Part shown: piece by piece, positions 1 through 56,410 of the stretch | Position numbering within the stretch: position 1 is the stretch's first letter | Layout: the number at the start of each line of letters is the position of its first letter | Assembly (NCBI GenBank): GCA_002771135.1 | Contig: PCXO01000004.1 | Location: 1-56,410 of the forward strand | DNA length: 56,410 nt | Source of the DNA: Candidatus Yanofskybacteria bacterium CG10_big_fil_rev_8_21_14_0_10_46_23 | Lineage (GTDB): Bacteria; Patescibacteriota; Minisyncoccia; 2-02-FULL-40-12; IGHO2-12-FULL-4 | Direction of reading: 5' to 3' | The notes under the pieces: model-generated | Database searches by the model: none | What the model was told of the DNA's origin: nothing | What the model saw: only the letters and a program-made list of their open reading frames with translations | Translations under genes and position numbers: made by a program

Positions 1-1172
1 GTCAAAATATTCTCTTCAATCAGTTCATTTAATTTCTCTCGTCCTAAGTATCGCACAAAAATTTCATTCCAAAGAGCCTCCTGCTGGTGATAAACATACT
101 TTGTCTCTCCTTTGGTCACCAGTGTCATGATTAAATCAATCAGATTATAGCTTACGTGCTCCCCCGCGTTGATCTGGCCAAAATAGTCCAAATCCAGCCA
201 CGCCTTAAAAATTTCCCCTTGGTCGCCAAGTCGATCCGCCAACCCGGCTAGATCTCGCCCCGCTTTATACCAATGTTCCGCCTCAGGGTTAACGTGGGGC
301 TCAAAAAGTCGAAAATCGGTTTGGTCCTCTTTGGCCAAATAACGCTGAACCACTCGCCAGACCGGACCAGTTGATTCCGGAATCGCACTTTCCGGTACAT
401 CACCCCGCAAAAGTGATTTCACTTGACTGGCGAAATCAGTCGTTTTGGCCGCTTTTCGGAAAAGGCTTGAGTAAAAAGGCACCTCGTTTAAATAATGAAG
501 GAGCAAGGTAAAAATCCGAGCAATCTCGCCGGGGGTATCAATCGCTAGAGGAATAACAAAAATGACGCCGAATTCTTTTAGATGGCTGACATTGTGATAT
601 TTCTTCTCAATAAATTTCTCGGCCACCTTGAGCCATCCGGGCGCTAAAATTTTTAGTTCGACAGCGCGTTCTTCAAAATCATCCGGCGTTAAGTCGTTAT
701 AGGCTTTGTCAAAAAAAGTGTGCATCCAGTCTTTATCTTGAACAAAGCGCAACGCCCCAAAAACCGAAGCAAAACCCTCTTGTTCAACTAGATCTCGAAC
801 AGCGTTGGACTTAAAATGCTCGAGGAGTCTAGCCGGCGCAAAAGTTTCTAACATCTCAATCGCCTTTTCTTTTTTGATAAAGAAACCTTTCTCCGGCCTT
901 CTTAGCTCCAGCGCGGTCTGACAAAGCAGGCCACAATTTTTGGATAATTCTAGCAGATTGGGTCGACCCAAATAGGCATTTAAAATCTCATCCAATTTTA
1001 TGATCCGATCTAAAAGGGCCTCTCTACGAGCCGGGCCACGGGCTAAATCCAGCGCTAATTGCTCAAAGACTCCGGATTGACCGGTATGCGCCGTCATTTT
1101 TTTATCTAAATCGGTGAGAATGTCCTCGGAGACACCCAAGAGATTGGCAATAATTTGGTGGGGCTGAGTCAT
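1..1172 (-). CDS. Conserved hypothetical protein, 3'-truncated by the window edge (>390 aa)
   Basis: Not in the ORF track because it has no stop in the window. Manual translation from ATG at 1172 (MTQPHQIIANLLGVSED...HNVSHLKEFG...PHVNPEAEHW...HQQEALWNEIF) is open to base 1 and starts 3 nt after the PfkB gene stop. Confidence 0.85.
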   Translation of the reverse strand, partial: MTQPHQIIANLLGVSEDILTDLDKKMTAHTGQSGVFEQLALDLARGPARREALLDRIIKLDEILNAYLGRPNLLELSKNCGLLCQTALELRRPEKGFFIKKEKAIEMLETFAPARLLEHFKSNAVRDLVEQEGFASVFGALRFVQDKDWMHTFFDKAYNDLTPDDFEERAVELKILAPGWLKVAEKFIEKKYHNVSHLKEFGVIFVIPLAIDTPGEIARIFTLLLHYLNEVPFYSSLFRKAAKTTDFASQVKSLLRGDVPESAIPESTGPVWRVVQRYLAKEDQTDFRLFEPHVNPEAEHWYKAGRDLAGLADRLGDQGEIFKAWLDLDYFGQINAGEHVSYNLIDLIMTLVTKGETKYVYHQQEALWNEIFVRYLGREKLNELIEENIL

Positions 1173-1175
1173 GGT

Positions 1176-2150
1176 CTATTCTTTTAAAACCTCCACCAAA
1201 GGCCACGGGCCCCAGTCATCTTTTCTTAAAATTCCAGCCTTCGCCCCAAATTGAGTCACCACTGAAGAGGCATTGGCGGTGGCAAATTGAATGGCTTTCT
1301 CAATGTCTTGCCGGAGAATAAATTCACTAACGAAGCCCGCACTCCAAGCATCGCCGGCGCCGGTCCGCTCGACTCGGGGGGAGTCGGGTACGCCCGCCCT
1401 ATAAATTGACTTCTTATCTGAGACAACGACACCCTTAGGACCCTTGGTCATCACCACCACCCCGGTAATCATTTTATCTAGGGCCTCAAAGATGGCTTGC
1501 TCGCTGTCAAAACTAATTCCCGTTAAATCCGCCGCTTCTTCTTGATTCATAACTAAAATATCAATCTCACCATAAATAGGTCCCAAAGTTTCAGCTCCGT
1601 GAGCCAACTCCGTTCCACCCGGGTTGGTCGCAATCTTTATCTCATTCGCTTTCGCCCAAGAAATAGTTTCTTTAAGCAAATCCAGATTCCCGCCCAAACT
1701 GCTGATGAAGAGCCACTCTGTCGCTAGGCGATCAAAAGGAATGTCAACTTGCCCCAGGTGCTCGCCTTCGCCCTTGTAACTTAAAATGGTTCGTTCTCCC
1801 CCCTTATCAACCAAAACAACGGAGTAGGCGGTAACGTCGTCAGCATGTTTTTTTATAAAACTAACATCAATACCCTCTTGCTCTAGGGTTCGAATGATTT
1901 CCCGCCCCTCCGGGTCATCGCCAACCAGACTGATACAGGCCGACTTAAGGCCTTGGCGAGCAAAAGTAGTCGCCGTGTTCGTCGCCCCCCCGCCGGTGGT
2001 GAAGACAATTTTATCAATCTTTATCTTTGAGCCAAGATTTAGGCACAACGCTTGACCGGTTTTCGAATCAGCATCAGCCTTAACTTTGACCGCATCGGCC
2101 TGGATAAAAACATCCCGCGTGGCCGAGCCGATTGAAATAATGTCGTACAT
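1176..2150 (-). CDS. PfkB/ribokinase-family carbohydrate kinase
   Basis: N-terminal GGGATNTA motif and C-terminal RTGAGDAW signature with catalytic Asp. Confidence 0.93.
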   Translation of the reverse strand: MYDIISIGSATRDVFIQADAVKVKADADSKTGQALCLNLGSKIKIDKIVFTTGGGATNTATTFARQGLKSACISLVGDDPEGREIIRTLEQEGIDVSFIKKHADDVTAYSVVLVDKGGERTILSYKGEGEHLGQVDIPFDRLATEWLFISSLGGNLDLLKETISWAKANEIKIATNPGGTELAHGAETLGPIYGEIDILVMNQEEAADLTGISFDSEQAIFEALDKMITGVVVMTKGPKGVVVSDKKSIYRAGVPDSPRVERTGAGDAWSAGFVSEFILRQDIEKAIQFATANASSVVTQFGAKAGILRKDDWGPWPLVEVLKE

Positions 2151-2152
2151 GG

Positions 2153-2623
2153 TTAAATTCTACCACTTTTATTCGGATTATTCTCTTCTGCTCGTCGAGC
2201 GCGGTCTTCGTAAAGGGTTTCAAAGTGAGCGTCGATCAAGCCTTTTTTAAGGTGGCGACGATTAAAGATCAGATAGACCAGAACAGCGATTAGTAAAAAG
2301 CTGGCCGGAGGATTGACCAAAATAGCAATGACCACCAAAATTGCATAAAGATAAATTGCCCATCGCATTGATTTGATTAAGCCATAAGCGATTAGCAGGG
2401 CAATTATGCCGGTGATAGTCCGGGAAACATAGACGCTGATTTGTTCCGTTGAGCCAAAAATATCCGTGAAAGCTGCCCCAACCAAGGAGAGCCCGCCGAC
2501 TAAGGTAAAGAGGGCAATAATTCGAATGCCGATTGGTTCGTTAGCCTTGGGTAACATCACTTGAAGCTCTTTGGCCACTTTTTCAAGTTTTTCCTCTCGA
2601 TTTTTCGGCTCTGATTTATTCAT
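2153..2623 (-). CDS. Hypothetical membrane protein (3-4 TM)
   Basis: Hydrophobic segments; abuts neighbours with 4-bp overlap and 2-bp gap. Confidence 0.75.
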   Translation of the reverse strand: MNKSEPKNREEKLEKVAKELQVMLPKANEPIGIRIIALFTLVGGLSLVGAAFTDIFGSTEQISVYVSRTITGIIALLIAYGLIKSMRWAIYLYAILVVIAILVNPPASFLLIAVLVYLIFNRRHLKKGLIDAHFETLYEDRARRAEENNPNKSGRI

Positions 2624-3273
2624 TTGTTTAAATTCCCCTTGGTAGCCCCTTGAAGAATCGCGATTGTTTCCTCCGGTGAATTCTCGGAGTCAAAAATATA
2701 ACTCCCCACAGCAAAAATTGTTGCCCCGCTTAACGTTGCCTCCAAAATCGTCTGATCATTTATTCCCCCGTCAACCTGAATTGGGATGTCCGAATAAAGA
2801 TAGTGAAAATCTTTGACCTTTTCCAAAACGTCCGGGATAAACGGGGCGCCATATTGGCCGGGCTCAACGGTCATGAATTGGATAAAATCAATCTCGCCGA
2901 TAAAGTCTTTAACCACATCGATAGGCGTCTCCGGATTTAGGGCCACCCCACAGAGTTGCTCCCCTTCTTTAATCATCTTAATCGATTCCAATATCTTTTG
3001 TGTGGCTTCTTGGTGAATGATGATTCGACTGATCGGTTTGTCGAGCCACTGGTTAATGTGATTTTCCGGTCGAGCCACCATCAGGTGGACCTCCATATCA
3101 ATGTCAGTTTCGACGTCCTCAACCGCCTCAAGACCATCAAAGGTCGTCTGCGGAACAAAGATTCCATCCATAATATCGATCTGAATTCGATCAACAAAAG
3201 GCTCAACCATCTCAACTTTCTCGCGAAAATCTTCAAAATCTTTACTGATAATTGAAGGGATAATTTCAATCAT
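2620..3273 (-). CDS. rpe: Ribulose-phosphate 3-epimerase
   Basis: QIDIMDGIFVP, EVHLMV, MTVEPGQYG and VDGGIN motifs. Confidence 0.95.
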   Translation of the reverse strand: MIEIIPSIISKDFEDFREKVEMVEPFVDRIQIDIMDGIFVPQTTFDGLEAVEDVETDIDMEVHLMVARPENHINQWLDKPISRIIIHQEATQKILESIKMIKEGEQLCGVALNPETPIDVVKDFIGEIDFIQFMTVEPGQYGAPFIPDVLEKVKDFHYLYSDIPIQVDGGINDQTILEATLSGATIFAVGSYIFDSENSPEETIAILQGATKGNLNK

Positions 3274-3274
3274 A

Positions 3275-4243
3275 TTAACCGATTAGGTTAGGAGGGGTTT
3301 CCCCGTTTAGACCGGCAATGATATTCTCTGCCGCCATAATTGACATCTTATCTCGAGTCTCCTCCGTTCCCGAGGCGATATGAGGCGTAATTATAACATT
3401 ATCCAATTCAGCCAAGCCCTCGGCCAGCTCAGGTTCGTTCTCAAAAACATCTAACGCCGCTCCTCGGATTTGATTATTTTTCAGGGCCTGAACCAGCGCC
3501 ACTTCATCAATTACCGGCCCGCGGGAGGTATTAACCAAAAAAGCCGTCTTTTTCATTAGACTGAGACGGCGCGCATTTATTAAATGCCGGGTTGAAGCTA
3601 CCAAAGGCACATGGATGGAGACAAAATCGGCTTGCGAGAGCATTACGTCCAGATTTGATTCAAAAGTCGCGCCCATCGCCACCTCAAACTCCGGGGTCGG
3701 TTCAAGATCATTATAAATAATCTTCATCTCAAAACCCCTGGTTGCGTGGTGGGCTACCCTTGATCCAATCCGACCCAGACCAACGATTCCAAGAGTTTTC
3801 CCGAAGAGGTCTTGCCCGAGTAAAAGCTTTGGGCCCCAAGCTTTATATTTCCCGCCGCGGATAAATCGATCCGCCTCCGTTACCCGATGGGCAATAGCTA
3901 AAAGCAAGGTAAAGGTGTGCTCGGCAACCGTATTGGTTAAAATCCCGGGGGTGTTAGTGACTAGAATACCTCTGGCTCGGGCCGCTTCCAAATCAATATT
4001 GTCAAAGCCAACGGCGTAGTTAGCCACAATTTTTAAGTTCGGGGCATTTTCAAAAACCGCCCCATCAATCTTCTCCGTCAGAACCGATAAGATCGCCTCG
4101 GCCTCTTTGGCCCCTCTCAAAATTTCCTCTCGGGTGGCCGGACGATCCTCGGCCTGATCATTAACGGAAACCTCATGGCCCGCTTTTTTCAGAAGATCTA
4201 AACCCGCTTTAGGAATCGGACGCGTTACAAATATCTTTGCCAT
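3275..4243 (-). CDS. D-isomer 2-hydroxyacid dehydrogenase (glyoxylate reductase/D-glycerate dehydrogenase type)
   Basis: NYAVGFDNID, GLGRIG Rossmann motif, NTSRGPVIDE, LDVFENEP, TPHIAS. Confidence 0.93.
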   Translation of the reverse strand: MAKIFVTRPIPKAGLDLLKKAGHEVSVNDQAEDRPATREEILRGAKEAEAILSVLTEKIDGAVFENAPNLKIVANYAVGFDNIDLEAARARGILVTNTPGILTNTVAEHTFTLLLAIAHRVTEADRFIRGGKYKAWGPKLLLGQDLFGKTLGIVGLGRIGSRVAHHATRGFEMKIIYNDLEPTPEFEVAMGATFESNLDVMLSQADFVSIHVPLVASTRHLINARRLSLMKKTAFLVNTSRGPVIDEVALVQALKNNQIRGAALDVFENEPELAEGLAELDNVIITPHIASGTEETRDKMSIMAAENIIAGLNGETPPNLIG

Positions 4244-4267
4244 AATCTATATAGTATTCGTTGGTTA

Positions 4268-4708
4268 TTATAAATCAATTTTTTCAATCCTTCGAGTGTG
4301 ACGCTCCTCTTGACTAAACGGGGTTTGGAGCCAAAGCCATATCGCCACTCGGGCGGTCTCTTCTTCAATAAAATTCGCCCCTAAAGACAAAATATTAGCG
4401 TTATTATGCTCGCGACTCAACCTTATAATTTCTATTTCCCCGCCATAAAAAACAGCGGCGCGGACCCCCTTAAACCGGTTGGCTACCATTGCCTCGCCTT
4501 GGCCGCTTCCTCCCAAAATAATCCCCCGATTGATCTCCGGGTCACCGGCAACCGCCGTCGCCACCAATCTGATAAAATCCGGGTAGTCATCTTCCGGATC
4601 AAAAGTAAACGCGCCAAAATCTTCAAACTTAAAACCCCACTTTTCAAGCCAGAGTTTAATCTCCGCCTTAAGTTTAAACCCGCGATGATCAGCTCCCAAA
4701 TAAATCAT
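4268..4708 (-). CDS. rpiB: Ribose-5-phosphate isomerase B (RpiB/LacA/LacB family)
   Basis: GADHRGF, DDYPD, GGSGQGE, ANRFKGVRAA, SREHNNANILSLG, RHTRRI. Confidence 0.93.
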   Translation of the reverse strand: MIYLGADHRGFKLKAEIKLWLEKWGFKFEDFGAFTFDPEDDYPDFIRLVATAVAGDPEINRGIILGGSGQGEAMVANRFKGVRAAVFYGGEIEIIRLSREHNNANILSLGANFIEEETARVAIWLWLQTPFSQEERHTRRIEKIDL

Positions 4709-5685
4709 GCTCGGGTGTTTAAATAGCTCACCGCTGAAAGTGCCGCGCAGGCCCCTTGGCCGGCGGCGATAACAATTTGTTGATAAGGGACATCGGTTAC
4801 ATCTCCAGCCGCAAAAAGTCCCGGGATATTAGTCTGGCAGTTTTTATCGACGATAATATGACCAAATTTATCCTTTGATACCTCCGCTCCGACCAGATTA
4901 CTGTTTGGGATCATGCCAATGTGGACAAAAATTCCCTGAACCGAAAGGCGCCTTTCCTCGCCCCCGCTATCAACATAGGAGAGCCCCTCCACAAAGTCTT
5001 GGCCTCGGATCTCCTTCGCTTGGGCTCCAAAGATAATCTCAACATTGCCTAACAATTTTAATTTATCAATCAAAATCGAGTCCCCCTTAAAAGCTTGGTT
5101 TTTATTTAACACGTAAACTTTTTCGGCGATTCCAGCCAACATAATCGCCGACTCCAAGGCGGAATTTCCACCCCCGATTGTCGCCACGGTCTTACCTTGG
5201 AAAAGCGGGCCGTCGCAAACCGTGCAATAACTTACCCCTTTGTTGCGAAAATTCTTCTCGCCAAGAATATCCAGCTCCCGCGGGTGCACGCCCGTGGCGA
5301 CAAGGACCGCCTTGGCCAAATAGTCGCAGGTCACTGCTTCGGTTGAAGGCTCGGAAAATTTATCTCCGGTTTTGGGGGTTTCACCTTTGCTGGTCGTTAT
5401 GCAAAAAATACCATCAGTCTGTTTTTTGACCGCCACGACTCTAACTCCAATCTCAGGCTCGACGTCGTATCGTTTAAGGTGGTTTTTAAACATCTCAGCC
5501 AGCTCCACTCCGTTGGTCTGGGGAGTTCCCGGCCAATTACCAATCTCACCCGAGGTGGCCACCTCACCCCCGAAATCTTTTGAAATTATTTTAAAATCCA
5601 ACTTTCGACGAGCTGAGTAAATGCCGGCCGTCGCCGCGGCCGCCGACCCCCCAATAACAATTAACTCGTGGACTCCCTGATTCAT
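4705..5685 (-). CDS. trxB: Thioredoxin-disulfide reductase
   Basis: GVSYCTVCDG redox motif, GGGNSALE NADPH motif, FAAGDVT. Confidence 0.92.
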   Translation of the reverse strand: MNQGVHELIVIGGSAAAATAGIYSARRKLDFKIISKDFGGEVATSGEIGNWPGTPQTNGVELAEMFKNHLKRYDVEPEIGVRVVAVKKQTDGIFCITTSKGETPKTGDKFSEPSTEAVTCDYLAKAVLVATGVHPRELDILGEKNFRNKGVSYCTVCDGPLFQGKTVATIGGGNSALESAIMLAGIAEKVYVLNKNQAFKGDSILIDKLKLLGNVEIIFGAQAKEIRGQDFVEGLSYVDSGGEERRLSVQGIFVHIGMIPNSNLVGAEVSKDKFGHIIVDKNCQTNIPGLFAAGDVTDVPYQQIVIAAGQGACAALSAVSYLNTRA

Positions 5686-5748
5686 AAGTTTATTATAGCA
5701 ATCGGATTGAACTACTCAAATTCGATCCAGAGTTGTAGAATAACAAAT

Positions 5749-7131
5749 ATGAAGAAAATGACTATTTTAACTCTGGTTATTTTATTGGGGATAAGTCTTT
5801 TTGTTCACTTCTTATATTTTGGTCACCCCATGGAAACAGTCTTTGATGAGGTTCACTTTGGAGGCTTTGTCTCCGGCTATTTTACGGGAAAATATTTTTT
5901 TGATATCCACCCACCTCTGGGAAAACTGCTCATCAGCGGCATGGGCTATCTCGGCGAAGTTAACCCCGTTCAAAATTTCGAAACCATCGGGCGAGAATAC
6001 TTGGACTCCGGCTATCTCTGGCTTCGCCTTTTACCAACATTGGCCGGAGTTTTTCTACCCTTGATTATTTATCTCTTGGCTCGCCGGCTCCGCTTTTCTC
6101 AATTGGGGGCGACTCTGGCCGGCTTATTTGTTATTTTTGAAAATTCAATTTTAACTCAATCGCGCTTTATTCTTTTGGATAGTTTTTTGCTTCTTTTCGG
6201 TTTTGCCGGCTTGCTTTTTTACTTGATCGGTCGGGACAGGGGGAAGATCGGCTGGTTTATCCTTTCGGCTCTTAGCCTCGGGTTGGCAATCAGCGTTAAA
6301 TGGACCGGGGGTAGTTTTTTGCTTTTAGTGGGGTTAATTGAGTTATTTTATCTTCTAAAAACCCGCCCTCACTTTGGACGTTGGCTCCGACAGATTATTT
6401 TATTCGGGGCTATTCCCTTTATTGTTTACAGTGGGACTTTCGCGATTCATTTTGCGCTCCTCCCAAACTCTGGCCCCGGAGACGCCTTCATGGGGCCAGC
6501 TTTTCAAAAAACTCTGAAGGGGAGCCTCTATGAGCGGGACCAGACTATTGATCCGATTAATTTCTGGCACAAATTCACGGAGCTGAATATTCAAATGTTT
6601 CAAGCCAATCAAAATCTAACCGCCGAACATCCCTACTCGAGTACTTGGGAGACTTGGCCATTTATGGGCCGGACCATTTTTTACTGGCTCGGCAGTCCCG
6701 ATGTTCCCGATAGTCAAAATTTGGAGAAGGTTCGCCAACCCAGAATTTATCTGGTCGGCAACCCGATCATTTACTGGGCCAGCACTTTGGGGATTATTTT
6801 GTTACTGGGTCTATCTTTCCTTCGCTCCAAAATTTACTTTAAAAACCCCAGAGCAACTTGGATAATTATCAGCGGATTTTTGATAAATTTTATCCCCTTC
6901 CTATTTATTGGCCGAGTAATGTTTCTCTACCACTATATGAGCGCTCTGATTTTTACTATCCTCGCTCTGGTTTATATTTTAGATTGCCTTGAAAAAAACC
7001 GAAAAGTTGTCTTTGCCTCTTGCATAATTGTCGCCATTGCCTTTTTCTCTTTCTTCGCCCCCCTAAGCTACGGAACCCCCCTCTCGAGTGAGCAGTTCCG
7101 CCAGCGAATCTGGTTGCCAAGCTGGGAATAG
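5749..7131 (+). CDS. Phospholipid carrier-dependent glycosyltransferase, PMT (protein O-mannosyltransferase)-like
   Basis: VFDEVHF (DE motif), FFDIHPPLGK, SRFILLD, GRVMFLYHY, multiple TM helices. ATG 5749 preferred because the longer ORF overlaps trxB. Confidence 0.85.
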   Translation: MKKMTILTLVILLGISLFVHFLYFGHPMETVFDEVHFGGFVSGYFTGKYFFDIHPPLGKLLISGMGYLGEVNPVQNFETIGREYLDSGYLWLRLLPTLAGVFLPLIIYLLARRLRFSQLGATLAGLFVIFENSILTQSRFILLDSFLLLFGFAGLLFYLIGRDRGKIGWFILSALSLGLAISVKWTGGSFLLLVGLIELFYLLKTRPHFGRWLRQIILFGAIPFIVYSGTFAIHFALLPNSGPGDAFMGPAFQKTLKGSLYERDQTIDPINFWHKFTELNIQMFQANQNLTAEHPYSSTWETWPFMGRTIFYWLGSPDVPDSQNLEKVRQPRIYLVGNPIIYWASTLGIILLLGLSFLRSKIYFKNPRATWIIISGFLINFIPFLFIGRVMFLYHYMSALIFTILALVYILDCLEKNRKVVFASCIIVAIAFFSFFAPLSYGTPLSSEQFRQRIWLPSWE

Positions 7132-7151
7132 ATCGGAACCAAGCCTCCCGC

Positions 7152-7388
7152 CTAACTAAGTCCCAAAAGAGAATCGATTCGATTCTTGTCAAAACCTAAA
7201 ACCAACTCGTTACCAATCTCGATAAGAGGCACGCCCATTTGGTGGCTTTTATCAAACATCTCCTGTCGTTTCTGAACATCGGTGGCGACATCGTATTCCT
7301 CGAATTCAACCCCATGCTCGGTGAAATAACTCTTAGCCATCTTGCAATAACCGCAAGCCGGAGTCGTGTAGATCTTTACTTTTTCCAT
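7152..7388 (-). CDS. Glutaredoxin/NrdH-like redoxin
   Basis: 78 aa, CGYC active site, GVP cis-Pro motif. Confidence 0.92.
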   Translation of the reverse strand: MEKVKIYTTPACGYCKMAKSYFTEHGVEFEEYDVATDVQKRQEMFDKSHQMGVPLIEIGNELVLGFDKNRIDSLLGLS

Positions 7389-7481
7389 AAAATTTTATTG
7401 CTCAGTCCTTTGACTCTTACTCTTTTGATTATATCAGACCTGTCAAATCTTTATTAAGAAGATGAAATTTATATTCGGGGG

Positions 7482-8075
7482 CTAAATTAATGATTTTAAA
7501 ACCACAAAGTCCTTTTTTAGATCATTCAACATATTTCGATTATAAACAGCTACGGCCGGATGGTAGAGGGGCAAAATCGTTGTCGACCGCTCCCCAATCA
7601 CGGTCTTGATGATCTTCCCATGAAGTTGGCCAATCGACCCGGTCTGCTCCGGACAGTTATATCTTTGAAGAATATAAGTCATCGAAAATCGGCCCAAAGT
7701 GGCGATAACCCTCGGCTCAATAATCTCAATCTGTCGATCCAAAAATGGCCCGTAAAGTTCAATCTCTTCCGGTCGCGGATCCCGATTTCCCGGCGGCCGA
7801 TCCTTTATAATATTGGCGACATAAACCTCGGCCCGAGGCAACTCGATTGAGGCTAAAAGTTCATCCAATATCCGACCCGAAGCCCCGCAAAAGGGCACGC
7901 CCGTTTCGGCTTCATTCTTTCCGGGACCTTCGCCAATAAAAATTATGTCGGCGTCGTGATTGCCTTGACCAATCACCGGTTTATAGCGATTCTCAATTCG
8001 ATACTGATATAGGGGTGACGCCTTTAGAGCGATGACCTCGTCTCGAATCTGACGCATTAAGTCGGTTCTATCCAT
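7482..8075 (-). CDS. Uracil-DNA glycosylase, family 4
   Basis: GEGPGKNE, PFCGASG, KDRPPGNRDP, HPA motifs. Confidence 0.93.
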   Translation of the reverse strand: MDRTDLMRQIRDEVIALKASPLYQYRIENRYKPVIGQGNHDADIIFIGEGPGKNEAETGVPFCGASGRILDELLASIELPRAEVYVANIIKDRPPGNRDPRPEEIELYGPFLDRQIEIIEPRVIATLGRFSMTYILQRYNCPEQTGSIGQLHGKIIKTVIGERSTTILPLYHPAVAVYNRNMLNDLKKDFVVLKSLI

Positions 8076-8094
8076 TGAGAGGATTATATCAAAT

Positions 8095-9312
8095 TTAAAT
8101 CCGGGGTCTTAAGGCTGTTCGACTCTGGCCCAGCCAAATCAAATTCAAGGCCAGCGAGGCAATCGCCCCGATAATAAAGGTCCACTGAATCGGGATAAAC
8201 AAAGCCATAACAATAAAAATACCCAAGGCCAAAATTCGGCCCAGATTCAAAGCAATCTCGTATAAAACGGTAAACTCGTCAACATAATGACCCTGATCAG
8301 CCGCTAAATTGTAGATCTCCGTTTCGAAAGGCGTATTGGTAAAAATTCGGGCAATATTGTGAAAAACCCCGATAACAAAAATATGTAATGCCGTCGCCAC
8401 AAAGATTTTAAAAATCCATCCAAGAGCGTAAAATAAACTTCCGACTTTCATGGTTCGACGGCTGGCGATTGAACTGCCATCGATTTTTTTGCCCACCAAA
8501 AGTTGGAGAAGACCCGAAAATAAAATTACCAAAGTCGAATAGAGTCCCACCTCAAAAAGATTTCCGTTTAAGATGACAAAAATAAAAACCGGCCAAACCG
8601 CAACCCCGATTGCCGTTTCTATCCCTTGCGCGAAAAAGGACAAGACCACGCTTCGCCTTTCTTTGGAAAATAACTGCCGAGTCGTCTCTCTTGGAGACCA
8701 GCGGAATTTTTCTTTAGTTCTGGGTAAGGTCATGAAAGAAACCCCGGCTAAGAGCCAGACAACGAAAGTCAGACCGAAAAGAATGTCAAAGCCAAAATAG
8801 CTAGCGATGAAACCAGCGACCAAAGGCATGCCGGCCACCAAAATGTCTTTGGTCGCGATTAAAAGGCTCACCTCTTTCCCCCGGTCTTTTCGATCTGTAA
8901 ATTTTATAAAATCAACATGATACGGAATCCAAAATAAAAACCGGAAACCAACCAAAAGAGCGAGTGCAATTGGGATTAAGCGAGCATAGTTCTCTGGCGT
9001 GACAAAATAAAACAAGCCGTAAAAAGAAGCCCCCAATAAAACACTGATTTGAAGGGCCCGCCGAAAACCAATTTTATTCAGTTTGCTCGCGGAGAAAAGC
9101 AGGAGAACAACATAGACCAGAGAGCTAACCAGAAAAAAGAGCGCCACTTTGGTAAAACTCTGGTCAAAAAGTTGATATAAAAAAATAGGCAGGAAGACCC
9201 CCACTAAACCACTGGCAATCGTCATCACGGTTCGGCCGGTATAGAGGGAAACAAAACCGCGTGAAATCCGGCTTTCAAAATAGTGATACCTTCGACTCTT
9301 AGCTTCAGCCAT
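8095..9312 (-). CDS. MFS transporter
   Basis: 405 aa with about 12 hydrophobic segments in two halves. Confidence 0.8.
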   Translation of the reverse strand: MAEAKSRRYHYFESRISRGFVSLYTGRTVMTIASGLVGVFLPIFLYQLFDQSFTKVALFFLVSSLVYVVLLLFSASKLNKIGFRRALQISVLLGASFYGLFYFVTPENYARLIPIALALLVGFRFLFWIPYHVDFIKFTDRKDRGKEVSLLIATKDILVAGMPLVAGFIASYFGFDILFGLTFVVWLLAGVSFMTLPRTKEKFRWSPRETTRQLFSKERRSVVLSFFAQGIETAIGVAVWPVFIFVILNGNLFEVGLYSTLVILFSGLLQLLVGKKIDGSSIASRRTMKVGSLFYALGWIFKIFVATALHIFVIGVFHNIARIFTNTPFETEIYNLAADQGHYVDEFTVLYEIALNLGRILALGIFIVMALFIPIQWTFIIGAIASLALNLIWLGQSRTALRPRI

Positions 9313-9314
9313 AA

Positions 9315-9569
9315 TTAAACTAGCGCGCCCTCTTCTTTCAAAAGTCTTTTTTTCTTGACCACGCCAGAATTAAAACCACCCAACCAACCCTTGGCTCCGA
9401 CAACCCGATGGCAAGGAATCTTGGCGCTTCGATTGGCATTCATAATTCGCCCCACGGCCCGACCAGCTCGCGGATTCCCGGCCTTTCCCGCGACCTGACC
9501 ATAAGTTAAAACCTGACCCCGAGGGATCTGGGCGACGATTTTTAAAACTTTATCCCGAAAACTGATCAT
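9315..9569 (-). CDS. MGMT/Ogt C-terminal DNA-binding domain protein (O6-alkylguanine repair family)
   Basis: IPRGQVLTYGQVA...RAVG...IPCHRVV; 84 aa. Confidence 0.9.
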   Translation of the reverse strand: MISFRDKVLKIVAQIPRGQVLTYGQVAGKAGNPRAGRAVGRIMNANRSAKIPCHRVVGAKGWLGGFNSGVVKKKRLLKEEGALV

Positions 9570-9609
9570 TAAAAAATTATACCATTAAGATCAGCCTCTC
9601 CCCAGCGAT

Positions 9610-9637
9610 TAGACAATAAATAAAAGAATGGTATAAT
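9610..9637 (+). promoter_or_regulatory. Sigma70-type promoter of the orphan ORF at 9676
   Basis: TAGACA-N16-TATAAT with extended -10 TG. Confidence 0.65.
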
Positions 9638-9675
9638 GCGGTCAGAACAAATCGCAACTTGATAAGGAGGACACC

Positions 9676-9942
9676 GTGAGAATCTCTACGGTAAGAAGAA
9701 GCCGGGACGGCTCTATCACTTTAGAGGTCTCTGTTTCCTTGAACGGAGCGACCTTCAATTTCGTCCGCGGACGAAAGGGCCGGCCGATCCATGTTTCCAC
9801 CGAAGGGCCCCCAAGTTTTTTGGGGACGCCTTTGTGCAAAAGATTTCAGAAACGGGCCCTGCGAAGAGCGCGGGCTATCTTCAAAGAGGTCCGGCCCTCC
9901 AACAGGCCGATAATCCAGCTCGGACTTGGGCTCACCACTTAG
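9676..9942 (+). CDS. Hypothetical basic protein (88 aa)
   Basis: GTG start preceded by AAGGAGG; own promoter and terminator; fills the gap between two minus-strand genes. Confidence 0.7.
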   Translation: MRISTVRRSRDGSITLEVSVSLNGATFNFVRGRKGRPIHVSTEGPPSFLGTPLCKRFQKRALRRARAIFKEVRPSNRPIIQLGLGLTT

Positions 9943-9953
9943 TGGGCCTTTTT
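9928..9953 (+). terminator. Intrinsic terminator overlapping the stop of the 9676 ORF
   Basis: GGGCTCAC-cactta-GTGGGCCT followed by a T-run. Confidence 0.55.
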
Positions 9954-9954
9954 G

Positions 9955-10551
9955 TTACTCAGAAAGCGGGATTACTCTTTCGGGGAATTGAGGAAATTCC
10001 GGATAATTGTCTTCCGCTTTTTGGGGACCGGCCCAAACCACCCCCAAAACAACAAAGATAATAACCACCAGACTCGAAACGTAGAAAAACGATTTTGAGG
10101 CTTGACCGGATCGTAAATCCGCGAGGTAATGCCAGAAAACTCCGCCCATGACCGCAAGGACGGTTAAGACCTTGAGAAGAAATCGGGGGGTCAACTCCCC
10201 GTTAAAATAACTGTTAAGCAAGGCGATCAGACTGCCGATCATGAAAACCGCCCCGATAAACAAGGTCAGATAAATCAGCCAACGGCGAACCGACAAATCC
10301 CGCTTAGTCGGCGCCTTTTTATATTCCGTGGCTAAAATTCGATTGAAAATATGGAAAGCCGGGAAGGCGACAATAACGAAAGAGAGGGCCGTTCGGACGC
10401 CTCGGACTCGGCCGAAGGTATCCGCTTCGGGTAACCAAATATCCAACAAATTAAAGACCAGCGAAATCAGGAAACCAACACTCAAATAAAGAGTGACGAT
10501 CAGGAGCAAGTGGAGAAAGAAATCTTTCGGAGACGTTTTTAAATTTTCCAT
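9955..10551 (-). CDS. DUF5671-like membrane protein
   Basis: PKDFFLHL, VRRWLIYLTLF, LNGELTPRFLLK pattern; 5 TM segments. Confidence 0.7.
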   Translation of the reverse strand: MENLKTSPKDFFLHLLLIVTLYLSVGFLISLVFNLLDIWLPEADTFGRVRGVRTALSFVIVAFPAFHIFNRILATEYKKAPTKRDLSVRRWLIYLTLFIGAVFMIGSLIALLNSYFNGELTPRFLLKVLTVLAVMGGVFWHYLADLRSGQASKSFFYVSSLVVIIFVVLGVVWAGPQKAEDNYPEFPQFPERVIPLSE

Positions 10552-10560
10552 ACTTTTATT

Positions 10561-11049
10561 TTAATTTCGTTGCCATTCACTTTTTTGACCCTTAAGTTGC
10601 GCCTCGGCCATAACCAATTCATCATAAATCCCATCAATCAAGTCATACTCTTTTGCTTCTGGTAAATCAACCCAGGCAAATTTATCGGCCTCGCCCGCCT
10701 GAAGCGTGACTTCGCCAGATTCATATTCACCCACGCAAGAGATCACCAGGGAGGGGTTACCATCCTCATGAACTCGAGCCAGACTAGTGACATATTCAAT
10801 ATTTTTTATCTCCAGCCCAACCTCCTCTTTGACCTCACGCCGTAAAGTTTTCTCTAAAACATTATACCAGTAATGCTCCGTGTCTTTAGGCAAAGAGATG
10901 TAGTCATCGGTTTCTAACCGACCCCCCGGAACCGTCCACATTCCGCCGAATCGCTTCTTTGTCGCCGATCGTCGGGTAATCAGATATTTACCATTTTTCA
11001 CGATTATGGCCGTTATCACCACCTCATGAAGATTTTGATTCTGATTCAT
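10561..11049 (-). CDS. NUDIX hydrolase
   Basis: PGG...LRREVKEEVGL Nudix box (with an insertion). Confidence 0.9.
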   Translation of the reverse strand: MNQNQNLHEVVITAIIVKNGKYLITRRSATKKRFGGMWTVPGGRLETDDYISLPKDTEHYWYNVLEKTLRREVKEEVGLEIKNIEYVTSLARVHEDGNPSLVISCVGEYESGEVTLQAGEADKFAWVDLPEAKEYDLIDGIYDELVMAEAQLKGQKSEWQRN

Positions 11050-11050
11050 A

Positions 11051-11896
11051 TTATTTAAATAGACCTTTTAAAATTTTAACATTCTTTTTATCCGGGCCCA
11101 AGCCATCAAAACCGGGCACCTCCAGCAACCAAGGTAACTTATTAACTCGCCTCTCCTTGGCCAAGGCCCTAAATCCGGCTAAGCCGATCTCTCCCCTACC
11201 CAAATTCTCATGTCGATCTCGGTTTGAATTATAGGGGGCCATCGAATCATTGGCATGAATGGCGACCAGCTGATCAAAGCCAACCTCTTTTTCCCATTGG
11301 TCAAACAATATTTTTATATTTCGAGGAACGTAGGCCGCAATCGTCCCCCCCGCTAAAGCGTGGCAGGTATCAAAACAAGCTCGCAGACGATTCGAATTAA
11401 CTTGTTTGATAATCTGGCCAAACTCTTTCAAATCCGAGCCCAACTTATCCCCGCCTCCGGCGGTATTTTCCATTATCAATCGCGACTCGGTTTTAAGATT
11501 TTTCAAAACCGCTTTAATCCCTTTGACCATCCGCGCAATGGCCTCCTTTCGGTTTGAACCCTTGCCTGAGCCAACATGGAAAATCAAGCCATCGGCCTTG
11601 ATCGCATCCGCAATCGCATAATGAGCGCCAAGATTCTCAATTGATTTTTCCCAAGTTGCCTTGTCCGGACTGGCCAGATTGACTAAATAGGCCGCGTGCA
11701 AAAAGACGGCCTTTATTTTACTTTTTCTTTTGGATTCTTGAAATTGTATAACCTCCTCTCGATTCGGCTCCTTCACCCCCCATTGTCGCGGGGAAGCCCC
11801 AAAAATCTGAATTGCGGTGACCCCGAGCTCCTCGCCCCGCTCAATCGCCGTCGAAAGACCGCCCGCCGTTGAAACATGCGCCCCGATTAATGCCAT
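11051..11896 (-). CDS. nfo: Endonuclease IV (AP endonuclease)
   Basis: GAHVSTAGG, HAAYLVNLAS, FHVGS, MENTAG, DTCH, HANDS, DRHENLG, LEVP Zn ligands. Confidence 0.95.
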   Translation of the reverse strand: MALIGAHVSTAGGLSTAIERGEELGVTAIQIFGASPRQWGVKEPNREEVIQFQESKRKSKIKAVFLHAAYLVNLASPDKATWEKSIENLGAHYAIADAIKADGLIFHVGSGKGSNRKEAIARMVKGIKAVLKNLKTESRLIMENTAGGGDKLGSDLKEFGQIIKQVNSNRLRACFDTCHALAGGTIAAYVPRNIKILFDQWEKEVGFDQLVAIHANDSMAPYNSNRDRHENLGRGEIGLAGFRALAKERRVNKLPWLLEVPGFDGLGPDKKNVKILKGLFK

Positions 11897-11912
11897 AAAA
11901 TTAACCTATCAC

Positions 11913-12551
11913 TTAATTTGTTTTTCGCAAAACCGACCAACTGACCAAAAAAATAATCAACCCGAAGACCAAAATATAAATTAAATCTGAAAACTGACCT
12001 GAAATTAGGGCCCCACCGGCATAGGCGATTACAAAAGTTAAGGGAATAGTGCCGATTAAAGTCGCTAAGGCATATTTCCAAAAAGCGATCCCACTAAAAA
12101 AGCCGTAGGCGTAACTGATAACATCAATCGGCAGAACCATCCGAATCAAGACAAGGGAAATAAATTGAGTGTTTTCAGAGACACGTTGCTCATATTTTTC
12201 GATTGTCTCAAGAGAAACAAATTTTGAGATCAACGGGCGACCAAAATGTCGGGCGATTAAAAAAGCGATAATCGCGCCGACCGTCCAGCCGATCGTGGCG
12301 TAAATCGCCGTAGCCAGAGAGCCAATCAAACCAACCATGAAAGGAATCAGGGGGAGCGTAACAACCGGGGCGACCACAATGGAAAGGATCTCGACGGCTA
12401 TGAAGATGGCCGGGGCATAGTAAGGATTGGACTTTAAAAATTCTTTTAAAAAATCAAATTGGCTGTCCCAAAAAAAGAAGGGCAAAGAGACTAAAATAAA
12501 AAGCCCCAAAATAACTCCGCCGATTAAAAATTCATTTTTATCTTTTCCCAT
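11913..12551 (-). CDS. TVP38/TMEM64 (VTT/DedA superfamily) membrane protein
   Basis: AFLIARHFGR, LIRMVLPIDVISY, YALATLIGTIP; ATG 12551 minimises overlap with truB. Confidence 0.8.
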   Translation of the reverse strand: MGKDKNEFLIGGVILGLFILVSLPFFFWDSQFDFLKEFLKSNPYYAPAIFIAVEILSIVVAPVVTLPLIPFMVGLIGSLATAIYATIGWTVGAIIAFLIARHFGRPLISKFVSLETIEKYEQRVSENTQFISLVLIRMVLPIDVISYAYGFFSGIAFWKYALATLIGTIPLTFVIAYAGGALISGQFSDLIYILVFGLIIFLVSWSVLRKTN

Positions 12552-13194
12552 ATTTTTTCTGAAATTCCGCGAGACTAAGCGCTGTCTTTTTATCATACTG
12601 ACCAACCCGAGTTCGCTCCAATGCCGTCAATAATCCCCCCACCCCTAAAATTCGGCCGATATCTCGGGCCAAGGCCCGAATATAGACACCCGGACCAGTT
12701 GTAACATTTAGTTTTAAATCGGGCCAATTATATTCAAGAATTTTTATGGCCTTAATCAGAACTCGGCGTGACTCTAAGTTGACCGCCTGCCCTCGCCGAG
12801 CTAATCGATGCGCGGGTTTCCCGGATATTTTGATCGAGCTAAAAACGGGCGGTCGTTGTTCAATTTCCCCAACGAAACTCCTTAGCGTTGATTCAATTTG
12901 ATTTAGCGCCGGAATCGCTTGAACTTTTGATTTGGTTAATTCTCCCTCCAGATCATCAGTAGCACTTGTCTGCCCCAACCTAATCTCGGCGACATATTCC
13001 TTGTCGCTCTTTAATAAAGTTGCCAATTCTTTCGTAAACTCTCGGCCAACGGCTACGATCAAGATACCGCTCGCCAAGGGATCAAGAGTTCCGGCATGGC
13101 CGACTCGACGCTCTCCGGTAATAACCCGAACTTGATCAACGATATCATGCGAAGTTGGCCCCACCGGCTTATATATCGGGAAAATCCCAGTCAT
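12538..13194 (-). CDS. truB: tRNA pseudouridine(55) synthase
   Basis: KPVGPTSHD, GHAGTLDPLASG, KEY, PPVFSSIKISG, GVYIRALARD. Confidence 0.95.
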   Translation of the reverse strand: MTGIFPIYKPVGPTSHDIVDQVRVITGERRVGHAGTLDPLASGILIVAVGREFTKELATLLKSDKEYVAEIRLGQTSATDDLEGELTKSKVQAIPALNQIESTLRSFVGEIEQRPPVFSSIKISGKPAHRLARRGQAVNLESRRVLIKAIKILEYNWPDLKLNVTTGPGVYIRALARDIGRILGVGGLLTALERTRVGQYDKKTALSLAEFQKKYGKR

Positions 13195-13201
13195 CAAGCC
13201 A

Positions 13202-14887
13202 CTATAACTCAATTGTACTTCGTTTCTCAATATATTTCAGATGTTTTTTCCGATCCCGGACAAAATCACTGGCCCGTAAGTCGCTGTCAAAAATCATCTT
13301 GGCCGCGTGATGGCCCCCTAAAATATGGGGCATCAGCACATAGCTCGCCCCGGCCTTATAAAGCTTTTTTGTATCTTCGAAATTGTTTGCTATGACGATG
13401 ACAATACTCGATTTACGAGCTTTTTTGGCTTGATCTATAATCAAAAGATTGGTTTCTAAGTCGGGGATAACCGAAATTACCATTCGAGCCGTTTTTAAGG
13501 ATAACTCCGCAAGAAATTCCGGATTTCGAGCATCTCCAAATTGGTTGGCGATTCCCGCCTCTGTGAGGTGATGAACCACTCTCGGATCAAAGTCCACCAC
13601 CAAAAACTTCCGGCCAAGACGCGAAAAAGATTTTACCAGATCAAAACCCATTTCGTTATAGCCCAGCAAAATAATATCAAAGTGACTCGTTGTGATTCTT
13701 TTATCTCTTTTTCTTCCCCATTCAAACTCGGACAAAAACTTTTTAACAGGCTTATATCTAAAAATTCGGTCGGCATAAATTATCATGTAGGTTGAACCGG
13801 CAATAGTGATCAGACCGACAATCGTTACTAAAGATAAAATCGACTCCGAAATATGGCCGATTGTCACTCCCAAGATAACTAAGATAAACGAAAACTCGCT
13901 AATCTGGGCCATCGTCACCCCGGCCATAAATGAAGTTCGGCTCCGATAGCCTTGAAGACCCATCAAGACGATAAAAATAAAGGGGTTACCGATTAGAATG
14001 AAAAGCGAGAAGATCGCCGCCGGTTTAAGCAACGGCCCTAAGGCCCCGAAAGATAACTGCGACCCGAGAAAAACAAAAAATAAAACAAGAAAAAAATCTC
14101 GGAGCGGATGCATTTTGGCGCTGATTTCCACATTATAAGGCGACATTGACAGCGCCACCCCGGCAATTAGCGCGCCGACCTCAACCGAAAGACCCACAAA
14201 ATGCATTAGCGAGCCAATCCCCAGTCCCCAGGCGATAGAAAACAAAAAGAGAAATTCCTGAGACCCGCCAATAAACCGACTAATCCGGGGCAAGATATAA
14301 GCGCTGATTAGAATCAAGACCCCCACCGTCAAACTGGCCTTAATCAGCAACTCTACCGCCAAAGAGATGGCCTTCGACCCGGAAGAAAATGAGGCGATAA
14401 AAATAAGTAGGATCGCGGCCACAATATCTTGGACGAGCATGGCGCCGATGGCGACTCGACCATAAAGAGTTTTGGTATCGCCTTTGTCGGATAATATTTT
14501 TAAAACAACAATTGTACTGCTGAAAGTTAGGGCGATCCCAATATAGGCCGCTTCAATCTGGCTGAACCCAAGCCAGATACCGATTCCGAAACCCACGAGC
14601 GATGTAAATATAATCTGGCCAAGCCCGGTCAGGAGCGAAACCCAACCGACTTCTCGGATCGCCCGAGGACTCAATTCCAGACCAACGATAAACAAAAGAA
14701 AGGCAATCCCAATCTGAGAGAAAGTCTGAATAATCCCCCCCGTGCTGACAATATTTAAAAGATACGGGCCAACAATGAGTCCCGTAATGATGTAGCCGAT
14801 AATCAACGGCTGGCGTAAAATCCGCATCACGATTGATACGCCCGCCGCGACCGCGATGATGATACTAATCTCGGTAAAAACCTCCAT
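13202..14887 (-). CDS. CPA2 cation:proton antiporter with C-terminal TrkA-N/KTN domain (Kef-like)
   Basis: IGIAFLLFIVGLE, FSSTIVV, VQDI, QISEFSF; C-terminal LGYNEMG...VVDFD...GDA. Confidence 0.88.
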   Translation of the reverse strand: MEVFTEISIIIAVAAGVSIVMRILRQPLIIGYIITGLIVGPYLLNIVSTGGIIQTFSQIGIAFLLFIVGLELSPRAIREVGWVSLLTGLGQIIFTSLVGFGIGIWLGFSQIEAAYIGIALTFSSTIVVLKILSDKGDTKTLYGRVAIGAMLVQDIVAAILLIFIASFSSGSKAISLAVELLIKASLTVGVLILISAYILPRISRFIGGSQEFLFLFSIAWGLGIGSLMHFVGLSVEVGALIAGVALSMSPYNVEISAKMHPLRDFFLVLFFVFLGSQLSFGALGPLLKPAAIFSLFILIGNPFIFIVLMGLQGYRSRTSFMAGVTMAQISEFSFILVILGVTIGHISESILSLVTIVGLITIAGSTYMIIYADRIFRYKPVKKFLSEFEWGRKRDKRITTSHFDIILLGYNEMGFDLVKSFSRLGRKFLVVDFDPRVVHHLTEAGIANQFGDARNPEFLAELSLKTARMVISVIPDLETNLLIIDQAKKARKSSIVIVIANNFEDTKKLYKAGASYVLMPHILGGHHAAKMIFDSDLRASDFVRDRKKHLKYIEKRSTIEL

Positions 14888-14957
14888 CTGATTACCCAAA
14901 ATTATATCATGTCAAAGTCGTTTAGCTGTGTTGAAGAAAATAAAACACCCCCCGAGC

Positions 14958-15626
14958 CTAACTCTCCAGTTCTGGGCTACCATTAACCCTAGTCGCCTCA
15001 ATCGCCGACTGGACCAATTGAGCAAAAGGTTCCAGCCCTTGGGGCGTGCCGATAGCAACTCCATTTAAGAAGAAGGTCGGCGTCGCATTGAGCCCCAGAG
15101 CGCGAGCTTCGTTCAAATCAGCATTAACTCGGTCGCGAGTTTGGCCACTATCTAAATCTTCTTTAAATTTTTCTAAGTTCAAGCCTAACTCTTGGGCATA
15201 GGCCTCAAAAAGAGAATCCGGGTTGCGCTGGCCCGACCACTGGGCTTGGCGAGAAAACAAAATATAATGCATCTCAAAAAACTTTCCCTGTAGACCGGCC
15301 GCCTCGGCCGCCTGAGCGCTTCCAAGGGCGTTGGGATGAATAGAAATCAAGGGCAGGTGGCGATAGACAAACTTCAAATCATTTGGAAATTGAGCCTTGA
15401 GTTGCTCTAAAATTGGAAAGTAACTGGCACAGGCCGGACACTGAAAGTCACTATATTCAATCAAAGTAACCGAAGCGGTGGCGAGACCCTCGACATTATC
15501 AGTCGCCCGAACCTCAAAAACCGTTGAATCTAAGGGAACCGCCGGAGTCTGGGCCAGTTTAAAAATGCCCCATAAAATCACAATCATGATTACGGCCCCA
15601 AGAATTCCAAAAAGTAGTTTTTTCAT
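14958..15626 (-). CDS. DsbA-family thiol-disulfide oxidoreductase (Thioredoxin_4)
   Basis: N-terminal TM, EYSDFQCPAC, YRHLPL, NATPTFF. Confidence 0.92.
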   Translation of the reverse strand: MKKLLFGILGAVIMIVILWGIFKLAQTPAVPLDSTVFEVRATDNVEGLATASVTLIEYSDFQCPACASYFPILEQLKAQFPNDLKFVYRHLPLISIHPNALGSAQAAEAAGLQGKFFEMHYILFSRQAQWSGQRNPDSLFEAYAQELGLNLEKFKEDLDSGQTRDRVNADLNEARALGLNATPTFFLNGVAIGTPQGLEPFAQLVQSAIEATRVNGSPELES

Positions 15627-15686
15627 AGTGGCCTTATCCTACCAAAAATTTCTTAAAAATCTACCCTGAAATGGAAAATGCTTTAC

Positions 15687-15715
15687 TTGACTCTATTCTA
15701 ATTTTGATGTAATAT
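15687..15715 (+). promoter_or_regulatory. Sigma70-type promoter of the ORF at 15777
   Basis: TTGACT-N17-TAATAT. Confidence 0.65.
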
Positions 15716-15776
15716 CTGAACAGTTCGCGCTCGTTGTTGAGCGCATTCACATGGGAATTTTTTATTAGGAGGAAAC

Positions 15777-16490
15777 GTGATCTCAGAAAAAATCAGCCTG
15801 ACCCACCCCTACGCCTGCGTAGGGGCCACGTCTTTCGGCGGCCGGTGCCGAAAGATGGGGCAAATCGATCTTACCAAACCGGTGGGCTGGGTCTGCCCGG
15901 CTCACATCAATTCGGAAGACGCGCCGGGGCCGCATACCATTTTGATCAAGTTTCGGATTCCCAGAGAATGGGCCCGCGAGTTGGAGATCGCGGGTATTCG
16001 AAACCTTGGGCGACCGGACTTGGCCTCGCAGGAGGCCTATCATAGGGCCGAAGCCGAGAAGTGGGGGCGCAAGGCAGAGGTGGGAGGCGTAGTCGCCTCC
16101 GGAACCCAGGTTTTCGGAGAAGACGGTATCCGGGGCGCTCATTTGAGCACTTTGCCCACCGAACTCTTCAAAGCTGGCCTCCGCCTCTGCCAGCCCGACC
16201 TTGCCAGGGCAACCAAGGGGAAAGGACAGGATCATGTCTTGATTCTGCCTTTCTCCCAAATCGAGAGTGGGGAAGAAGTCTCTAATCTTCCCCCGAAAGT
16301 TGAGCGGGTCATGGAGTCTCTATTCCGGGCGACGTGGCGATGGGGCCACATCTGGGCCAATCCGCCCGAAGAAAAGAAGAGCTGGAGGATCACCCACACC
16401 GTTAACGTGAGCGGTATGGGTGATCGCACTGCCCTTCAAAAGGACCTCCTCTTCGCCAGAGGCCTTTGGAGTCTCCGACTTATCACCTAA
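15777..16490 (+). CDS. Hypothetical protein (237 aa), possible N-terminal Cys3His zinc site
   Basis: GTG start after AGGAGG; C-x9-C-x15-C-x2-H; own promoter and terminator. Confidence 0.75.
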   Translation: MISEKISLTHPYACVGATSFGGRCRKMGQIDLTKPVGWVCPAHINSEDAPGPHTILIKFRIPREWARELEIAGIRNLGRPDLASQEAYHRAEAEKWGRKAEVGGVVASGTQVFGEDGIRGAHLSTLPTELFKAGLRLCQPDLARATKGKGQDHVLILPFSQIESGEEVSNLPPKVERVMESLFRATWRWGHIWANPPEEKKSWRITHTVNVSGMGDRTALQKDLLFARGLWSLRLIT

Positions 16491-16517
16491 CCTAGCCAGT
16501 CCTTTCGCTTCTACCAC

Positions 16518-16558
16518 AACGGCCCCGCCTCTATCCAGAGGCGGGGCCGTTTTATTAT
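16518..16558 (+). terminator. Intrinsic terminator
   Basis: Perfect 15-bp inverted repeat AACGGCCCCGCCTCT-atcc-AGAGGCGGGGCCGTT then T-rich tail. Confidence 0.85.
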
Positions 16559-16581
16559 TACTCACACTTTTTTACCGGTAA

Positions 16582-16604
16582 CAAAAACGAGCCCTTAGGC
16601 TCGT
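16582..16604 (-). terminator. Intrinsic terminator of the NYN gene
   Basis: ACGAGCC-taag-GGCTCGT plus T-run on the minus strand; the stop codon lies in the loop. Confidence 0.7.
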
Positions 16605-17143
16605 GAGAGATTTGCTAGAATCTCATCGATAACTGTTACCTCAATCCAACCCGGATAATCTTGGTAGCGATTGGACAGAGCCTTCTCGAGAGATAAAATC
16701 AACACTTTTTTACCGCGAGACCGAGCCAAGTTGACGGTACTGACATAATCACCGTCGCCACCGACAATGACCAGATCGGTAAAACGAGCCAGTTCAAGCT
16801 GATCTCGCATCATGCTGATCATGACTCGATCGGCCGAGTCCGTGTACTTTAGAGTCTCGCCAAAGTTTGGCGGACACCCCACCACGTAGAACCCGGTATC
16901 AAAGAGGCCCCGGGAAAGCCCGGGGAATAAGTGATTGGGCACAAAAACAAATCCAAGCACAATTTCGGTTTTCGGGCCCAGCTTCTTGAAAAGAAGATCC
17001 TTCAACCAATTTAGACTGGAAAGCGTCCTCCTCGTTTCAAAATTAGGAAGCGAAAACCGGATATTCTCGTAATCAACAAAAACCACAGCAGTCCTCCTGT
17101 CCTTGGGATCAGGAGACTTCCGGTACCTTATTTTTCTCTTCAC
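16595..17143 (-). CDS. NYN domain protein (LabA/DUF88, PIN-like fold)
   Basis: VFVDYENI, DSADRVM, IVGGDGDY acidic motifs, RSRGKKV. Confidence 0.88.
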   Translation of the reverse strand: MKRKIRYRKSPDPKDRRTAVVFVDYENIRFSLPNFETRRTLSSLNWLKDLLFKKLGPKTEIVLGFVFVPNHLFPGLSRGLFDTGFYVVGCPPNFGETLKYTDSADRVMISMMRDQLELARFTDLVIVGGDGDYVSTVNLARSRGKKVLILSLEKALSNRYQDYPGWIEVTVIDEILANLSRA

Positions 17144-17172
17144 CTCTTCCTCTCTTTCTAGGAACTATTTGG

Positions 17173-17216
17173 AATATACCACAGGTATTGACATTGTCAA
17201 CAAAGTTTTATATCAT
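17173..17216. promoter_or_regulatory. Back-to-back sigma70 promoters sharing a palindromic -35 core
   Basis: TTGACA-T-TGTCAA; + strand TTGACA-N17-TATCAT; - strand TTGACA-N16-TATATT with extended TG. Confidence 0.7.
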
Positions 17217-17347
17217 TATTGCCAATACTGAAAGCTCTTTCCCAATTATTGTAACAACCAAAGGAGGTTTTTCACTAAGAGCTTTTGGTCGGCCGTCAGA
17301 TGCTGACGGCCTCTGTACCCTTTTTTCAAGAACAAGAGAGGTAAAAA

Positions 17348-18352
17348 ATGGCAACGATCAAGGAACTTCTGGCCAACGGGGGGCACCGCAAGGGCCCCCG
17401 AAAGAGCAACATCGCGATCGCCGACTTCAAGCCCACCCGGATTCTGCCGAGTGGCGAACCCCCGACCCTGGAAGACCCGCCCGATCTCGCGCGGATCCGG
17501 GCTATTCTGGCCCAGGCCCAAGAGGTCGAACAAAAAATTGAGGGCTACGAAGAAGCTCTCGGGAAGAGGGTCCCCGAGTACCTCTCCATCCGCTGGGAGA
17601 TCCTGGCGGAAATTGGAGAAAAGGGAGGGATGACGAAGGAAGCCCTCCAGCCGGAACTGGAGAAGGTCGAGAGATTGATCGACCGGGTCCTTCAGGCCCC
17701 CGCCCCCTATCGAGTGCCTGGCTGCGTCGCTTTCGCTCTCGCCCTGAGCTCCGCTCAAAGTGAAGAAGAGCTAGGTTGGGGGGTTCGTCGCCTCCAGAAA
17801 GCGGGCTTCTTCTCCGAGGCAACCCGGGGGAACCGCGACGCCTTGCGGGGGGCCAACTTCTCGGTTTTGTTGTCGCTGGAATACAGTGGCAACAAAAAAG
17901 CGGGAAAGGCCCTCAGCCAACTCCGTCGGGTTCAGGGCCTTTTCCTCCAGCAACTGCTCGAGGAAAACGATCAGCGAGCCGCCGAACTGAGAAAGCAGGC
18001 TGGTCCGAATCCGATCGCCGCGGTCAACATCGAGCGGTGGCGGATTAACCCCGGACAGGGCTGGATCGACATCCCCGACCAGCCGGGCAAACGCGGCGGG
18101 CTCATCCTCTTCCATTTGGAGGAGGGCCGGATCCACCCCAAGGGGGTGGCCGGTCGGCATCCCCATTTTGAGGGCCGAGTCCGGCAGATGGTTAACCAGG
18201 GAATTTTTCTGGAGGTCGGGGAGATCCGGGCGGAAAAAATCACCCGCCAGTTCCCAGCCCGGGACCTGTTCTTCCTCGTCCTCGACCTCCAAAAAATGGT
18301 CCGGGCCGGGATTGACCACGCCAAGAAGCTCGAGCTTCGCCGGCGTGGCTAA
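17348..18352 (+). CDS. Hypothetical protein (334 aa)
   Basis: Long ORF, ATG after GAGAGG, visibly GC-richer than core genes, followed by a strong hairpin. Confidence 0.8.
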   Translation: MATIKELLANGGHRKGPRKSNIAIADFKPTRILPSGEPPTLEDPPDLARIRAILAQAQEVEQKIEGYEEALGKRVPEYLSIRWEILAEIGEKGGMTKEALQPELEKVERLIDRVLQAPAPYRVPGCVAFALALSSAQSEEELGWGVRRLQKAGFFSEATRGNRDALRGANFSVLLSLEYSGNKKAGKALSQLRRVQGLFLQQLLEENDQRAAELRKQAGPNPIAAVNIERWRINPGQGWIDIPDQPGKRGGLILFHLEEGRIHPKGVAGRHPHFEGRVRQMVNQGIFLEVGEIRAEKITRQFPARDLFFLVLDLQKMVRAGIDHAKKLELRRRG

Positions 18353-18412
18353 TCCCCACCCCTTCCCTCTCCCATCCCCTCCGACTTAGTTCCTTCCGTT
18401 CTTTCCCACCTC

Positions 18413-18457
18413 AGACCCCTGGGGGTGACACGTCCTGTGTCACCCCCAGGGGTCTTT
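18413..18457 (+). terminator. Long hairpin/terminator
   Basis: Perfect 19-bp stem AGACCCCTGGGGGTGACAC-gtcct-GTGTCACCCCCAGGGGTCT. Confidence 0.75.
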
Positions 18458-18497
18458 CCGTTTGCCCAAATTTCAAGAGAAAGTTAAAATAGAGACC

Positions 18498-19781
18498 ATG
18501 TCGGGACATCGTCAAAACATCAAACGCTCCATTCTCGCCTTAGTCATTATTATCGCCGGCTTGGCCGTGGCCTTTTTATTAACCACCGCCCGCCCCGCCG
18601 CCACAAGTTATAACCAACCCCAAGAGGCTTTTATCGCCGAACTTTACGACTTAATTCAAGAAAAATACTGGGACACCGCCGATGACGCCCGGCTCACCGA
18701 TTTATTCCAACGAGCCCTTGAGAAAACATTTGAGACTCAAATTTCTCTTCAAACTAACGACAAGGCGGGCCTCATTTCTGCCCTGCCTGAAATTCTAGGG
18801 GAAGCCCCCGATGAGGCGACCTTGAAAAAATTGGCTCTGGCCGCCGATATTACTTTGACCAACCTCGAACCCTTTGGCCGAAGTCGCCTTTTCAGTCAAA
18901 AACAGCAACAAGAACTTAGCGACCGCGTCCGCAATGTTGATCCCCAAATCGATCTCTTCTCTGAAATTGGCGTGCCGAAAGAAGCCAGCGAGGAAGAAAT
19001 CGCCACGGCTTATAATCAAAAGATCGCCGAACTGCAAGCTGAACCCGCGACCGAAGCAACCGAACAAAAATTAGCCCTCCTCTCTCGGGCCTTCGAAACT
19101 CTGGGCGACGAAACCAGCCGGAAACAATATACGGAAACCGGAGCCGAAGCCACGGTTGTTGGAAAATATTTAGCCCCGGAAGTTTTTTATTTAAAAATAA
19201 AACAATTTTCGCCCGAAACTTTTAATGAGTTTATCCGCGTGGCTAACGCCAGCGCCGAAGACGGATCAGGAGATGCTATCATTATCGATCTGCGCGGGAA
19301 TATCGGTGGGGCCGTCGATACCTTGCCTTATTTCTTAGGTCCCTTTATCGGCAATAATCAATACGCCTATGATTTTTTCCATCAGGGCGAATACACCCCC
19401 TACAAAACTAAAGTGGGTTGGCTAGAGAGCCTCGTTCCTTTTAAGAAGGTCGCCATTTTGATTGATAGCCAATCTCAATCCTCGGCCGAAATTATGGCCG
19501 CCACTTTGAAAAAATATAATGTTGGCACTTTAATCGGAACCACCACTCGGGGTTGGGGCACGATTGAACAAGTTTTCCCACTGGAACATCAAATCAGCCC
19601 AACCGAAACTTACAGCGCTTTTTTAGTCCACAGCTTGACCCTGCGGAATGACAATCAACCCATTGAGGGTCGCGGAGTGGACCCGACCATTGATATTAAC
19701 AATCCCGCCTGGACCAAAGAATTGGCGGTTTATTTCGGAGAAAGTCCAATCAACCGAGAGATTGAAAAACTTTTAAATTAG
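18498..19781 (+). CDS. S41-family (tail-specific protease-like) membrane-anchored protein with J-domain-like insert
   Basis: N-terminal TM; YLKIKQFS, IIIDLRGNIGG, SQSSAEI, IEGRGVDP S41 motifs; aa stretch DLFSEIGV...RKQY resembles a DnaJ domain. Confidence 0.85.
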   Translation: MSGHRQNIKRSILALVIIIAGLAVAFLLTTARPAATSYNQPQEAFIAELYDLIQEKYWDTADDARLTDLFQRALEKTFETQISLQTNDKAGLISALPEILGEAPDEATLKKLALAADITLTNLEPFGRSRLFSQKQQQELSDRVRNVDPQIDLFSEIGVPKEASEEEIATAYNQKIAELQAEPATEATEQKLALLSRAFETLGDETSRKQYTETGAEATVVGKYLAPEVFYLKIKQFSPETFNEFIRVANASAEDGSGDAIIIDLRGNIGGAVDTLPYFLGPFIGNNQYAYDFFHQGEYTPYKTKVGWLESLVPFKKVAILIDSQSQSSAEIMAATLKKYNVGTLIGTTTRGWGTIEQVFPLEHQISPTETYSAFLVHSLTLRNDNQPIEGRGVDPTIDINNPAWTKELAVYFGESPINREIEKLLN

Positions 19782-20539
19782 TCCACCTGCTCAGCTTTAA
19801 CCGCCAGCCGGTACCGGCAAAAATCACAATCCTTATCGGCGATCGGCACTTCTTCACTAACAAGGCACTGGCGGGCTTGGGTTAGAGCGCTTTCGACCCA
19901 ACCATCATTGCCCTCGTAACCAATCAAGTGAATGTCAAACTCGAGTTTTTGATCGAAAGCATCAACATCCTTTCGGCCGTTACAATAAACAAAATAGCCC
20001 GTATCGGAGACCCGAAAACCATTCCCCCGCAAAAGCCACTGGTAAACTTCCATCTGACGCTTATAGCCGATCTGCCACGGGGCATCGAGATTAATCGCCC
20101 CGTCCTTCGAGGTCGCCTTATAATCAACGACATAAAGCTCCCCTTCGGGATTAATCCAAATATCATCAACGGCGCCATTAACCTCAAAATTGGTCGGCTC
20201 ATGCAGAAAACGAACTCCCCCGCGACCAAAGTCGGTTTCGCGCCAAGTATTCATTTTTTCGTGGGCGAAAGGCACCGCTTCAAGATTGTTGGAAACCATG
20301 ATCGGGTGTTTCGTTCCCGCCCCCCGGTGAATATCAAATTCTTTTTTCAAAAGATGGTCCACGGCTGAGTTCAAATTAAAGGGAAAGCCCGGCGGCCGCC
20401 CCACCCCGCGACGCCGATCGAGATAAAAACAGCGCGGGCATTCCATAAACAAATCTATTTTCGATCGACTTAGGCTAAAGGGGGTTGTTTGATTGGGATC
20501 AAAGGTTTTGGAACTTTTTGGCTTGTAGTACTGCGACAT
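19778..20539 (-). CDS. PD-(D/E)XK nuclease family protein (RecB/Cas4-like, Cys-bracketed)
   Basis: LSRSKIDLFMECPRC, GAVDD, VVDYKAT, QMEVY, CDFC. Confidence 0.88.
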   Translation of the reverse strand: MSQYYKPKSSKTFDPNQTTPFSLSRSKIDLFMECPRCFYLDRRRGVGRPPGFPFNLNSAVDHLLKKEFDIHRGAGTKHPIMVSNNLEAVPFAHEKMNTWRETDFGRGGVRFLHEPTNFEVNGAVDDIWINPEGELYVVDYKATSKDGAINLDAPWQIGYKRQMEVYQWLLRGNGFRVSDTGYFVYCNGRKDVDAFDQKLEFDIHLIGYEGNDGWVESALTQARQCLVSEEVPIADKDCDFCRYRLAVKAEQVD

Positions 20540-20613
20540 TTGGTTATCATCGCACAGCCAAAGACTCGGGTCAAACCGCTCCGAAAAATTGGCCCTAGAT
20601 ATCAACAGCCCGG

Positions 20614-20640
20614 TTGACAGATAAATTCAAATGCTAGACT
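20614..20640 (+). promoter_or_regulatory. Sigma70-type promoter upstream of the candidate sRNA
   Basis: TTGACA-N15-TAGACT with TG extension; spacer is short. Confidence 0.45.
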
Positions 20641-20641
20641 A

Positions 20642-20727
20642 TGAGGGGGCGAAAGCTGTTCCTCCAGCGGGGGAGGAGCACTCACCCGGGCGACGCACAC
20701 CCTCCATGTCGCCCGGGTCTTTTCTAT
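20642..20727 (+). ncRNA. Candidate small structured RNA
   Basis: GC-rich intergenic unit between a promoter-like site and a 10-bp hairpin plus U-run; internal hairpin TGTTCCTCC/GGAGGAGCA. Confidence 0.4.
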
Positions 20728-20731
20728 AAAA

Positions 20732-23641
20732 TTATAGATTCTGCCAGCGACAGAATTGACAGGCTTTATCCTCGCACCGCCCCTCCCAGAAAGAGAGGTT
20801 TTTTATTTCTTGAACGGCTTTTAAAATTACCCCTTTCAGCTCCGCAACTTCGGATTTTTCGATAAAAAATTCCTCCTTTTTGTAGTTACCCGAGCTGTTC
20901 GGCTCAACAAAATCAATGGTCGCGGAGTTAAAAAGATACTGACCGCCCCGGTGGTGATCGAGCAAAAGTTTATAAAAAACCAGCTGGCGCCTTAAAGAGC
21001 CGTCGGAGGCTTTGGTTTTGCCCATAATGTCATTGCGACTCTTGGGATTACCTGTCTTATAATCAATTACCTTGACTTCATTTTTGGGTAAAAGCTCCAA
21101 GCGATCCAAAACACCGACTAACCGAATCTCTTTCCCAAGTAAAACATCATCAATTCGATACTCCGTTTTTACGGCTTTTGGCCACTGGTCAACCCGGTCA
21201 AACCAACCCCCAAGCGCCCGCTCGCCTCGAGCTTGAAGTTCCCGAAGTTCAATCTCGGTTAGGGGGAGCCCGGCCAGTTCTTTCTTAAATTTAGTTAAAA
21301 GTCTTTTCCGATTTGGCTTCCCTTTAAATATCTCCCCCAGAGCAGTGTGAACGGCGATGCCAAAATACTGGTGGACGGCTGGCGCCTGCGGAACGCGCAG
21401 AAGATTAACATAAAAATATTGCCAGGGACATTTTAAATAGTTATTGAGAGCCGTTACGGATAGCCCCTGTTTTTCCAAAAGACCGCGGACCAGACCCCCC
21501 AAAGATTTTTTGACTGTTTTCTCGGACTTACCCCCCAAAGATGGGCCGAGCGGTTTTTCAAATTTTGACCCATCACCCACCTTAATCATCCGCGGATCTA
21601 GTTCCGAAATAAACTGAGACGGCAATTGCTCCTGGCCATCAATCCCCACTCGACTATAGGAGATTATCACCGCTTTTCGGGCCCGGGTCAGGGCGACATA
21701 AAATAAGCGTCGATCATCACCATTTTCATCGCCGAGATCCTTCGCTCGAAGCGAAAAGACACCGGGGAGAATCGGGAGATTTTCCGCCCGGCGTCGATTC
21801 CCCCAATGGCCGTCCGTGGCGCCGATAATAAAGACCGACTCGAATTCCAGACCTTTGGCTCGATGGGCCGTCATCAATCGGACCGCCCCACCCGAGTTTA
21901 ACTGGGTTTTATTGATAGCGACTTGGTGCGTTTGAATTATCCGAAGGTGTTCTAAGAAATCGGCTAACTGGGCTTTAGGATTGAGGCCATTTAACTTCCG
22001 GACCTCATCAAACAGTTTCTCGGCCTTACTGATTTTTCCAGCCATCTGCCGGTGGTGGTAAAGATGCCGGTTAAAATTCGACTCTTCAAAAATATCCCCT
22101 AAAACTCGGACCGCCGGCTCATTTTTAGCTCGGACCGCCCAGCTAATCATTTTTTTATAAAACTCAGAGAATGACTCCTCCTTTTTAAGCAATTGCCAAA
22201 GGCTCTTTCTGCTTTCGCGGGCGATCCGAACCAGATTAAAAACTTCCTCCGGCTTGAATTTCAGAAAGTCGATGTGCAAGACCGGGATTAATTTCTGATC
22301 GTTTCCAAAATCGTTAATCGCTTCCAAAATCAAAACGATTTTAGAAATATCAATGTCGGCCAGAACATCCTGGCTGGACTCAATCACAAAAGGAATCTCC
22401 TGGCGTTCAAGGGTTTGAGCAATCTCCGCGCTATCACTATTGTCTCGATATAGAATGGCGATTTCTTCCGGCTTCCGACCTGATTTTATCTGGGCTTTAA
22501 TTTGATCGACCAAAAAGTTATTCTCGGCTTGAATCGAAGGAAAGGAGAAAATTGTCGCCGGTGGACCCGAATGCGCAAAAGCGCTTTTTAAATTATGCTC
22601 CTGAGACAAGAGACTTTGGGCGACATTTAAAATTTCTTGAGTTGAGCGATAATTTTGATGAAGTGAAATTGTTTCTACGGTCGGGTAGCGACTTTTAAAA
22701 TCCCGAAAGTTTTTTAAAGAGGCCCCTTGAAATCGATAGATCGACTGTTTCTCGTCGCCGACCACAAAGAGATTGGGATTCTCGTGAAAATCCATCAAAA
22801 GATGGACCAGATTACTTTGGGATTGGTTTGAGTCTTGATATTCATCGACCAGAACATATTGGTAACGTTCCTGAAGTTCGAGTTTTAAATTTGGATTTTG
22901 CTCTAAGGCCCGAACGACTTCAATAATCATATCGCCAAAGTCATACTGATTATTGGCTCGAAGTTCCTGCTGATATTTTCTATAGATTCTCAAAAGTTCG
23001 GCATTCTTGTTTATTTGACGCTCTAATTGAAGGTATTTCCCCTTTATTTTCCCCCTATACGGTCCGAACTCATGGGTTAGGTCATCAATATTTTTAAAAT
23101 CAATTTTTTCCTTATCGACAATTTTCTCAAATTTTTCAGGGGTGACGTCTTCTCGTTTTAATTGATCAATGGCATGACGAATTGATCCAATATAAAAATC
23201 GGGCCGGCCGATCGGCCGAAGAATCTCTAAATCTAAACCTTTGATAATCGCCTCAAAATAGCCAAACTGCTGAGTTTCCGTGATTGGCTCGGCCCCGATA
23301 ATCTCCGGAAAATAATCAGGGTAATTTTGGATAACCCCGCTGGCAAAGCCGTGGAACGTGGCGATCGTTGGTCGGTAGGCGCTCTGACCAATAATGGTTA
23401 AGAGGCGACGACGCATATTAGTCGCCGCCGCCTCGGTGAAGGTTAGGGCTAAAATATTCTCGGGGTTAATCTGGGTCTTATTTAAAATTTGAGCGATCCG
23501 CAGAGTTAAAACTTGAGTCTTGCCTGTCCCCGGGCCGGCGGTAACCAAGGTCGGACCTTCGATCAAATCAACGGCTCTTTTTTGCTGGGAGTTTAAGCGT
23601 TTGTATTCTTTTTGGAATAACCCTTTATTCATAATTGCCAA
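20732..23641 (-). CDS. UvrD/PcrA-like SF1A helicase fused to C-terminal PD-(D/E)XK nuclease
   Basis: AGPGTGKT, VDEYQD, GDEKQSIYRFQGA, MTAHRAKGLEF, YVALTRA; C-terminal LKCP...GVLDR...IDYKTG...C-x4-C-x2-C. Confidence 0.93.
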   Translation of the reverse strand: MAIMNKGLFQKEYKRLNSQQKRAVDLIEGPTLVTAGPGTGKTQVLTLRIAQILNKTQINPENILALTFTEAAATNMRRRLLTIIGQSAYRPTIATFHGFASGVIQNYPDYFPEIIGAEPITETQQFGYFEAIIKGLDLEILRPIGRPDFYIGSIRHAIDQLKREDVTPEKFEKIVDKEKIDFKNIDDLTHEFGPYRGKIKGKYLQLERQINKNAELLRIYRKYQQELRANNQYDFGDMIIEVVRALEQNPNLKLELQERYQYVLVDEYQDSNQSQSNLVHLLMDFHENPNLFVVGDEKQSIYRFQGASLKNFRDFKSRYPTVETISLHQNYRSTQEILNVAQSLLSQEHNLKSAFAHSGPPATIFSFPSIQAENNFLVDQIKAQIKSGRKPEEIAILYRDNSDSAEIAQTLERQEIPFVIESSQDVLADIDISKIVLILEAINDFGNDQKLIPVLHIDFLKFKPEEVFNLVRIARESRKSLWQLLKKEESFSEFYKKMISWAVRAKNEPAVRVLGDIFEESNFNRHLYHHRQMAGKISKAEKLFDEVRKLNGLNPKAQLADFLEHLRIIQTHQVAINKTQLNSGGAVRLMTAHRAKGLEFESVFIIGATDGHWGNRRRAENLPILPGVFSLRAKDLGDENGDDRRLFYVALTRARKAVIISYSRVGIDGQEQLPSQFISELDPRMIKVGDGSKFEKPLGPSLGGKSEKTVKKSLGGLVRGLLEKQGLSVTALNNYLKCPWQYFYVNLLRVPQAPAVHQYFGIAVHTALGEIFKGKPNRKRLLTKFKKELAGLPLTEIELRELQARGERALGGWFDRVDQWPKAVKTEYRIDDVLLGKEIRLVGVLDRLELLPKNEVKVIDYKTGNPKSRNDIMGKTKASDGSLRRQLVFYKLLLDHHRGGQYLFNSATIDFVEPNSSGNYKKEEFFIEKSEVAELKGVILKAVQEIKNLSFWEGRCEDKACQFCRWQNL

Positions 23642-23655
23642 TATAACACATCTAA

Positions 23656-23693
23656 ATAACTCAAAAACAGCCGGTAGGCTGTTTTTGAGTTAT
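23656..23693. terminator. Terminator downstream of the SIMPL gene
   Basis: Perfect 17-bp inverted repeat ATAACTCAAAAACAGCC-ggta-GGCTGTTTTTGAGTTAT. Confidence 0.75.
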
Positions 23694-23716
23694 CAGAGAT
23701 TCTAAGACCGGTTTTA

Positions 23717-24457
23717 TTATTCAATCCCGTATCGAACCGTCACGACAATATTTATTTCTTGAGAACCACCCTCAACTCCCGGGCCTCCGCCCCCAATTCC
23801 GCCGGCGAAACTATCCGCGACCCGGAAGATCGGCTCCGGGGCAAAACTTTCTTCAATAGAGAGGAGCTGACCAAGTCGAAAATCCCCGGCTCCGGCAATA
23901 TCTTTAGCTTTTTCTTTAGCGTTTTCAATCGCCTTTTTTCGCGCTTTTTGCTCCAACTTAGTTCGATCTTCAATGTCGAAAGACAGCTGGGAAACGTTGT
24001 TAGCGCCACGCTCAACCACCCCTGCCAAAATATCACTGGCTTTGGCAAAGTCTTTGACCTTAACTCGAAAACTTTGATTGACCGTAAAACCAACAATTCT
24101 GGATGGACCCGCATTACTAAAAACATAACGGGGGTCAATCGAGTAGTTGGAAGTCTTGATATCCTCCTTTCCCACGCCTTGATCGTTGAGGTATTTTAAA
24201 ATTTTATCGGAAGCCTCGGAATTATTCTTCTGCAAATTAGCAACATCTAGTCCGCCCTCGGTGATTATCCCGAAGGTAAAGGTCGCCGTATCCGGAACCG
24301 CAATCGTAGAACCCTCCGCCGTTACCGTAAAACTTCGAACATTATTTGGGTCAAGCGATCTCGAAAAAGATCGGACATAACTTGCCGTTGAAAACCCCGC
24401 CACTAGCAGGGCGAAGATCGCCGCCAAACCTAAATAGTTCCTTATTTTTATATCCAT
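23717..24457 (-). CDS. SIMPL domain protein (DUF541)
   Basis: N-terminal TM, FTVTAEG...AVPDTA, GANNVSQLSF, AIENAKEKA. Confidence 0.88.
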   Translation of the reverse strand: MDIKIRNYLGLAAIFALLVAGFSTASYVRSFSRSLDPNNVRSFTVTAEGSTIAVPDTATFTFGIITEGGLDVANLQKNNSEASDKILKYLNDQGVGKEDIKTSNYSIDPRYVFSNAGPSRIVGFTVNQSFRVKVKDFAKASDILAGVVERGANNVSQLSFDIEDRTKLEQKARKKAIENAKEKAKDIAGAGDFRLGQLLSIEESFAPEPIFRVADSFAGGIGGGGPGVEGGSQEINIVVTVRYGIE

Positions 24458-24492
24458 AATAGTAATTTATCTTTATGTAAAACTTTCGTCAA

Positions 24493-25095
24493 TCACAGAT
24501 TTTCCTCCGCCCCCGTCCAGTCCACGACGGCCCACCAAGCCTTAATATAATCGGCGCGCCGGTTTTGGTAATTCAAGTAATAAGCATGCTCCCAAACATC
24601 CAACCCTAAGATTGGGACTAAACCATCGGAAATCGGATTGTTTTGATTCGGGGTAGAAACGACTGATAATCTCCCTTGGCCATCCTTGGCCAGCCAAGCC
24701 CAACCACTCCCAAACTGGCCCATGGCGGCTTGGGTGAAAGTCTCTTTAAAAGCCTCAACGCTCTGGAAATTTTTCTCAAGCGCTGATTCAAATTTTTCCG
24801 TCACTTGACCCCCGGTTGGGCTCATAATTTTCCAAAAGAGAGCGTGGTTGTAATGTCCGCCCCCGTGATTTTGAACCGCCCCTCGGATATCTTCGGGTAG
24901 TCCCGCTAAATTTTTCAAAAGCTCCGCCAGAGTTTGGGTCTGAAGATCTTCGTACGGCTCTAGGGCCATATTTAATTTATCAATATAGGCTTGATGGTGT
25001 TTGCAGTGATGAATCTCCATCGTCTGGGCATCAATATACGGCTCTAGGGCCGAATAATCATAGCTTAACTCTGGCAGTTCAAAAGGATGTTTCAT
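24493..25095 (-). CDS. sodA: Superoxide dismutase, probably Mn-type
   Basis: HHCKHH, NHGGGHYNH, FGSGWAW, DVWEHAYY; the GGH pattern favours Mn. Confidence 0.93.
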   Translation of the reverse strand: MKHPFELPELSYDYSALEPYIDAQTMEIHHCKHHQAYIDKLNMALEPYEDLQTQTLAELLKNLAGLPEDIRGAVQNHGGGHYNHALFWKIMSPTGGQVTEKFESALEKNFQSVEAFKETFTQAAMGQFGSGWAWLAKDGQGRLSVVSTPNQNNPISDGLVPILGLDVWEHAYYLNYQNRRADYIKAWWAVVDWTGAEENL

Positions 25096-25197
25096 GGCTC
25101 TATTATTCCATAACTTCTGTTTTTATCAAAAATTCCAAGTAAAGCCCCCCCAGAATGCCTTGGCCCGTTGGCCCCAGAGACCGGCTTCGATATGTCC

Positions 25198-25281
25198 AAA
25201 AAGAAAAGAGGGGGGCCCGAAGAGCCCCCCTTCACCAGTAGTCACCCCTTGCCGCGAAAAAAGGTAGTGACTCTAGTGGTA
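25198..25281 (-). ncRNA. Candidate sRNA or attenuator upstream of sodA
   Basis: Long imperfect hairpin, then GGGGGGCTC-TTCG-GGCCCCCC hairpin with a long U-tract, downstream of a promoter-like site. Confidence 0.4.
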
Positions 25282-25286
25282 AAGCC

Positions 25287-25314
25287 ATGTTAGCATCTTG
25301 ATTTATTGAGTCAA
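25287..25314 (-). promoter_or_regulatory. Sigma70-type promoter
   Basis: TTGACT-N16-TAACAT with TG extension. Confidence 0.5.
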
Positions 25315-25316
25315 GT

Positions 25317-25793
25317 CTAGCGGAAGAAGCCGAAGCGACCGAGGCCATATTTCTGCCAACATCGGCCAAACCCGAGAAAGTTGGCCGATTCGGGATTTAA
25401 GATCAGGCCAAGCATTACAACAATATAAATAATATGGTCATCAACAATCGGGTTATTCTCTGGCGGTAAAAATCCGGCCAGATATATGAATCCCAACATT
25501 ATAATTCCAGCCAAACTCCCCAAACGAACACTGAAGCCGAAGAAAAGCGTCAAACCCACAAACAACAGTCCGAGCATAAAAAGCCAGTCAACAATTGGAT
25601 TGCCCGCTAAACTTTTGAAAATCTCCGCAAAGGGTCCCTCGGTCACCGAATTTAAAAAGCCCCTTGTCGGCGAGCCCCCAGCCAACCAAGCCCGCTCTGA
25701 GGCAGTCGCAAAACCAAGTCCCCAAAGCTTATCAATAAAAGCCCAGAGAAAAATCCAGCCCAATAATATCCGAAGAAGCCCCCAAATTTTCAT
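25317..25793 (-). CDS. DoxX/DoxD-like membrane protein
   Basis: LRILLGWIFLWAFIDK, GGSPTRGFL, NPIVDDHIIY. Confidence 0.85.
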   Translation of the reverse strand: MKIWGLLRILLGWIFLWAFIDKLWGLGFATASERAWLAGGSPTRGFLNSVTEGPFAEIFKSLAGNPIVDWLFMLGLLFVGLTLFFGFSVRLGSLAGIIMLGFIYLAGFLPPENNPIVDDHIIYIVVMLGLILNPESANFLGFGRCWQKYGLGRFGFFR

Positions 25794-25867
25794 AGGATTC
25801 CGGACGGGATATTTCCATTCCGCCCATTTATAATTTTATTATCTTTCTTCCAGGCCCGATTGTAAAC

Positions 25868-25894
25868 AAAAAGGGGTTCACAACTCTGAACCCC
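25868..25894 (-). terminator. Intrinsic terminator of the desaturase gene
   Basis: GGGGTTCA-6nt-TGAACCCC plus T-run. Confidence 0.7.
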
Positions 25895-25907
25895 CGCGCT
25901 CGGAGTC

Positions 25908-26690
25908 TTAGCGTCGGATCTCTCGCACTAAGCCTAATCGCTCCAAGGCGACAATGTAGGCCCAGCCGAGATCGAACTCACCCCGTGCATGAGAAAACTT
26001 GGCCGAGCTCGGCCTCTGATGATGGTTCTCGTGGAGAGGCTCCCCACACAAGATAATGTTAACAATGCCACCCCGATTAACCGAGCTGTTGTTTTGATTG
26101 TAACTCGTATAGCCCCACCAAGAGCTTAGCCCCTGAGAATGACCGTAACCATTAATTACTCCGGCAGCCCAGAAAGGGATCCAAATCATCTGGAACAGCC
26201 AGAGGAAACTGGCGGCCCAAACCCCCGCTTGACCGGCTAAAAACCAACCGATCGAGGCCTGCGCCAGCAAAAGGAAGAGGATCCCGAACAGAGAAAACTT
26301 CTCATAGAAATTTTTTTCGAGCCAATCTTGGGGCCCGTAGCCTCGACTGAAATGATCAATCGCCTCTCGATCTTTTATGGCCCGGCGGTAAAGCCTCCAG
26401 CCACCAAAGACGACCGAATTCAAGCCAAAGATTACCGGACTATGGGGATCATCACCCTCGTCGGGATGGGCGTGGTGCCATCGATGCACCCCGATCCACT
26501 CTTTCGTCACCATTCCAGTTGTTAGCCAAAGCCAGAACCGAAAAAAATGACTGACAGCGCCATGAAAAACAACGGCCTTGTGAGTCTGACTCCGATGTAA
26601 AAAGAGCGTCACCCCCAAAGTCGTCAAGTGGGAGGTCAAGATAAACCACCCCAAAGCGACAAAAAACAGATTCCTCCAGTTTATATCCAT
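25908..26690 (-). CDS. Membrane fatty-acid (acyl-CoA/acyl-lipid, delta-9 type) desaturase
   Basis: Three His boxes HRSQTH, HRWHH, HENHH; WAAGVINGYGH; ATG 26690 follows AAAGGAG. Confidence 0.92.
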   Translation of the reverse strand: MDINWRNLFFVALGWFILTSHLTTLGVTLFLHRSQTHKAVVFHGAVSHFFRFWLWLTTGMVTKEWIGVHRWHHAHPDEGDDPHSPVIFGLNSVVFGGWRLYRRAIKDREAIDHFSRGYGPQDWLEKNFYEKFSLFGILFLLLAQASIGWFLAGQAGVWAASFLWLFQMIWIPFWAAGVINGYGHSQGLSSWWGYTSYNQNNSSVNRGGIVNIILCGEPLHENHHQRPSSAKFSHARGEFDLGWAYIVALERLGLVREIRR

Positions 26691-26712
26691 GCCCACTCCT
26701 TTTTAAAGAACG

Positions 26713-26901
26713 CTAAGATCGACTGGCCCGAAAAATTTGCAAGGCCAAGAAAGAACTCAAAAAAACAATAATCCAGCTAAACCAATGAGGAACCCCCCAA
26801 TTATTCACCGCGATATCCCAGCCTAGAATTAATCGGGAAAGATGAAGAAGCGCCACCAACAAAAAAACAACTGCCCCCGTGAAAACGAATGGCTTTTTCA
26901 T
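26713..26901 (-). CDS. Small two-TM hypothetical protein
   Basis: 62 aa, LLHLSRL...W...P.WFSW pattern. Confidence 0.7.
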   Translation of the reverse strand: MKKPFVFTGAVVFLLVALLHLSRLILGWDIAVNNWGVPHWFSWIIVFLSSFLALQIFRASRS

Positions 26902-26950
26902 TCTGTTTTTTATTCTATCACACTTTTGCTCAAACCATCCGGGTCCGGCA

Positions 26951-26983
26951 AATAAAACCCCCCACCAACACGCCAGTGGGGGG
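26951..26983 (-). terminator. Intrinsic terminator
   Basis: CCCCCCAC-10nt-GTGGGGGG plus T-run. Confidence 0.7.
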
Positions 26984-27003
26984 CAAAGCTTGTGGCAAAA
27001 TGT

Positions 27004-27300
27004 CTAGTCGACTTTTATGCCATATTTTTTTAAGAGTCTCTTTTCCCTATCCGTTAGTCGAGAAAGAAAGTACTCCGCTGTTCGGGAAGGTGGTTCATTC
27101 CAAGTTTCGACATTCTTCCCCCACAGAAATACTTTATCCTCTCGCGTTAATTCAAAAGGTGGAGGCGGGGGTGTCTCTTTTTCGGCCAGAGACAACCCGC
27201 AAAAAGAACAAACCAGTGCTTCTCTTAAAACCCGCACCGGGATTTGAGTCGAACGCCCACACTTGTGACAGGTTATATATATGCCGCCTCTCCGCTTCAT
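27004..27300 (-). CDS. Hypothetical protein with Zn-ribbon (98 aa)
   Basis: CHKC...CSFC; ATG after AAAGGAG; own terminator. Confidence 0.7.
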   Translation of the reverse strand: MKRRGGIYITCHKCGRSTQIPVRVLREALVCSFCGLSLAEKETPPPPPFELTREDKVFLWGKNVETWNEPPSRTAEYFLSRLTDREKRLLKKYGIKVD

Positions 27301-27368
27301 TCCCAGCTCCTTTCTAAAAATTTGGAAAGTTCTCTTAAGGTAACCCGCCCTAAGTTAATCTCAACTTA

Positions 27369-29330
27369 TTACTTTGAGGTCAGTGTGTAAATCCCGTGCC
27401 AGTCAGCCTGACCCTCCAACTCTTGGCACCGCGCCAAAAGCAATTTGGTCGGCCCATCTTCGGGATGCTTTTCCAAAATCAAACGCAGAGCCGATTTAGC
27501 CACCGCCCAGTCCCCGCGATAGTAGGCCAACAAGGCTCGCTTAAAATCTTCCTTAATCATGTTAATTTTTTTCTCATCTGCCCCCAAGATTACTTCATAA
27601 ATCTTTAAACCCTGCTCCTTCCCCTTAACCTTAACCGTATCCAGCTCTCGAATCAAAACCTTCTCCCCATGGCCTTCAATCGTAACCTCGCCAATGATAG
27701 AATCAAATTTATTTTGAGCGATCTCCTTCAGGGTCTCTTGGCCGATTATTATCTGGGCCCCATACATTTTAGTAAGACTTTCCAAACGAGAAGCGCTATT
27801 TACCGTATCCCCGATAACCGTGTAGTCGAACCGCCTCTCCGATCCCAGATTACCAACCGTCACTTCCCCGGTGTTTAAGCCCACGCCAATTTTTATCTCG
27901 GGGGAACCGAGCCGAGCCGATTCTTGATTAAAGAGGTTTAAACTTTCAATCATCTTGATTGCGGAAATAACCCCCCAACCGGCATGATTTTTATTCTCCA
28001 GTGGCGCCCCCCAAAACGCCATAACCGCATCCCCGATATATTTATCAATCACGCCTTTGTTACCGAGCACGATATCGGTCATCACCGTCAAATAACGATT
28101 CAAAAATTCGACGAGCTTCTCCGGGCTAAGACTCTCTGAGAGAGTGGTAAATCCGCGAATATCCGAGAATAAGATTGTCACGCGTCGATTCTGACCCCCT
28201 AATTTTAATTTCTCCGGTGATTCTAATAATTCTTTAACAATCTCGGGGGCAACGTACCGAGAAAAAGAGTCGGTCAAAAATCGTCGTTGGCGCGAGGCCT
28301 CTAAATAACGAAATCCGAAGGAGCCCAAGGAACTTAAAATAATCGCCAGATTGGGGTGAAAAATATCGGCTAGAAGCCCCGCGTCAAAAATAAACAAGCT
28401 GTATAAATTATAAAATCCAAACAGGATAACCAAGAGCCCAAGTCGCCAGTCTCCTCGTTTTAGATAAAAAATTATAAGGGCACTACCAAAAGAAAACAAA
28501 AGTACCAAGAGTAAATTCATCGAGACGGAGACCTCCCGAATAAACTGACCTCGGCTGATCATCTCGACGATCTGGGCCTGAATACTCACGCCACTCGCAA
28601 CCCCAAATGGCGTCTGATGAAAATCCTGCAAATCGGCCGCGGTCGCTCCAATCAAAACCGTTTTCCCCTCAAAAAAACTGGTCGGGATATTCCCTTGAAC
28701 TAGGTCAACAAAGGATACTTTTGAAAAATCAGAATCTTTTTGATTGTAATTTATCCGCTCAGAACTATTTCTGTAACTGTCCGGAACAGGGGAATTTTGA
28801 CCTTCGGCTTGAGCGATAAGAAGCCCGAAACTGTCTTGCTCACCTTGGGCCAACTGGACGCGCCGAACCAGCCCATCCGGCGAGGTGACCAGATTGGTAT
28901 AACCAACTCGACTAACCTCAACTAGGGCCCCTATAGGGCCCTCCAGACGCCCCTGAGCGTCTAAACTGGCCGATAAGACCACCGGAACCGTTGAGTTAGC
29001 AATCGCCCGCGCAAAGGCTGAATCATCCGCTTGACCAAGCCGGGAGGACTCCTTGAAATTAACGTCAATGCCGATAACCTCGGCTCCCTTAAGTTGATTG
29101 ATGGCTTGGGCGAAAACGACTCGCGGCCAAGGCCACTGGCCAATCTTTTGCAAACTAACCTCATCAATCTCGACAATTAAAATCCGTTCTGATTTTTGGT
29201 TGGTACTGAAAAGAAGGTCCCCCACTCGATCCTTCCAAACGGAGAAAGTCCCGAAAACTAAAGCGCCAGCCAAGAAGACCGCGACTACAAGTGGGATGGC
29301 TAGGTTAGTTTTATTTTTGACCCGAAACAT
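27369..29330 (-). CDS. Class III adenylate cyclase with extracellular CHASE2 domain
   Basis: IGQWPWPR and DGLVRR (CHASE2), 3 TM, LFSDIRGFT, KYIGDAVMAFWG, FDYTVIGDTVNSASRLE; K/D residues of ATP specificity. Confidence 0.93.
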   Translation of the reverse strand: MFRVKNKTNLAIPLVVAVFLAGALVFGTFSVWKDRVGDLLFSTNQKSERILIVEIDEVSLQKIGQWPWPRVVFAQAINQLKGAEVIGIDVNFKESSRLGQADDSAFARAIANSTVPVVLSASLDAQGRLEGPIGALVEVSRVGYTNLVTSPDGLVRRVQLAQGEQDSFGLLIAQAEGQNSPVPDSYRNSSERINYNQKDSDFSKVSFVDLVQGNIPTSFFEGKTVLIGATAADLQDFHQTPFGVASGVSIQAQIVEMISRGQFIREVSVSMNLLLVLLFSFGSALIIFYLKRGDWRLGLLVILFGFYNLYSLFIFDAGLLADIFHPNLAIILSSLGSFGFRYLEASRQRRFLTDSFSRYVAPEIVKELLESPEKLKLGGQNRRVTILFSDIRGFTTLSESLSPEKLVEFLNRYLTVMTDIVLGNKGVIDKYIGDAVMAFWGAPLENKNHAGWGVISAIKMIESLNLFNQESARLGSPEIKIGVGLNTGEVTVGNLGSERRFDYTVIGDTVNSASRLESLTKMYGAQIIIGQETLKEIAQNKFDSIIGEVTIEGHGEKVLIRELDTVKVKGKEQGLKIYEVILGADEKKINMIKEDFKRALLAYYRGDWAVAKSALRLILEKHPEDGPTKLLLARCQELEGQADWHGIYTLTSK

Positions 29331-30463
29331 TATTGTAGGGTTAGGGCCTCAAAGAGAGTCTCCGTCCCATAAGGGCTGACCACGGAAACATCATAGACAC
29401 CGGGCTCAAAACTATTGGAGACATAGGCAAAGATTGTCAGGGAATCAATTTTACCGAAGCGAACACTTTCCCCCCCAATTCGGACATCCGTCACGGAGCT
29501 AAGATAATTACCGTTTATTGAGAAGCTAACCTCCCCGTTCGCCTCTGAAACATTAACCTGTTTTGGGGAAACAGAGAAAAGAACCGGCGAATTTGGGGTC
29601 GGAACAGGGGTCGGCGTGGGGGTAGGCGTGGGCGTCGGGGTCGGCGTTGCTGTTGGGCTAGGCGGTGGAGTTTTAGTTATCTGAGGTGAGGGGGTCGGCG
29701 TTGACCGGGGCGTAGCGGAGATCCTCGGCGTGGGGGTCGGCGTTTCATCGCTCAACAGCTCCCTCACAAAATCAAAATCATCGATATCCTCAAAATTGTC
29801 TCGAATTATAAGTCGGTCCAGATCAGCGCGAGTTATCTTTTCCTTTTTTATTTCGCTAGAATCCTTGGGTAAATTCTTGGAATCAATTTTTATCTTGTAA
29901 CCCGCCTCAACGTCTACGCCCGCCAAATCAATAAGCTGACCCGTTTTGGGATCAATCGCTTGGCCCCGGACAACCCCCTCAAAAACCAAGAGATAGGAAA
30001 GCCCGTCGATGTACTCGGTTAAAAAGATTGTCCCTCGAACTGAGGCCACCATATTCCCCGTCTGGACCTGATAAACGTCTCCTTTCCCGCTAACATTTTT
30101 TACCCTTGACCACATGCTCCCCGCCTTTAATTCCATCTGCGACTTGTCGCCGTTTGTCTCGGCCTGAACTAAAACCAGCTGGGCGTTATTTCCCAGAGAG
30201 GTAACGGTATTATTTGGAAACAAAATCGAAGCGCGTCCGGTTTCTTTGGTACTTATCTCCGACCCTAAAGCAAGCTGATTTTCACCAGAGATTTGAGAAA
30301 ATTGACTGGCTTGATCCGAACGAGCTTCAACTTGTTCCTGAAGGGCTACAACGGTAAAAGTGGGTGAATCGGAAGAAATTGGCTCCCCGTCTTGATTGCC
30401 TTTAAAAAGGAAGACTCCTCCGATAATCAAGGCCCCCAGAACAATTACGATGATTACCTTCAT
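29330..30463 (-). CDS. Membrane-anchored FecR-domain protein with Pro/Thr linker and C-terminal IPT/TIG domain
   Basis: N-terminal TM; GRASILF, TGNMVASVRGT, VFEG (FecR); PT repeats; SVSP...INGNYL...VRIGG (IPT); TAATG overlap with the cyclase start. Confidence 0.82.
   Translation of the reverse strand: MKVIIVIVLGALIIGGVFLFKGNQDGEPISSDSPTFTVVALQEQVEARSDQASQFSQISGENQLALGSEISTKETGRASILFPNNTVTSLGNNAQLVLVQAETNGDKSQMELKAGSMWSRVKNVSGKGDVYQVQTGNMVASVRGTIFLTEYIDGLSYLLVFEGVVRGQAIDPKTGQLIDLAGVDVEAGYKIKIDSKNLPKDSSEIKKEKITRADLDRLIIRDNFEDIDDFDFVRELLSDETPTPTPRISATPRSTPTPSPQITKTPPPSPTATPTPTPTPTPTPTPVPTPNSPVLFSVSPKQVNVSEANGEVSFSINGNYLSSVTDVRIGGESVRFGKIDSLTIFAYVSNSFEPGVYDVSVVSPYGTETLFEALTLQ
29594..29743 (-). 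repeat. Pro-Thr coding low-complexity repeat
   Basis: Encodes TPTPTPRISATPRSTPTP...PTPTPTPTPVPTP. Confidence 0.85.
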
Positions 30464-30541
30464 ATTTGGTGTTCCAATTTAAGCATTAAGTGATAAGACC
30501 GTCCAATAAAAAGTGGCCCAGCGTATTTTTTGATTTGAATT

Positions 30542-31099
30542 TTAGAGGTCGTTCTCCCAGCCCTGAGGATGAAAACGACGATAATGGCTAATCGCTTTTA
30601 GAATCTTTTCCCGGATTGCTGTTGGGTCGGGAACTTGTTCAAATAAAAAGTTTCGTTCCGTGCCAGCCGTCTGAATTTCGACATCGCCAAATTTCAAAAT
30701 TGTGGCAAAAAAACCGGTTATCCGGGTCGTAACGTCTTGAACTTTGTCAATTTTAGCCTCGGCCACGATTCGCTTAAAAAATCCGAGTTGCCGACTATCG
30801 ATAATGCGATGATCGGTTACAATCCAGACATCAAGAAGATAGAGCATAATTCTATAGCCGAAACTCATCCACCAGATTAAATAAAAAATAGCCGCCCCAA
30901 ACCAGAAGAGCGATCCAAAGCCGTTACTGATAATAATATCTCCCCATAGGCCTCGAATTAGCACCGGGATAAAAGCTAACAAGATATAACCGATAATCGG
31001 AATTAAAATAACAAACCAATGTCGACGCAAAAGCAGAACGACTTGTTCATCTTTATACTGCTCTGAAAAGCTGAATTTGGTTTCCGTTAAAAAACTCAC
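30542..31099 (-). CDS. Bacterial PH (bPH_2) domain membrane protein
   Basis: 2 TM then VWIVTDHRII...KVQDV...FGDVEIQTAG. Confidence 0.85.
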   Translation of the reverse strand: MSFLTETKFSFSEQYKDEQVVLLLRRHWFVILIPIIGYILLAFIPVLIRGLWGDIIISNGFGSLFWFGAAIFYLIWWMSFGYRIMLYLLDVWIVTDHRIIDSRQLGFFKRIVAEAKIDKVQDVTTRITGFFATILKFGDVEIQTAGTERNFLFEQVPDPTAIREKILKAISHYRRFHPQGWENDL

Positions 31100-31101
31100 A
31101 A

Positions 31102-31404
31102 TTATGGGATATTGGCCTCCGGAATTCGAAAATCAATTTCCGAAATCAACTTTTGAAAACCGATAAATATCTCTTTGGGATCCAGATTATAAAATCCGGC
31201 AACATTCGCTCCGAAAATAAGAATTGCGCCGATAAAGAAGACCAGAGCAAACAACTTGGGGTGACTGCCTATGCCGAAACGAATCAAGTGATACTCGATT
31301 ATAAAGACTTGGATGATATAAAAGGCAACAATAACCCCGACCGAAAGAGCTAAATAATTTAACTCTAATAACGGAGTGATATCGATGGGGAGATTAAATA
31401 TCAT
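31102..31404 (-). CDS. Hypothetical membrane protein
   Basis: 2 TM, YHLIRFG motif; 2 nt from the next gene. Confidence 0.7.
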   Translation of the reverse strand: MIFNLPIDITPLLELNYLALSVGVIVAFYIIQVFIIEYHLIRFGIGSHPKLFALVFFIGAILIFGANVAGFYNLDPKEIFIGFQKLISEIDFRIPEANIP

Positions 31405-31446
31405 TCTTTTCTATTATAGCATCACCTCGGTGGTTGCGCCGTCAAA

Positions 31447-31761
31447 TTAATTTAATTTTACCGCCGTACCGTAGGCCAAAAGTTCGGCCGCCCCCGTCAT
31501 AATTTGGGAGGTCGCAAAGCGAATATTAATGACGGCATCCGCTCCCAGATCGTTGGCCTGCGCCGCCATTCTCTCGATAGCTTGCTCTCGCGCCTCGGTC
31601 AAGGCTTGGACATATTCCTTGATCTCACCGCCAACTAAATTTCGCAATCCCGCCATAATATCTTTACCAAGATGTTTAGCCCGGATAGTATTGCCCCGAA
31701 CCACCCCCAGAATCTGGGTTACCTCACGACCGGGGATCGATTCTGTCGTTGTCATTATCAT
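31447..31761 (-). CDS. YbjQ/UPF0145 family protein
   Basis: TTTESIPG, GLRNLVGGEIKEY, LGADAVINIRF, AYGTAV. Confidence 0.93.
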   Translation of the reverse strand: MIMTTTESIPGREVTQILGVVRGNTIRAKHLGKDIMAGLRNLVGGEIKEYVQALTEAREQAIERMAAQANDLGADAVINIRFATSQIMTGAAELLAYGTAVKLN

Positions 31762-31782
31762 ACCTTTATTTTATTAAAAAAA

Positions 31783-32397
31783 TCATCGATTGACCAAGAG
31801 CGGAAGTGGATTTATCGCTTGTCTCGATTCATAAACGCCAAGATGAAGATGGTCGGGAGTTGTTTGAGCATTGCCGGTATTACCGACAAAACCAATTACG
31901 GTATCTGTTGTCACCCGCTGACCAACTTGGAGACCTTGGGGGAAACGATCAAGGTGGGCATAGTAGTAGCGCCGCCCACCCGCTCCGGTAATATTGACAT
32001 AATTCCCGCCTAAATTACCTTGTCCGATTCGGGTGACGTAGCCATTGGTTGCCGAAAATATCGGTGTTCCTTTGGGCGCAAAAATATCTTGGCCCTCATG
32101 GCTTCGTTCGCCATCTCGAGGGGAGCCAAAGGTGTCGGCCACTCCCTCAACTCGACTGCCCAAAACCGGTATTAGAATTTGAGAATCAACTTCTTGCAGT
32201 GACAGCTGGGCCAATTTAATCGGTAAGGTTAACCGCCCCAAGAAACCGGCCACTCGATCCCCAATCGCCAAAGTAAGATTGGGGTATCTTTCCGGGAAAT
32301 TACTGGCCGAAACCCCTACATAAAAAACAGCGCTTAGCCCGACAAGAGCAATCGCGATAAATCTTAGAAACCTAAAAGCATTTAGCTTCATATCCAT
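31783..32397 (-). CDS. M23 family metallopeptidase
   Basis: HEGQD (HxxxD), YYAHLD, HLH; N-terminal TM. Confidence 0.92.
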   Translation of the reverse strand: MDMKLNAFRFLRFIAIALVGLSAVFYVGVSASNFPERYPNLTLAIGDRVAGFLGRLTLPIKLAQLSLQEVDSQILIPVLGSRVEGVADTFGSPRDGERSHEGQDIFAPKGTPIFSATNGYVTRIGQGNLGGNYVNITGAGGRRYYYAHLDRFPQGLQVGQRVTTDTVIGFVGNTGNAQTTPDHLHLGVYESRQAINPLPLLVNR

Positions 32398-32467
32398 TCC
32401 ATTAAATTATCCCAGAAAAATTAAAAACCCCCAAACAAAAACCGCCCAAGGATTTGAGCAGTCACTC

Positions 32468-32499
32468 CCCCCTGTTCCGCCAACTGGCGGAACAGGGGG
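32468..32499. repeat. Perfect 14-bp inverted repeat with CCGCC-aact-GGCGG core
   Basis: CCCCCTGTTCCGCC-AACT-GGCGGAACAGGGGG; no adjacent U-tract. Confidence 0.75.
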
Positions 32500-32519
32500 C
32501 AAACAAGGTTTTACAAATT

Positions 32520-33725
32520 TTATGACCCGATAAACAATTGATTTCCTAAGTTTAGCTCATTTTCAATCTCGCTCTCAACTTCAGAATCAATCTCTAGGTC
32601 TAGGTCCAGCTCGGCCTCAGTCTCGCCTTCGGCCTCAATATCAAGCTGATCTCCGATTCTGAGCAAATCTTTTACCTGATCGGCCGCTTGTAATCGAGCT
32701 TTAATTTTTGATTCTATTTCTAGGGCCGCTTCAACGGCTACCTGCGCCTCGGTTATCGCCTGAAAGTGATTTTCTCTTTCTAGGGCTTCTTGCGCTCGGA
32801 TTAGCGCATTTTGAGCATCTCGAAGTTGACCTCGGATTTCTATGGTCAGAGCGTTTTGAGTAGCAGCCTCATCCGCAATTCGAGTCGCCATGTTTACCCG
32901 ACTCTCTCCGGCTTGAACTCTTTCACGGGCTTCAACCACAAGCATCGCCTCGCCCCGAGCCTGAACCTCCGAGCGGAATCTCGCCTCAAGGCCACTCGCT
33001 CGGGCTTCAATTCTATCGCGAGCCGAAACAATTGAGTCAATCGCTGTTTCTAAGCCCCGGTTCGCCACAGGAGGGATTCTTAGCCTCAAGCCGGATAAGA
33101 GCTCGGCGTTCGCTTCCAAAGTTGCCGCCGCGCGGGAGTTTATTTCCAAAGCAACCCGAGTGTTCGACTCATTTTCCAAAGATTCGATTCGGGCTTGAAC
33201 TTTATCTTGCTGGGCCCCGAACCGGACCGTGGCCTCTGTCTGAGCTTGGGCGTCGACCTCGGCTTGAACGCTAACCTTGGCCAATTCTCCCAGTCTTTTC
33301 TGCATCAGCTTAACCTCGTATTCAGCTTGGTTCTGAGCGCCAACCGTTATAGCGGAGCGGGCCCTTTCGTTAACGTTGACCTTCCAGCTATATAAAGGCT
33401 CGCTCGGAACCGCCGCCTCGGCCGCCGCGCCAACACCACCAACTAGGGCTAAAATAAGGCCAAGGGCAAGTGTCATCTTCATACCTAGGGACGAAAGTCT
33501 CAGTTGGTAGAACATCCCCCGAAAAGTGGGCTGTTCTAAAAACGAACTGCCGTCAGTTACTCTCTGTCTCTGACGACTTGACTTGAGCTCTTTTGTTACA
33601 CTGTCCGGAATCGGGTTGTCTTTAGTGTAGAGAATAATTTTTCGTTCAAGCGAATCAGACCACTCCTTGGAATGAAGGGGCTTATTTCTAAACTGTTTCA
33701 GTTTTTTTTCTAAATCTTTGGCCAT
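32520..33725 (-). CDS. DUF5667-domain membrane protein, candidate anti-sigma factor
   Basis: Cytoplasmic N-terminus, one TM, AVPSEPLYSWKVNVNE (DUF5667 pattern), helical body, acidic tail; 6 nt after the ECF sigma gene. Confidence 0.7.
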   Translation of the reverse strand: MAKDLEKKLKQFRNKPLHSKEWSDSLERKIILYTKDNPIPDSVTKELKSSRQRQRVTDGSSFLEQPTFRGMFYQLRLSSLGMKMTLALGLILALVGGVGAAAEAAVPSEPLYSWKVNVNERARSAITVGAQNQAEYEVKLMQKRLGELAKVSVQAEVDAQAQTEATVRFGAQQDKVQARIESLENESNTRVALEINSRAAATLEANAELLSGLRLRIPPVANRGLETAIDSIVSARDRIEARASGLEARFRSEVQARGEAMLVVEARERVQAGESRVNMATRIADEAATQNALTIEIRGQLRDAQNALIRAQEALERENHFQAITEAQVAVEAALEIESKIKARLQAADQVKDLLRIGDQLDIEAEGETEAELDLDLEIDSEVESEIENELNLGNQLFIGS

Positions 33726-33731
33726 ATATTT

Positions 33732-34247
33732 TTACCGCATTGCTTCTTTTAACTTATTCCTGGCTCGATGCAATCGGACTCGAACATTGCCTTCGGTTAA
33801 TCCCAAAATTTCGGCAATCTCCGACAAATCCAAATCTTCGACATAGTAAAGGATCATCACCTCTCGATATTCCGGTTTTAATTGATCCAGCTCTTCTTGC
33901 GCTTCCTGATATAATTCTTTCTCCTGATTATCGGCTAATAGATCCGTCTCATCGGGGAGATCTCGCTCTCGCCCCTCCTGATTGATCAATGGCTCGCTAT
34001 GTTTTCTATCAATCTCTCTTTTTGAATACAAATCAATCACCTGATTATGGGCGACTCTAAAAAGAAACGCTCTGAAGTTTTCTATCTCATTTCCTTGTAT
34101 CAAATAATCCCAAGTTCTTAAGAAAGTTTGTTCAGTCAGATCCTCAGCATCTTCCTTAGAATTGAGGCGGAACAGGCAGTATTTATAAATCTTAGGAAAA
34201 TACTGCCTGTACACCGCCACAAATTTTTTGCCTTGACCCTCGTTCAT
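33732..34247 (-). CDS. ECF-type RNA polymerase sigma-70 factor
   Basis: KIYKYCLFRLNSKEDAEDLTEQTF, FRAFLFRVAHN (region 2); EIAEILGLTEGNVRVRLHRAR (region 4). Confidence 0.95.
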   Translation of the reverse strand: MNEGQGKKFVAVYRQYFPKIYKYCLFRLNSKEDAEDLTEQTFLRTWDYLIQGNEIENFRAFLFRVAHNQVIDLYSKREIDRKHSEPLINQEGRERDLPDETDLLADNQEKELYQEAQEELDQLKPEYREVMILYYVEDLDLSEIAEILGLTEGNVRVRLHRARNKLKEAMR

Positions 34248-34249
34248 AC

Positions 34250-34276
34250 AGACTAAATTAACATCTTTTTGTTACA
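34250..34276 (-). promoter_or_regulatory. Possible ECF-type autoregulatory promoter
   Basis: TGTAAC-N17-GTCT ending 2 nt before the sigma ATG (AAC/GTC pattern of ECF promoters). Confidence 0.3.
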
Positions 34277-34345
34277 CTTTAAAAATTGGCGGAGGGTGCT
34301 AAGAGAGACGGCCCGTCTCCCCCCCAATTGGTTTATTCTCTAAAT

Positions 34346-34528
34346 TCAAGCCCCGAAAAAGGCAAGGGCTCTATAAACCAAAAAGGCCGGCCAAAGGATA
34401 GCCTTAGCGATTCCGATTATGCCCGCCCAGAAAGTTGTGGCCTGGGAGAGATAGTAGATAGCGGCGCCGATCAGGCCGAGCCCGTAAACAGCCCCCGTCG
34501 TCCCGCTATCATTAATGTACTTGGTCAT
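34346..34528 (-). CDS. Small two-TM hypothetical protein
   Basis: GAVYGLGLIGAAIYY...KAILWPAFLVY; ATG 34528. Confidence 0.8.
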   Translation of the reverse strand: MTKYINDSGTTGAVYGLGLIGAAIYYLSQATTFWAGIIGIAKAILWPAFLVYRALAFFGA

Positions 34529-34556
34529 ATTCAAATCCTACCAAACCTTAGCCCAA

Positions 34557-34582
34557 ACAAAAAGTCCGCGCAGGCGGACTTT
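34557..34582 (-). terminator. Intrinsic terminator
   Basis: AAAGTCCGC-4nt-GCGGACTTT plus T-run, overlapping the stop codon. Confidence 0.7.
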
Positions 34583-35012
34583 AGCGTGAGCCCAGATCAA
34601 CGTGGGTAAGACCGAGTTCTTCTAGCCGAGACTTCAAGCCCCGGATTGCTTCTCGCCAATCAAATGACCTTACGAAGCCCTTTTGGTTGGTGAGAAAGTC
34701 TATAAAGGATTGCAAGGCGATTCGAAGATCGAGAGAACCGCCTACTGAAGCCCCGGAACCCTCGGCAAAACGTTTGGCCCCCTCGATATTGAAGCCAACC
34801 ACCGTAGAAGTCAAGATGGGATGATTTTTGAATACGAGCACCAACTTGATGCCCGTTATGGGGATCTCGGTCACGCTACAATCCTCAAACAAGACCTGAA
34901 TCCAATCCAGATTTTGATTGTAGATAGCATAGGGTCGAAATTCTGAACCGCCCCGAAAATAATCCCTAACGAGCCTAGTTAATTCTTCGGCTCTCTCCGG
35001 TTGATCTGACAT
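34581..35012 (-). CDS. Hypothetical protein (about 143 aa)
   Basis: ATG 35012 (MSDQPER...) follows AGGAGG; own terminator. Confidence 0.72.
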   Translation of the reverse strand: MSDQPERAEELTRLVRDYFRGGSEFRPYAIYNQNLDWIQVLFEDCSVTEIPITGIKLVLVFKNHPILTSTVVGFNIEGAKRFAEGSGASVGGSLDLRIALQSFIDFLTNQKGFVRSFDWREAIRGLKSRLEELGLTHVDLGSR

Positions 35013-35187
35013 CGTCGTAACCCTCCTAATTGTCAAGAATCAAGAATGTGCGCTTTGGTACTGAATAATTTTAACACTTTAATCCTTAGAGCAATCCCCC
35101 GGAATCTTAACCTCACCAGATCTTTTTAGAAACTTTCATAATTCTATCAGCTTTGACCTTGGGCCGACAAGAATCTAGAATAGAAAG

Positions 35188-35403
35188 ATGAAAAAGAAAA
35201 ACCTCTTTGTTTACTTCGGTAAAAACCTAAGCATTGTCATCAGCTTGGTTTTAATTTGGCGGGGTGTTTGGTATATTCTTGATTTTTTTGACGAAATTGT
35301 CCTGAATAACTCCCACATCTACACGGCTGTTGGCGGGATAATTCTCGGCCTCGTCATTCTATACTTACCCGATAAAGACCTCAAAGAGATTGAGAAGCTA
35401 TAG
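35188..35403 (+). CDS. Small two-TM hypothetical protein
   Basis: LIWRGVWYILD...LYLPDKDLKE. Confidence 0.75.
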   Translation: MKKKNLFVYFGKNLSIVISLVLIWRGVWYILDFFDEIVLNNSHIYTAVGGIILGLVILYLPDKDLKEIEKL

Positions 35404-35405
35404 AA

Positions 35406-36770
35406 TTAAATCTTCTGAGGCGCTCCTTGGCTTAAGGCGCGCCACTCTTCATCCCTGATCGGGAATATCTCGCTATAATCATGGCCCAATAATTCCCACT
35501 TCGGATAGCAATTCTGGGCCAATAAATTTTTGCTGTAAGGCGTCTCCCCGCACTGGAGTTCGTGCCAAAATCCAGATGAATCAACTCGGTAAACAGAGCT
35601 ATCTCCTCCCTCGATCCGTTGGGCAAAATCAGAAAACTCGTAAGAAACCAGACCCCCCTTGGGAACTTTTAGGACTTTTTCGGAGTCTATGTTCCCGAAA
35701 AATTGTCTCTTTAATCTTTTATCACCAACTATATTAATTAAAAATAAATCCGAGGCGCCCTCTTCTTGAACTAGGTCCCCCGCTTTCAAAGCCTGTGGCG
35801 AGACGACCACCACTTTATCCACGTCGGAGTGGACTGTAATCGCGGTCCCGACTTCAGCCCAATCGAAAACCGCTTCGGACACGCCTTCCCCCAGCCGAAC
35901 ACAGCCCCCGGAATACCTTGTCGCCAAGAGGGTCCCATTGGGCCAATAGGGCCAACCGTGAATAAAATAGTCCCCCGAATATTGCATTGCTTGAGGCATC
36001 CAGACTTTAGCCAAACTTGAGAAATGTCTTGGTTCTTTGGTTTTAACCGTGAAAGTTCCCTCTCGAGTTGGCGAGGACCAGGGATTCCCCTTGGCCGCTA
36101 TCGGATATCGAGCGATAGCAAAACCATCTTCCAATAGACTTATCGTCATCGCCTCCAAATTAACGTCAATTGATTTCACCGCTATCCCCGGAATCCGCTC
36201 TCTCCCAACCGGCTCGCCCTCCTTTCTATCCTCAAATTCCGATTTAGTTGCGACAAAATTAAACTTCTGGCCCACTCCAAAGATTCGGCCAAAAATATTG
36301 ACTCCCCGTTTAAAATTAACTTGGTAGTTTTGACCTAAAGCAAAGCCGTTATGGGGCGCGAAATGGAGCTGATTTGTTTCGTCAACCCAAACTAGATCAC
36401 CCGAGACATCCGGTTCTATGGAAAAACGCGGCTGCGCCAATTCTTCAGTAATTTTTTTATTAAAATCCAAGATGATTTCATCCCCAATTTCTGAATATTG
36501 ACGATAGACAATATTGATTGGCTTAGCCGTTTTTCCCCAAACCAGAACCCCGCTCCCAACTAAAATCGCAAGACAAATTAAAATTAAGCCCATTACAATC
36601 AACCATTTTTTCTGTTTTTGAGGAGTACTAGCAACCCCTAGAATTTTCTCAAACCCGGCCTCAATATCCGTCTCGGGCCAACCCAAAAGCAGAAGCTCTT
36701 TTCGAGCCTCTGCCTTCAAATTCAAACGAACCATTTCCCTTATATAAGATTCTAGTTCTGGAGTAACCAT
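35406..36770 (-). CDS. L,D-transpeptidase (YkuD) with Ig-like domain, membrane anchored
   Basis: TM; Ig-like segment; YFIHGWP...SGGCVRL catalytic His/Cys. Confidence 0.88.
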   Translation of the reverse strand: MVTPELESYIREMVRLNLKAEARKELLLLGWPETDIEAGFEKILGVASTPQKQKKWLIVMGLILICLAILVGSGVLVWGKTAKPINIVYRQYSEIGDEIILDFNKKITEELAQPRFSIEPDVSGDLVWVDETNQLHFAPHNGFALGQNYQVNFKRGVNIFGRIFGVGQKFNFVATKSEFEDRKEGEPVGRERIPGIAVKSIDVNLEAMTISLLEDGFAIARYPIAAKGNPWSSPTREGTFTVKTKEPRHFSSLAKVWMPQAMQYSGDYFIHGWPYWPNGTLLATRYSGGCVRLGEGVSEAVFDWAEVGTAITVHSDVDKVVVVSPQALKAGDLVQEEGASDLFLINIVGDKRLKRQFFGNIDSEKVLKVPKGGLVSYEFSDFAQRIEGGDSSVYRVDSSGFWHELQCGETPYSKNLLAQNCYPKWELLGHDYSEIFPIRDEEWRALSQGAPQKI

Positions 36771-36781
36771 TAGTGTCCGCC

Positions 36782-36907
36782 CTATTTGCCCCCTTTCTTT
36801 CTCTCCGCTCTTTTAGCCAACATCTCGTGTTTTATCGCTAGCCTCTTTTTGGTTTTATAAGATCGAGTTTTTCTTTTTCGACCTACGCCCGTTCTTCGTT
36901 TAGCCAT
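36782..36907 (-). CDS. Small, very basic protein (41 aa), below the ORF-track cut-off
   Basis: Manual translation MAKRRTGVGRKRKTRSYKTKKRLAIKHEMLAKRAERKKGGK; fills the intergenic gap, co-oriented with neighbours. Confidence 0.7.
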   Translation of the reverse strand: MAKRRTGVGRKRKTRSYKTKKRLAIKHEMLAKRAERKKGGK

Positions 36908-36957
36908 ATAGAAAGAATATACACTATTTATCCGAAATAGTCTTGGCTATTGCTTTC

Positions 36958-38319
36958 CTAATAACTTATCTCACATTTCTTAAACACTCCGAAAATTGGA
37001 TCGCCAAAGACTCCATTCGAACAAAAGACACTACCGGTAAAGGTTCGGTAGAAATAAGAGTTGTTAGCGCCATATCGAACTTGTCGACTGCCTGAGAAGT
37101 AGCAAGTCTGATTCTCGACGACACAAAAAGTCCAATTCCCCGAGTTGGGTGGGAAATTATTATTGTTATTCCCATTCACCAAGACCGTAACCGCGCCACA
37201 GCTATCGGAAGTCGAACAAACTACGATCACCCCGGCGACTCCAAAACGACCCGTGATAGAGAGCGTGCTCCCGCTAACCGTTGCCTGTAGGGCATTAGGG
37301 TTGGAGTTGTAAGCAAGGTTATAGCTAGAACTTGACCCGCCATAGATCGAGATAACCCGACTCTCACCTGAGTTGATATTGAGACTTGATTGGCTGAACG
37401 TTACGGCTGTCGGAACATAGTTGTTAAAGCCCCCGGAGTTGACGGTAATCGTAGCCGAAGTACACTGGCCACCGTTGCTCTGGCAAACTGTTATCGAGGT
37501 TGTCCCAGAATTCTGGCCGTAAACATTGATTGTGCTGCCGTTAATTGAAGTCGAGGCAATATTTTGATTGCTGTTACTGGAGATATAGTAGTTCCCGGAA
37601 TAGCCAAAATTACCGCCGGAAATACTAATCGTTGCGTTGCTTCCAACATTTAGATTTAGGTTACTTGGGCTCAAATAAATTGAGGCGTTATTATTAAAGC
37701 CATCCACCGTGACATAAATTGTCGCGCAACCACTGCCCCCGGCGTTCACGCCCGAAGAACAAATCTGAACTGAGCCAGAGCCACTGGACTGCCCCCAGAT
37801 TGTTAATGTATTTCCGCCGATGCTGGCCTGAAAAACGCCCAACAGGCTGGGATACAGCGAATAGGGTTGACTGCCCCCGGAAATCGATACGGTCCGAGAT
37901 TGATTTATCCCCAAATTTATTCCCGTCTGACTCAAGGTTATTGTCCCCCCACTGCAATTATTGCCAAAACAATTAGAACTACCCGGCCAAATTACACTCG
38001 GTGAAGTTTGGCCGTTGACGACAACATAAACCGAGGAGCCGGTATTAACCCCCAAGAATGAACTGCTCAAAGAAGTTGAGAGATGGCCGCTTGGCCCGGT
38101 TGTCCCGATTGAACGAGATTGGGAGCCATAATTATAACTCTGGTAGTAAAGCACGACGTTGGCGTAGGCATCCCCCGAAACGTTTACCTGAACCGAGTCT
38201 CCACCCCCGGAGTTTTGAATCGAGAGGCTCGGCGTAATTGCCTGCGCGATTAAAGCCACCCCGAAAAAGCTGAACCCCAAAAGCCCGAAGAACAGGAGCG
38301 TTGCTAGTATTTTATTCAT
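36958..38319 (-). CDS. Secreted Ser/Gly/Asn-rich protein with tandem Ig-like repeats and C-terminal Cys module
   Basis: Signal peptide; three about 80-90 aa repeats (ITLSQ..., IYLSP..., VTFSQ...); terminal WTFC...C...RYGA...C.N.VFGDP...KKC. Confidence 0.85.
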   Translation of the reverse strand: MNKILATLLFFGLLGFSFFGVALIAQAITPSLSIQNSGGGDSVQVNVSGDAYANVVLYYQSYNYGSQSRSIGTTGPSGHLSTSLSSSFLGVNTGSSVYVVVNGQTSPSVIWPGSSNCFGNNCSGGTITLSQTGINLGINQSRTVSISGGSQPYSLYPSLLGVFQASIGGNTLTIWGQSSGSGSVQICSSGVNAGGSGCATIYVTVDGFNNNASIYLSPSNLNLNVGSNATISISGGNFGYSGNYYISSNSNQNIASTSINGSTINVYGQNSGTTSITVCQSNGGQCTSATITVNSGGFNNYVPTAVTFSQSSLNINSGESRVISIYGGSSSSYNLAYNSNPNALQATVSGSTLSITGRFGVAGVIVVCSTSDSCGAVTVLVNGNNNNNFPPNSGNWTFCVVENQTCYFSGSRQVRYGANNSYFYRTFTGSVFCSNGVFGDPIFGVFKKCEISY

Positions 38320-38383
38320 ATTTTATTTACTTACTTTTACCCCCCTATCCTTGCAAATCCTCGGACTTCTGTAAACATTCAAC

Positions 38384-38404
38384 AAAAAACCCGCCGAAAG
38401 CGGG
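38384..38404 (-). terminator. Intrinsic terminator
   Basis: CCCGC-tttcg-GCGGG plus T6. Confidence 0.6.
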
Positions 38405-38437
38405 CTAAATAAAAATTGCTCTTCGAAACAAGCCCCC

Positions 38438-38684
38438 CTATGGAAGGACCAGGGCAGCCAAGGCTAAATCAAGACTAAATTGCTTAATCGGGGAAATCGA
38501 GATAGCCTTAGACCCAATTCCGATTTCGGGAGGAGTTCTCGAAAGCCTAATTTTGTGGAGGGGAATTCCGGCCTTAACAAAACAATATATGACATCTTCT
38601 CGGGCCCTTTCCTTGTCCTCGGCTTCAACAAACCCGAGAGTATAGGCCCCCCATCGGAGATACCACCGTTACAATAAAAAACAT
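38438..38684 (-). pseudogene. Probable single-base frameshifted small ORF
   Basis: AAGGAGG-N7-ATG gives only 19 codons. Removing one base near codon 6 gives an 81-aa frame (MFFIVRWYLRWGAYTLGFVEAEDKERARED...LVLP); span is 247 nt = 3n+1. Confidence 0.35.
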
Positions 38685-38722
38685 CTCGTTGCCTCCTTAA
38701 GTTGCGGGCTCCTACTGAACCC

Positions 38723-39085
38723 TCAACCCAACCTGAACCTTATACTATTAAACCTCGCGTAGTAATCCTCCGGACTCAAATGGGGATCAAGCCCATTTAA
38801 TTCCGATCGCCCGTCACAATCCGGGCAGATATCTTCTTTAAGGTTCGCCAGTGTTGTGGCCGCAGTGCACATCTTGCACCGCTTTGCCGCTCGGCTCAAA
38901 AGCAGGGCCTTGTCATCGCGAAAAGTATTCCCGCCGAAAGTTGATTCGGCGTACTTCGAAGACGGCCGGTATGGGAAAACTGCCCGGGCCTGCTCCCTTG
39001 TCATTGGCTGAACGACGACTTTCAGCTTTTCGCCGTGATCTGACACAAACTCGCCCAAAAACTCAGCTGGATCTATTTCCTTCAT
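38723..39085 (-). CDS. Hypothetical protein with C-terminal Zn-finger (120 aa)
   Basis: CKMC...CPDCDG; ATG after GAGGAG. Confidence 0.75.
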   Translation of the reverse strand: MKEIDPAEFLGEFVSDHGEKLKVVVQPMTREQARAVFPYRPSSKYAESTFGGNTFRDDKALLLSRAAKRCKMCTAATTLANLKEDICPDCDGRSELNGLDPHLSPEDYYARFNSIRFRLG

Positions 39086-39137
39086 TACCTTTTCTCCTCT
39101 TGGAAACCGATCATGATCCCTTCAAAGTGCTGGCCGT

Positions 39138-39166
39138 AAAATAGATTAAAAACTACCTCTCGTCAA
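39138..39166 (-). promoter_or_regulatory. Sigma70-type promoter of the 38723 ORF
   Basis: TTGACG-N17-TATTTT. Confidence 0.5.
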
Positions 39167-39198
39167 CTACACCATATTAAGAATTTTAAGAACTCGCC

Positions 39199-39774
39199 CT
39201 AAATCATCTTCATTTTTTGAACTTCAATATAGGGAAACCCGTATTTCTCAACCTCTGATTTTAGTTTGTGGCTAAAAAGAGTCGCCCACTCTACTTCTTT
39301 CTCCTTCAAATCATCCGGGTAGGTACCCGCATCATCCCAAAGGCCTCTGGTATATATTACCTCTTTCATCCGGTCTGCGTCTTCATCCACCAAAAAAATG
39401 GCCTTAATTTCTTTGTCGTCTTTAAAATCTCTCGCAACTAAATGCGGGAGAATATTTACTCCTTCGATAATAGAGCCCTTCCCCCAAGTATAATCATCTT
39501 CTATAAACTTCCTGATTCCAACCCAAGTCTCCTCTCCTTGCTCCATCTCCATATTGGCTATCTCCTCAGCAGAAAATTCCGTTAAAAATCTCCGGGCGTC
39601 ATAACCCTCCGGATTAAACAATTTGGGAAATTTATCTCTATCCACAACCGCTCTCATCAACTCCCTTATTTGATCCGTCGATATCCAGGGCAGGCTTAGA
39701 CGCTCGGACATTAAACTGGCCAAAGTTGACTTCCCGGTAGTCGGCGCCCCGCCAATTAGTATTACTTTTCTCAT
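39199..39774 (-). CDS. P-loop kinase (2-phosphoglycerate kinase/AAA_33-like)
   Basis: GGAPTTGKS Walker A, STDQIRE, IIEG. Confidence 0.8.
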   Translation of the reverse strand: MRKVILIGGAPTTGKSTLASLMSERLSLPWISTDQIRELMRAVVDRDKFPKLFNPEGYDARRFLTEFSAEEIANMEMEQGEETWVGIRKFIEDDYTWGKGSIIEGVNILPHLVARDFKDDKEIKAIFLVDEDADRMKEVIYTRGLWDDAGTYPDDLKEKEVEWATLFSHKLKSEVEKYGFPYIEVQKMKMI

Positions 39775-39806
39775 TAAAATAACCCTATCAAAAATCTGCG
39801 AGAAAC

Positions 39807-39826
39807 AAAAAGCCCCGTCGTGGGGC
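39807..39826 (-). terminator. Intrinsic terminator
   Basis: AGCCCC-5nt-GGGGCT plus T-run. Confidence 0.6.
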
Positions 39827-39837
39827 TCAATCTTATA

Positions 39838-40065
39838 TTAGATCCGTTTCCGGACGGTTTCTTCCATCTCAACCCGGCACCCCCCAAGGGAAGCTCCGGC
39901 CTTGATTCCCTTAACAAAAGCCTCTAGCAATTCCTTTGAGCCAAGGGACTCCTTCCAGAGTCCTTGTTCATCGGAAACTTCGATATTAAAGACCTCAATG
40001 GGCGGGTCCAAAGCAAGGTGATAGCACCTTATCCTCACTTTGATCTCTTTTAGGTTTTTTGCCAT
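39838..40065 (-). CDS. Hypothetical protein (75 aa)
   Basis: ATG after AAAGGTAGG; own promoter and terminator. Confidence 0.7.
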   Translation of the reverse strand: MAKNLKEIKVRIRCYHLALDPPIEVFNIEVSDEQGLWKESLGSKELLEAFVKGIKAGASLGGCRVEMEETVRKRI

Positions 40066-40095
40066 CTGTGCCTACCTTTCAAATTTACTGCCCGT

Positions 40096-40124
40096 ACTAT
40101 ATGGCCGAAATCAGCCTTAGTCAA
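40096..40124 (-). promoter_or_regulatory. Sigma70-type promoter of the 39838 ORF
   Basis: TTGACT-N17-TATAGT. Confidence 0.65.
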
Positions 40125-40202
40125 GGAATGGCTCCAAAAAACAAAAAGTTATTTAGTCTACTTATAAAACCGCCCTTCTGAAAAATGATAACCGCCTCTC
40201 TC

Positions 40203-40760
40203 CTAAATGCTAACCTTCTGGAGATGCAATAAATACTCCTTATTTTTACCCTTACCCCCCAACACCGGCGACAAAGTTTCACCAACGACTTCAACCCCCA
40301 GTCCACTCAATTTGTCTTTTACATTGCTGAGCACTTCGGAGATAAACTCCTCTGAGAGCTTGCCCTTGCGCAACATTTTGGGGTCAGCTTCATAGTGCGG
40401 TTTCACCAGAGCAATAATTTGGCCTTTTTCTTTAAGACTCTTTCGAGCATTGGGTATTATGTTTTCTAATTTGGTCCAGCTCGTGTCTATAGTTATCAAA
40501 TCCACTTTTTCCGGAAGTTCCACGTGCATAGCATTTTTTCTTTCCATAGCCACCACCCGGTTGTCATTCCGAAGCTTCCAATCAAGGACCCCATAGCCGG
40601 TTTCAACCGCGTAAACTTTCGTTGCCCCAGATTGCAAAAGACAATCAACAAATCCGCCCGTGCTTGAGCCGAAATCGGCACAAACTAAGCCAGTGACCCT
40701 CACGTTAAAAGTTTTAAGGGCCCACTCCAACTTTTCTCCCGCTCGTGAAGCGTAAGCCAT
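40203..40760 (-). CDS. tlyA: TlyA-family rRNA 2'-O-methyltransferase (FtsJ domain only, no S4 domain)
   Basis: YASRAGEKL, DFGSSTGGFVDCLL, LVKPHYE, GKGKNKEYL. Confidence 0.88.
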   Translation of the reverse strand: MAYASRAGEKLEWALKTFNVRVTGLVCADFGSSTGGFVDCLLQSGATKVYAVETGYGVLDWKLRNDNRVVAMERKNAMHVELPEKVDLITIDTSWTKLENIIPNARKSLKEKGQIIALVKPHYEADPKMLRKGKLSEEFISEVLSNVKDKLSGLGVEVVGETLSPVLGGKGKNKEYLLHLQKVSI

Positions 40761-40892
40761 AAGCTAATTTAATCAAAGTTCCGTTCTACCGTCTATATCG
40801 AGTCCAAACGAAAGCCCCATCAGAGACGAGGCTCCGTGGAGCTTGTTACTGTTTTCTCCTTATATCTCGCAAAACGTTTAGAACTTTTAAAA

Positions 40893-41093
40893 CTAAGACT
40901 TGCCGTTTAAATACTTGCTGGCAACGCTCAGGGCGAATGACGTCAAGATAACAATAACGGATGTGAATAGGAGTTTTAGTAAAATGACGTTTGGGCCATC
41001 ACTTGTTGGAGAGGTTGTCAAAACCATCAGCATCCCGATGATGCCAAAGGCGACGGAGGCCCAGACGAATACTTTCGTGGCTATTTTTTGCAT
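40893..41093 (-). CDS. Small two-TM hypothetical protein
   Basis: 66 aa with two hydrophobic helices. Confidence 0.7.
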   Translation of the reverse strand: MQKIATKVFVWASVAFGIIGMLMVLTTSPTSDGPNVILLKLLFTSVIVILTSFALSVASKYLNGKS

Positions 41094-41137
41094 AATATAA
41101 GCATATCAATTAAAGTATCTCCTGCAAATCATGCTCA

Positions 41138-41323
41138 CTAGTTTTGCGGGTGCCGTTCAAGAAAGTCTGCAATCATCGCTTTTTGTTCCTCTTTAAACCC
41201 GGGCAGATTTTGCTCCTCGATAAATCTTCGCAAAAATCCGACCTCTGCTCTAAGTGCCATGAGTATCCCTCGCTCCTCCCCAAATCGGTTAATAAGTTCT
41301 TTTATAAATTCTTGATAGGTCAT
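41138..41323 (-). CDS. Hypothetical protein (61 aa)
   Basis: ATG ORF filling the gap; amphipathic helical composition. Confidence 0.6.
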   Translation of the reverse strand: MTYQEFIKELINRFGEERGILMALRAEVGFLRRFIEEQNLPGFKEEQKAMIADFLERHPQN

Positions 41324-41441
41324 GATGTAAATATACTAGAAATTCCGCTTAGCCCAAAAAACCCCTGATCAACTTGCCCAGATAATTGAGACTTGTTAAA
41401 ATAAAGAGGAAAAATAAATATATAAATAACCTAGTTAATTT

Positions 41442-42173
41442 ATGAAAAAAATTCTTAGTTCCGTCGTAATTTTTTCGTTTTTCGCTTTCGCTTTGACCGC
41501 AGTTGCCGTTTCTGATCCTATGCTTTACGGTGGAGCGTTCAATGACACGGGCGTGGTGGTTCTGCCCTCGGATCTTTCTGATAGTAGTCCGGACAATGAT
41601 TTCAGCGGGATAAATTGGACAGATATTGGCCTTAACTTTGAGGAGCTGACTTATCTTGGCACTGATTATAATATAACCGATGATGATTGCGCGGGCGGGG
41701 CCCCTCGATTTCAGATAAAAGTTAACAATAAGAATGTGTTCGTCTACATTGGGCCTCACCCAAATTTCACCGGCTGTACCGCAGGGTGGCAAAGTACCGG
41801 TAATTTGATTGCTTCACCAGACGCACGATTTGATTTAACCCAGTTGGGCGGAGCGTTCTACAGCACTCATGCAGACGCCTTGGCCCTTCTCTCTGGACAA
41901 GCCGTTCAAAGCATTCAACTGACCGCGGACGCAGGATGGGCTTTTGCTGATCAAGAGCAAACAATTTGGGTAAATAATGTGATGATTAATGATACGCAAT
42001 TTGATTTCACTCTCATTGGGCCACCGGTGAACGTGAACGACTGCAAGAAAGACGGCTGGATGATGTTTAACAACCCAAGCTTCGATAACCAGGGTAAGTG
42101 TATTTCTTACGTCATTAAAAATAAAGTTAATCAGAGAATTCAGGATATTTTCAACAAAATATTCGAGCTTTAA
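41442..42173 (+). CDS. Secreted hypothetical protein with two Cys pairs
   Basis: Signal peptide; C-terminal PVNVNDCKKDGW...FDNQGKCISYV module; followed by a terminator. Confidence 0.82.
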   Translation: MKKILSSVVIFSFFAFALTAVAVSDPMLYGGAFNDTGVVVLPSDLSDSSPDNDFSGINWTDIGLNFEELTYLGTDYNITDDDCAGGAPRFQIKVNNKNVFVYIGPHPNFTGCTAGWQSTGNLIASPDARFDLTQLGGAFYSTHADALALLSGQAVQSIQLTADAGWAFADQEQTIWVNNVMINDTQFDFTLIGPPVNVNDCKKDGWMMFNNPSFDNQGKCISYVIKNKVNQRIQDIFNKIFEL

Positions 42174-42185
42174 TTCTAGCCTAAA

Positions 42186-42221
42186 ATCTAAAAACCCGCC
42201 TAAAAAGGCGGGTTTTTAGAT
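42186..42221. terminator. Bidirectional terminator between convergent genes
   Basis: 15-bp inverted repeat ATCTAAAAACCCGCC-taaaaa-GGCGGGTTTTTAGAT. Confidence 0.85.
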
Positions 42222-42240
42222 GGAGAAAATTTTTTTATCA

Positions 42241-42624
42241 TCAAAGTTTGGCGTCCAAAAATTCCTTAAGGGCAACTAGATCTTTTTTGTCATAGTCAAA
42301 GGAATAGGAGTTTATTCCAACAGATTGAGCACTTTTAACCGCTTCGGGATTGTGTTCAAAATACACCACATCTTCTGCCGGGAGATTAAAGTGCTCTAAC
42401 ATTTTCTTGTAGTATTCGGGGTTCGTTTTTTCAGGGTCATGTTTGAGCGTAAAAACCTCATACGGCATTTTATCTAGCCCAAACTTTTTGAATTGTTGAT
42501 CATTCGCCCCAGTAAGAATTATTTTCCTGCTTGGGTAAGTCTCAAGGAGCTCGTGCATCTCTTTGTAAATCTCTCCTGGACCAGAGACAAAGCAGTTCAC
42601 GGCGTCAACGAGTATAGTTTTCAT
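42241..42624 (-). CDS. HAD-like hydrolase (degenerate motif I)
   Basis: ILVDAVN, LTGAN, KHDPEKTNPEYY, VVYFEH...AQSVGI. Confidence 0.7.
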   Translation of the reverse strand: MKTILVDAVNCFVSGPGEIYKEMHELLETYPSRKIILTGANDQQFKKFGLDKMPYEVFTLKHDPEKTNPEYYKKMLEHFNLPAEDVVYFEHNPEAVKSAQSVGINSYSFDYDKKDLVALKEFLDAKL

Positions 42625-43013
42625 ATTAATTTTATAAGTTCTCTTAAATGGTTCGGATTATTTATCAAGTCTACCAATACTAAACTATCGGACTTATCGT
42701 GCTGAGCTAGAACTTCCTTCTCAAATTCAAACGGAGCATCCTCAAACCAAAGAAAATCAGATTCATAATCAAAGATTTCGGTTTTTTTGTGTGACCACTC
42801 GATTGCCTTAATAAGTTTACAGTATTCAATCGCCTCAACGGGTAGTATTCCTTTAATATAATCCATGACTGGAACGGTGTCTCCCTTACAATGAGTAGTT
42901 GCCCAATGACAATCGTGGTTTTCGGTAGCTTTTTTGAGAAACTCAACGACATAAGGAGCAGGTTTTCTACCCCTTCCCACAAGAACCCCGTCTATATCAA
43001 GATAGATTTTCAT
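42621..43013 (-). CDS. HAD-domain protein (HAD_SAK/Swiss-army-knife RNA-repair-like)
   Basis: IYLDIDGVL, WATTH, LWFEDAP; ATG 43013. Confidence 0.72.
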   Translation of the reverse strand: MKIYLDIDGVLVGRGRKPAPYVVEFLKKATENHDCHWATTHCKGDTVPVMDYIKGILPVEAIEYCKLIKAIEWSHKKTEIFDYESDFLWFEDAPFEFEKEVLAQHDKSDSLVLVDLINNPNHLRELIKLI

Positions 43014-43061
43014 GTTAACTGCCAAAACTGGAGCCAAAAAATGAGTTCGTATCTAGTTTCT

Positions 43062-43136
43062 TGGCTCCGCGGGTAGGACTCGAACCTACAACCATCGCCT
43101 TAACAGGGCGCCGCTCTACCATTGAGCTACCGCGGA
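43062..43136 (-). tRNA. tRNA-Asn (GTT)
   Basis: TCCGCGG acceptor stem, AGCTCAATGGTAGAGC D-arm, CTGTTAA anticodon loop, GGTTCGAGTCC T-arm, encoded CCA. Confidence 0.97.
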
Positions 43137-43140
43137 ATCT

Positions 43141-43165
43141 TCCTTCGCGTAAAGCTACGGAAGGA
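43141..43165. repeat. Hairpin immediately upstream of tRNA-Asn
   Basis: TCCTTC-g-CGTA-aagc-TACG-GAAGGA. Confidence 0.6.
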
Positions 43166-43193
43166 TAAATAATCAATTTTTAACCTAAATACT

Positions 43194-43769
43194 TTAACCC
43201 GTTTGGCCCGAGATTGCAACCGCATTTTTCCCTAATTTTGTCTTGGCATAATACATCGCCTCATCCGCTCGCTTAATCCCTTGGGCCAATTCTTCGTCAC
43301 CGACAATAACGGCCCCGCCGATGCTAGCCGTTACACTTATCGCCTGACTCGCAAAGACAACCGGAGCGATTTCTAAACCCCGTCGCACTTTCTCGCCAAC
43401 TATTTTTAAGCCCACTTGATCCGTGTCGGGCAAAAGGATTATAAATTCCTCTCCACCCCAACGGCCGACCAAATCACTTTGTCGAACATTGGCTTCAAGA
43501 CGCTTAGCCGCCTCCTCCAAAACTCGATCCCCCGCTTCATGGCCGTAAGTATCATTAATTGATTTGAAATTATCCAAATCCAAAAATAAAACCGCCAAGT
43601 GGACTCGCCCCGCTTCATCTAAGTTTCTTTGTCGTCGAATTGAGCCCGCCAAAACTTTGTCTCCAACTATCTCTAGCCCCCGGCGATTTAGAACCTGAGT
43701 TAAGCCATCCACAAAAGAGAGGCGTTCGAGATCTTTTATTTTTTGTTCTAACTCTTTTTCTCGATCCAT
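43194..43769 (-). CDS. Stand-alone GGDEF diguanylate cyclase
   Basis: DGLTQVLNRR, DLDNFKSINDTYGHEAGD, RQSD I-site five residues before GGEEF, ADEAMYYAK. Confidence 0.93.
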   Translation of the reverse strand: MDREKELEQKIKDLERLSFVDGLTQVLNRRGLEIVGDKVLAGSIRRQRNLDEAGRVHLAVLFLDLDNFKSINDTYGHEAGDRVLEEAAKRLEANVRQSDLVGRWGGEEFIILLPDTDQVGLKIVGEKVRRGLEIAPVVFASQAISVTASIGGAVIVGDEELAQGIKRADEAMYYAKTKLGKNAVAISGQTG

Positions 43770-43772
43770 GGA

Positions 43773-45002
43773 TTAATAGTCCACCAGCTTATCAACTTTA
43801 TGATGTTGGCGAATTTTTTCCAGAGCCTTGGCCTCAATCTGTCGAATCCGCTCTCGCGTCACCCCAAAAATTTTCCCCACCTCCTCCAAAGTATGCTGGA
43901 CACCATCCATCAGGCCAAACCGCATCTCTAAAATCTTCTTTTCCCGCTCGGTCAAGTCACTAATAATCTCATCGAGGTGATCCTTCAAAATCTTTCGCGC
44001 GGCCGAGGTAGCCGGAGCAATGGTGTCTTCATCAGCGATAAAGTCCGCTAGGGTGCTATCGTCACTGTCTTCGCCAACCGGCGCATCCAAGGGTACGGTG
44101 TCCTGGGAGATTTTAATGATGTGACGAATTCGATCAACATCAACATTCATCTCCATAGCCACTTCTTCGGGCAAAGGCTCTCGCCCCAAATCTTGAACAA
44201 GGCGCCGAACAATTTGCTGATATTTATTAATTGTCTCAACCATATGAACCGGGATCCGAATCGTTCGAGCCTGATCCGCCAAAGCTCGGGTGATGGCTTG
44301 GCGGATCCACCAAGTCGCATAGGTTGAGAACTTATACCCCTTATGATAGTCAAATTTTTCCACCGCTCGATGCAAGCCAACATTTCCTTCTTGGATCAGA
44401 TCTAAAAGGGTTAGGTTGGCGGAACGGCCAATATATTTTTTGGCGATAGAAACCACTAATCGAAGATTCGAGACCATCAGTTGTTGCCGAGCGGCTTCAT
44501 CCCCCAACTCAATCCGTTTAGCAATTTCAACCTCTTGCTCCGCCGTTAGGAGCGGGTACTGGCCGATCTCGCGCAGATACATCTGAACGCTATCCGTTGA
44601 GATATCGCCCATTTCCTTTTCCAGTTTCTTTCTTTTTTCAAAATCTTTGGTTTGTTCCGGCTCAAAAAGCTTGCTTCCTTCCATTACCTTGATATTAGCC
44701 CCTTCAAGATCACGATAAAGCTTCTCGAGACCATCAAGATCATTCTCAATTTGAGGAAAAGTATGGAGAATCTCCGATTCGGTAACAAAGCCGCGTTGCC
44801 GACCCTTTTGAATCAATTTAATCGTTTTCTCATCGGTGACGATCGGGCGTCTTTTACGAGTAGTTTTTTTCTTGAGAGCCCCCTTCTTCCCGGTTACTTT
44901 CGACTTAGCTTTCGACGATTTTTTTATCACCTTTTTAGATTTTGTCTCGGGGGTCTTTGAAGCGACCCTCTTCTTAAGAGTTTTCTTTTTAGAGGAAGTC
45001 AT
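43773..45002 (-). CDS. rpoD: Primary sigma factor RpoD/SigA
   Basis: [57 protein letters not shown]. Confidence 0.97.
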
Positions 45003-45034
45003 AAATTAGGTCGCCAATTTCCAAATTGGCGTTG

Positions 45035-46807
45035 TTATATTTTTCGACTGAGTTCAATAAATTTTTGAGCTAGGGTCAAAACTCGGGCTTGATTTTTTGT
45101 TCGTTCAGCCTCTTTGATTTTATATTCCAGTTCGGTTAGCTCAGCTTTGATTTTTTTGCCTCGCAGAGACAAAAAAAGTTGATCTAAAACCGCTAAAAAA
45201 TCAGGTTCCTCAATATCATCCCACTGGACCTGAGCTTGAAGATACCACCGATTTATGACCTTTTTAATCGAATCAGCTAAGGGGCTAACAAAAACATCAA
45301 TTGAGTTCTCTTTCAGTTCACTTTGGCGAAGCTTTTTGAGCAAATTCTGACTTTCGTCAGATAAAACAGACGTATCAAATTTTGTGTAATTATCTTTATA
45401 CCACATTGGGCGGTATATAATCAAGGCCAAGATAGCCTTCTCTAAAGTCAAAAGGTCGGCCACCTTGACAATTTGGCTGGTTTTTTCCAAAGAATTTGAG
45501 TTTAAACCCGGACTTAGGTTACTGAAAGAAACGAGCTCCTGTCGCAAAACCGACTCAGGCGTTTGTAGCCGAACCGCCAAGTTATTGAGCCAGTGCGATT
45601 GTTCAATCGAATTTGAAATCCGGTTGATAAACGGCAATAATTTTGCTCCGATCGCCTTCTTCCCTTGAGGGGTTGCCGGATCAAAGCTTTTGAAGGCCTG
45701 ATCGGCAAAAAAGTCCATGACCGCAACAGGGTTTTCGACTCGTTCGGTAAATTTCCGAGTATGCTTTTGAATATAATCGGCGGGATCTTTACAGTCGGGG
45801 TCATCCAGAGTGACAACATTGACATTCAAACCTTGGGCCAGAGACGCCCCAACCGCTTTCTCGGTCGCCATAACCCCAGCCGGATCAGTGTCAAAACTCA
45901 AGTCTATGGTCGGGGCATAGCGTTTTACAATCCCGATTTGCTCTTCAGTTAGAGCGGTTCCGGTCGAAGCCACGGCATGATCGACTCCGATCTGATGCGC
46001 CAAAATCACATCCATGACTCCCTCCATAATCAAAGAACGACCCCTTTCTTTGATTTGTTGCCGAGCTCGATCCAAGGCGAACAGGGTTCGACTCTTATCA
46101 TAAATCAGCGTCTGGGGACTATTAATATATTTCCCGACTTGGTCATTAACTTGGCCCGTTGGTGAGAAGATTCGGCCCGAGAAACCAATCGGCTGACCAT
46201 GGATATTATTGATCGGGAACATAATCCGGCCTCGAAATCGATCATAAAAACCGGACTTATTTTCCCGAGCAATTGACATCCCCGAGCGTTGTAAATTTTG
46301 ATTAGTAAAAGTTTTTTCTAGAAAGCCGGTTAAACCCTCCCAGGCTTCGGGGGCGAAACCGACTCGAAAAGATTTCAGTAACTTCTCCGCCACTCCCCGA
46401 TTTAACAGATATTTAACCGCGGTTTGACCCGGCTTTGATTCCCAAAGTTGTTTCTCATAAAATTGAGTTGATTTCTCAATAATGTTCAAAAGTTGCTCTC
46501 GTTCCCCTTTCTCTTTTTGGTCATATTCAGTCAAGGTTACCCCGGCCCGATGAGCCAACATTCGCAGGGCCGGGCCAAATTCCACCCCCTCATATTCCAT
46601 AACAAAATCAAAGATGCTTCCTCCTAAATTACAGCCGAAGCAGTGCCAAGTTTGACGCTCGGGTGAGACAAAAAAAGATGGCGTCTTCTCATTATGAAAG
46701 GGACAGGGCGCTTTAAGATTTGAGCCAGCCTTCTGAAGTTTTATATATTCGGAGATAAGATCGACGATATCAATTCTATCCCGAACTTGTTGGATAGCAT
46801 CGTCCAT
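45035..46807 (-). CDS. dnaG: DNA primase
   Basis: CPFHNEKTPSF...CFGC Zn finger, DRFRGRIMFP, KYINSP, EGVMD, DTDPAG TOPRIM. Confidence 0.97.
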   Translation of the reverse strand: MDDAIQQVRDRIDIVDLISEYIKLQKAGSNLKAPCPFHNEKTPSFFVSPERQTWHCFGCNLGGSIFDFVMEYEGVEFGPALRMLAHRAGVTLTEYDQKEKGEREQLLNIIEKSTQFYEKQLWESKPGQTAVKYLLNRGVAEKLLKSFRVGFAPEAWEGLTGFLEKTFTNQNLQRSGMSIARENKSGFYDRFRGRIMFPINNIHGQPIGFSGRIFSPTGQVNDQVGKYINSPQTLIYDKSRTLFALDRARQQIKERGRSLIMEGVMDVILAHQIGVDHAVASTGTALTEEQIGIVKRYAPTIDLSFDTDPAGVMATEKAVGASLAQGLNVNVVTLDDPDCKDPADYIQKHTRKFTERVENPVAVMDFFADQAFKSFDPATPQGKKAIGAKLLPFINRISNSIEQSHWLNNLAVRLQTPESVLRQELVSFSNLSPGLNSNSLEKTSQIVKVADLLTLEKAILALIIYRPMWYKDNYTKFDTSVLSDESQNLLKKLRQSELKENSIDVFVSPLADSIKKVINRWYLQAQVQWDDIEEPDFLAVLDQLFLSLRGKKIKAELTELEYKIKEAERTKNQARVLTLAQKFIELSRKI

Positions 46808-46828
46808 AGAGTTGGGCCTATTCTAACC

Positions 46829-46862
46829 AAAACAAAGGGCGCTGTACAGCGCCCTTTGTTTT
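46829..46862. terminator. Perfect 34-bp palindrome/terminator between sortase and dnaG
   Basis: AAAACAAAGGGCGCTGTACAGCGCCCTTTGTTTT. Confidence 0.8.
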
Positions 46863-46880
46863 ATAAATTTCGAAGTCTTA

Positions 46881-47525
46881 TTAGATTAACTCGGCCTTGA
46901 CCGCTTGCCGTTTGAAAGAAGTCCCGATTGGCCAGCAACTGACCAAAACAACCGCCGAGTCATCGGTCTGTTCAAACTGGCTGACCCGCTCATCCGTCGA
47001 AAGTGGATTGAAGACAATTTTATCTTTGACTTGATAGGTTAAAACATCACCATCTTTGTGGATATAAAACTTATCCCCGATCTCAAGCTTTCCCAAGAGC
47101 GCGAAGACGGAACCATACTTCCCTTTATACCAAGGGAAGGCAGAGCTGTGACCCAAGATCACAGAAGTACCTTTCTCCCCGGGAACAGGCGAGGCCGCAT
47201 AGCGAACTACGCCTTCCTGAAGACGATTAATAATAACCTCTGAGTTTAAACTCTCCTCAAAAACGATTGGCGCCGTTACCCCGATAGCCGGGATCTCCAG
47301 ATAGAGACTCGACGCGGTGTTATCCGGCTCGTAGAATTTTGATTTCGCTACCGGTAAAAGCTGGTAAGAGCCGGTCTCACCTCGCGCCCCTTGACCCAAT
47401 AGTCCAACTACTGGGTTGGAGTTATTCTCCAACCAGAAACTGGTCTGCGAGGTCACAAAGCGAAAATTTAAGAGAAGAAATAAAACTAGAAAGATGCCAA
47501 CAAATGAAATTACAAACTGCTTCAT
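46881..47525 (-). CDS. Sortase
   Basis: N-terminal TM; LEIPAIGV, LQEGV, ILGHSS (His), F..L.KL..GD, LVSCWP (Cys), KR (Arg). Confidence 0.9.
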   Translation of the reverse strand: MKQFVISFVGIFLVLFLLLNFRFVTSQTSFWLENNSNPVVGLLGQGARGETGSYQLLPVAKSKFYEPDNTASSLYLEIPAIGVTAPIVFEESLNSEVIINRLQEGVVRYAASPVPGEKGTSVILGHSSAFPWYKGKYGSVFALLGKLEIGDKFYIHKDGDVLTYQVKDKIVFNPLSTDERVSQFEQTDDSAVVLVSCWPIGTSFKRQAVKAELI

Positions 47526-47528
47526 TTT

Positions 47529-50150
47529 TTAGGCAAAGTTAAACTTATCGGTGTCGTTTCGTTGCGCGTTGCCAAAGGCCAGAATCTGACGACGTTTGCT
47601 GAAGAAGGTGTTTCGATATCGAACCAAGACGAAAGCGAGAATAGCGCTGGCAATAATCGAAGCCACCAAAGTTCCGGCCCCGGTTGGGACGGTTGAAGCC
47701 GGGACTAGATTGTTACCCTTGGTAACTGAGATTGGTAACTCGGCAATACTGAGTCCAACATTATCAGCTCGAACCTCAACCCGGTTGATAACCGAGGTCG
47801 TTCCAACTGAGAAATAGCTTTCCGCGTTAAGTCTGGCGCTAAACTTTATGATCGCCTCGCCGAAAGGTGACAGTGACCCGATATTTATCCCCGACCCAAC
47901 GATGCCATCACCAATAACGTTGTTATTGAGACTCGTGGTCTGAGAAATATAGGTTAAGCCCGAGGGCAAGACATCATTAATCCGAACATTATTGACTGTA
48001 ACATTACTCGTTGAGCGAACTCGAATAATGAATTCGATGGTGTCATTGGGGCGAGCCGAAATACTGCTTAATTCAGTATTCTCGCCTCGAGTGATGTTCC
48101 GACCGAGCTTTTGAACGGTCAGTCGGGGATCATCAACAATAGGATTAATTCTTTGGACGTTAACGAAGGCGGAATCCGTTGCAGTATTGGTGTTGCTTGA
48201 TTCAGCTCGAACATCGTTTTGAAGAGTTACTGTCCCAAAATAGTTAGAACCAAAGTTAACCGTCGCCTCGAAACGAAGATTTAGTGTTTGGCCGGTCGAA
48301 TAGTTCCCAAGATTTTCACCAAACAAGGTATTATCCGAACGGAAAGAATTGTTTAATCGCGTACTGCCCGAAACATAAGTTAAACCGGAAGGCAGGGTAT
48401 CAATGACTCGAAGGTTATTGATAGTTCCTGAACCATTTAGGCCAACTCGGATGAAAAACTCCACTCGATCGCCTTCTCGAGCGATTACGGTGTTCGATTC
48501 TCCCGAGTTATTGGAGAGATTTCGGACGGTCTTATCAACACTGAGTGATTGGAACTGCTGGTCCTCTCGAACCGTGACGGAACAAAAGGCCACTTTACCG
48601 GCGCTTCGAACTTCAACGTTGAAGAATTGGGTTTGATTATTGAAGTTGTTCGGATAGCTGGTCGTGAAATTTTGACCGCTTCCAAAATTCTGGTTAGCCC
48701 CGGGAGCAGACCAAACATAGAATCCGTCGCCACCAATCGCGTGGAAAGAGGCCGACTGGTTCGGTCGAACCTCTTGGTGGCCCGGAGAACAAACCAACGG
48801 TGTTGGCAGAGGTGTCGGGGTGGGAGTTGGCGTTGGAGTTGGAGTCGGTGTCGGTGTCGGGGTGGGAGTTGGCGTTGGAGTCAAAATCTTAAAGCTCGTA
48901 CAATTGACGGTTCTGCCTGAACTTAAATCTCGAACGGTTGTACTGTAAGTACCAGCCGAATACTGATCGGGTCGGATTGAAGTTTGATCTTTAGCCACGA
49001 AGAATCGGCCATTGCCATCAGCACTGGTAACAATTATCACCGGACTACTGAATCCAGTTAAATTAGTATTGCGCATCTCAAAGGCGCCATTAGGGGTAAG
49101 CCCTCGAATATCAATTCGAACATTAGAGAAACCATTCAATACTCGAATACCGCGACCAGCTTCATCTGTTGGCCCATCCCAAGTTAACTGACAAATCAAA
49201 TTAGTCGGGGTGGGAGTTGGGGTGGGGGTCGGGGTGGGAGTTGGGGTGGGGGTCGGAGTAGGAGTTGGGGTGGGAGTAGGAGTTGGGGTGGGAGTAGGAG
49301 TTGGTGTCACCTTCGCAATAATTTTAAAGCTCGTACAATTAGCGGTTTTACCCGAAGTTATATCAATTAGCGTTGTACTATAAGTCCCAGCGGCATATTG
49401 ATCGGGTCGAATAAGGGTGACGTCTTTAGCAATAAAGAATCGGCCATTATTATCCGCATTGGTTGTCGCTATCACCGGCGCACTGCCACCGTTAAGATTT
49501 ACGTTCTTAAGTTTAAGTTGACCATTGGGGGTTAAGCCCGACAGGTCAATTCGAACATTAGAGTAACCATTGAGTTCTCGAATCCCTCGGCCCGAACTGT
49601 CAACCGGACTGTCCCAAATTAACTTACAAACCGGATAAACATCTGGCGTTGGAGAGGCTGTCGGAGTCGGAGTTGGAGTAGTTTTAGCCAAAATCTTAAA
49701 GCTCGTACAATTGACGCTTTGGCCTGTCGTAAGATCAGTTAAGACGGTACTGTAGGTACCGGCTGAATACTGGTCGGTTCGAATAAGAGTATTGTCGAAT
49801 GGAACGAAAAAACGTCCCGTCGAATCGGCTTTTTTAACAATCGCTACGGGGCTACTTGCCCCAGTCAAGTTAGTATTTTTAAGATGAAATTGACCATTGG
49901 GGGTTACGCCTGAAATATCAATACGAACATTGGAAGGTTCGCCGACTTGTCGGATTCCCCGACCTGAGCTATCCGTAGCTCCGAACCAAGTTAACTGACA
50001 GGTTAAGCCACCATACGGGTTATAGGCTAGAGCCTCAGTTTGGTTACTTAGAATCAGGGGTGAAAAAGCCCCGAAAATAGTAAAAATGGCCGTTGCTAGA
50101 ACGGTTGCCAGAGCGAAGATTCGCTTTATCTGATTAAATTTGTTACTCAT
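47529..50150 (-). CDS. Cell-surface protein: 3 x 104-aa repeats, PT linkers, two DUF11-like domains, VPTG sorting signal
   Basis: Signal peptide; repeats at aa 51-154, 175-278 and 320-423; VDKTVRN/VQKLGRN...DTLPSGLTYVSGST (DUF11-like); C-terminal VPTG + hydrophobic helix + RYR. Confidence 0.88.
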   Translation of the reverse strand: MSNKFNQIKRIFALATVLATAIFTIFGAFSPLILSNQTEALAYNPYGGLTCQLTWFGATDSSGRGIRQVGEPSNVRIDISGVTPNGQFHLKNTNLTGASSPVAIVKKADSTGRFFVPFDNTLIRTDQYSAGTYSTVLTDLTTGQSVNCTSFKILAKTTPTPTPTASPTPDVYPVCKLIWDSPVDSSGRGIRELNGYSNVRIDLSGLTPNGQLKLKNVNLNGGSAPVIATTNADNNGRFFIAKDVTLIRPDQYAAGTYSTTLIDITSGKTANCTSFKIIAKVTPTPTPTPTPTPTPTPTPTPTPTPTPTPTPTPTPTNLICQLTWDGPTDEAGRGIRVLNGFSNVRIDIRGLTPNGAFEMRNTNLTGFSSPVIIVTSADGNGRFFVAKDQTSIRPDQYSAGTYSTTVRDLSSGRTVNCTSFKILTPTPTPTPTPTPTPTPTPTPTPTPLPTPLVCSPGHQEVRPNQSASFHAIGGDGFYVWSAPGANQNFGSGQNFTTSYPNNFNNQTQFFNVEVRSAGKVAFCSVTVREDQQFQSLSVDKTVRNLSNNSGESNTVIAREGDRVEFFIRVGLNGSGTINNLRVIDTLPSGLTYVSGSTRLNNSFRSDNTLFGENLGNYSTGQTLNLRFEATVNFGSNYFGTVTLQNDVRAESSNTNTATDSAFVNVQRINPIVDDPRLTVQKLGRNITRGENTELSSISARPNDTIEFIIRVRSTSNVTVNNVRINDVLPSGLTYISQTTSLNNNVIGDGIVGSGINIGSLSPFGEAIIKFSARLNAESYFSVGTTSVINRVEVRADNVGLSIAELPISVTKGNNLVPASTVPTGAGTLVASIIASAILAFVLVRYRNTFFSKRRQILAFGNAQRNDTDKFNFA
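48882..50000 (-). repeat. Three tandem about 312-bp domain repeats (49689-50000, 49317-49628, 48882-49193)
   Basis: Shared C.L.W...D..GRGIR...SNVRID..G.TPNG...GRFF...DQY.AGTYST...NCTSFKI. Confidence 0.92.
49203..49307 (-). repeat. Near-perfect short tandem repeat encoding (PT)17
   Basis: Repeated ggggtg/ggagtt/ggagta/ggggtc 6-mers; shorter copies near 48800-48882 and 49645-49680. Confidence 0.92.
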
Positions 50151-50222
50151 AATTTGTATTAAAGGTATAGCAGATTTTCAATTGAAAACAAGCTATCTTA
50201 CTCCAACTTTATTAGTGTCATC

Positions 50223-50252
50223 ATTATACAACTATTTATAAAGGAATGTCAA
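50223..50252 (-). promoter_or_regulatory. Consensus sigma70 promoter of the surface-protein/sortase operon
   Basis: TTGACA-N18-TATAAT. Confidence 0.75.
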
Positions 50253-50263
50253 GTAAAACCACG

Positions 50264-50331
50264 AAAAAACCGCTTGGTCGGCGGTTTGAAAAGAACTGGG
50301 GGCGAGCAACGAAATCGTCAGCAACGCCCCC
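50264..50331 (-). terminator. Tandem hairpins after msrB
   Basis: GGGGGCG...CGCCCCC hairpin, then AAACCGC-7nt-GCGGTTT plus T-run. Confidence 0.65.
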
Positions 50332-50360
50332 CTCTTTAAGTCAAAGTACAAATTACTTAT

Positions 50361-50759
50361 CTATTTCAATTCCTCGGCTTTCTCAAAATCTAGGCAAATC
50401 GAGTTGATGCAGTAGCGCTTTCCGGTGGTTTCTTTGGGGCCATCGTCAAAAACATGGCCAAGATGAGACTTGCATTTTTTGCATCGAACCTCGGTTCGAG
50501 CCATGCCGTGACTAACGTCTTTGTGGGTTTCGATTTTATCCGAGCTAACGACATCATCAAAACTGGGCCAGCCGGTGTAAGAATCAAATTTAGTGTCGGA
50601 AGAGAAAAGTTCCTCCCCGCAAACAGCGCACTTATACATCCCCTTTTCCTTGTTTTTATAGTACTTGCCCGCGTAGGGCGCCTCTGTTCCGCCCTGACGC
50701 GCCACTTTATATAAATCCGGAGATAATTCTTCTTTTAGTTGTTCCTCGGTTTTGTTCAT
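50361..50759 (-). CDS. msrB: Peptide-methionine (R)-S-oxide reductase
   Basis: GTEAPY, CAVC, KFDSYTGWPSF, RTEVRC..C.SHLGHVFDDGP, RYCINS. Confidence 0.97.
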   Translation of the reverse strand: MNKTEEQLKEELSPDLYKVARQGGTEAPYAGKYYKNKEKGMYKCAVCGEELFSSDTKFDSYTGWPSFDDVVSSDKIETHKDVSHGMARTEVRCKKCKSHLGHVFDDGPKETTGKRYCINSICLDFEKAEELK

Positions 50760-50813
50760 AAATTTTTATAGTCTTTATTGATAAACAATATTATTTGAAT
50801 GTAAAGTCCAAAC

Positions 50814-51482
50814 TTAATTTAGCTCTTCATCTGGGCTGGCAACAGCCGTGATCTCAATTTCCAAAATTACTTCCGTCAACTGATCGTGGACCCGGACTGT
50901 CGCCTGAGGATTGGTGGCTGTTCCCATATCGATACTCTCCGGTTGGCCGGGCACGGGTTGGCCACCGGCCGCTCCGCTCCCCAAAGCGCTATTTTCCTCG
51001 GTACCGTTGTCATAATTTCTAGCTTGAAAGATCCCCTCCTCCAAATCAATAGAATTAATTAAAGCATAGCCGTCATTGGAAGCTACGGCCATCATTGTTC
51101 CGGAGAGATACCGACCGGTATTCTCGACAATAAAAGTTCGTTCTTGCCCGGGCAGAATAGGCGAATCAATCAAGTAAACGCTTCGGACTCCCGACTGGGT
51201 TGCGAGCCAACCGGCCAAATCACCGGCAACGCCAATCTCGGCCAAAGGTTCAAACTCGACTGGCGATAACCGCCCTTCAAAATCTAAAACCCCCGAATCA
51301 TCATGAACAACAAAAACGCCCGGCGAAAGAGGTTGCGAACCGCTTAAATTTCGAACGACCACGGAATAACTTGCCGGCTCGTTCTCGGGATCATCAATAA
51401 TAACAACGGGGTCATTTCGAAGAGCGAAAAAGGCGATAATCGCCAAAATAATTACAATTCCAATGCCTAAAACTTTTTTCAT
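50814..51482 (-). CDS. Spondin_N-domain membrane-anchored protein
   Basis: TM; NLSGSQPLSPGV, MAVASNDG, YDNGTEEN. Confidence 0.8.
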   Translation of the reverse strand: MKKVLGIGIVIILAIIAFFALRNDPVVIIDDPENEPASYSVVVRNLSGSQPLSPGVFVVHDDSGVLDFEGRLSPVEFEPLAEIGVAGDLAGWLATQSGVRSVYLIDSPILPGQERTFIVENTGRYLSGTMMAVASNDGYALINSIDLEEGIFQARNYDNGTEENSALGSGAAGGQPVPGQPESIDMGTATNPQATVRVHDQLTEVILEIEITAVASPDEELN

Positions 51483-51561
51483 ATTTTTTGTTAAACAAAG
51501 ACTTTGACACCTTTATTACGGTCAACCTAACATGCGTTCCCAAGATGCTCAAGGAATAAGG

Positions 51562-52023
51562 TCAGCCCTCAAATTCAATCGTGATTTCAACCGCGTCGTC
51601 GAATTCGGGCAGGCCCGAAGGATTGTCTTTTTGAAGAATCAGCGTGCCGCGCTTGAAGAAATCAGGATCGCCTTCTTTGTAAGGACTTTGGAAATTAATT
51701 GTGCCCTCAAAGGGGACAAAATCAGTCGTCATCCAATTGGCGCTAGTCATGGCAATCCCTTGGCCGATGATCAAGCCATCCCAGTTGGTTAAAATCAGAG
51801 GAAAGCTAGCTTCAAAAAACCAGTTCCCCCGAGCTTGACCCGTAACTCTTAGGGGCGAGCTAACCGTTTGGCCCTCTCGCGGTGACTCTAAAATAACAAA
51901 TTCAGTCTCTAGGGGCGGATTCAAGTCTTCGCCCATATCTCCCGGGACCCGGTTATCCCAAAATAAGAAGTAGCCCCCCACCAGTAGAAGGGCGATAATA
52001 ATCAAAATAAGAATCGGTTTCAT
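51562..52023 (-). CDS. Gmad2 immunoglobulin-like domain protein
   Basis: TM; VSSPLRVTGQARGNWFFEASFP, WMTTDFVPF, KDNPSG; ATG 52023. Confidence 0.85.
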   Translation of the reverse strand: MKPILILIIIALLLVGGYFLFWDNRVPGDMGEDLNPPLETEFVILESPREGQTVSSPLRVTGQARGNWFFEASFPLILTNWDGLIIGQGIAMTSANWMTTDFVPFEGTINFQSPYKEGDPDFFKRGTLILQKDNPSGLPEFDDAVEITIEFEG

Positions 52024-52056
52024 TATCCCCATCAAAACATTATTTTTAAGATCTTG

Positions 52057-52109
52057 CAAAAAAATAAAATCTCCGTCCGGAGCGACCCTAGGGGTCGAAC
52101 GGACGGAGA
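52057..52109 (-). terminator. Composite hairpin terminator
   Basis: TCTCCGTCCG/CGGACGGAGA outer stem, CGACCC/GGGTCG inner stem, T-rich tail. Confidence 0.7.
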
Positions 52110-52117
52110 AAAATCCG

Positions 52118-52372
52118 CTAATCTTCCAGATCCCCCTCGAGGAACTCCCGAAGAATCTTTTCCCTTTTCCTTATGACCTCTTTTCGGTCGCGGGCTCGGT
52201 AGGGAATGTTTTTATCCAGCTCATTAACCAGTTGATCCCAGTATCTACCTGTCCGCAAGGACAGGCCCAAGATCATTAGGGCTTCAAAGGGGAGCCGGAT
52301 AGAAACCGACATTTCGGCTAAATCAGCCCAACTTTTAACCCCTCGAGAAGATCGCCCCGTCTTTTCTTGCAT
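52118..52372 (-). CDS. Hypothetical protein (84 aa)
   Basis: ATG after AAGGAGG; own terminator. Confidence 0.7.
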   Translation of the reverse strand: MQEKTGRSSRGVKSWADLAEMSVSIRLPFEALMILGLSLRTGRYWDQLVNELDKNIPYRARDRKEVIRKREKILREFLEGDLED

Positions 52373-52417
52373 ACTTGCCCTCCTTGAGAATTCAGACCCC
52401 GATATAATTTGTCAAAG

Positions 52418-52909
52418 TTATCTTATAATAATCGTTCCAACCTGACGGGCCTCAAGATGATCATGATAAGCCCACGTACCGATCTCATTAAAAACGAAGG
52501 AAAATTCGCCACCGACAGCAATGCCTTGACAAGCGTCAAAGGCATTAATCGCCCTAGCCGTGCCACAAAAACTTAAGCTTGAATTTGGATAAGCCGAGTG
52601 GATCGGGTGGACAGCCGAAGCCGGCCAAAAATTTTGAGAACTGTTATTTTTGAAAATGACAGTTGTCCCCCGCTCAACTTCCAGCGTTCTGGGCGAAAAA
52701 CCGGAATCAGAGTAAACAATGGTCGAAACCTCGCCCTTACCATCTTCTTCCGGGGTAATTGTCGGCGAAAGTGACGGACTGGGACTTTCCTCTATCATCT
52801 CTTCTTCTTGGTTATCATTAATATCTTCCGGATTAGACCCCGATCGAAACAGAAAAAGACCAATAACGATTAAGACCACAATAGTAATTATTATAATTGC
52901 TGTTTTCAT
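52418..52909 (-). CDS. Cupredoxin-fold membrane-anchored protein
   Basis: TM; YSDSGFSPRTLEVERGTTVIFKN, F.FVFNEIGTWAYHDHL; canonical type-1 Cys-His-Met site not evident. Confidence 0.75.
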   Translation of the reverse strand: MKTAIIIITIVVLIVIGLFLFRSGSNPEDINDNQEEEMIEESPSPSLSPTITPEEDGKGEVSTIVYSDSGFSPRTLEVERGTTVIFKNNSSQNFWPASAVHPIHSAYPNSSLSFCGTARAINAFDACQGIAVGGEFSFVFNEIGTWAYHDHLEARQVGTIIIR

Positions 52910-52945
52910 GTTGGTTTTATCCTAGCAAATCGAATTAGATTTTCA

Positions 52946-52978
52946 AAACAAAACCCCCCGCTTTGGCCGGAGGGGGGG
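52946..52978 (-). terminator. Intrinsic terminator
   Basis: C-run/G-run stem plus TTTTGTTTT. Confidence 0.6.
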
Positions 52979-52992
52979 AAGAACTAGAAACG

Positions 52993-53211
52993 TTAGTCTG
53001 GATTGGTCCTTCGAAGATCCCGAAGAAATTGCTGGAACTTCCGATCTGACCAAAGCGCTTCGGATACGACTGGGTCAGATAGGAAAATTTCTTCAATTCC
53101 TTTTTGTTGGCAGTAGCAGATCCAACCCCGACAACCATCAGGAATCATCGGAGCTTGACAATAGGGGCAACTTGGCCCCTCGATAAAATCCCTAAGAATT
53201 CGTTCGGACAC
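52993..53211 (-). CDS. Hypothetical Zn-ribbon protein (72 aa)
   Basis: GTG after AGGAGG; CPYC...C...CYC; own terminator. Confidence 0.6.
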   Translation of the reverse strand: MSERILRDFIEGPSCPYCQAPMIPDGCRGWICYCQQKGIEEIFLSDPVVSEALWSDRKFQQFLRDLRRTNPD

Positions 53212-53272
53212 AAAGCCTCCTATCAACTTATAAAAGACACTGGTTTCAGACTATCACGAATTTCTAGAAAGA

Positions 53273-53842
53273 CTAGAAGATGCTTTTATTATTTGCCAAA
53301 GCCTGGCTGATTATCCGGTCGATTCGCCTTTGGCGCGTCTGGGGTTGCTTGGCGCTTAGAAGCCAGCGATAGAATGTCCGTTTGGCCGAGGGTGGAAATT
53401 TTTCAAAATTTTTCTGAGCTGGTTTATTTCTGTTTAGGGATTTTCGCAGTTCATCGGGCATCTCTGGATTTTTTGGAATCCCCTGATCATGGGTCGGCTT
53501 TTTCTCCCCGGCCTTAAAAAAGGCTAGGCCATGGGGTGTCATCCGCTTTTCTTTAATCAACTGCCGGGCGTAACCTAAGGTGTTGTCACTCCACTTACTG
53601 TTTTTAGTTCGACGCGAGAAATGGCGAAGATACTTATCCGCATCTAAACGCTTGATGGTCGTATCAATCCAGCCGTAGCAAATGGCCTCTTCCATTAACT
53701 CTCGATGGCTAGGTGATTTGTGGCCGGTGTGCTTTTTATGCAAAATTAAAGCCACTTTGTGTTCTTTGACATGATACCGAACCAACCAACGCCGAAAATC
53801 AGCGGGCTTGAAAACTTCAATTTGTTTTATTTCACTTGACAT
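53273..53842 (-). CDS. YdeI/OmdA (bacteriocin-protection) family protein
   Basis: FRRWL, EEAICYGWID, RRTKNSKWS, P.EL...L...PAQKNFEKFPPS...QTRQRRI. Confidence 0.9.
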   Translation of the reverse strand: MSSEIKQIEVFKPADFRRWLVRYHVKEHKVALILHKKHTGHKSPSHRELMEEAICYGWIDTTIKRLDADKYLRHFSRRTKNSKWSDNTLGYARQLIKEKRMTPHGLAFFKAGEKKPTHDQGIPKNPEMPDELRKSLNRNKPAQKNFEKFPPSAKRTFYRWLLSAKQPQTRQRRIDRIISQALANNKSIF

Positions 53843-53905
53843 TCATCTTACAAAGGGTAACCTGGATTATACGGGCATCAGAGCTTCATATGATCTCCCT
53901 CGGAG

Positions 53906-53939
53906 CCGGCGCGGGGCCTCAGACATCCCCCCGCGCCGG
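53906..53939. terminator. GC-rich hairpin after the DUF2585 gene
   Basis: CCGGCGCGGGG-12nt-CCCCGCGCCGG. Confidence 0.6.
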
Positions 53940-53948
53940 AACTATTTA

Positions 53949-54530
53949 TTACTTGGCTAACTGCCAATTTTTTATTGCTTCAATCGGATAAATTAATAAG
54001 AGTATATTTAAAATCAGGCCGTCGCGAATCCATATAAATAATAGGATCTCAATCGTGATAAACAGCAACAGACTCAAGGGCCAAAGAAATTTTCGAGCAA
54101 AAAGGAAACCTGCCACCATAGCCAGAACATCACTGATTGAATTTAAAATACTATCGCCAAAATATTCTAATGACAAGGTCGCCTCACGATAACGGTTAAT
54201 AATCGAGTCGGTATTCTCGAGAATTTCCCAGCCCATTTCTAGGCCAACGGCGATTAAAAGTCGAGTTTTCCAAGACAGGCGCCGACCAATCAACCAAAGC
54301 AAGAGATAAAATCCTAACCCATGTAAAATATGGGTTAAGCCATAGGCGTCTAAAAGGCATTGGGAGTTGGATTGACTATGGATATCACCCGACCAAAGGC
54401 AGGGCCCCTCAAATGGCCCCCAAACTGCCCGGCCCATCCAAACCAAAGTTATCACTCCGATTAGAATGATAACTCCGGCAACCAAAATAATTTTTCTGTT
54501 GTCAGACACTATTTCGATATGATAACTCAA
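53949..54530 (-). CDS. DUF2585 (UPF0314) membrane protein
   Basis: SNSQCLLDAYGLTHILHG, WEILENT, INRYRE, YFGDSILNS. Confidence 0.88.
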   Translation of the reverse strand: MSYHIEIVSDNRKIILVAGVIILIGVITLVWMGRAVWGPFEGPCLWSGDIHSQSNSQCLLDAYGLTHILHGLGFYLLLWLIGRRLSWKTRLLIAVGLEMGWEILENTDSIINRYREATLSLEYFGDSILNSISDVLAMVAGFLFARKFLWPLSLLLFITIEILLFIWIRDGLILNILLLIYPIEAIKNWQLAK

Positions 54531-55366
54531 AAATCAGCTCTGGCGAACCAACTTCTAAGGGCCGGTTCTTGCATGACAGCGTGGCTGGCACCGTAAACGA
54601 TAAAAAGGCGATTATATCTTTCCAGCGCCTTAATAATTTCTTCGATCATGAACCGATCGCGAAGGAGGCTCTCCGCCACACTAATTTTATTCAAAACAGT
54701 CTGTCGATCTTTTCTATCCGGCCACGGCGTTGGATCAGTAAAGTCGGGGCTATTCGTCTCAGTTTCCACCTCGATCTTTCGACCAATAATTCCCTCGGCT
54801 ATTTTCAAGGCCTGATCATAGGCATAGTTAAAATCTAACCAACCGGTCTGCTTTTTAAACCTCTCAATATAAGGAGCGATAAATTCTTTAAACCCGCCTC
54901 GCTTTAGGTGACGTTGGTATTGAGACAACATCTGCATAACCTCCCAAGCAAAAATATTCTCTCTGGCAAACCCCTGTTCCAAAAGATAGCTATATAAAGT
55001 CTTGTTGCTGGGCTCGGGCGAATCCCAATCAATTTTATTTGTAATAGCTAATCTCAAAGTAAAACCGGACTCACCAGCCATTTCAATAGCTTCATCTTGA
55101 GAAACCGATTTGGCTTTTTCATTCACAGCTTCCCGATTGTCTCGAGCATTAACGCCCTCCACCAAGACTAAGTCGGGTTTAGCCTTTTCAAAAGCAGATT
55201 GGATCTGGGAGAAAATCAGACTTCGGGGGTCTTTAATATGCGGTGACCCAAAATAAAAAAGAAATTTGGGACCTTTCTCCAATTCAAAAAGATACGGCGT
55301 TTCATGCTCCCGTTGAGCGTACTCCTCAGCCGACATGATTAAATTTTGGATCGATTCTTCAGCCAC
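54527..55366 (-). CDS. Hypothetical protein (279 aa), possible TraB/ChaN-like fold
   Basis: FYFGSPH, KPDLVLVEG, RDRFM, IVYGASH; the fold guess is weak. Confidence 0.7.
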   Translation of the reverse strand: MAEESIQNLIMSAEEYAQREHETPYLFELEKGPKFLFYFGSPHIKDPRSLIFSQIQSAFEKAKPDLVLVEGVNARDNREAVNEKAKSVSQDEAIEMAGESGFTLRLAITNKIDWDSPEPSNKTLYSYLLEQGFARENIFAWEVMQMLSQYQRHLKRGGFKEFIAPYIERFKKQTGWLDFNYAYDQALKIAEGIIGRKIEVETETNSPDFTDPTPWPDRKDRQTVLNKISVAESLLRDRFMIEEIIKALERYNRLFIVYGASHAVMQEPALRSWFARADF

Positions 55367-55373
55367 TTCGATT

Positions 55374-55649
55374 TTATTCTCTCACAATGTTCTTGCCAAG
55401 GCGATGGGGACAGCCACCCCAGCAACAGGGCCGACGCTTTCCGGCACTTAAATTTTCCTTGGCAATCCGAATCCGCCGATTTCGAGTTTCTAATTTTTTG
55501 GCCGAGGTTATCCAGCAAATCCACTCATTGCGGGCTAGGGCCGTAATGTCCGCCCAAGTCGCCTGCGCGGTTGGCATAGCCATCAAGATCTTCTTTAAAT
55601 CCACCGGAATTTTGTGAACTGGCCTAGTCGTGGTTTCTTGCTTGGGCAT
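55374..55649 (-). CDS. Short YdeI/OmdA-domain protein
   Basis: VHKIPVDL, WADITALARNEWICWITSAKKLETRNRRI, RRPCCWGGCPHR; ATG 55649. Confidence 0.88.
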   Translation of the reverse strand: MPKQETTTRPVHKIPVDLKKILMAMPTAQATWADITALARNEWICWITSAKKLETRNRRIRIAKENLSAGKRRPCCWGGCPHRLGKNIVRE

Positions 55650-56005
55650 AATTTTATTTTTCAGAACACCTTTAACTACGATCTTATCGGAATTTCCGGA
55701 TTTGCTCAACAAAACAAAAGCGCCGACTGGTGTCGGCGCCGATACTGCTCATGGCCTCAGCACTTTTGTGCTTTTATCTCTTTTGAACGCCTCTATAAAT
55801 TCCGAACTTAAATCGCTAATCTCCCTATCAACGAGAACTTTGAGTAGTGTCATGCTCGAAATAAAAAATCCTGGCCGGTTTGAAACCAACCAGAATTCAG
55901 AGTTGTCAGACCGCATTCGCCCTGTTTCTGAATTGATATAACAATGGTCTTTTTGTGTCACGGATTTTGCTATCAGGCGGGGTGAATTTGATTGGGTGGC
56001 GGGGA

Positions 56006-56410
56006 TTAGTCTATGTCCATCATCGTGTTGATACCACGTATAACATAACGCCAGATTAGAGAATACAAGATCATAGCCAGCGGTATGGTTATAAAGGCAA
56101 GCGGACGATCCAGCATAAACAGCTCTGTAGGGATCTTCGAGGAGAAGTTGCCTATCAGAGTGAAGACGAGCCCATGCCCTGCCCCCCATAGCCAATACTT
56201 AGTGGTACCACTTGGTAAATACTGTTTCAGATTTACAAACATTATATTGATTAAACCCACGAGTATCGGTATAGAAAGTATATGGGTGAAAAAATTGAAA
56301 TCCGCATCGGGGTACAGCACAGAGGGGATACCTAGATAAAGCATCGGGAAGATAATGACAGGAAATGCCGAACCAGCGATAAAGGCCCTAATAGATATGT
56401 TGTGAATCAT
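56006..56410 (-). CDS. Hypothetical membrane protein (4 TM), possibly 5'-truncated by the window edge
   Basis: Hydrophobic helices; the first ATG falls on the last base of the window. Confidence 0.7.
   Translation of the reverse strand: MIHNISIRAFIAGSAFPVIIFPMLYLGIPSVLYPDADFNFFTHILSIPILVGLINIMFVNLKQYLPSGTTKYWLWGAGHGLVFTLIGNFSSKIPTELFMLDRPLAFITIPLAMILYSLIWRYVIRGINTMMDID

Follow-up and report, generated by a model that had tools for sequence, protein, structure and literature searches.

Shine-Dalgarno (SD) motifs in the genome of Candidatus Yanofskybacteria bacterium CG10_big_fil_rev_8_21_14_0_10_46_23 are confined to accessory genes, although its sole 16S rRNA has lost the sequence with which they pair. 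Most genes of this bacterium, a tiny-genome member of the CPR (Patescibacteria), have no ribosome-binding site at their translation start. What we observed directly is the placing and spacing of the motifs, the differences between the gene classes, a variant tail on the 16S, and the same pattern in relatives. The reading we favour, held with about as much doubt as confidence, is that the SD-led genes are portable accessory cassettes. Their inherited expression signals would have been retained, and a private loss of the anti-SD would have orphaned them.

An earlier note had described about a dozen strong-SD genes in the window, the whole stretch of 56,410 nt that was analysed. An SD-like motif 4-9 nt 5' of a start codon was verified at all 12 sites, the position listed for each being the start codon itself or the motif adjoining it (Table 1). 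Many were said to carry promoters and terminators of their own, and at least seven of the 12 units have both: promoter-like and terminator-like sites belong to units 9676, 15777, 17143, 17348, 35012 and 40065, and at unit 39085 the terminator that accompanies the promoter is a distal one. As the note had it, no integrase is visible, a Pfam scan of 40 window ORFs giving none; nor were att sites found for the SD-led units. Its description of these genes as mostly unrecognisable ORFs was right for the majority, but the SD-led genes of the genome also include non-orphans, namely fatty-acid (FA) desaturase, NYN, PyrG, MurG, Tmk, retron-type RT and YcaO.

Table 1. SD-led units of the window and core genes with a -10 box before the start codon (motif positions in brackets).
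Unit or gene	Strand	Product or ORF	SD-like motif	Promoter or -10 box	Terminator	Remarks
9610..9949	+	88 aa, GTG-started, 9676-9942	AAGGAGG (9664-9670)	TAGACA-16-TGnTATAAT, 9610-9637	hairpin, 9928-9949	stand-alone; CDS GC 0.55
15687..16551	+	237-aa ORFan, GTG-started, 15777-16490	AGGAGG (15767-15772)	promoter-like, 15687-15715	15-bp, 16518-16551	stand-alone; GC1/2/3 = 0.60/0.49/0.68
16587..17200	-	182-aa NYN-domain protein, GTG-started, 16595-17143	GAGAGG, weaker; leader GAGAGGAAGAG	TTGACA-16-TGnTATATT, 17200-17173	16604-16587	stand-alone
17188..18455	+	334-aa ORFan, 17348-18352	GAGAGG, weak (17336-17341)	TTGACA-17-TATCAT, 17188-17216	20-bp, 18413-18455	stand-alone; GC 0.62, GC3 0.75; divergent from NYN unit
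25872..26701	-	FA desaturase, 260 aa, 25908-26690	AAGGAG (26696-26701)		25895-25872	
26957..27312	-	98 aa, 27004-27300	AAGGAG (27307-27312)		26984-26957	
34561..35170	-	143 aa, 34581-35012	AGGAGG (35022-35027)	promoter-like, 35170-35141	34582-34561	species-level ORFan
38625..38698	-	19 aa only, 38684-38625	AAGGAGG (38692-38698)			
38723..39166	-	120-aa protein, 38723-39085	GAGGAG (39094-39099)	promoter-like, 39166-39138	distal	
39810..40124	-	75 aa, 39838-40065	AGGTAGG, non-canonical (40071-40077)	TTGACT-17-TATAGT, 40124-40096	39828-39810	
52118..52385	-	84 aa, 52118-52372	AAGGAGG (52379-52385)			
52954..53221	-	72 aa, Cys-rich, GTG-started, 52993-53211	AGGAGG (53216-53221)		52974-52954	
4705..5697	-	trxB-like core gene		tgcTATAAT, 5692-5697, ends 6 nt before ATG		probably leaderless
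1176-2150				-10 box before ATG		trxB-like layout
5749-7131				-10 box before ATG		trxB-like layout
7482-8075				-10 box before ATG		trxB-like layout
9315-9569				-10 box before ATG		trxB-like layout
12538-13194		truB		-10 box before ATG		trxB-like layout
31102-31404				-10 box before ATG		trxB-like layout
35188-35403				-10 box before ATG		trxB-like layout

Genome-wide, AGGAG or GGAGG at SD spacing formed a sharp peak, preceding 35 of 647 ORFs (strict set; 5.4% of genes) against about 10 by chance. AGGAG lay between -20 and -3 at 33 of 645 starts, compared with 5-11 in control windows, and AAGGAG at 21, compared with 2-3; within -16 to -9, AGGAG preceded 29 starts where about 4-5 were expected, a 6-fold excess over background. 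The motifs precede GTG as often as ATG, and the genes that carry them are scattered singly along the genome. Conservation separated the classes: homologues in G019, a complete genome of the same order, exist for 5/35 SD-led genes, compared with 332/612 others (OR 0.14, p = 2.5e-6), and this depletion persisted when ORFs below 100 aa or below 150 aa were set aside. The proposed comparison of codon usage and GC likewise separated the classes, with CDS GC at 0.492 in SD-led genes versus 0.455 in others (p = 1.7e-4) and GC3 at 0.531 versus 0.475. Among genes without homologue, GC was 0.497 versus 0.445 (p = 3e-5). Since ribosomal-protein genes have an average GC3 (0.474), the excess is not expression-linked codon bias. 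The scattered, self-contained SD-led genes thus form a distinct class that differs from core genes in both conservation and composition.

Acquisition from an SD-using donor, as the note had suggested, is supported in part. Conservation and composition do fit an acquired or separate gene pool, but no donor was identified, and the 120-aa protein belongs to a conserved family (absent from Pfam; 52 representatives) with an SD-like motif before the start in 7/7 diverged homologues examined, which is evidence against a mere recent import whose signal is decaying. SD status was also concordant between orthologues of this genome (G000) and its relative G002 at 26-34% protein identity, with five pairs SD-led in both (OR 37.5, p = 2.8e-5); the G002 orthologue of the NYN-domain gene is SD-led, and that of the fatty-acid desaturase (31% identity) is likewise preceded by AAGGAG. 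Part of the class, at least, is therefore old, with its SD under selection, as opposed to recently imported. SD-led genes exceeded their host in GC across genomes of 41-52% GC, which an intrinsic property of the class fits as well as foreign origin does.

Core genes had been portrayed as SD-less with A/T-rich leaders. They do lack an SD (G 0.16-0.20 and A 0.36-0.43 at -10 to -3), but most of the supposed leaders are -10 boxes of the TGnTATAAT type that end 6-7 nt 5' of ATG, a layout suggesting that many core genes are probably leaderless, not leadered. Genome-wide, TANNNT peaked at -12 (63 versus about 15), and -10 boxes lay 5' of 8.6% of candidate ATG starts, as against 2-3% of GTG/TTG.

A check of the 16S 3' tail for CCUCC, which the note had advised, gave a different sequence. 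The single 16S ends GGAUCACUUACUUA, with CUUAC where CCUCC is expected; this variant tail is new here. CUUAC aligned to CCUCC at top posterior probability, and CCUCC is kept in 28/29 order relatives with readable tails. The duplex energy of AAGGAGG was -1.8 kcal/mol with the variant tail compared with -10.1 with the canonical one. SD motifs complementary to the variant tail were not enriched (12 sites at -7 kcal/mol or stronger versus 10.7 in shuffles); AGGUAGG of unit 40065 can form seven pairs with it, two of them G-U (-5.5 kcal/mol). A translational regulon based on anti-SD occlusion, of the Bacteroidota type, presupposes that CCUCC is intact; with CUUAC in the sole 16S a resident regulon acting through anti-SD pairing or occlusion is therefore not supported.

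The pattern is not special to the window or to this genome, and recurs across the order and the class. An SD-led minority was present in five other genomes of the class, with GC enrichment significant in four of the five and homologue depletion in 4/4 tested. The same dichotomy appeared in G002 and G019, whose anti-SD is canonical, and in G357 and G140, which lack it. The SD-led share was 5.2% in G019 and 3-5% in the two anti-SD-less genomes, which belong to other families; their motifs are sharply spaced and often perfect. In G357 (tail GGAACAAUUAAAC), 15/316 genes were SD-led, and one 4-nt bin held 26 motif matches versus a background of about 1.3; the tail of G140 is AUAUCC. Non-canonical tails were found in 51/128 readable cases in the sampled class.

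Bacteroidia such as Flavobacterium johnsoniae initiate independently of SD and have few SD-led genes, the anti-SD being intact but sequestered by bS21/bS18/bS6, with rpsU among the SD-led genes as a regulatory target. Our genome is similar in lacking SD genome-wide, in being A-rich before starts and in having a small strong-SD set. In contrast, its anti-SD core is mutated, its SD-led genes are accessory or orphan and not ribosomal, and many of its core genes look leaderless where those of Bacteroidia are leadered. Phage 'morons', or ORFan islets, are single genes of atypical composition with their own promoter and terminator, lying between conserved genes. The units described here resemble them as autonomous promoter-gene-terminator units of atypical GC, scattered singly and of unknown function, but lie in a bacterial chromosome without prophage context. 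Lim et al. reportedly surveyed organisms with variant or absent anti-SD in 2012. Amin et al. (2018; PMC6107228) concluded in general that organisms without CCUCCU also lack SD before ORFs, and stated that variant anti-SDs had no matching variant SD. Our case agrees with theirs in its rare variant tail without complementary SD, but differs in that a small, sharply positioned canonical-SD class persists; a whole-genome motif search would probably not pick it up.

In groups C and X of GeneMarkS-2, leaderless transcription is frequent alongside RBS-led genes: in first-in-operon genes the start lies 6-8 nt downstream of a Pribnow box, and others use an RBS (Lomsadze et al., 2018; PMC6028130). The TANNNT peak and its preference for AUG are alike here. 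In group C (Actinobacteria, Deinococcus), however, the anti-SD is intact and SD use is the general rule for leadered and operon-internal genes, whereas here SD is limited to an accessory class of about 5% of genes and the anti-SD is gone. An anti-SD-lacking subgroup of Parcubacteria has been described (Tsurumaki, Saito, Tomita and Kanai, 2022, RNA 28:1041; PMC9297842); the passages of that paper that mention anti-SD, Shine-Dalgarno, CCUCC or leaderless say nothing about genes with SD motifs. Our genome shares with that subgroup, as presented there, a CPR affiliation, a 16S tail without CCUCCU and the absence of uL1 (PF00687 in 0/61 genomes), and our class-wide frequency of non-canonical tails is close to the published 52% without the motif. 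The trait there is inherited clade-wide, whereas here the anti-SD was lost privately in a single species or genus. That paper found both traits overlapping, yet the whole order here lacks uL1 and mostly bears an anti-SD; the two traits are therefore uncoupled.

Could the dichotomy be an artefact of start-codon choice and of chance motifs in GC-richer spurious ORFs? Gene calls came from a simple longest-ORF script, the chance expectation accounts for some 10 of the 35 strict calls, one 'SD gene' call of the genome falls within the 16S, one window site leads 19 aa only, and two other public assemblies have no gene call for the ORF at 9676. However, the strength of the positional peak, the association at 150 aa and above, Pfam domains in several SD-led genes and replication in five other genomes make an artefact very improbable, and the 237-, 182- and 334-aa genes are called by independent pipelines too. 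Coding periodicity is clear in two of the three window ORFs without homologue outside the species (5.8e9 proteins). We give little more credence to the view that a canonical anti-SD is present and the SD-led genes are an ordinary SD-dependent minority as in relatives, CUUAC stemming from faulty assembly or binning, or belonging to a non-functional copy or to just one rRNA operon out of two. The nearly uniform tails of the order favour that view, as does the nature of the genome, a 95%-complete MAG in 13 contigs, rRNA genes often being mis-assembled; Amin et al. (PMC6107228) offer sequence error as a possible cause of single-base anti-SD variants with strong SD. Against it, the tail and the surrounding 400 nt recur unchanged in two public metagenome contigs, which come from different JGI projects, and the gene sits 63 kb into a contig of 74 kb. 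The alignment of helices 44-45 is of high confidence, with h45 pairing kept, and three substitutions within 13 otherwise invariant bases are atypical of consensus error. Only one 16S was found, and its closest relatives fall in the family and order to which the protein-based relatives also belong.

A third possibility, unlikely but deserving more weight, is that AGGAGG works without a canonical anti-SD, leadered accessory mRNAs being recruited by another rRNA site, a protein or an RNA, and the motif being kept by selection in anti-SD-less lineages. This is consistent with the sharp motifs of G357 and G140, with the conserved SD of the 120-aa family and the G000-G002 orthologues, and with the SD-led share, which is not visibly eroded relative to G019 and is similar in the two anti-SD-less genomes, a result unexpected were the motif useless without an anti-SD. 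A crude AGGAG-N5-10-ATG excess was also equal in 50 anti-SD-less and 30 canonical genomes (median ratio 2.03 versus 2.20, p = 0.28), but this class-wide ratio is confounded by composition, and about half of the G000 excess lies off real starts (87-31=56 versus roughly 25-30 extra genes in the positional analysis). Moreover, every host of the conserved family members may possess an anti-SD, other anti-SD-less genomes contain hardly any orthologues of the SD-led genes found in G357, and surveys in print report anti-SD-less organisms as lacking SD. No such mechanism is known to us, nor is one given by Amin et al. (2018) or in the above passages of Tsurumaki et al. (2022).

Under the cassette reading, the genome would have three kinds of gene start: probable leaderless starts with an extended -10 box 6-7 nt before AUG, typical of the first genes of conserved operons; SD-less A-rich junctions within operons; and a minority of about 5%, stand-alone and leadered, in which the 'textbook' set of signals is complete (-35/-10 promoter, 5'UTR, AGGAGG 4-9 nt before ATG/GTG, and intrinsic terminator). 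The last would represent a fast-turnover accessory gene pool of these CPR bacteria, lineage-specific, above the resident genome in GC and GC3, and presumably mobile horizontally, scattered singly like phage 'morons'. The SD would travel as part of the cassette, useful in the many relatives whose 16S ends CCUCC. With the private mutation to CUUAC, canonical pairing would be essentially lost in this species; the motifs would then be inherited signals that have lost their pairing and would not serve a resident SD regulon as its handle, and SD-led mRNAs may be translated independently of SD, probably more weakly.

Some units have further features. The 88-aa ORF at 9676 had no Pfam match, and neither an Rfam family nor a significant fold emerged for its unit (z -1.6). 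The sole match of the 237-aa ORFan among 5.8e9 proteins was itself, and it is also present in two other assemblies of the same species. A search for a promoter belonging to the 98-aa ORF at 27300 gave none, and the ORF may share the transcript of the upstream CHASE2-cyclase gene. The AAGGAGG at 38692-38698 falls within the 120-aa gene's transcript, in its 3' part. A strain variant of the 143-aa ORFan at 35012 is identical in the upstream 122 nt and carries about 25 substitutions in the 3' half of the CDS.

An SD-like motif 4-9 nt upstream of a start codon was found at all 12 positions in the window where an earlier note had placed Shine-Dalgarno (SD) sites, each position lying at or beside the start codon. 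Six of the motifs are AGGAGG or AAGGAGG, two AAGGAG and one GAGGAG; the weaker ones are GAGAGG (17143 and 17348) and AGGTAGG (40065). A purine-rich, GGAGG-type motif thus precedes the start at the 12 sites, and at only about 5% of genes across the genome (571 kb in 13 contigs, 95% complete, 0.7% contamination, one 16S gene). The window is C8:1-56410 of this genome, whose small size, missing uL1 and weak DnaG matches, the three best being Moraniibacteriota MAGs at 33-37% identity, put it among the Parcubacteria/Paceibacteria-type CPR bacteria. At 38684 the ORF behind the motif is just 19 aa long. The description of the genes concerned as mostly unrecognisable held: Pfam named only an NYN gene and a fatty-acid desaturase, and the remaining eight ORFs gave no match for seven and a sub-threshold zinc finger for one; the ORF at 52993-53211 had no Pfam match either. 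Promoter-like and terminator-like sites of their own, as had been proposed, flank the units marked in the table as having promoter and terminator, and a Pfam scan of 40 window ORFs showed no integrase. An island beside tRNA-Asn was considered and rejected, its content being ordinary small genes (AAA kinase-like, FtsJ, HAD, GGDEF) with integrase absent. The cassettes were rejected as ncRNA genes, tRNA-Asn being the sole Rfam gathering match, and the 9644-9955 transcript showing no unusual degree of structure.

Coordinates of the features discussed (window positions unless a contig is named)
Position	Strand	Feature	Remarks
9644-9955		transcript	fold unremarkable, z -1.6
9676		88-aa ORF	own promoter and terminator
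15777		237-aa ORFan	own promoter and terminator
16595-17143		NYN gene	own promoter and terminator
17173-17216	both	two near-consensus promoters	each 11/12
17348		334-aa ORFan	own promoter and terminator
18462-19781	+	S41 peptidase	
25908-26690		fatty-acid desaturase	
27004-27300		sub-threshold zinc finger	17 bits, cutoff 27
34581-35012	-	143-aa ORFan	own promoter and terminator
38388-38720	-	stretch of ~330 nt	terminator at 38406-38388
38723-39085	-	120-aa protein	promoter present, terminator distal
38.7-43 kb		region beside tRNA-Asn	
40065		SD-led unit	own promoter and terminator
C5:3275-3727		presumed tsf	
C9:~64,550-65,400		16S insertion, outside the window	LAGLIDADG ORF
G357:C1:90730-92328		tandem lipoprotein-like genes	other genome of the class

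To place these sites in a genome-wide frame we used 647 non-overlapping ORFs from a simple script. The bases from -11 to -3 before starts were enriched in A (0.36-0.43) and depleted in G (0.16-0.20); overall the genome is SD-less. Against this background AGGAG occurred within -20 to -3 of 33 genes (5-11 in control windows) and AAGGAG of 21 (2-3 in control windows); AGGAG starts numbered 29 at -16 to -9 and about 2 per 4-nt bin elsewhere. Under a strict rule, AGGAG or GGAGG inside -17 to -4 of the chosen start, 35 genes (5.4%) were SD-led, with about 10 expected by chance. Energy-based scoring with 13-nt and 10-nt tails rated a far-upstream window as highly as the upstream window in this genome, and positional k-mers were adopted because the scoring was too noisy.

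SD status tracked conservation class, as the contrast drawn in the earlier note between core and orphan genes would have it. For comparison we used the whole of G019, a complete genome of the same order, and about half of G002, a genome of the same family; a same-genus genome was absent among the relatives. A BLASTP homologue in G019 was found for 332 of the 612 other genes versus 5 of the 35 SD-led ones (OR 0.14, p=2.5e-6), and the depletion persisted when only ORFs of 100 aa or more, or of 150 aa or more, were counted. SD-led genes were also richer in GC (0.492 vs 0.455, p=1.7e-4) and GC3 (0.531 vs 0.475), and among genes without a homologue the GC was 0.497 for SD-led genes and 0.445 for the rest. 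Expression-linked codon bias was rejected as the source of the high GC3, since ribosomal-protein genes have only average GC3. For the 237-, 334- and 143-aa ORFs of the window, no homologue outside the species was found among 5.8 billion proteins; the former two show strong codon periodicity and GC3 of 0.68 and 0.75, and have gene calls in two other assemblies. Elsewhere in the genome, SD-led genes with Pfam matches include a reverse transcriptase (RVT_1), a YcaO-nitroreductase fusion, Clp protease, SPFH, SprT-like and ABC-membrane, and from N-terminal sequences we take three others to be PyrG, MurG and Tmk. No ribosomal protein occurred among the SD-led genes that could be named. A secreted or membrane character was not general (26% vs 22%, p=0.29); it did hold in G357 (9/15), an anti-SD-less genome from another family of the class. 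The SD-led genes are scattered, with 1 adjacent pair against 1.8 expected; clustering in islands was absent here and present in G002. Their atypical composition and their patchy distribution among relatives (few G019 homologues, three ORFans) match those of moron-like islets. In an empty-site synteny check, G002 and G019 were too diverged, and their gene order too eroded, to show such sites, and no donor homologues of the SD-led cassettes were found.

The core genes had been described as having A/T-rich leaders without SD. The absence of SD was confirmed, whereas the supposed leaders turned out to be mostly -10 promoter boxes. The top upstream words in the genome were TATAAT, TAGAAT, GATATA and TGnTA; TATAAT lay within -20 to -3 of 30 genes against 3-4 in controls, and TANNNT peaked exactly at -12 (63 genes, background about 15), so that the hexamer ends 6-7 nt before ATG. 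Among the many window examples are truB, UDG and a trxB-like gene, and TGnTATAAT is a frequent form of the box. Such a box precedes 8.6% of ATG candidates versus 3.2% of GTG and 2.1% of TTG, a preference that fits leaderless starts needing AUG, while SD motifs are as frequent before GTG as before ATG. From these upstream sequences the core mRNAs are probably leaderless. The leaderless-rich genomes of GeneMarkS-2 group C likewise have a Pribnow box about 6-8 nt before first genes, and leaderless starts at AUG; dual leaderless/RBS start models have already been published (Lomsadze et al., 2018, PMC6028130).

Inspection of the 16S tail for the anti-SD, CCUCC, showed that the sole 16S gene lacks it and ends GGAUCACUUACUUA. 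Pairing of SD and anti-SD is the textbook route by which bacterial ribosomes reach start codons. The 3' exon aligned to the Rfam model with top posterior probability, the consensus being GGAUCACCUCCUU; two positions of the anti-SD core are mutated and a third change lies downstream. The duplex with AAGGAGG was calculated at -1.8 kcal/mol for this tail and -10.1 for a canonical one. This variant is absent from all other GTDB species representatives, and the order relatives with a readable tail have GGATCACCTCCTTTCTA in 28 of 29 cases and CCTTC in one, the single-base anti-SD variant CCUUC of the order member G032. An erroneous 16S sequence, or a second 16S gene, is very unlikely in our estimation: the variant tail recurs in two metagenome contigs that stem from separate JGI projects and are identical over about 400 nt, and its presence in independent contigs makes an assembly error improbable. 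Near E. coli position ~1390 the 16S gene also holds a ~0.85-kb insertion with an ORF for a homing endonuclease of the LAGLIDADG type; Infernal consequently misplaces the 3' end if the 3' exon is not searched by itself.

SDs compensating for the variant tail (GUAAG, AAGUAAG, RRGURRG) were sought and rejected, as they produced only small bumps, with 12 sites at -7 kcal/mol or stronger against 10.7 in composition-matched shuffles. The gene that we take, from its N-terminal sequence, to be tsf (EF-Ts) has AAGGAGG in its leader in G019, where the anti-SD is canonical, and here AGGTAAG, which matches the variant tail with 7 pairs, 12 nt away. AAGTAGG or AAGTAA lies upstream of genes presumed from their N-termini to encode S19, S8, L28 and NusB. 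Compensatory leaders of this type are anecdotal, and the genome-wide signal is not significant.

A regulon based on anti-SD occlusion, as in Bacteroidota, had been offered as one explanation of the SD-led class. It could not be sustained, for it requires an intact anti-SD; with the core mutated, an anti-SD-based regulon cannot work here in the canonical manner. In the Bacteroidia-type regime the intact anti-SD is sequestered in the ribosome and strong SDs mark rpsU or ribosomal regulatory targets; this genome has the A-rich, SD-less sequence before most starts in common with it, but not the intact, sequestered anti-SD. Loss of the anti-SD in Parcubacteria is already on record (Tsurumaki et al., 2022, PMC9297842). 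The subgroup described there has 16S without CCUCCU and consists of lineages lacking uL1, both as in our genome; its loss is common to the surrounding lineage, unlike here, where nearly all readable order relatives are canonical. That paper also reports an overlap of uL1 loss with anti-SD loss. This overlap does not hold in the present order: uL1 (PF00687) was matched in 0 of 61 order genomes, ours included, and in 14 of 14 control genomes, yet the anti-SD is kept in 28 of the 29 readable tails.

The pattern also extends beyond this genome. In all 61 order genomes AGGAG-N5-10-ATG exceeded the reversed pattern only about 2-fold, which makes the order SD-poor; positional analysis gave SD-led fractions of 12.7% for G002 and 5.2% for G019, and in both the SD-led genes were GC-richer and depleted in homologues. 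Among 401 genomes sampled from the class the tail was readable in 128, of which 51 were non-canonical, a share that agrees with Tsurumaki et al. (2022, PMC9297842). The crude AGGAG excess was 2.03 in 50 anti-SD-less and 2.20 in 30 canonical genomes (p=0.28), a class-wide ratio that is partly compositional and was counted as weak evidence only. We therefore followed up 250-290 kb each of G357 (tail AAUUAAAC) and G140 (AUAUCC), anti-SD-less genomes from other families, and of G131 (ACUCC, a near-canonical core). Sharp AGGAG/GGAGG peaks were present in G357 (15/316 genes) and G140 (9/293), whose SD-led genes were GC-richer (p=8e-7 and p=0.002) and rarely had a homologue (1/15 vs 175/301 others, and 1/9 vs 155/284). 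G131 also showed a peak, with 15 SD-led genes and a GC difference that was not significant (p=0.066). Since the peaks occur in anti-SD-less G357 and G140 too, the dichotomy is class-wide and does not follow anti-SD status. The earlier observation was therefore borne out and generalised, and its interpretation was right in part. Orthologues of the SD-led G357 family were absent from 49 other anti-SD-less genomes. Two tandem paralogous lipoprotein-like genes of G357, 47% identical, share identical 22-nt leaders cacttgcttcAAGGAGGatgtc, which shows that an SD-bearing leader was kept through duplication in an anti-SD-less genome.

Part of the SD-led class is old. SD status agreed between orthologues of our genome and G002 at 26-34% protein identity, with both members SD-led in 5 pairs (OR 37.5). 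The 120-aa protein of the window belongs to a conserved non-Pfam family of 100-150 aa (52 representatives at 50% clustering), with a common 'FPYRP...ESxFGGN' block in eight sequences and, in the two that are long enough, Cys residues after it. A properly spaced SD-like motif precedes the likely start in 7 of 7 homologues examined, and the CDS exceeds its own contig in GC in 6 of 7; these conserved SDs presumably reside in hosts with an anti-SD. Taken together, the concordant orthologues and this family indicate an old, conserved SD in part of the class. Of the proposal that autonomous cassettes were acquired from an SD-using donor, the distinct autonomous class thus stands, and the age of the SD makes it less likely that the genes were simply imported from unrelated donors in recent times.

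The old, conserved SD favours instead accessory cassettes that are portable and self-contained, forming a pool that may circulate within these lineages. As the best reading we suggest that the cassette signals were inherited and then orphaned by a private anti-SD loss in this species, and that the core genes would use leaderless or SD-independent initiation; our confidence in this account is evenly divided between its being right and wrong. Alternatively, the SD motif could be functional without the 16S tail, for which the persistence of the SD-led class in anti-SD-less genomes speaks; we regard this as doubtful. More improbable again is the broader form, in which leadered, GC-richer, fast-turnover accessory genes of Paceibacteria-type CPR keep a canonical AGGAGG at exact SD spacing by selection even in anti-SD-less hosts, this species with its private CUUAC tail among them, their SD leaders being recognised without the 16S 3' tail. 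If it were true, the cell would have a second recruitment channel, reserved for the mobile gene pool. That the division between SD-led and core genes is an annotation artefact is unlikely in the extreme.

Organisms without an anti-SD have been reported to have no SD sites (Amin et al., 2018, PMC6107228), and our literature search found no paper in which CPR bacteria have SD sites on their accessory genes alone. The present genome uncouples SD from anti-SD: the anti-SD is gone, most genes appear to be leaderless or SD-less, and an accessory class carries perfect, well-spaced SDs. Imported or portable genes may be at a translational disadvantage in these hosts, which would act as a passive barrier to the expression of foreign genes, or else SD-type leaders may be read in an anti-SD-independent way. 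Gene finders trained with a single start model may go wrong on CPR genomes, either in the leaderless core or among the accessory genes led by an SD; the 88-aa ORF at 9676, without a gene call in two other assemblies, may be an example.

Several features of the window were observed besides. Two promoters, one on each strand, overlap in a back-to-back arrangement between the 334-aa ORFan and the NYN gene, and would drive the two genes divergently. The stretch of ~330 nt from the stop of the 120-aa gene to a good terminator has the AAGGAGG-led 19-aa ORF as its sole content; it may represent an extended 3'UTR, the gene of a small peptide or an RNA that has escaped recognition. A strain variant (ENA ERZ27293344) is identical to the window over the 122 nt ahead of the 143-aa ORFan, SD included, and over the 5' part of the ORFan, and about 25 substitutions cluster in the 3' half of the coding sequence with no adenine specificity, which points to localised diversification of the C-terminal part. 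Finally, the S41 peptidase has a DnaJ-like domain (Pfam E=3e-6) in place of the usual PDZ.

Follow-up and report, generated by a model that had tools for sequence, protein, structure and literature searches.

The gene at positions 18498-19781 on the forward strand of the window (the whole stretch of 56,410 nt that was analysed) encodes a 427-aa S41 protein, P0001, in which the place of the PDZ domain is taken by a J-domain fold unable to work with Hsp70 and in which the Ser-Lys-Gln triad of CtpB-type enzymes corresponds to Ser328-Trp353-Glu357. Across the family, no part of the protein is better conserved than the former active site. In the textbook view, S41 proteases rely on Ser-Lys(-Gln) catalysis and on gating by a PDZ domain; here, a whole clade replaces both the base and the gate, yet keeps the nucleophile absolutely conserved. 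Judging from sequence evidence, we consider that P0001 has roughly an even chance (about 0.5) of being an ecto-hydrolase that uses a base other than Lys.

Gene, architecture and location of P0001

ORF calling placed the start of the gene at an ATG (18498) and its stop at a TAG (19779-19781); a TTG at 18462 lies in frame with the ORF. A strong terminator-like hairpin made of a 20-bp stem and a T-rich tail (18413-18455, forward strand as for all features below) is predicted to close the upstream orphan gene and to insulate the S41 gene. It is followed by a promoter-like site, TTGCCC-17-TAAAAT (18462-18490), identified by consensus match only. As the -10 hexamer ends 7 nt upstream of the ATG at 18498, the transcript may have little or no leader. 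With the terminator on one side and a convergent nuclease gene on the other, the J-like/S41 gene looks monocistronic. No neighbours were shared when the window locus, three distant loci and the locus of a natural fusion described below were compared. Recent horizontal acquisition, or carriage on a genomic island, was considered and rejected: the GC content of the gene (47.8%) is near that of the window (46.2%), a GC-rich block stops upstream at ~18.46 kb, and orthologues at ~50% identity are present in same-family relatives despite a patchy spread.

P0001 is composed of four parts: an N-terminal membrane anchor, a helical N-domain, a J fold lacking the HPD tripeptide and an S41 core. The hydropathy scan detected a signal anchor or signal peptide at aa 10-30 (18525-18587), and an N-terminal TM anchor in 116 of 120 homologues. 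Because basic residues precede the TM segment, an N-in/C-out orientation is expected, and P0001 is predicted to be extracytoplasmic, as the earlier note had proposed, membrane-anchored and outward-facing. The AF2 model of the whole protein (pLDDT 94.5, pTM 0.86) contains a helical N-domain with four helices according to its secondary structure (aa 41-121, 18618-18860). This domain sits at the position of the N-terminal cap domain of Ctp proteases, and Foldseek alignments to Prc and D1P reach the N-terminal part. A family motif, P-x-G-R-S (aa 125-129, 18870-18884), precedes the J-like four-helix domain (aa 148-215, 18939-19142), which occupies the PDZ slot and is followed by the S41 (ClpP/crotonase-like) core (aa 218-405, 19149-19712). 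MAFFT set P-x-G-R-S on the PDZ GxG loop of canonical Ctp enzymes, a placement that we regard as spurious; hhalign against the same enzymes aligned only the core.

Assignment of the core to S41 relies on a Pfam match to Peptidase_S41 (PF03572) at aa 230-399 (nt 19185-19694; E=1.6e-23; 83.5 bits for a cut-off of 24), on an hhalign probability of 99.9% for aa 218-405, and on Foldseek matches of the P0001 model to Prc, CtpA, CtpB and D1P at E values of 1e-13 to 1e-16. The Pfam search did not recover any PDZ family in P0001 even at E<=10. The TIGR00225 (prc) model gave 70.1 bits (cut-off 218.6), and P0001 remained far under the cut-offs of all Ctp-specific NCBIfam models (CtpA/B/C/Z). In the canonical CtpA paralogue of the host, PDZ is found at aa 124-203, in the slot filled by the J fold in P0001.

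The identity of the insert was established by several approaches. Pfam DnaJ (PF00226) matched aa 153-211 (nt 18954-19130) with E=3.3e-6 and 27.5 bits, the cut-off being 27.8, and a six-frame search of the genome gave 31.5 bits for the insert. A profile built from the inserts of 34 family members matched solved J domains at E=2e-17; in this alignment the HPD tripeptide appears as a deletion, and the loop between helices II and III reads QAEPATEA in P0001 and K-[DE]-x-[ST]-P-E-A in the family. The AF2 model of the insert alone reached a pLDDT of 90, and J domains accounted for all of the 50 Foldseek matches listed, with query-normalised TM-scores of 0.62-0.79. The proposal that a J-domain-like insert without HPD fills the PDZ slot is thus borne out, the insert being modelled as a J domain and not as a PDZ or an unrelated fold. 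Among the homologue matches, P0221 is unrelated; it carries six true J domains with HPD and supports J homology only. The sole J-domain match in the host genome (95% complete) is the J-like/S41 gene itself; DnaK, DnaJ and GrpE were not found in this genome, and DnaK and GrpE are also absent from two other genomes that belong to the same taxonomic family and have retained the J-like/S41 gene. Since the host genome lacks DnaK, DnaJ and GrpE, the J fold works without Hsp70. Its use at a predicted location outside the cell, in some hosts without any Hsp70, bears on how J folds are reused.

We collected at least ~380 homologues, which fall into ~90 clusters at 50% identity; the full family exceeds 1000 sequences. 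They have a common architecture, and all belong to Patescibacteria, which matches the CPR origin supposed from the window sequence. As the same features recur in ~380 homologues, they did not arise by chance. The family is patchy: in a phylum-wide sample of 301 genomes, 4 hold it, as do 8 of 31 close relatives. It is a clade of its own, and a sharp E-value gap separates its members from canonical S41 proteins. A canonical PDZ-CtpA coexists with the J-like/S41 gene in every genome checked. A natural fusion, P0181 (760 aa; identical in two assemblies), joins an amino-acid transporter domain (Aa_trans, PF01490) to the J-like and S41 parts. The transporter has 11 TM segments, and its positive-inside topology puts the S41 part outside the membrane, in agreement with the location predicted for P0001. 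An amino-acid transporter is the only fusion partner found, in a single lineage. A full-text search of the literature found neither a DnaJ/S41 architecture nor an S41 protein with Trp for Lys, and the Ser-Trp-Glu variant is apparently unstudied.

The S41 active site and its natural variants

Catalytic columns were set by alignment to CtpB, P. aeruginosa CtpA and the canonical CtpA of the host genome. Ser328 (TCC, 19479-19481), within the motif SQSQ-S328-SAE (19467-19490), aligns with the S41 nucleophile and is kept in 378 of 378 family members, so that the nucleophile is intact, as first noticed in the P0001 sequence; Glu331, in the S-x-x-E helix cap, is invariant. D264, N268, G270 and G271 of the DLRGNIGG motif (aa 264-271, 19287-19310) are likewise invariant, as in canonical S41 proteins. 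Trp353 (TGG, 19554-19556) aligns with the general-base Lys of FGKG in CtpB, CtpA and the paralogue, which upholds the earlier reading of Trp on the catalytic Lys, and Glu357, four residues past the Lys column, aligns with the triad Gln. Both residues belong to T-R-G-W353-G-T-I-E357 (19545-19568), which is more strongly conserved than any other motif of the family; within it, G352-W-G354-T-x-E357 hardly varies even where overall identity falls to 28%. The conservation of RGWG holds for G352-W-G354, position 351 being variable. Column 353 is Trp, rarely His or Val, and column 357 is Glu, rarely Lys. In CtpB, the equivalent of position 357 (Gln338) is a proven member of the triad that contacts the Lys, and the substitution Q338E, tested with the Lys still in place, abolishes activity (PMC3808539). 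For H. pylori CtpA, too, the deposited form is a triad mutant, S300A/K325A/Q329A.

The natural variants amount to mutagenesis experiments already run by evolution at positions 353, 357 and 128. To order them, trees were rooted on canonical S41 proteins, and the focal columns were masked in a second tree. On these trees, Trp353 is the ancestral state, although it is not invariant. His353 with Glu357 kept has at least three independent origins and concerns ~13 of the 378 members, P0001 not being among them. It results in a Ser-His-Glu constellation, and neither His codon matches TGG at any of its three positions. Lys357 has arisen three times; on each occasion Arg128 (CGA, 18879-18881, in the P-x-G-R-S motif) was replaced by Leu, Ile or Val, and in two of them Trp353 was replaced by Val. 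Position 128 is basic in 372 of the 373 sequences with Glu357 and is L, I, I and V in the four sequences with Lys357, which represent three independent lineages. Because Arg128 is replaced in every Lys357 lineage, a contact between Arg128 and Glu357 is implied, and we infer that the two residues pair. Glu357, which covaries with positions 353 and 128, behaves as expected of a catalytic partner.

Readings of the Ser-Trp-Glu centre

In the reading that we favour, P0001, a second S41 paralogue beside PDZ-CtpA, would be a serine hydrolase with the S41 (Ctp/Prc) fold, attached by a signal anchor and facing outwards, and its S41 active site would still be the functional centre. Proton abstraction would be shifted from position 353 to the carboxylate of Glu357, which would be held by Arg128, capped by the indole of Trp353, and act directly or via a water molecule. 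The J fold would serve as a rigid lid or docking module no longer reading free C-termini, the substrates would be envelope or environmental peptides and, in at least one lineage, the enzyme would be physically coupled to amino-acid uptake. Between catalysis and a binding or receptor role, the sequence evidence leans towards catalysis. Several considerations speak against a hydrolase. Trp is unable to accept a proton, and Glu makes a poor base when engaged in a salt bridge with Arg. In the His and Lys variants, an otherwise inactive scaffold could have been re-activated, in which case they would not prove that the Trp/Glu state is active. The canonical CtpA is already in the genome for proteolysis, the transporter fusion is limited to one lineage, and no conserved neighbourhood points to a substrate. 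A more ambitious proposal, which we regard as tentative and clearly less probable than hydrolase activity as such, is that the family would constitute a new mechanistic subclass of the S41/ClpP-crotonase fold: Ser would be activated by a Trp-capped, Arg-held Glu without Lys or His, in a centre repeatedly interconverted with Ser-His-Glu and with Ser-Lys centres (the Lys being shifted by four residues), the J fold would have taken the place of PDZ by exaptation as an extracytoplasmic lid independent of Hsp70, and the enzyme would feed the uptake of amino acids or peptides by auxotrophic ultrasmall bacteria.

The main competitor, to which we give appreciably less credence than to a hydrolase, is that P0001 is a pseudo-protease, its S41 body acting as a non-catalytic, membrane-tethered binder or receptor whose ligand would be a peptide or some other envelope molecule, with Ser328, Trp353, Glu357 and Arg128 forming the pocket and the J fold providing a protein-protein contact surface. 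Replacement of the general-base Lys by a residue unable to act as a base is what such a protein would exhibit, the substitution Q338E by itself inactivates CtpB (PMC3808539), and the company of a canonical CtpA in every genome checked fits as well. IRBP is a precedent for a non-catalytic S41 protein (PMC10120077), and the Foldseek matches include IRBP modules as well as a streptococcal lipoprotein without PDZ (4y68). However, IRBP has lost the Ser (PMC10120077), whereas Ser328 is invariant in 378 sequences; the changes tolerated at 353 and 357 are to the classical bases His and Lys, and they are recurrent and coordinated with position 128. Furthermore, fusion to an amino-acid transporter suits an enzyme releasing a product better than a receptor.

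A change of substrate class is unlikely but would retain catalysis: an Arg-assisted Ser-carboxylate dyad could act as a hydrolase or acyl-transferase on esters, for instance of lipids or lipopeptides, and not on peptide bonds. Patatin and cPLA2 centres, which such a dyad would resemble, are of the Ser-Asp(+Arg) type, and the centre of P0001 would combine Ser328, Glu357, Arg128 and an aromatic cap. The ClpP/crotonase scaffold hosts varied chemistry around one oxyanion hole, CtpB and ClpP have been compared (PMC3808539), and IRBP relatives bind lipophilic ligands (PMC7710524). Lipid-related genomic context was not found around the window gene or at the three distant loci examined, the sole fusion partner found is an amino-acid transporter, and the natural variants drift to classical protease triads, all of which argue against esters. 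Less likely still is that another residue substitutes for the catalytic Lys. The earlier note had suggested the Arg at +23 (Arg351) for this role, and position 351 is indeed Lys or Arg in ~93% of members in the Trp/Glu state. In the remaining members, deep branches included, the column is A, G, S, M, H, N, L, F or Q, and Arg351 was rejected for lack of conservation. His378 is present in ~81% of members and mostly missing from His353 lineages, which hints at partial interchangeability, and it may be important locally. However, His295 is conserved in ~73%, about a dozen members have neither His, and Lys338 lies in a helix 10 residues past Ser328, at a position that is K, R or Q in canonical enzymes too. 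Lys338, His378 and His295 were thus ruled out as a universal base by conservation and helix position, and no Lys or His conserved family-wide takes over from the base that Trp353 replaces.

If the Trp/Glu state is active, a hydrolase of this type would represent a new mode of serine activation on the ClpP/crotonase scaffold and the family a natural series of interconvertible catalytic centres. For Patescibacteria, P0001 would be a candidate surface enzyme that may take part in the acquisition of peptides or amino acids. If inactive, it would be a well-defined bacterial pseudo-protease, unusual in retaining its nucleophile.

Comparison with known systems

The closest systems are the Ctp enzymes of MEROPS S41A (B. 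subtilis CtpB, P. aeruginosa and H. pylori CtpA, E. coli Prc/Tsp, and D1P). They have in common with P0001 the PF03572 core fold (Foldseek E ~1e-15), an S-x-x-E nucleophile at the start of a helix, the DxRxNxGG motif, the order of helical N-domain, inserted domain and core, and an extracytoplasmic location, which is predicted for P0001. In contrast to them, P0001 carries an HPD-less J fold for PDZ, and Ser-Trp-Glu with the family-specific Arg128 for Ser-Lys-Gln.

The tricorn core protease and chlamydial CPAF are S41 members with a Ser-His(-Glu) centre and no Ser-Lys dyad. The sublineages with His353 and Glu357 would give a comparable Ser-His-Glu set; however, the His of tricorn and CPAF is contributed by the N-terminal portion of the fold and not by the canonical Lys position, where P0001 has Trp. 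A conserved catalytic His of the tricorn/CPAF type was not found family-wide, as the frequencies of His378 and His295 indicate. Arg128 may be the equivalent of the tricorn/CPAF His, which we mention as a lead only.

J-domain proteins (DnaJ/Hsp40) share with the insert the four-helix J fold and its core residues (Y..LG, A..EI..AY, AY..L and R..YD). Unlike in these proteins, the J-like domain has no HPD, is predicted to lie outside the membrane and has no Hsp70 in the host genome; it is also located inside a protease, whereas the J domain of co-chaperones is N-terminal. J-like proteins without HPD are known in Pam16/Tim16. Finally, IRBP/RBP3 modules and other PDZ-less, non-peptidase S41 proteins have a PDZ-less body in common with P0001, are found among its Foldseek matches and provide a precedent for neofunctionalisation of S41; the catalytic Ser lost in IRBP is what the J-like/S41 family has kept throughout.

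A J-like domain in an S41 protein

The earlier note had described the 427-aa product of the gene as an S41 protease with a J-domain-like insert devoid of HPD. Both domains were recovered by Pfam: Peptidase_S41 matched aa 230-399 (E=1.6e-23) and DnaJ matched aa 153-211 (E=3.3e-6; 27.5 bits, cut-off 27.8), and no PDZ domain was found by Pfam, even at E<=10. The NCBIfam Ctp and DnaJ matches were all sub-threshold, and the J-like/S41 family is therefore without a curated model. A profile of the insert made from 34 family members matched solved J domains (E=2e-17), with the HPD tripeptide aligning as a deletion, as claimed. Modelled alone with AF2, the insert gave a pLDDT of 90 and four helices with J-domain lengths; all 50 Foldseek matches listed for this model were J domains, with query-normalised TM-scores of 0.62-0.79. 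The models thus give a J domain and not the PDZ or unrelated fold that the note had named as the adverse outcome. The full-length AF2 model (pLDDT 94.5, pTM 0.86) matched Prc, CtpA, CtpB and D1P in Foldseek, and also PDZ-less IRBP modules and a streptococcal lipoprotein.

The canonical S41 paralogue of the same genome (L001:826-2070) carries three Pfam domains, a CtpB_N-like domain (aa 59-111), a PDZ (aa 124-203) and Peptidase_S41 (aa 226-388), and the motifs GSASASE...TFGKGSVQ. The J-like domain of the window's protein (aa 148-215) stands between a helical N-terminal domain and the first core strand, and hhalign equated the core start at aa 218 with aa 213 of the paralogue. This domain order and the matching core starts place the J-like domain in the PDZ slot.

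The former active site and its natural variants

The core was aligned by phmmer to the solved structures of P. aeruginosa CtpA and B. subtilis CtpB. SQSQ-S328-SAE aligns on the nucleophile motif, Ser328 being present in 378/378 family members; GTTTRGWGTIEQ aligns on GDTSFGKGTVQQ, which puts Trp353 at the catalytic Lys, and Glu357 aligns on the triad Gln. The intact nucleophile and the Trp-for-Lys exchange proposed earlier are therefore both upheld, and BLASTP with the canonical CtpA of the same genome, like profile-profile alignment, gave the same register. Residues that are invariant or nearly so down to 28% identity comprise P125 and R128 in the N-terminal part and D264, R266, N268, G270, G271, T304, S328, E331, G352, W353, G354, T355, E357 and G393; the former active site is the most conserved part of the protein. 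The retained DxRxNxGG is what we take to be the canonical oxyanion-hole motif.

The earlier note had also suggested the Arg at +23 as a base. Within RGWG, G352-W353-G354 proved nearly invariant whereas position 351 is K/R/A/G/S/M/H/N/L/F/Q in the family, which rules out Arg351 as a family-wide base. His378 (~81%) and His295 (~73%) are not family-wide either, about 12 members having neither, and Lys338, ten residues beyond Ser328 on its helix, is a position that canonical enzymes also fill with K/R/Q.

Columns 128, 353 and 357 were counted in the 378 family members. The combination Arg128/Trp353/Glu357 occurs in 353 sequences; Trp353/Glu357 is accompanied by His or Lys128 in 6 and by Val128 in 1. 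Arg128/His353/Glu357, with the motif RGHGTIE, occurs in 13, and Leu, Ile or Val128 with Trp or Val353 and Lys357 in 4. One further member, P0208 (Arg128/Trp353), was aligned as Gly at column 357, yet its motif GWGTIENG contains the Glu. Position 128 is basic in 372/373 Glu357 sequences and hydrophobic (L, I, I, V) in every Lys357 sequence. In maximum-likelihood trees rooted on canonical S41, the second with the three columns masked, all basal branches are in the Trp/Glu state; Trp353 is thus the ancestral residue, though not invariant. At least three origins of His353 are seen (P0451, the pair P0308/P0338 and a clade of 9-10) and three of Lys357 (the pair P0293/P0367, P0141 and P0177), Trp353 having also changed to Val in 2/3 Lys357 lineages. 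Because TGG differs from any His codon at all three bases, drift hardly accounts for the recurring Trp-to-His change. His378 is mostly missing from the His353 lineages.

From these variants we infer that Arg128 probably contacts Glu357, that residues 353 and 357 may work jointly beside Ser328 in the manner of CtpB Lys334/Gln338, and that a proton-handling group in the 353/357 pocket is likely to be maintained by selection. The CtpB triad is Ser309-Lys334-Gln338, in which the Lys is oriented by Gln338, and the Q338E change abolished activity (PMC3808539). This places position 357 in the catalytic apparatus and indicates that a Glu there is compatible only after loss of the Lys.

Location, Hsp70 independence and proposed function

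The N-terminus, MSGHRQNIKRS, is followed by a hydrophobic helix of 19-21 residues, a layout predictive of a signal peptide or an N-in/C-out anchor; a comparable segment is present in 116/120 homologues. The 760-aa homologue P0181 is a natural fusion of an Aa_trans transporter (PF01490; 36 bits, cut-off 25.6) to a J-like/S41 body, and the identical ORF (L012:5001-7283, L013:5001-7283) is found both on a 190-kb contig of an NCBI MAG and in a separate, independent Logan assembly. By hydropathy and the distribution of positive charges, the fusion protein fits 11 TM segments (one of them under threshold and hence inferred), of which the last corresponds to the anchor of the J-like/S41 family, and from this positive-inside topology the J-like/S41 part is predicted to be outside the membrane. 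The extracytoplasmic location claimed earlier agrees with both the predicted anchors and the fusion.

In the genome of origin (571 kb, 13 contigs, 95% complete), the sole PF00226 match is the J-like/S41 gene, and neither a canonical DnaJ nor GrpE was found. The HSP70 model gave only 39-51-bit matches in frames of 339 and 368 aa, which by length and score are MreB/FtsA-like and not DnaK. DnaK was not found in two other holders of the same taxonomic family (G302, G303) and is present, at >800 bits, in eight more distant holders. Genomes of the same order do have DnaK, in contrast to these three, which suggests that the entire Hsp70 system was lost in this lineage specifically. The J fold is Hsp70-independent in this genome, and a co-chaperone role is excluded here by the absence of the Hsp70 system together with the lack of HPD and the location outside the membrane.

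We give a probability of about 50% to the protein being an ecto-hydrolase with a Ser328-Glu357-Arg128-Trp353 centre. Ser328 would carry out the nucleophilic attack and the proton would pass, directly or via water, to Glu357, itself positioned by Arg128 and capped by Trp353; the J fold would act as a rigid lid or docking domain instead of the C-terminus recognition of a PDZ. Judging from the transporter fusion, the cell may import the products in the form of amino acids or peptides. A main weakness of this proposal is that an Arg-paired Glu is expected to be a poor base. That the protein is a binding pseudo-protease is possible but a good deal less probable, and a changed substrate class, such as esters, seems improbable. 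A different fixed base (Arg351 or His378, for instance) is more doubtful still, given the variability of position 351 and the members that have neither His378 nor His295.

Genomic setting, distribution and relation to known systems

The gene (18498-19781, +) has 427 codons in an open frame closed by TAG, and its GC content of 47.8% is close to the 46.2% of the window. An in-frame TTG at 18462 lies within the T-rich tail of the upstream terminator, a hairpin (18413-18455) that closes the preceding orphan gene. Its 20-bp stem is unusually long and terminates a GC-rich block. A clear Shine-Dalgarno sequence is absent before the ATG at 18498 (region 18462-18500); as a promoter-like TTGCCC-17-TAAAAT, a match to consensus only, ends 7 nt before this ATG, the mRNA may be leaderless. 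The GC-rich block (15700-18460, between dsbA and the S41 gene; up to 60% vs ~46%) stops at ~18.46 kb, before the gene. It holds many overlapping spurious ORFs and an NYN-domain protein gene (16595-17143, -) flanked by orphans without Pfam match at 15777-16490 (+) and 17348-18352 (+). On the other side, a PD-(D/E)XK nuclease gene (19778-20605, -) is convergent, the two stop codons overlapping by 4 nt (19778-19781), and is followed by a 969-aa UvrD-helicase/PD-(D/E)XK fusion (20732-23641, -), with which it forms an AddAB-like pair. No conserved neighbourhood was found among the window, three distant loci and the fusion locus. In the window (23717-24457) and at one distant locus (L004:9220-10023), a SIMPL/DUF541 gene is situated 2-4 kb away from the J-like/S41 gene; since it was not found at the remaining homologous loci examined, this proximity is probably a coincidence.

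A word-indexed search (E<=1e-3) scored over 1000 homologues. The 119 listed are 44-52% identical to the window's protein and nearly all combine PF00226 with PF03572; those with source names were named as Patescibacteria lineages, and the source annotations never go beyond 'S41 family peptidase' or 'DnaJ domain-containing protein'. When 1.84 billion cluster representatives were scanned exhaustively with HMMER, 94 clusters scored E<=1e-30, and the sharp E-value gap down to canonical S41 (~1e-15) shows the clade to be discrete. Its distribution is patchy: a full-length member was present in 4/301 genomes sampled evenly across the phylum, all four holders also having canonical S41 and the remaining genomes canonical CtpA only. 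Among close relatives, 8/31 had a full-length member (~46-51% identity), and 3/9 of those in the same taxonomic family hold one.

The J-like/S41 protein is a real feature, and a full-text literature search found no published description of this architecture or of a Trp-for-Lys catalytic variant. New here are the natural variants at 128/353/357 and their covariation, the absence of Hsp70 in the lineage and the transporter fusion. The protein works most like, and descends from, the S41A Ctp proteases. However, the Lys, Gln and PDZ that define these enzymes are all missing and their curated score cut-offs are not reached; for these reasons it is best classed as a member of the S41 fold and not filed as a C-terminal processing protease. 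It resembles the J-domain co-chaperones in its J fold but satisfies none of their functional criteria, and unlike IRBP, the J-like/S41 family retains the Ser.
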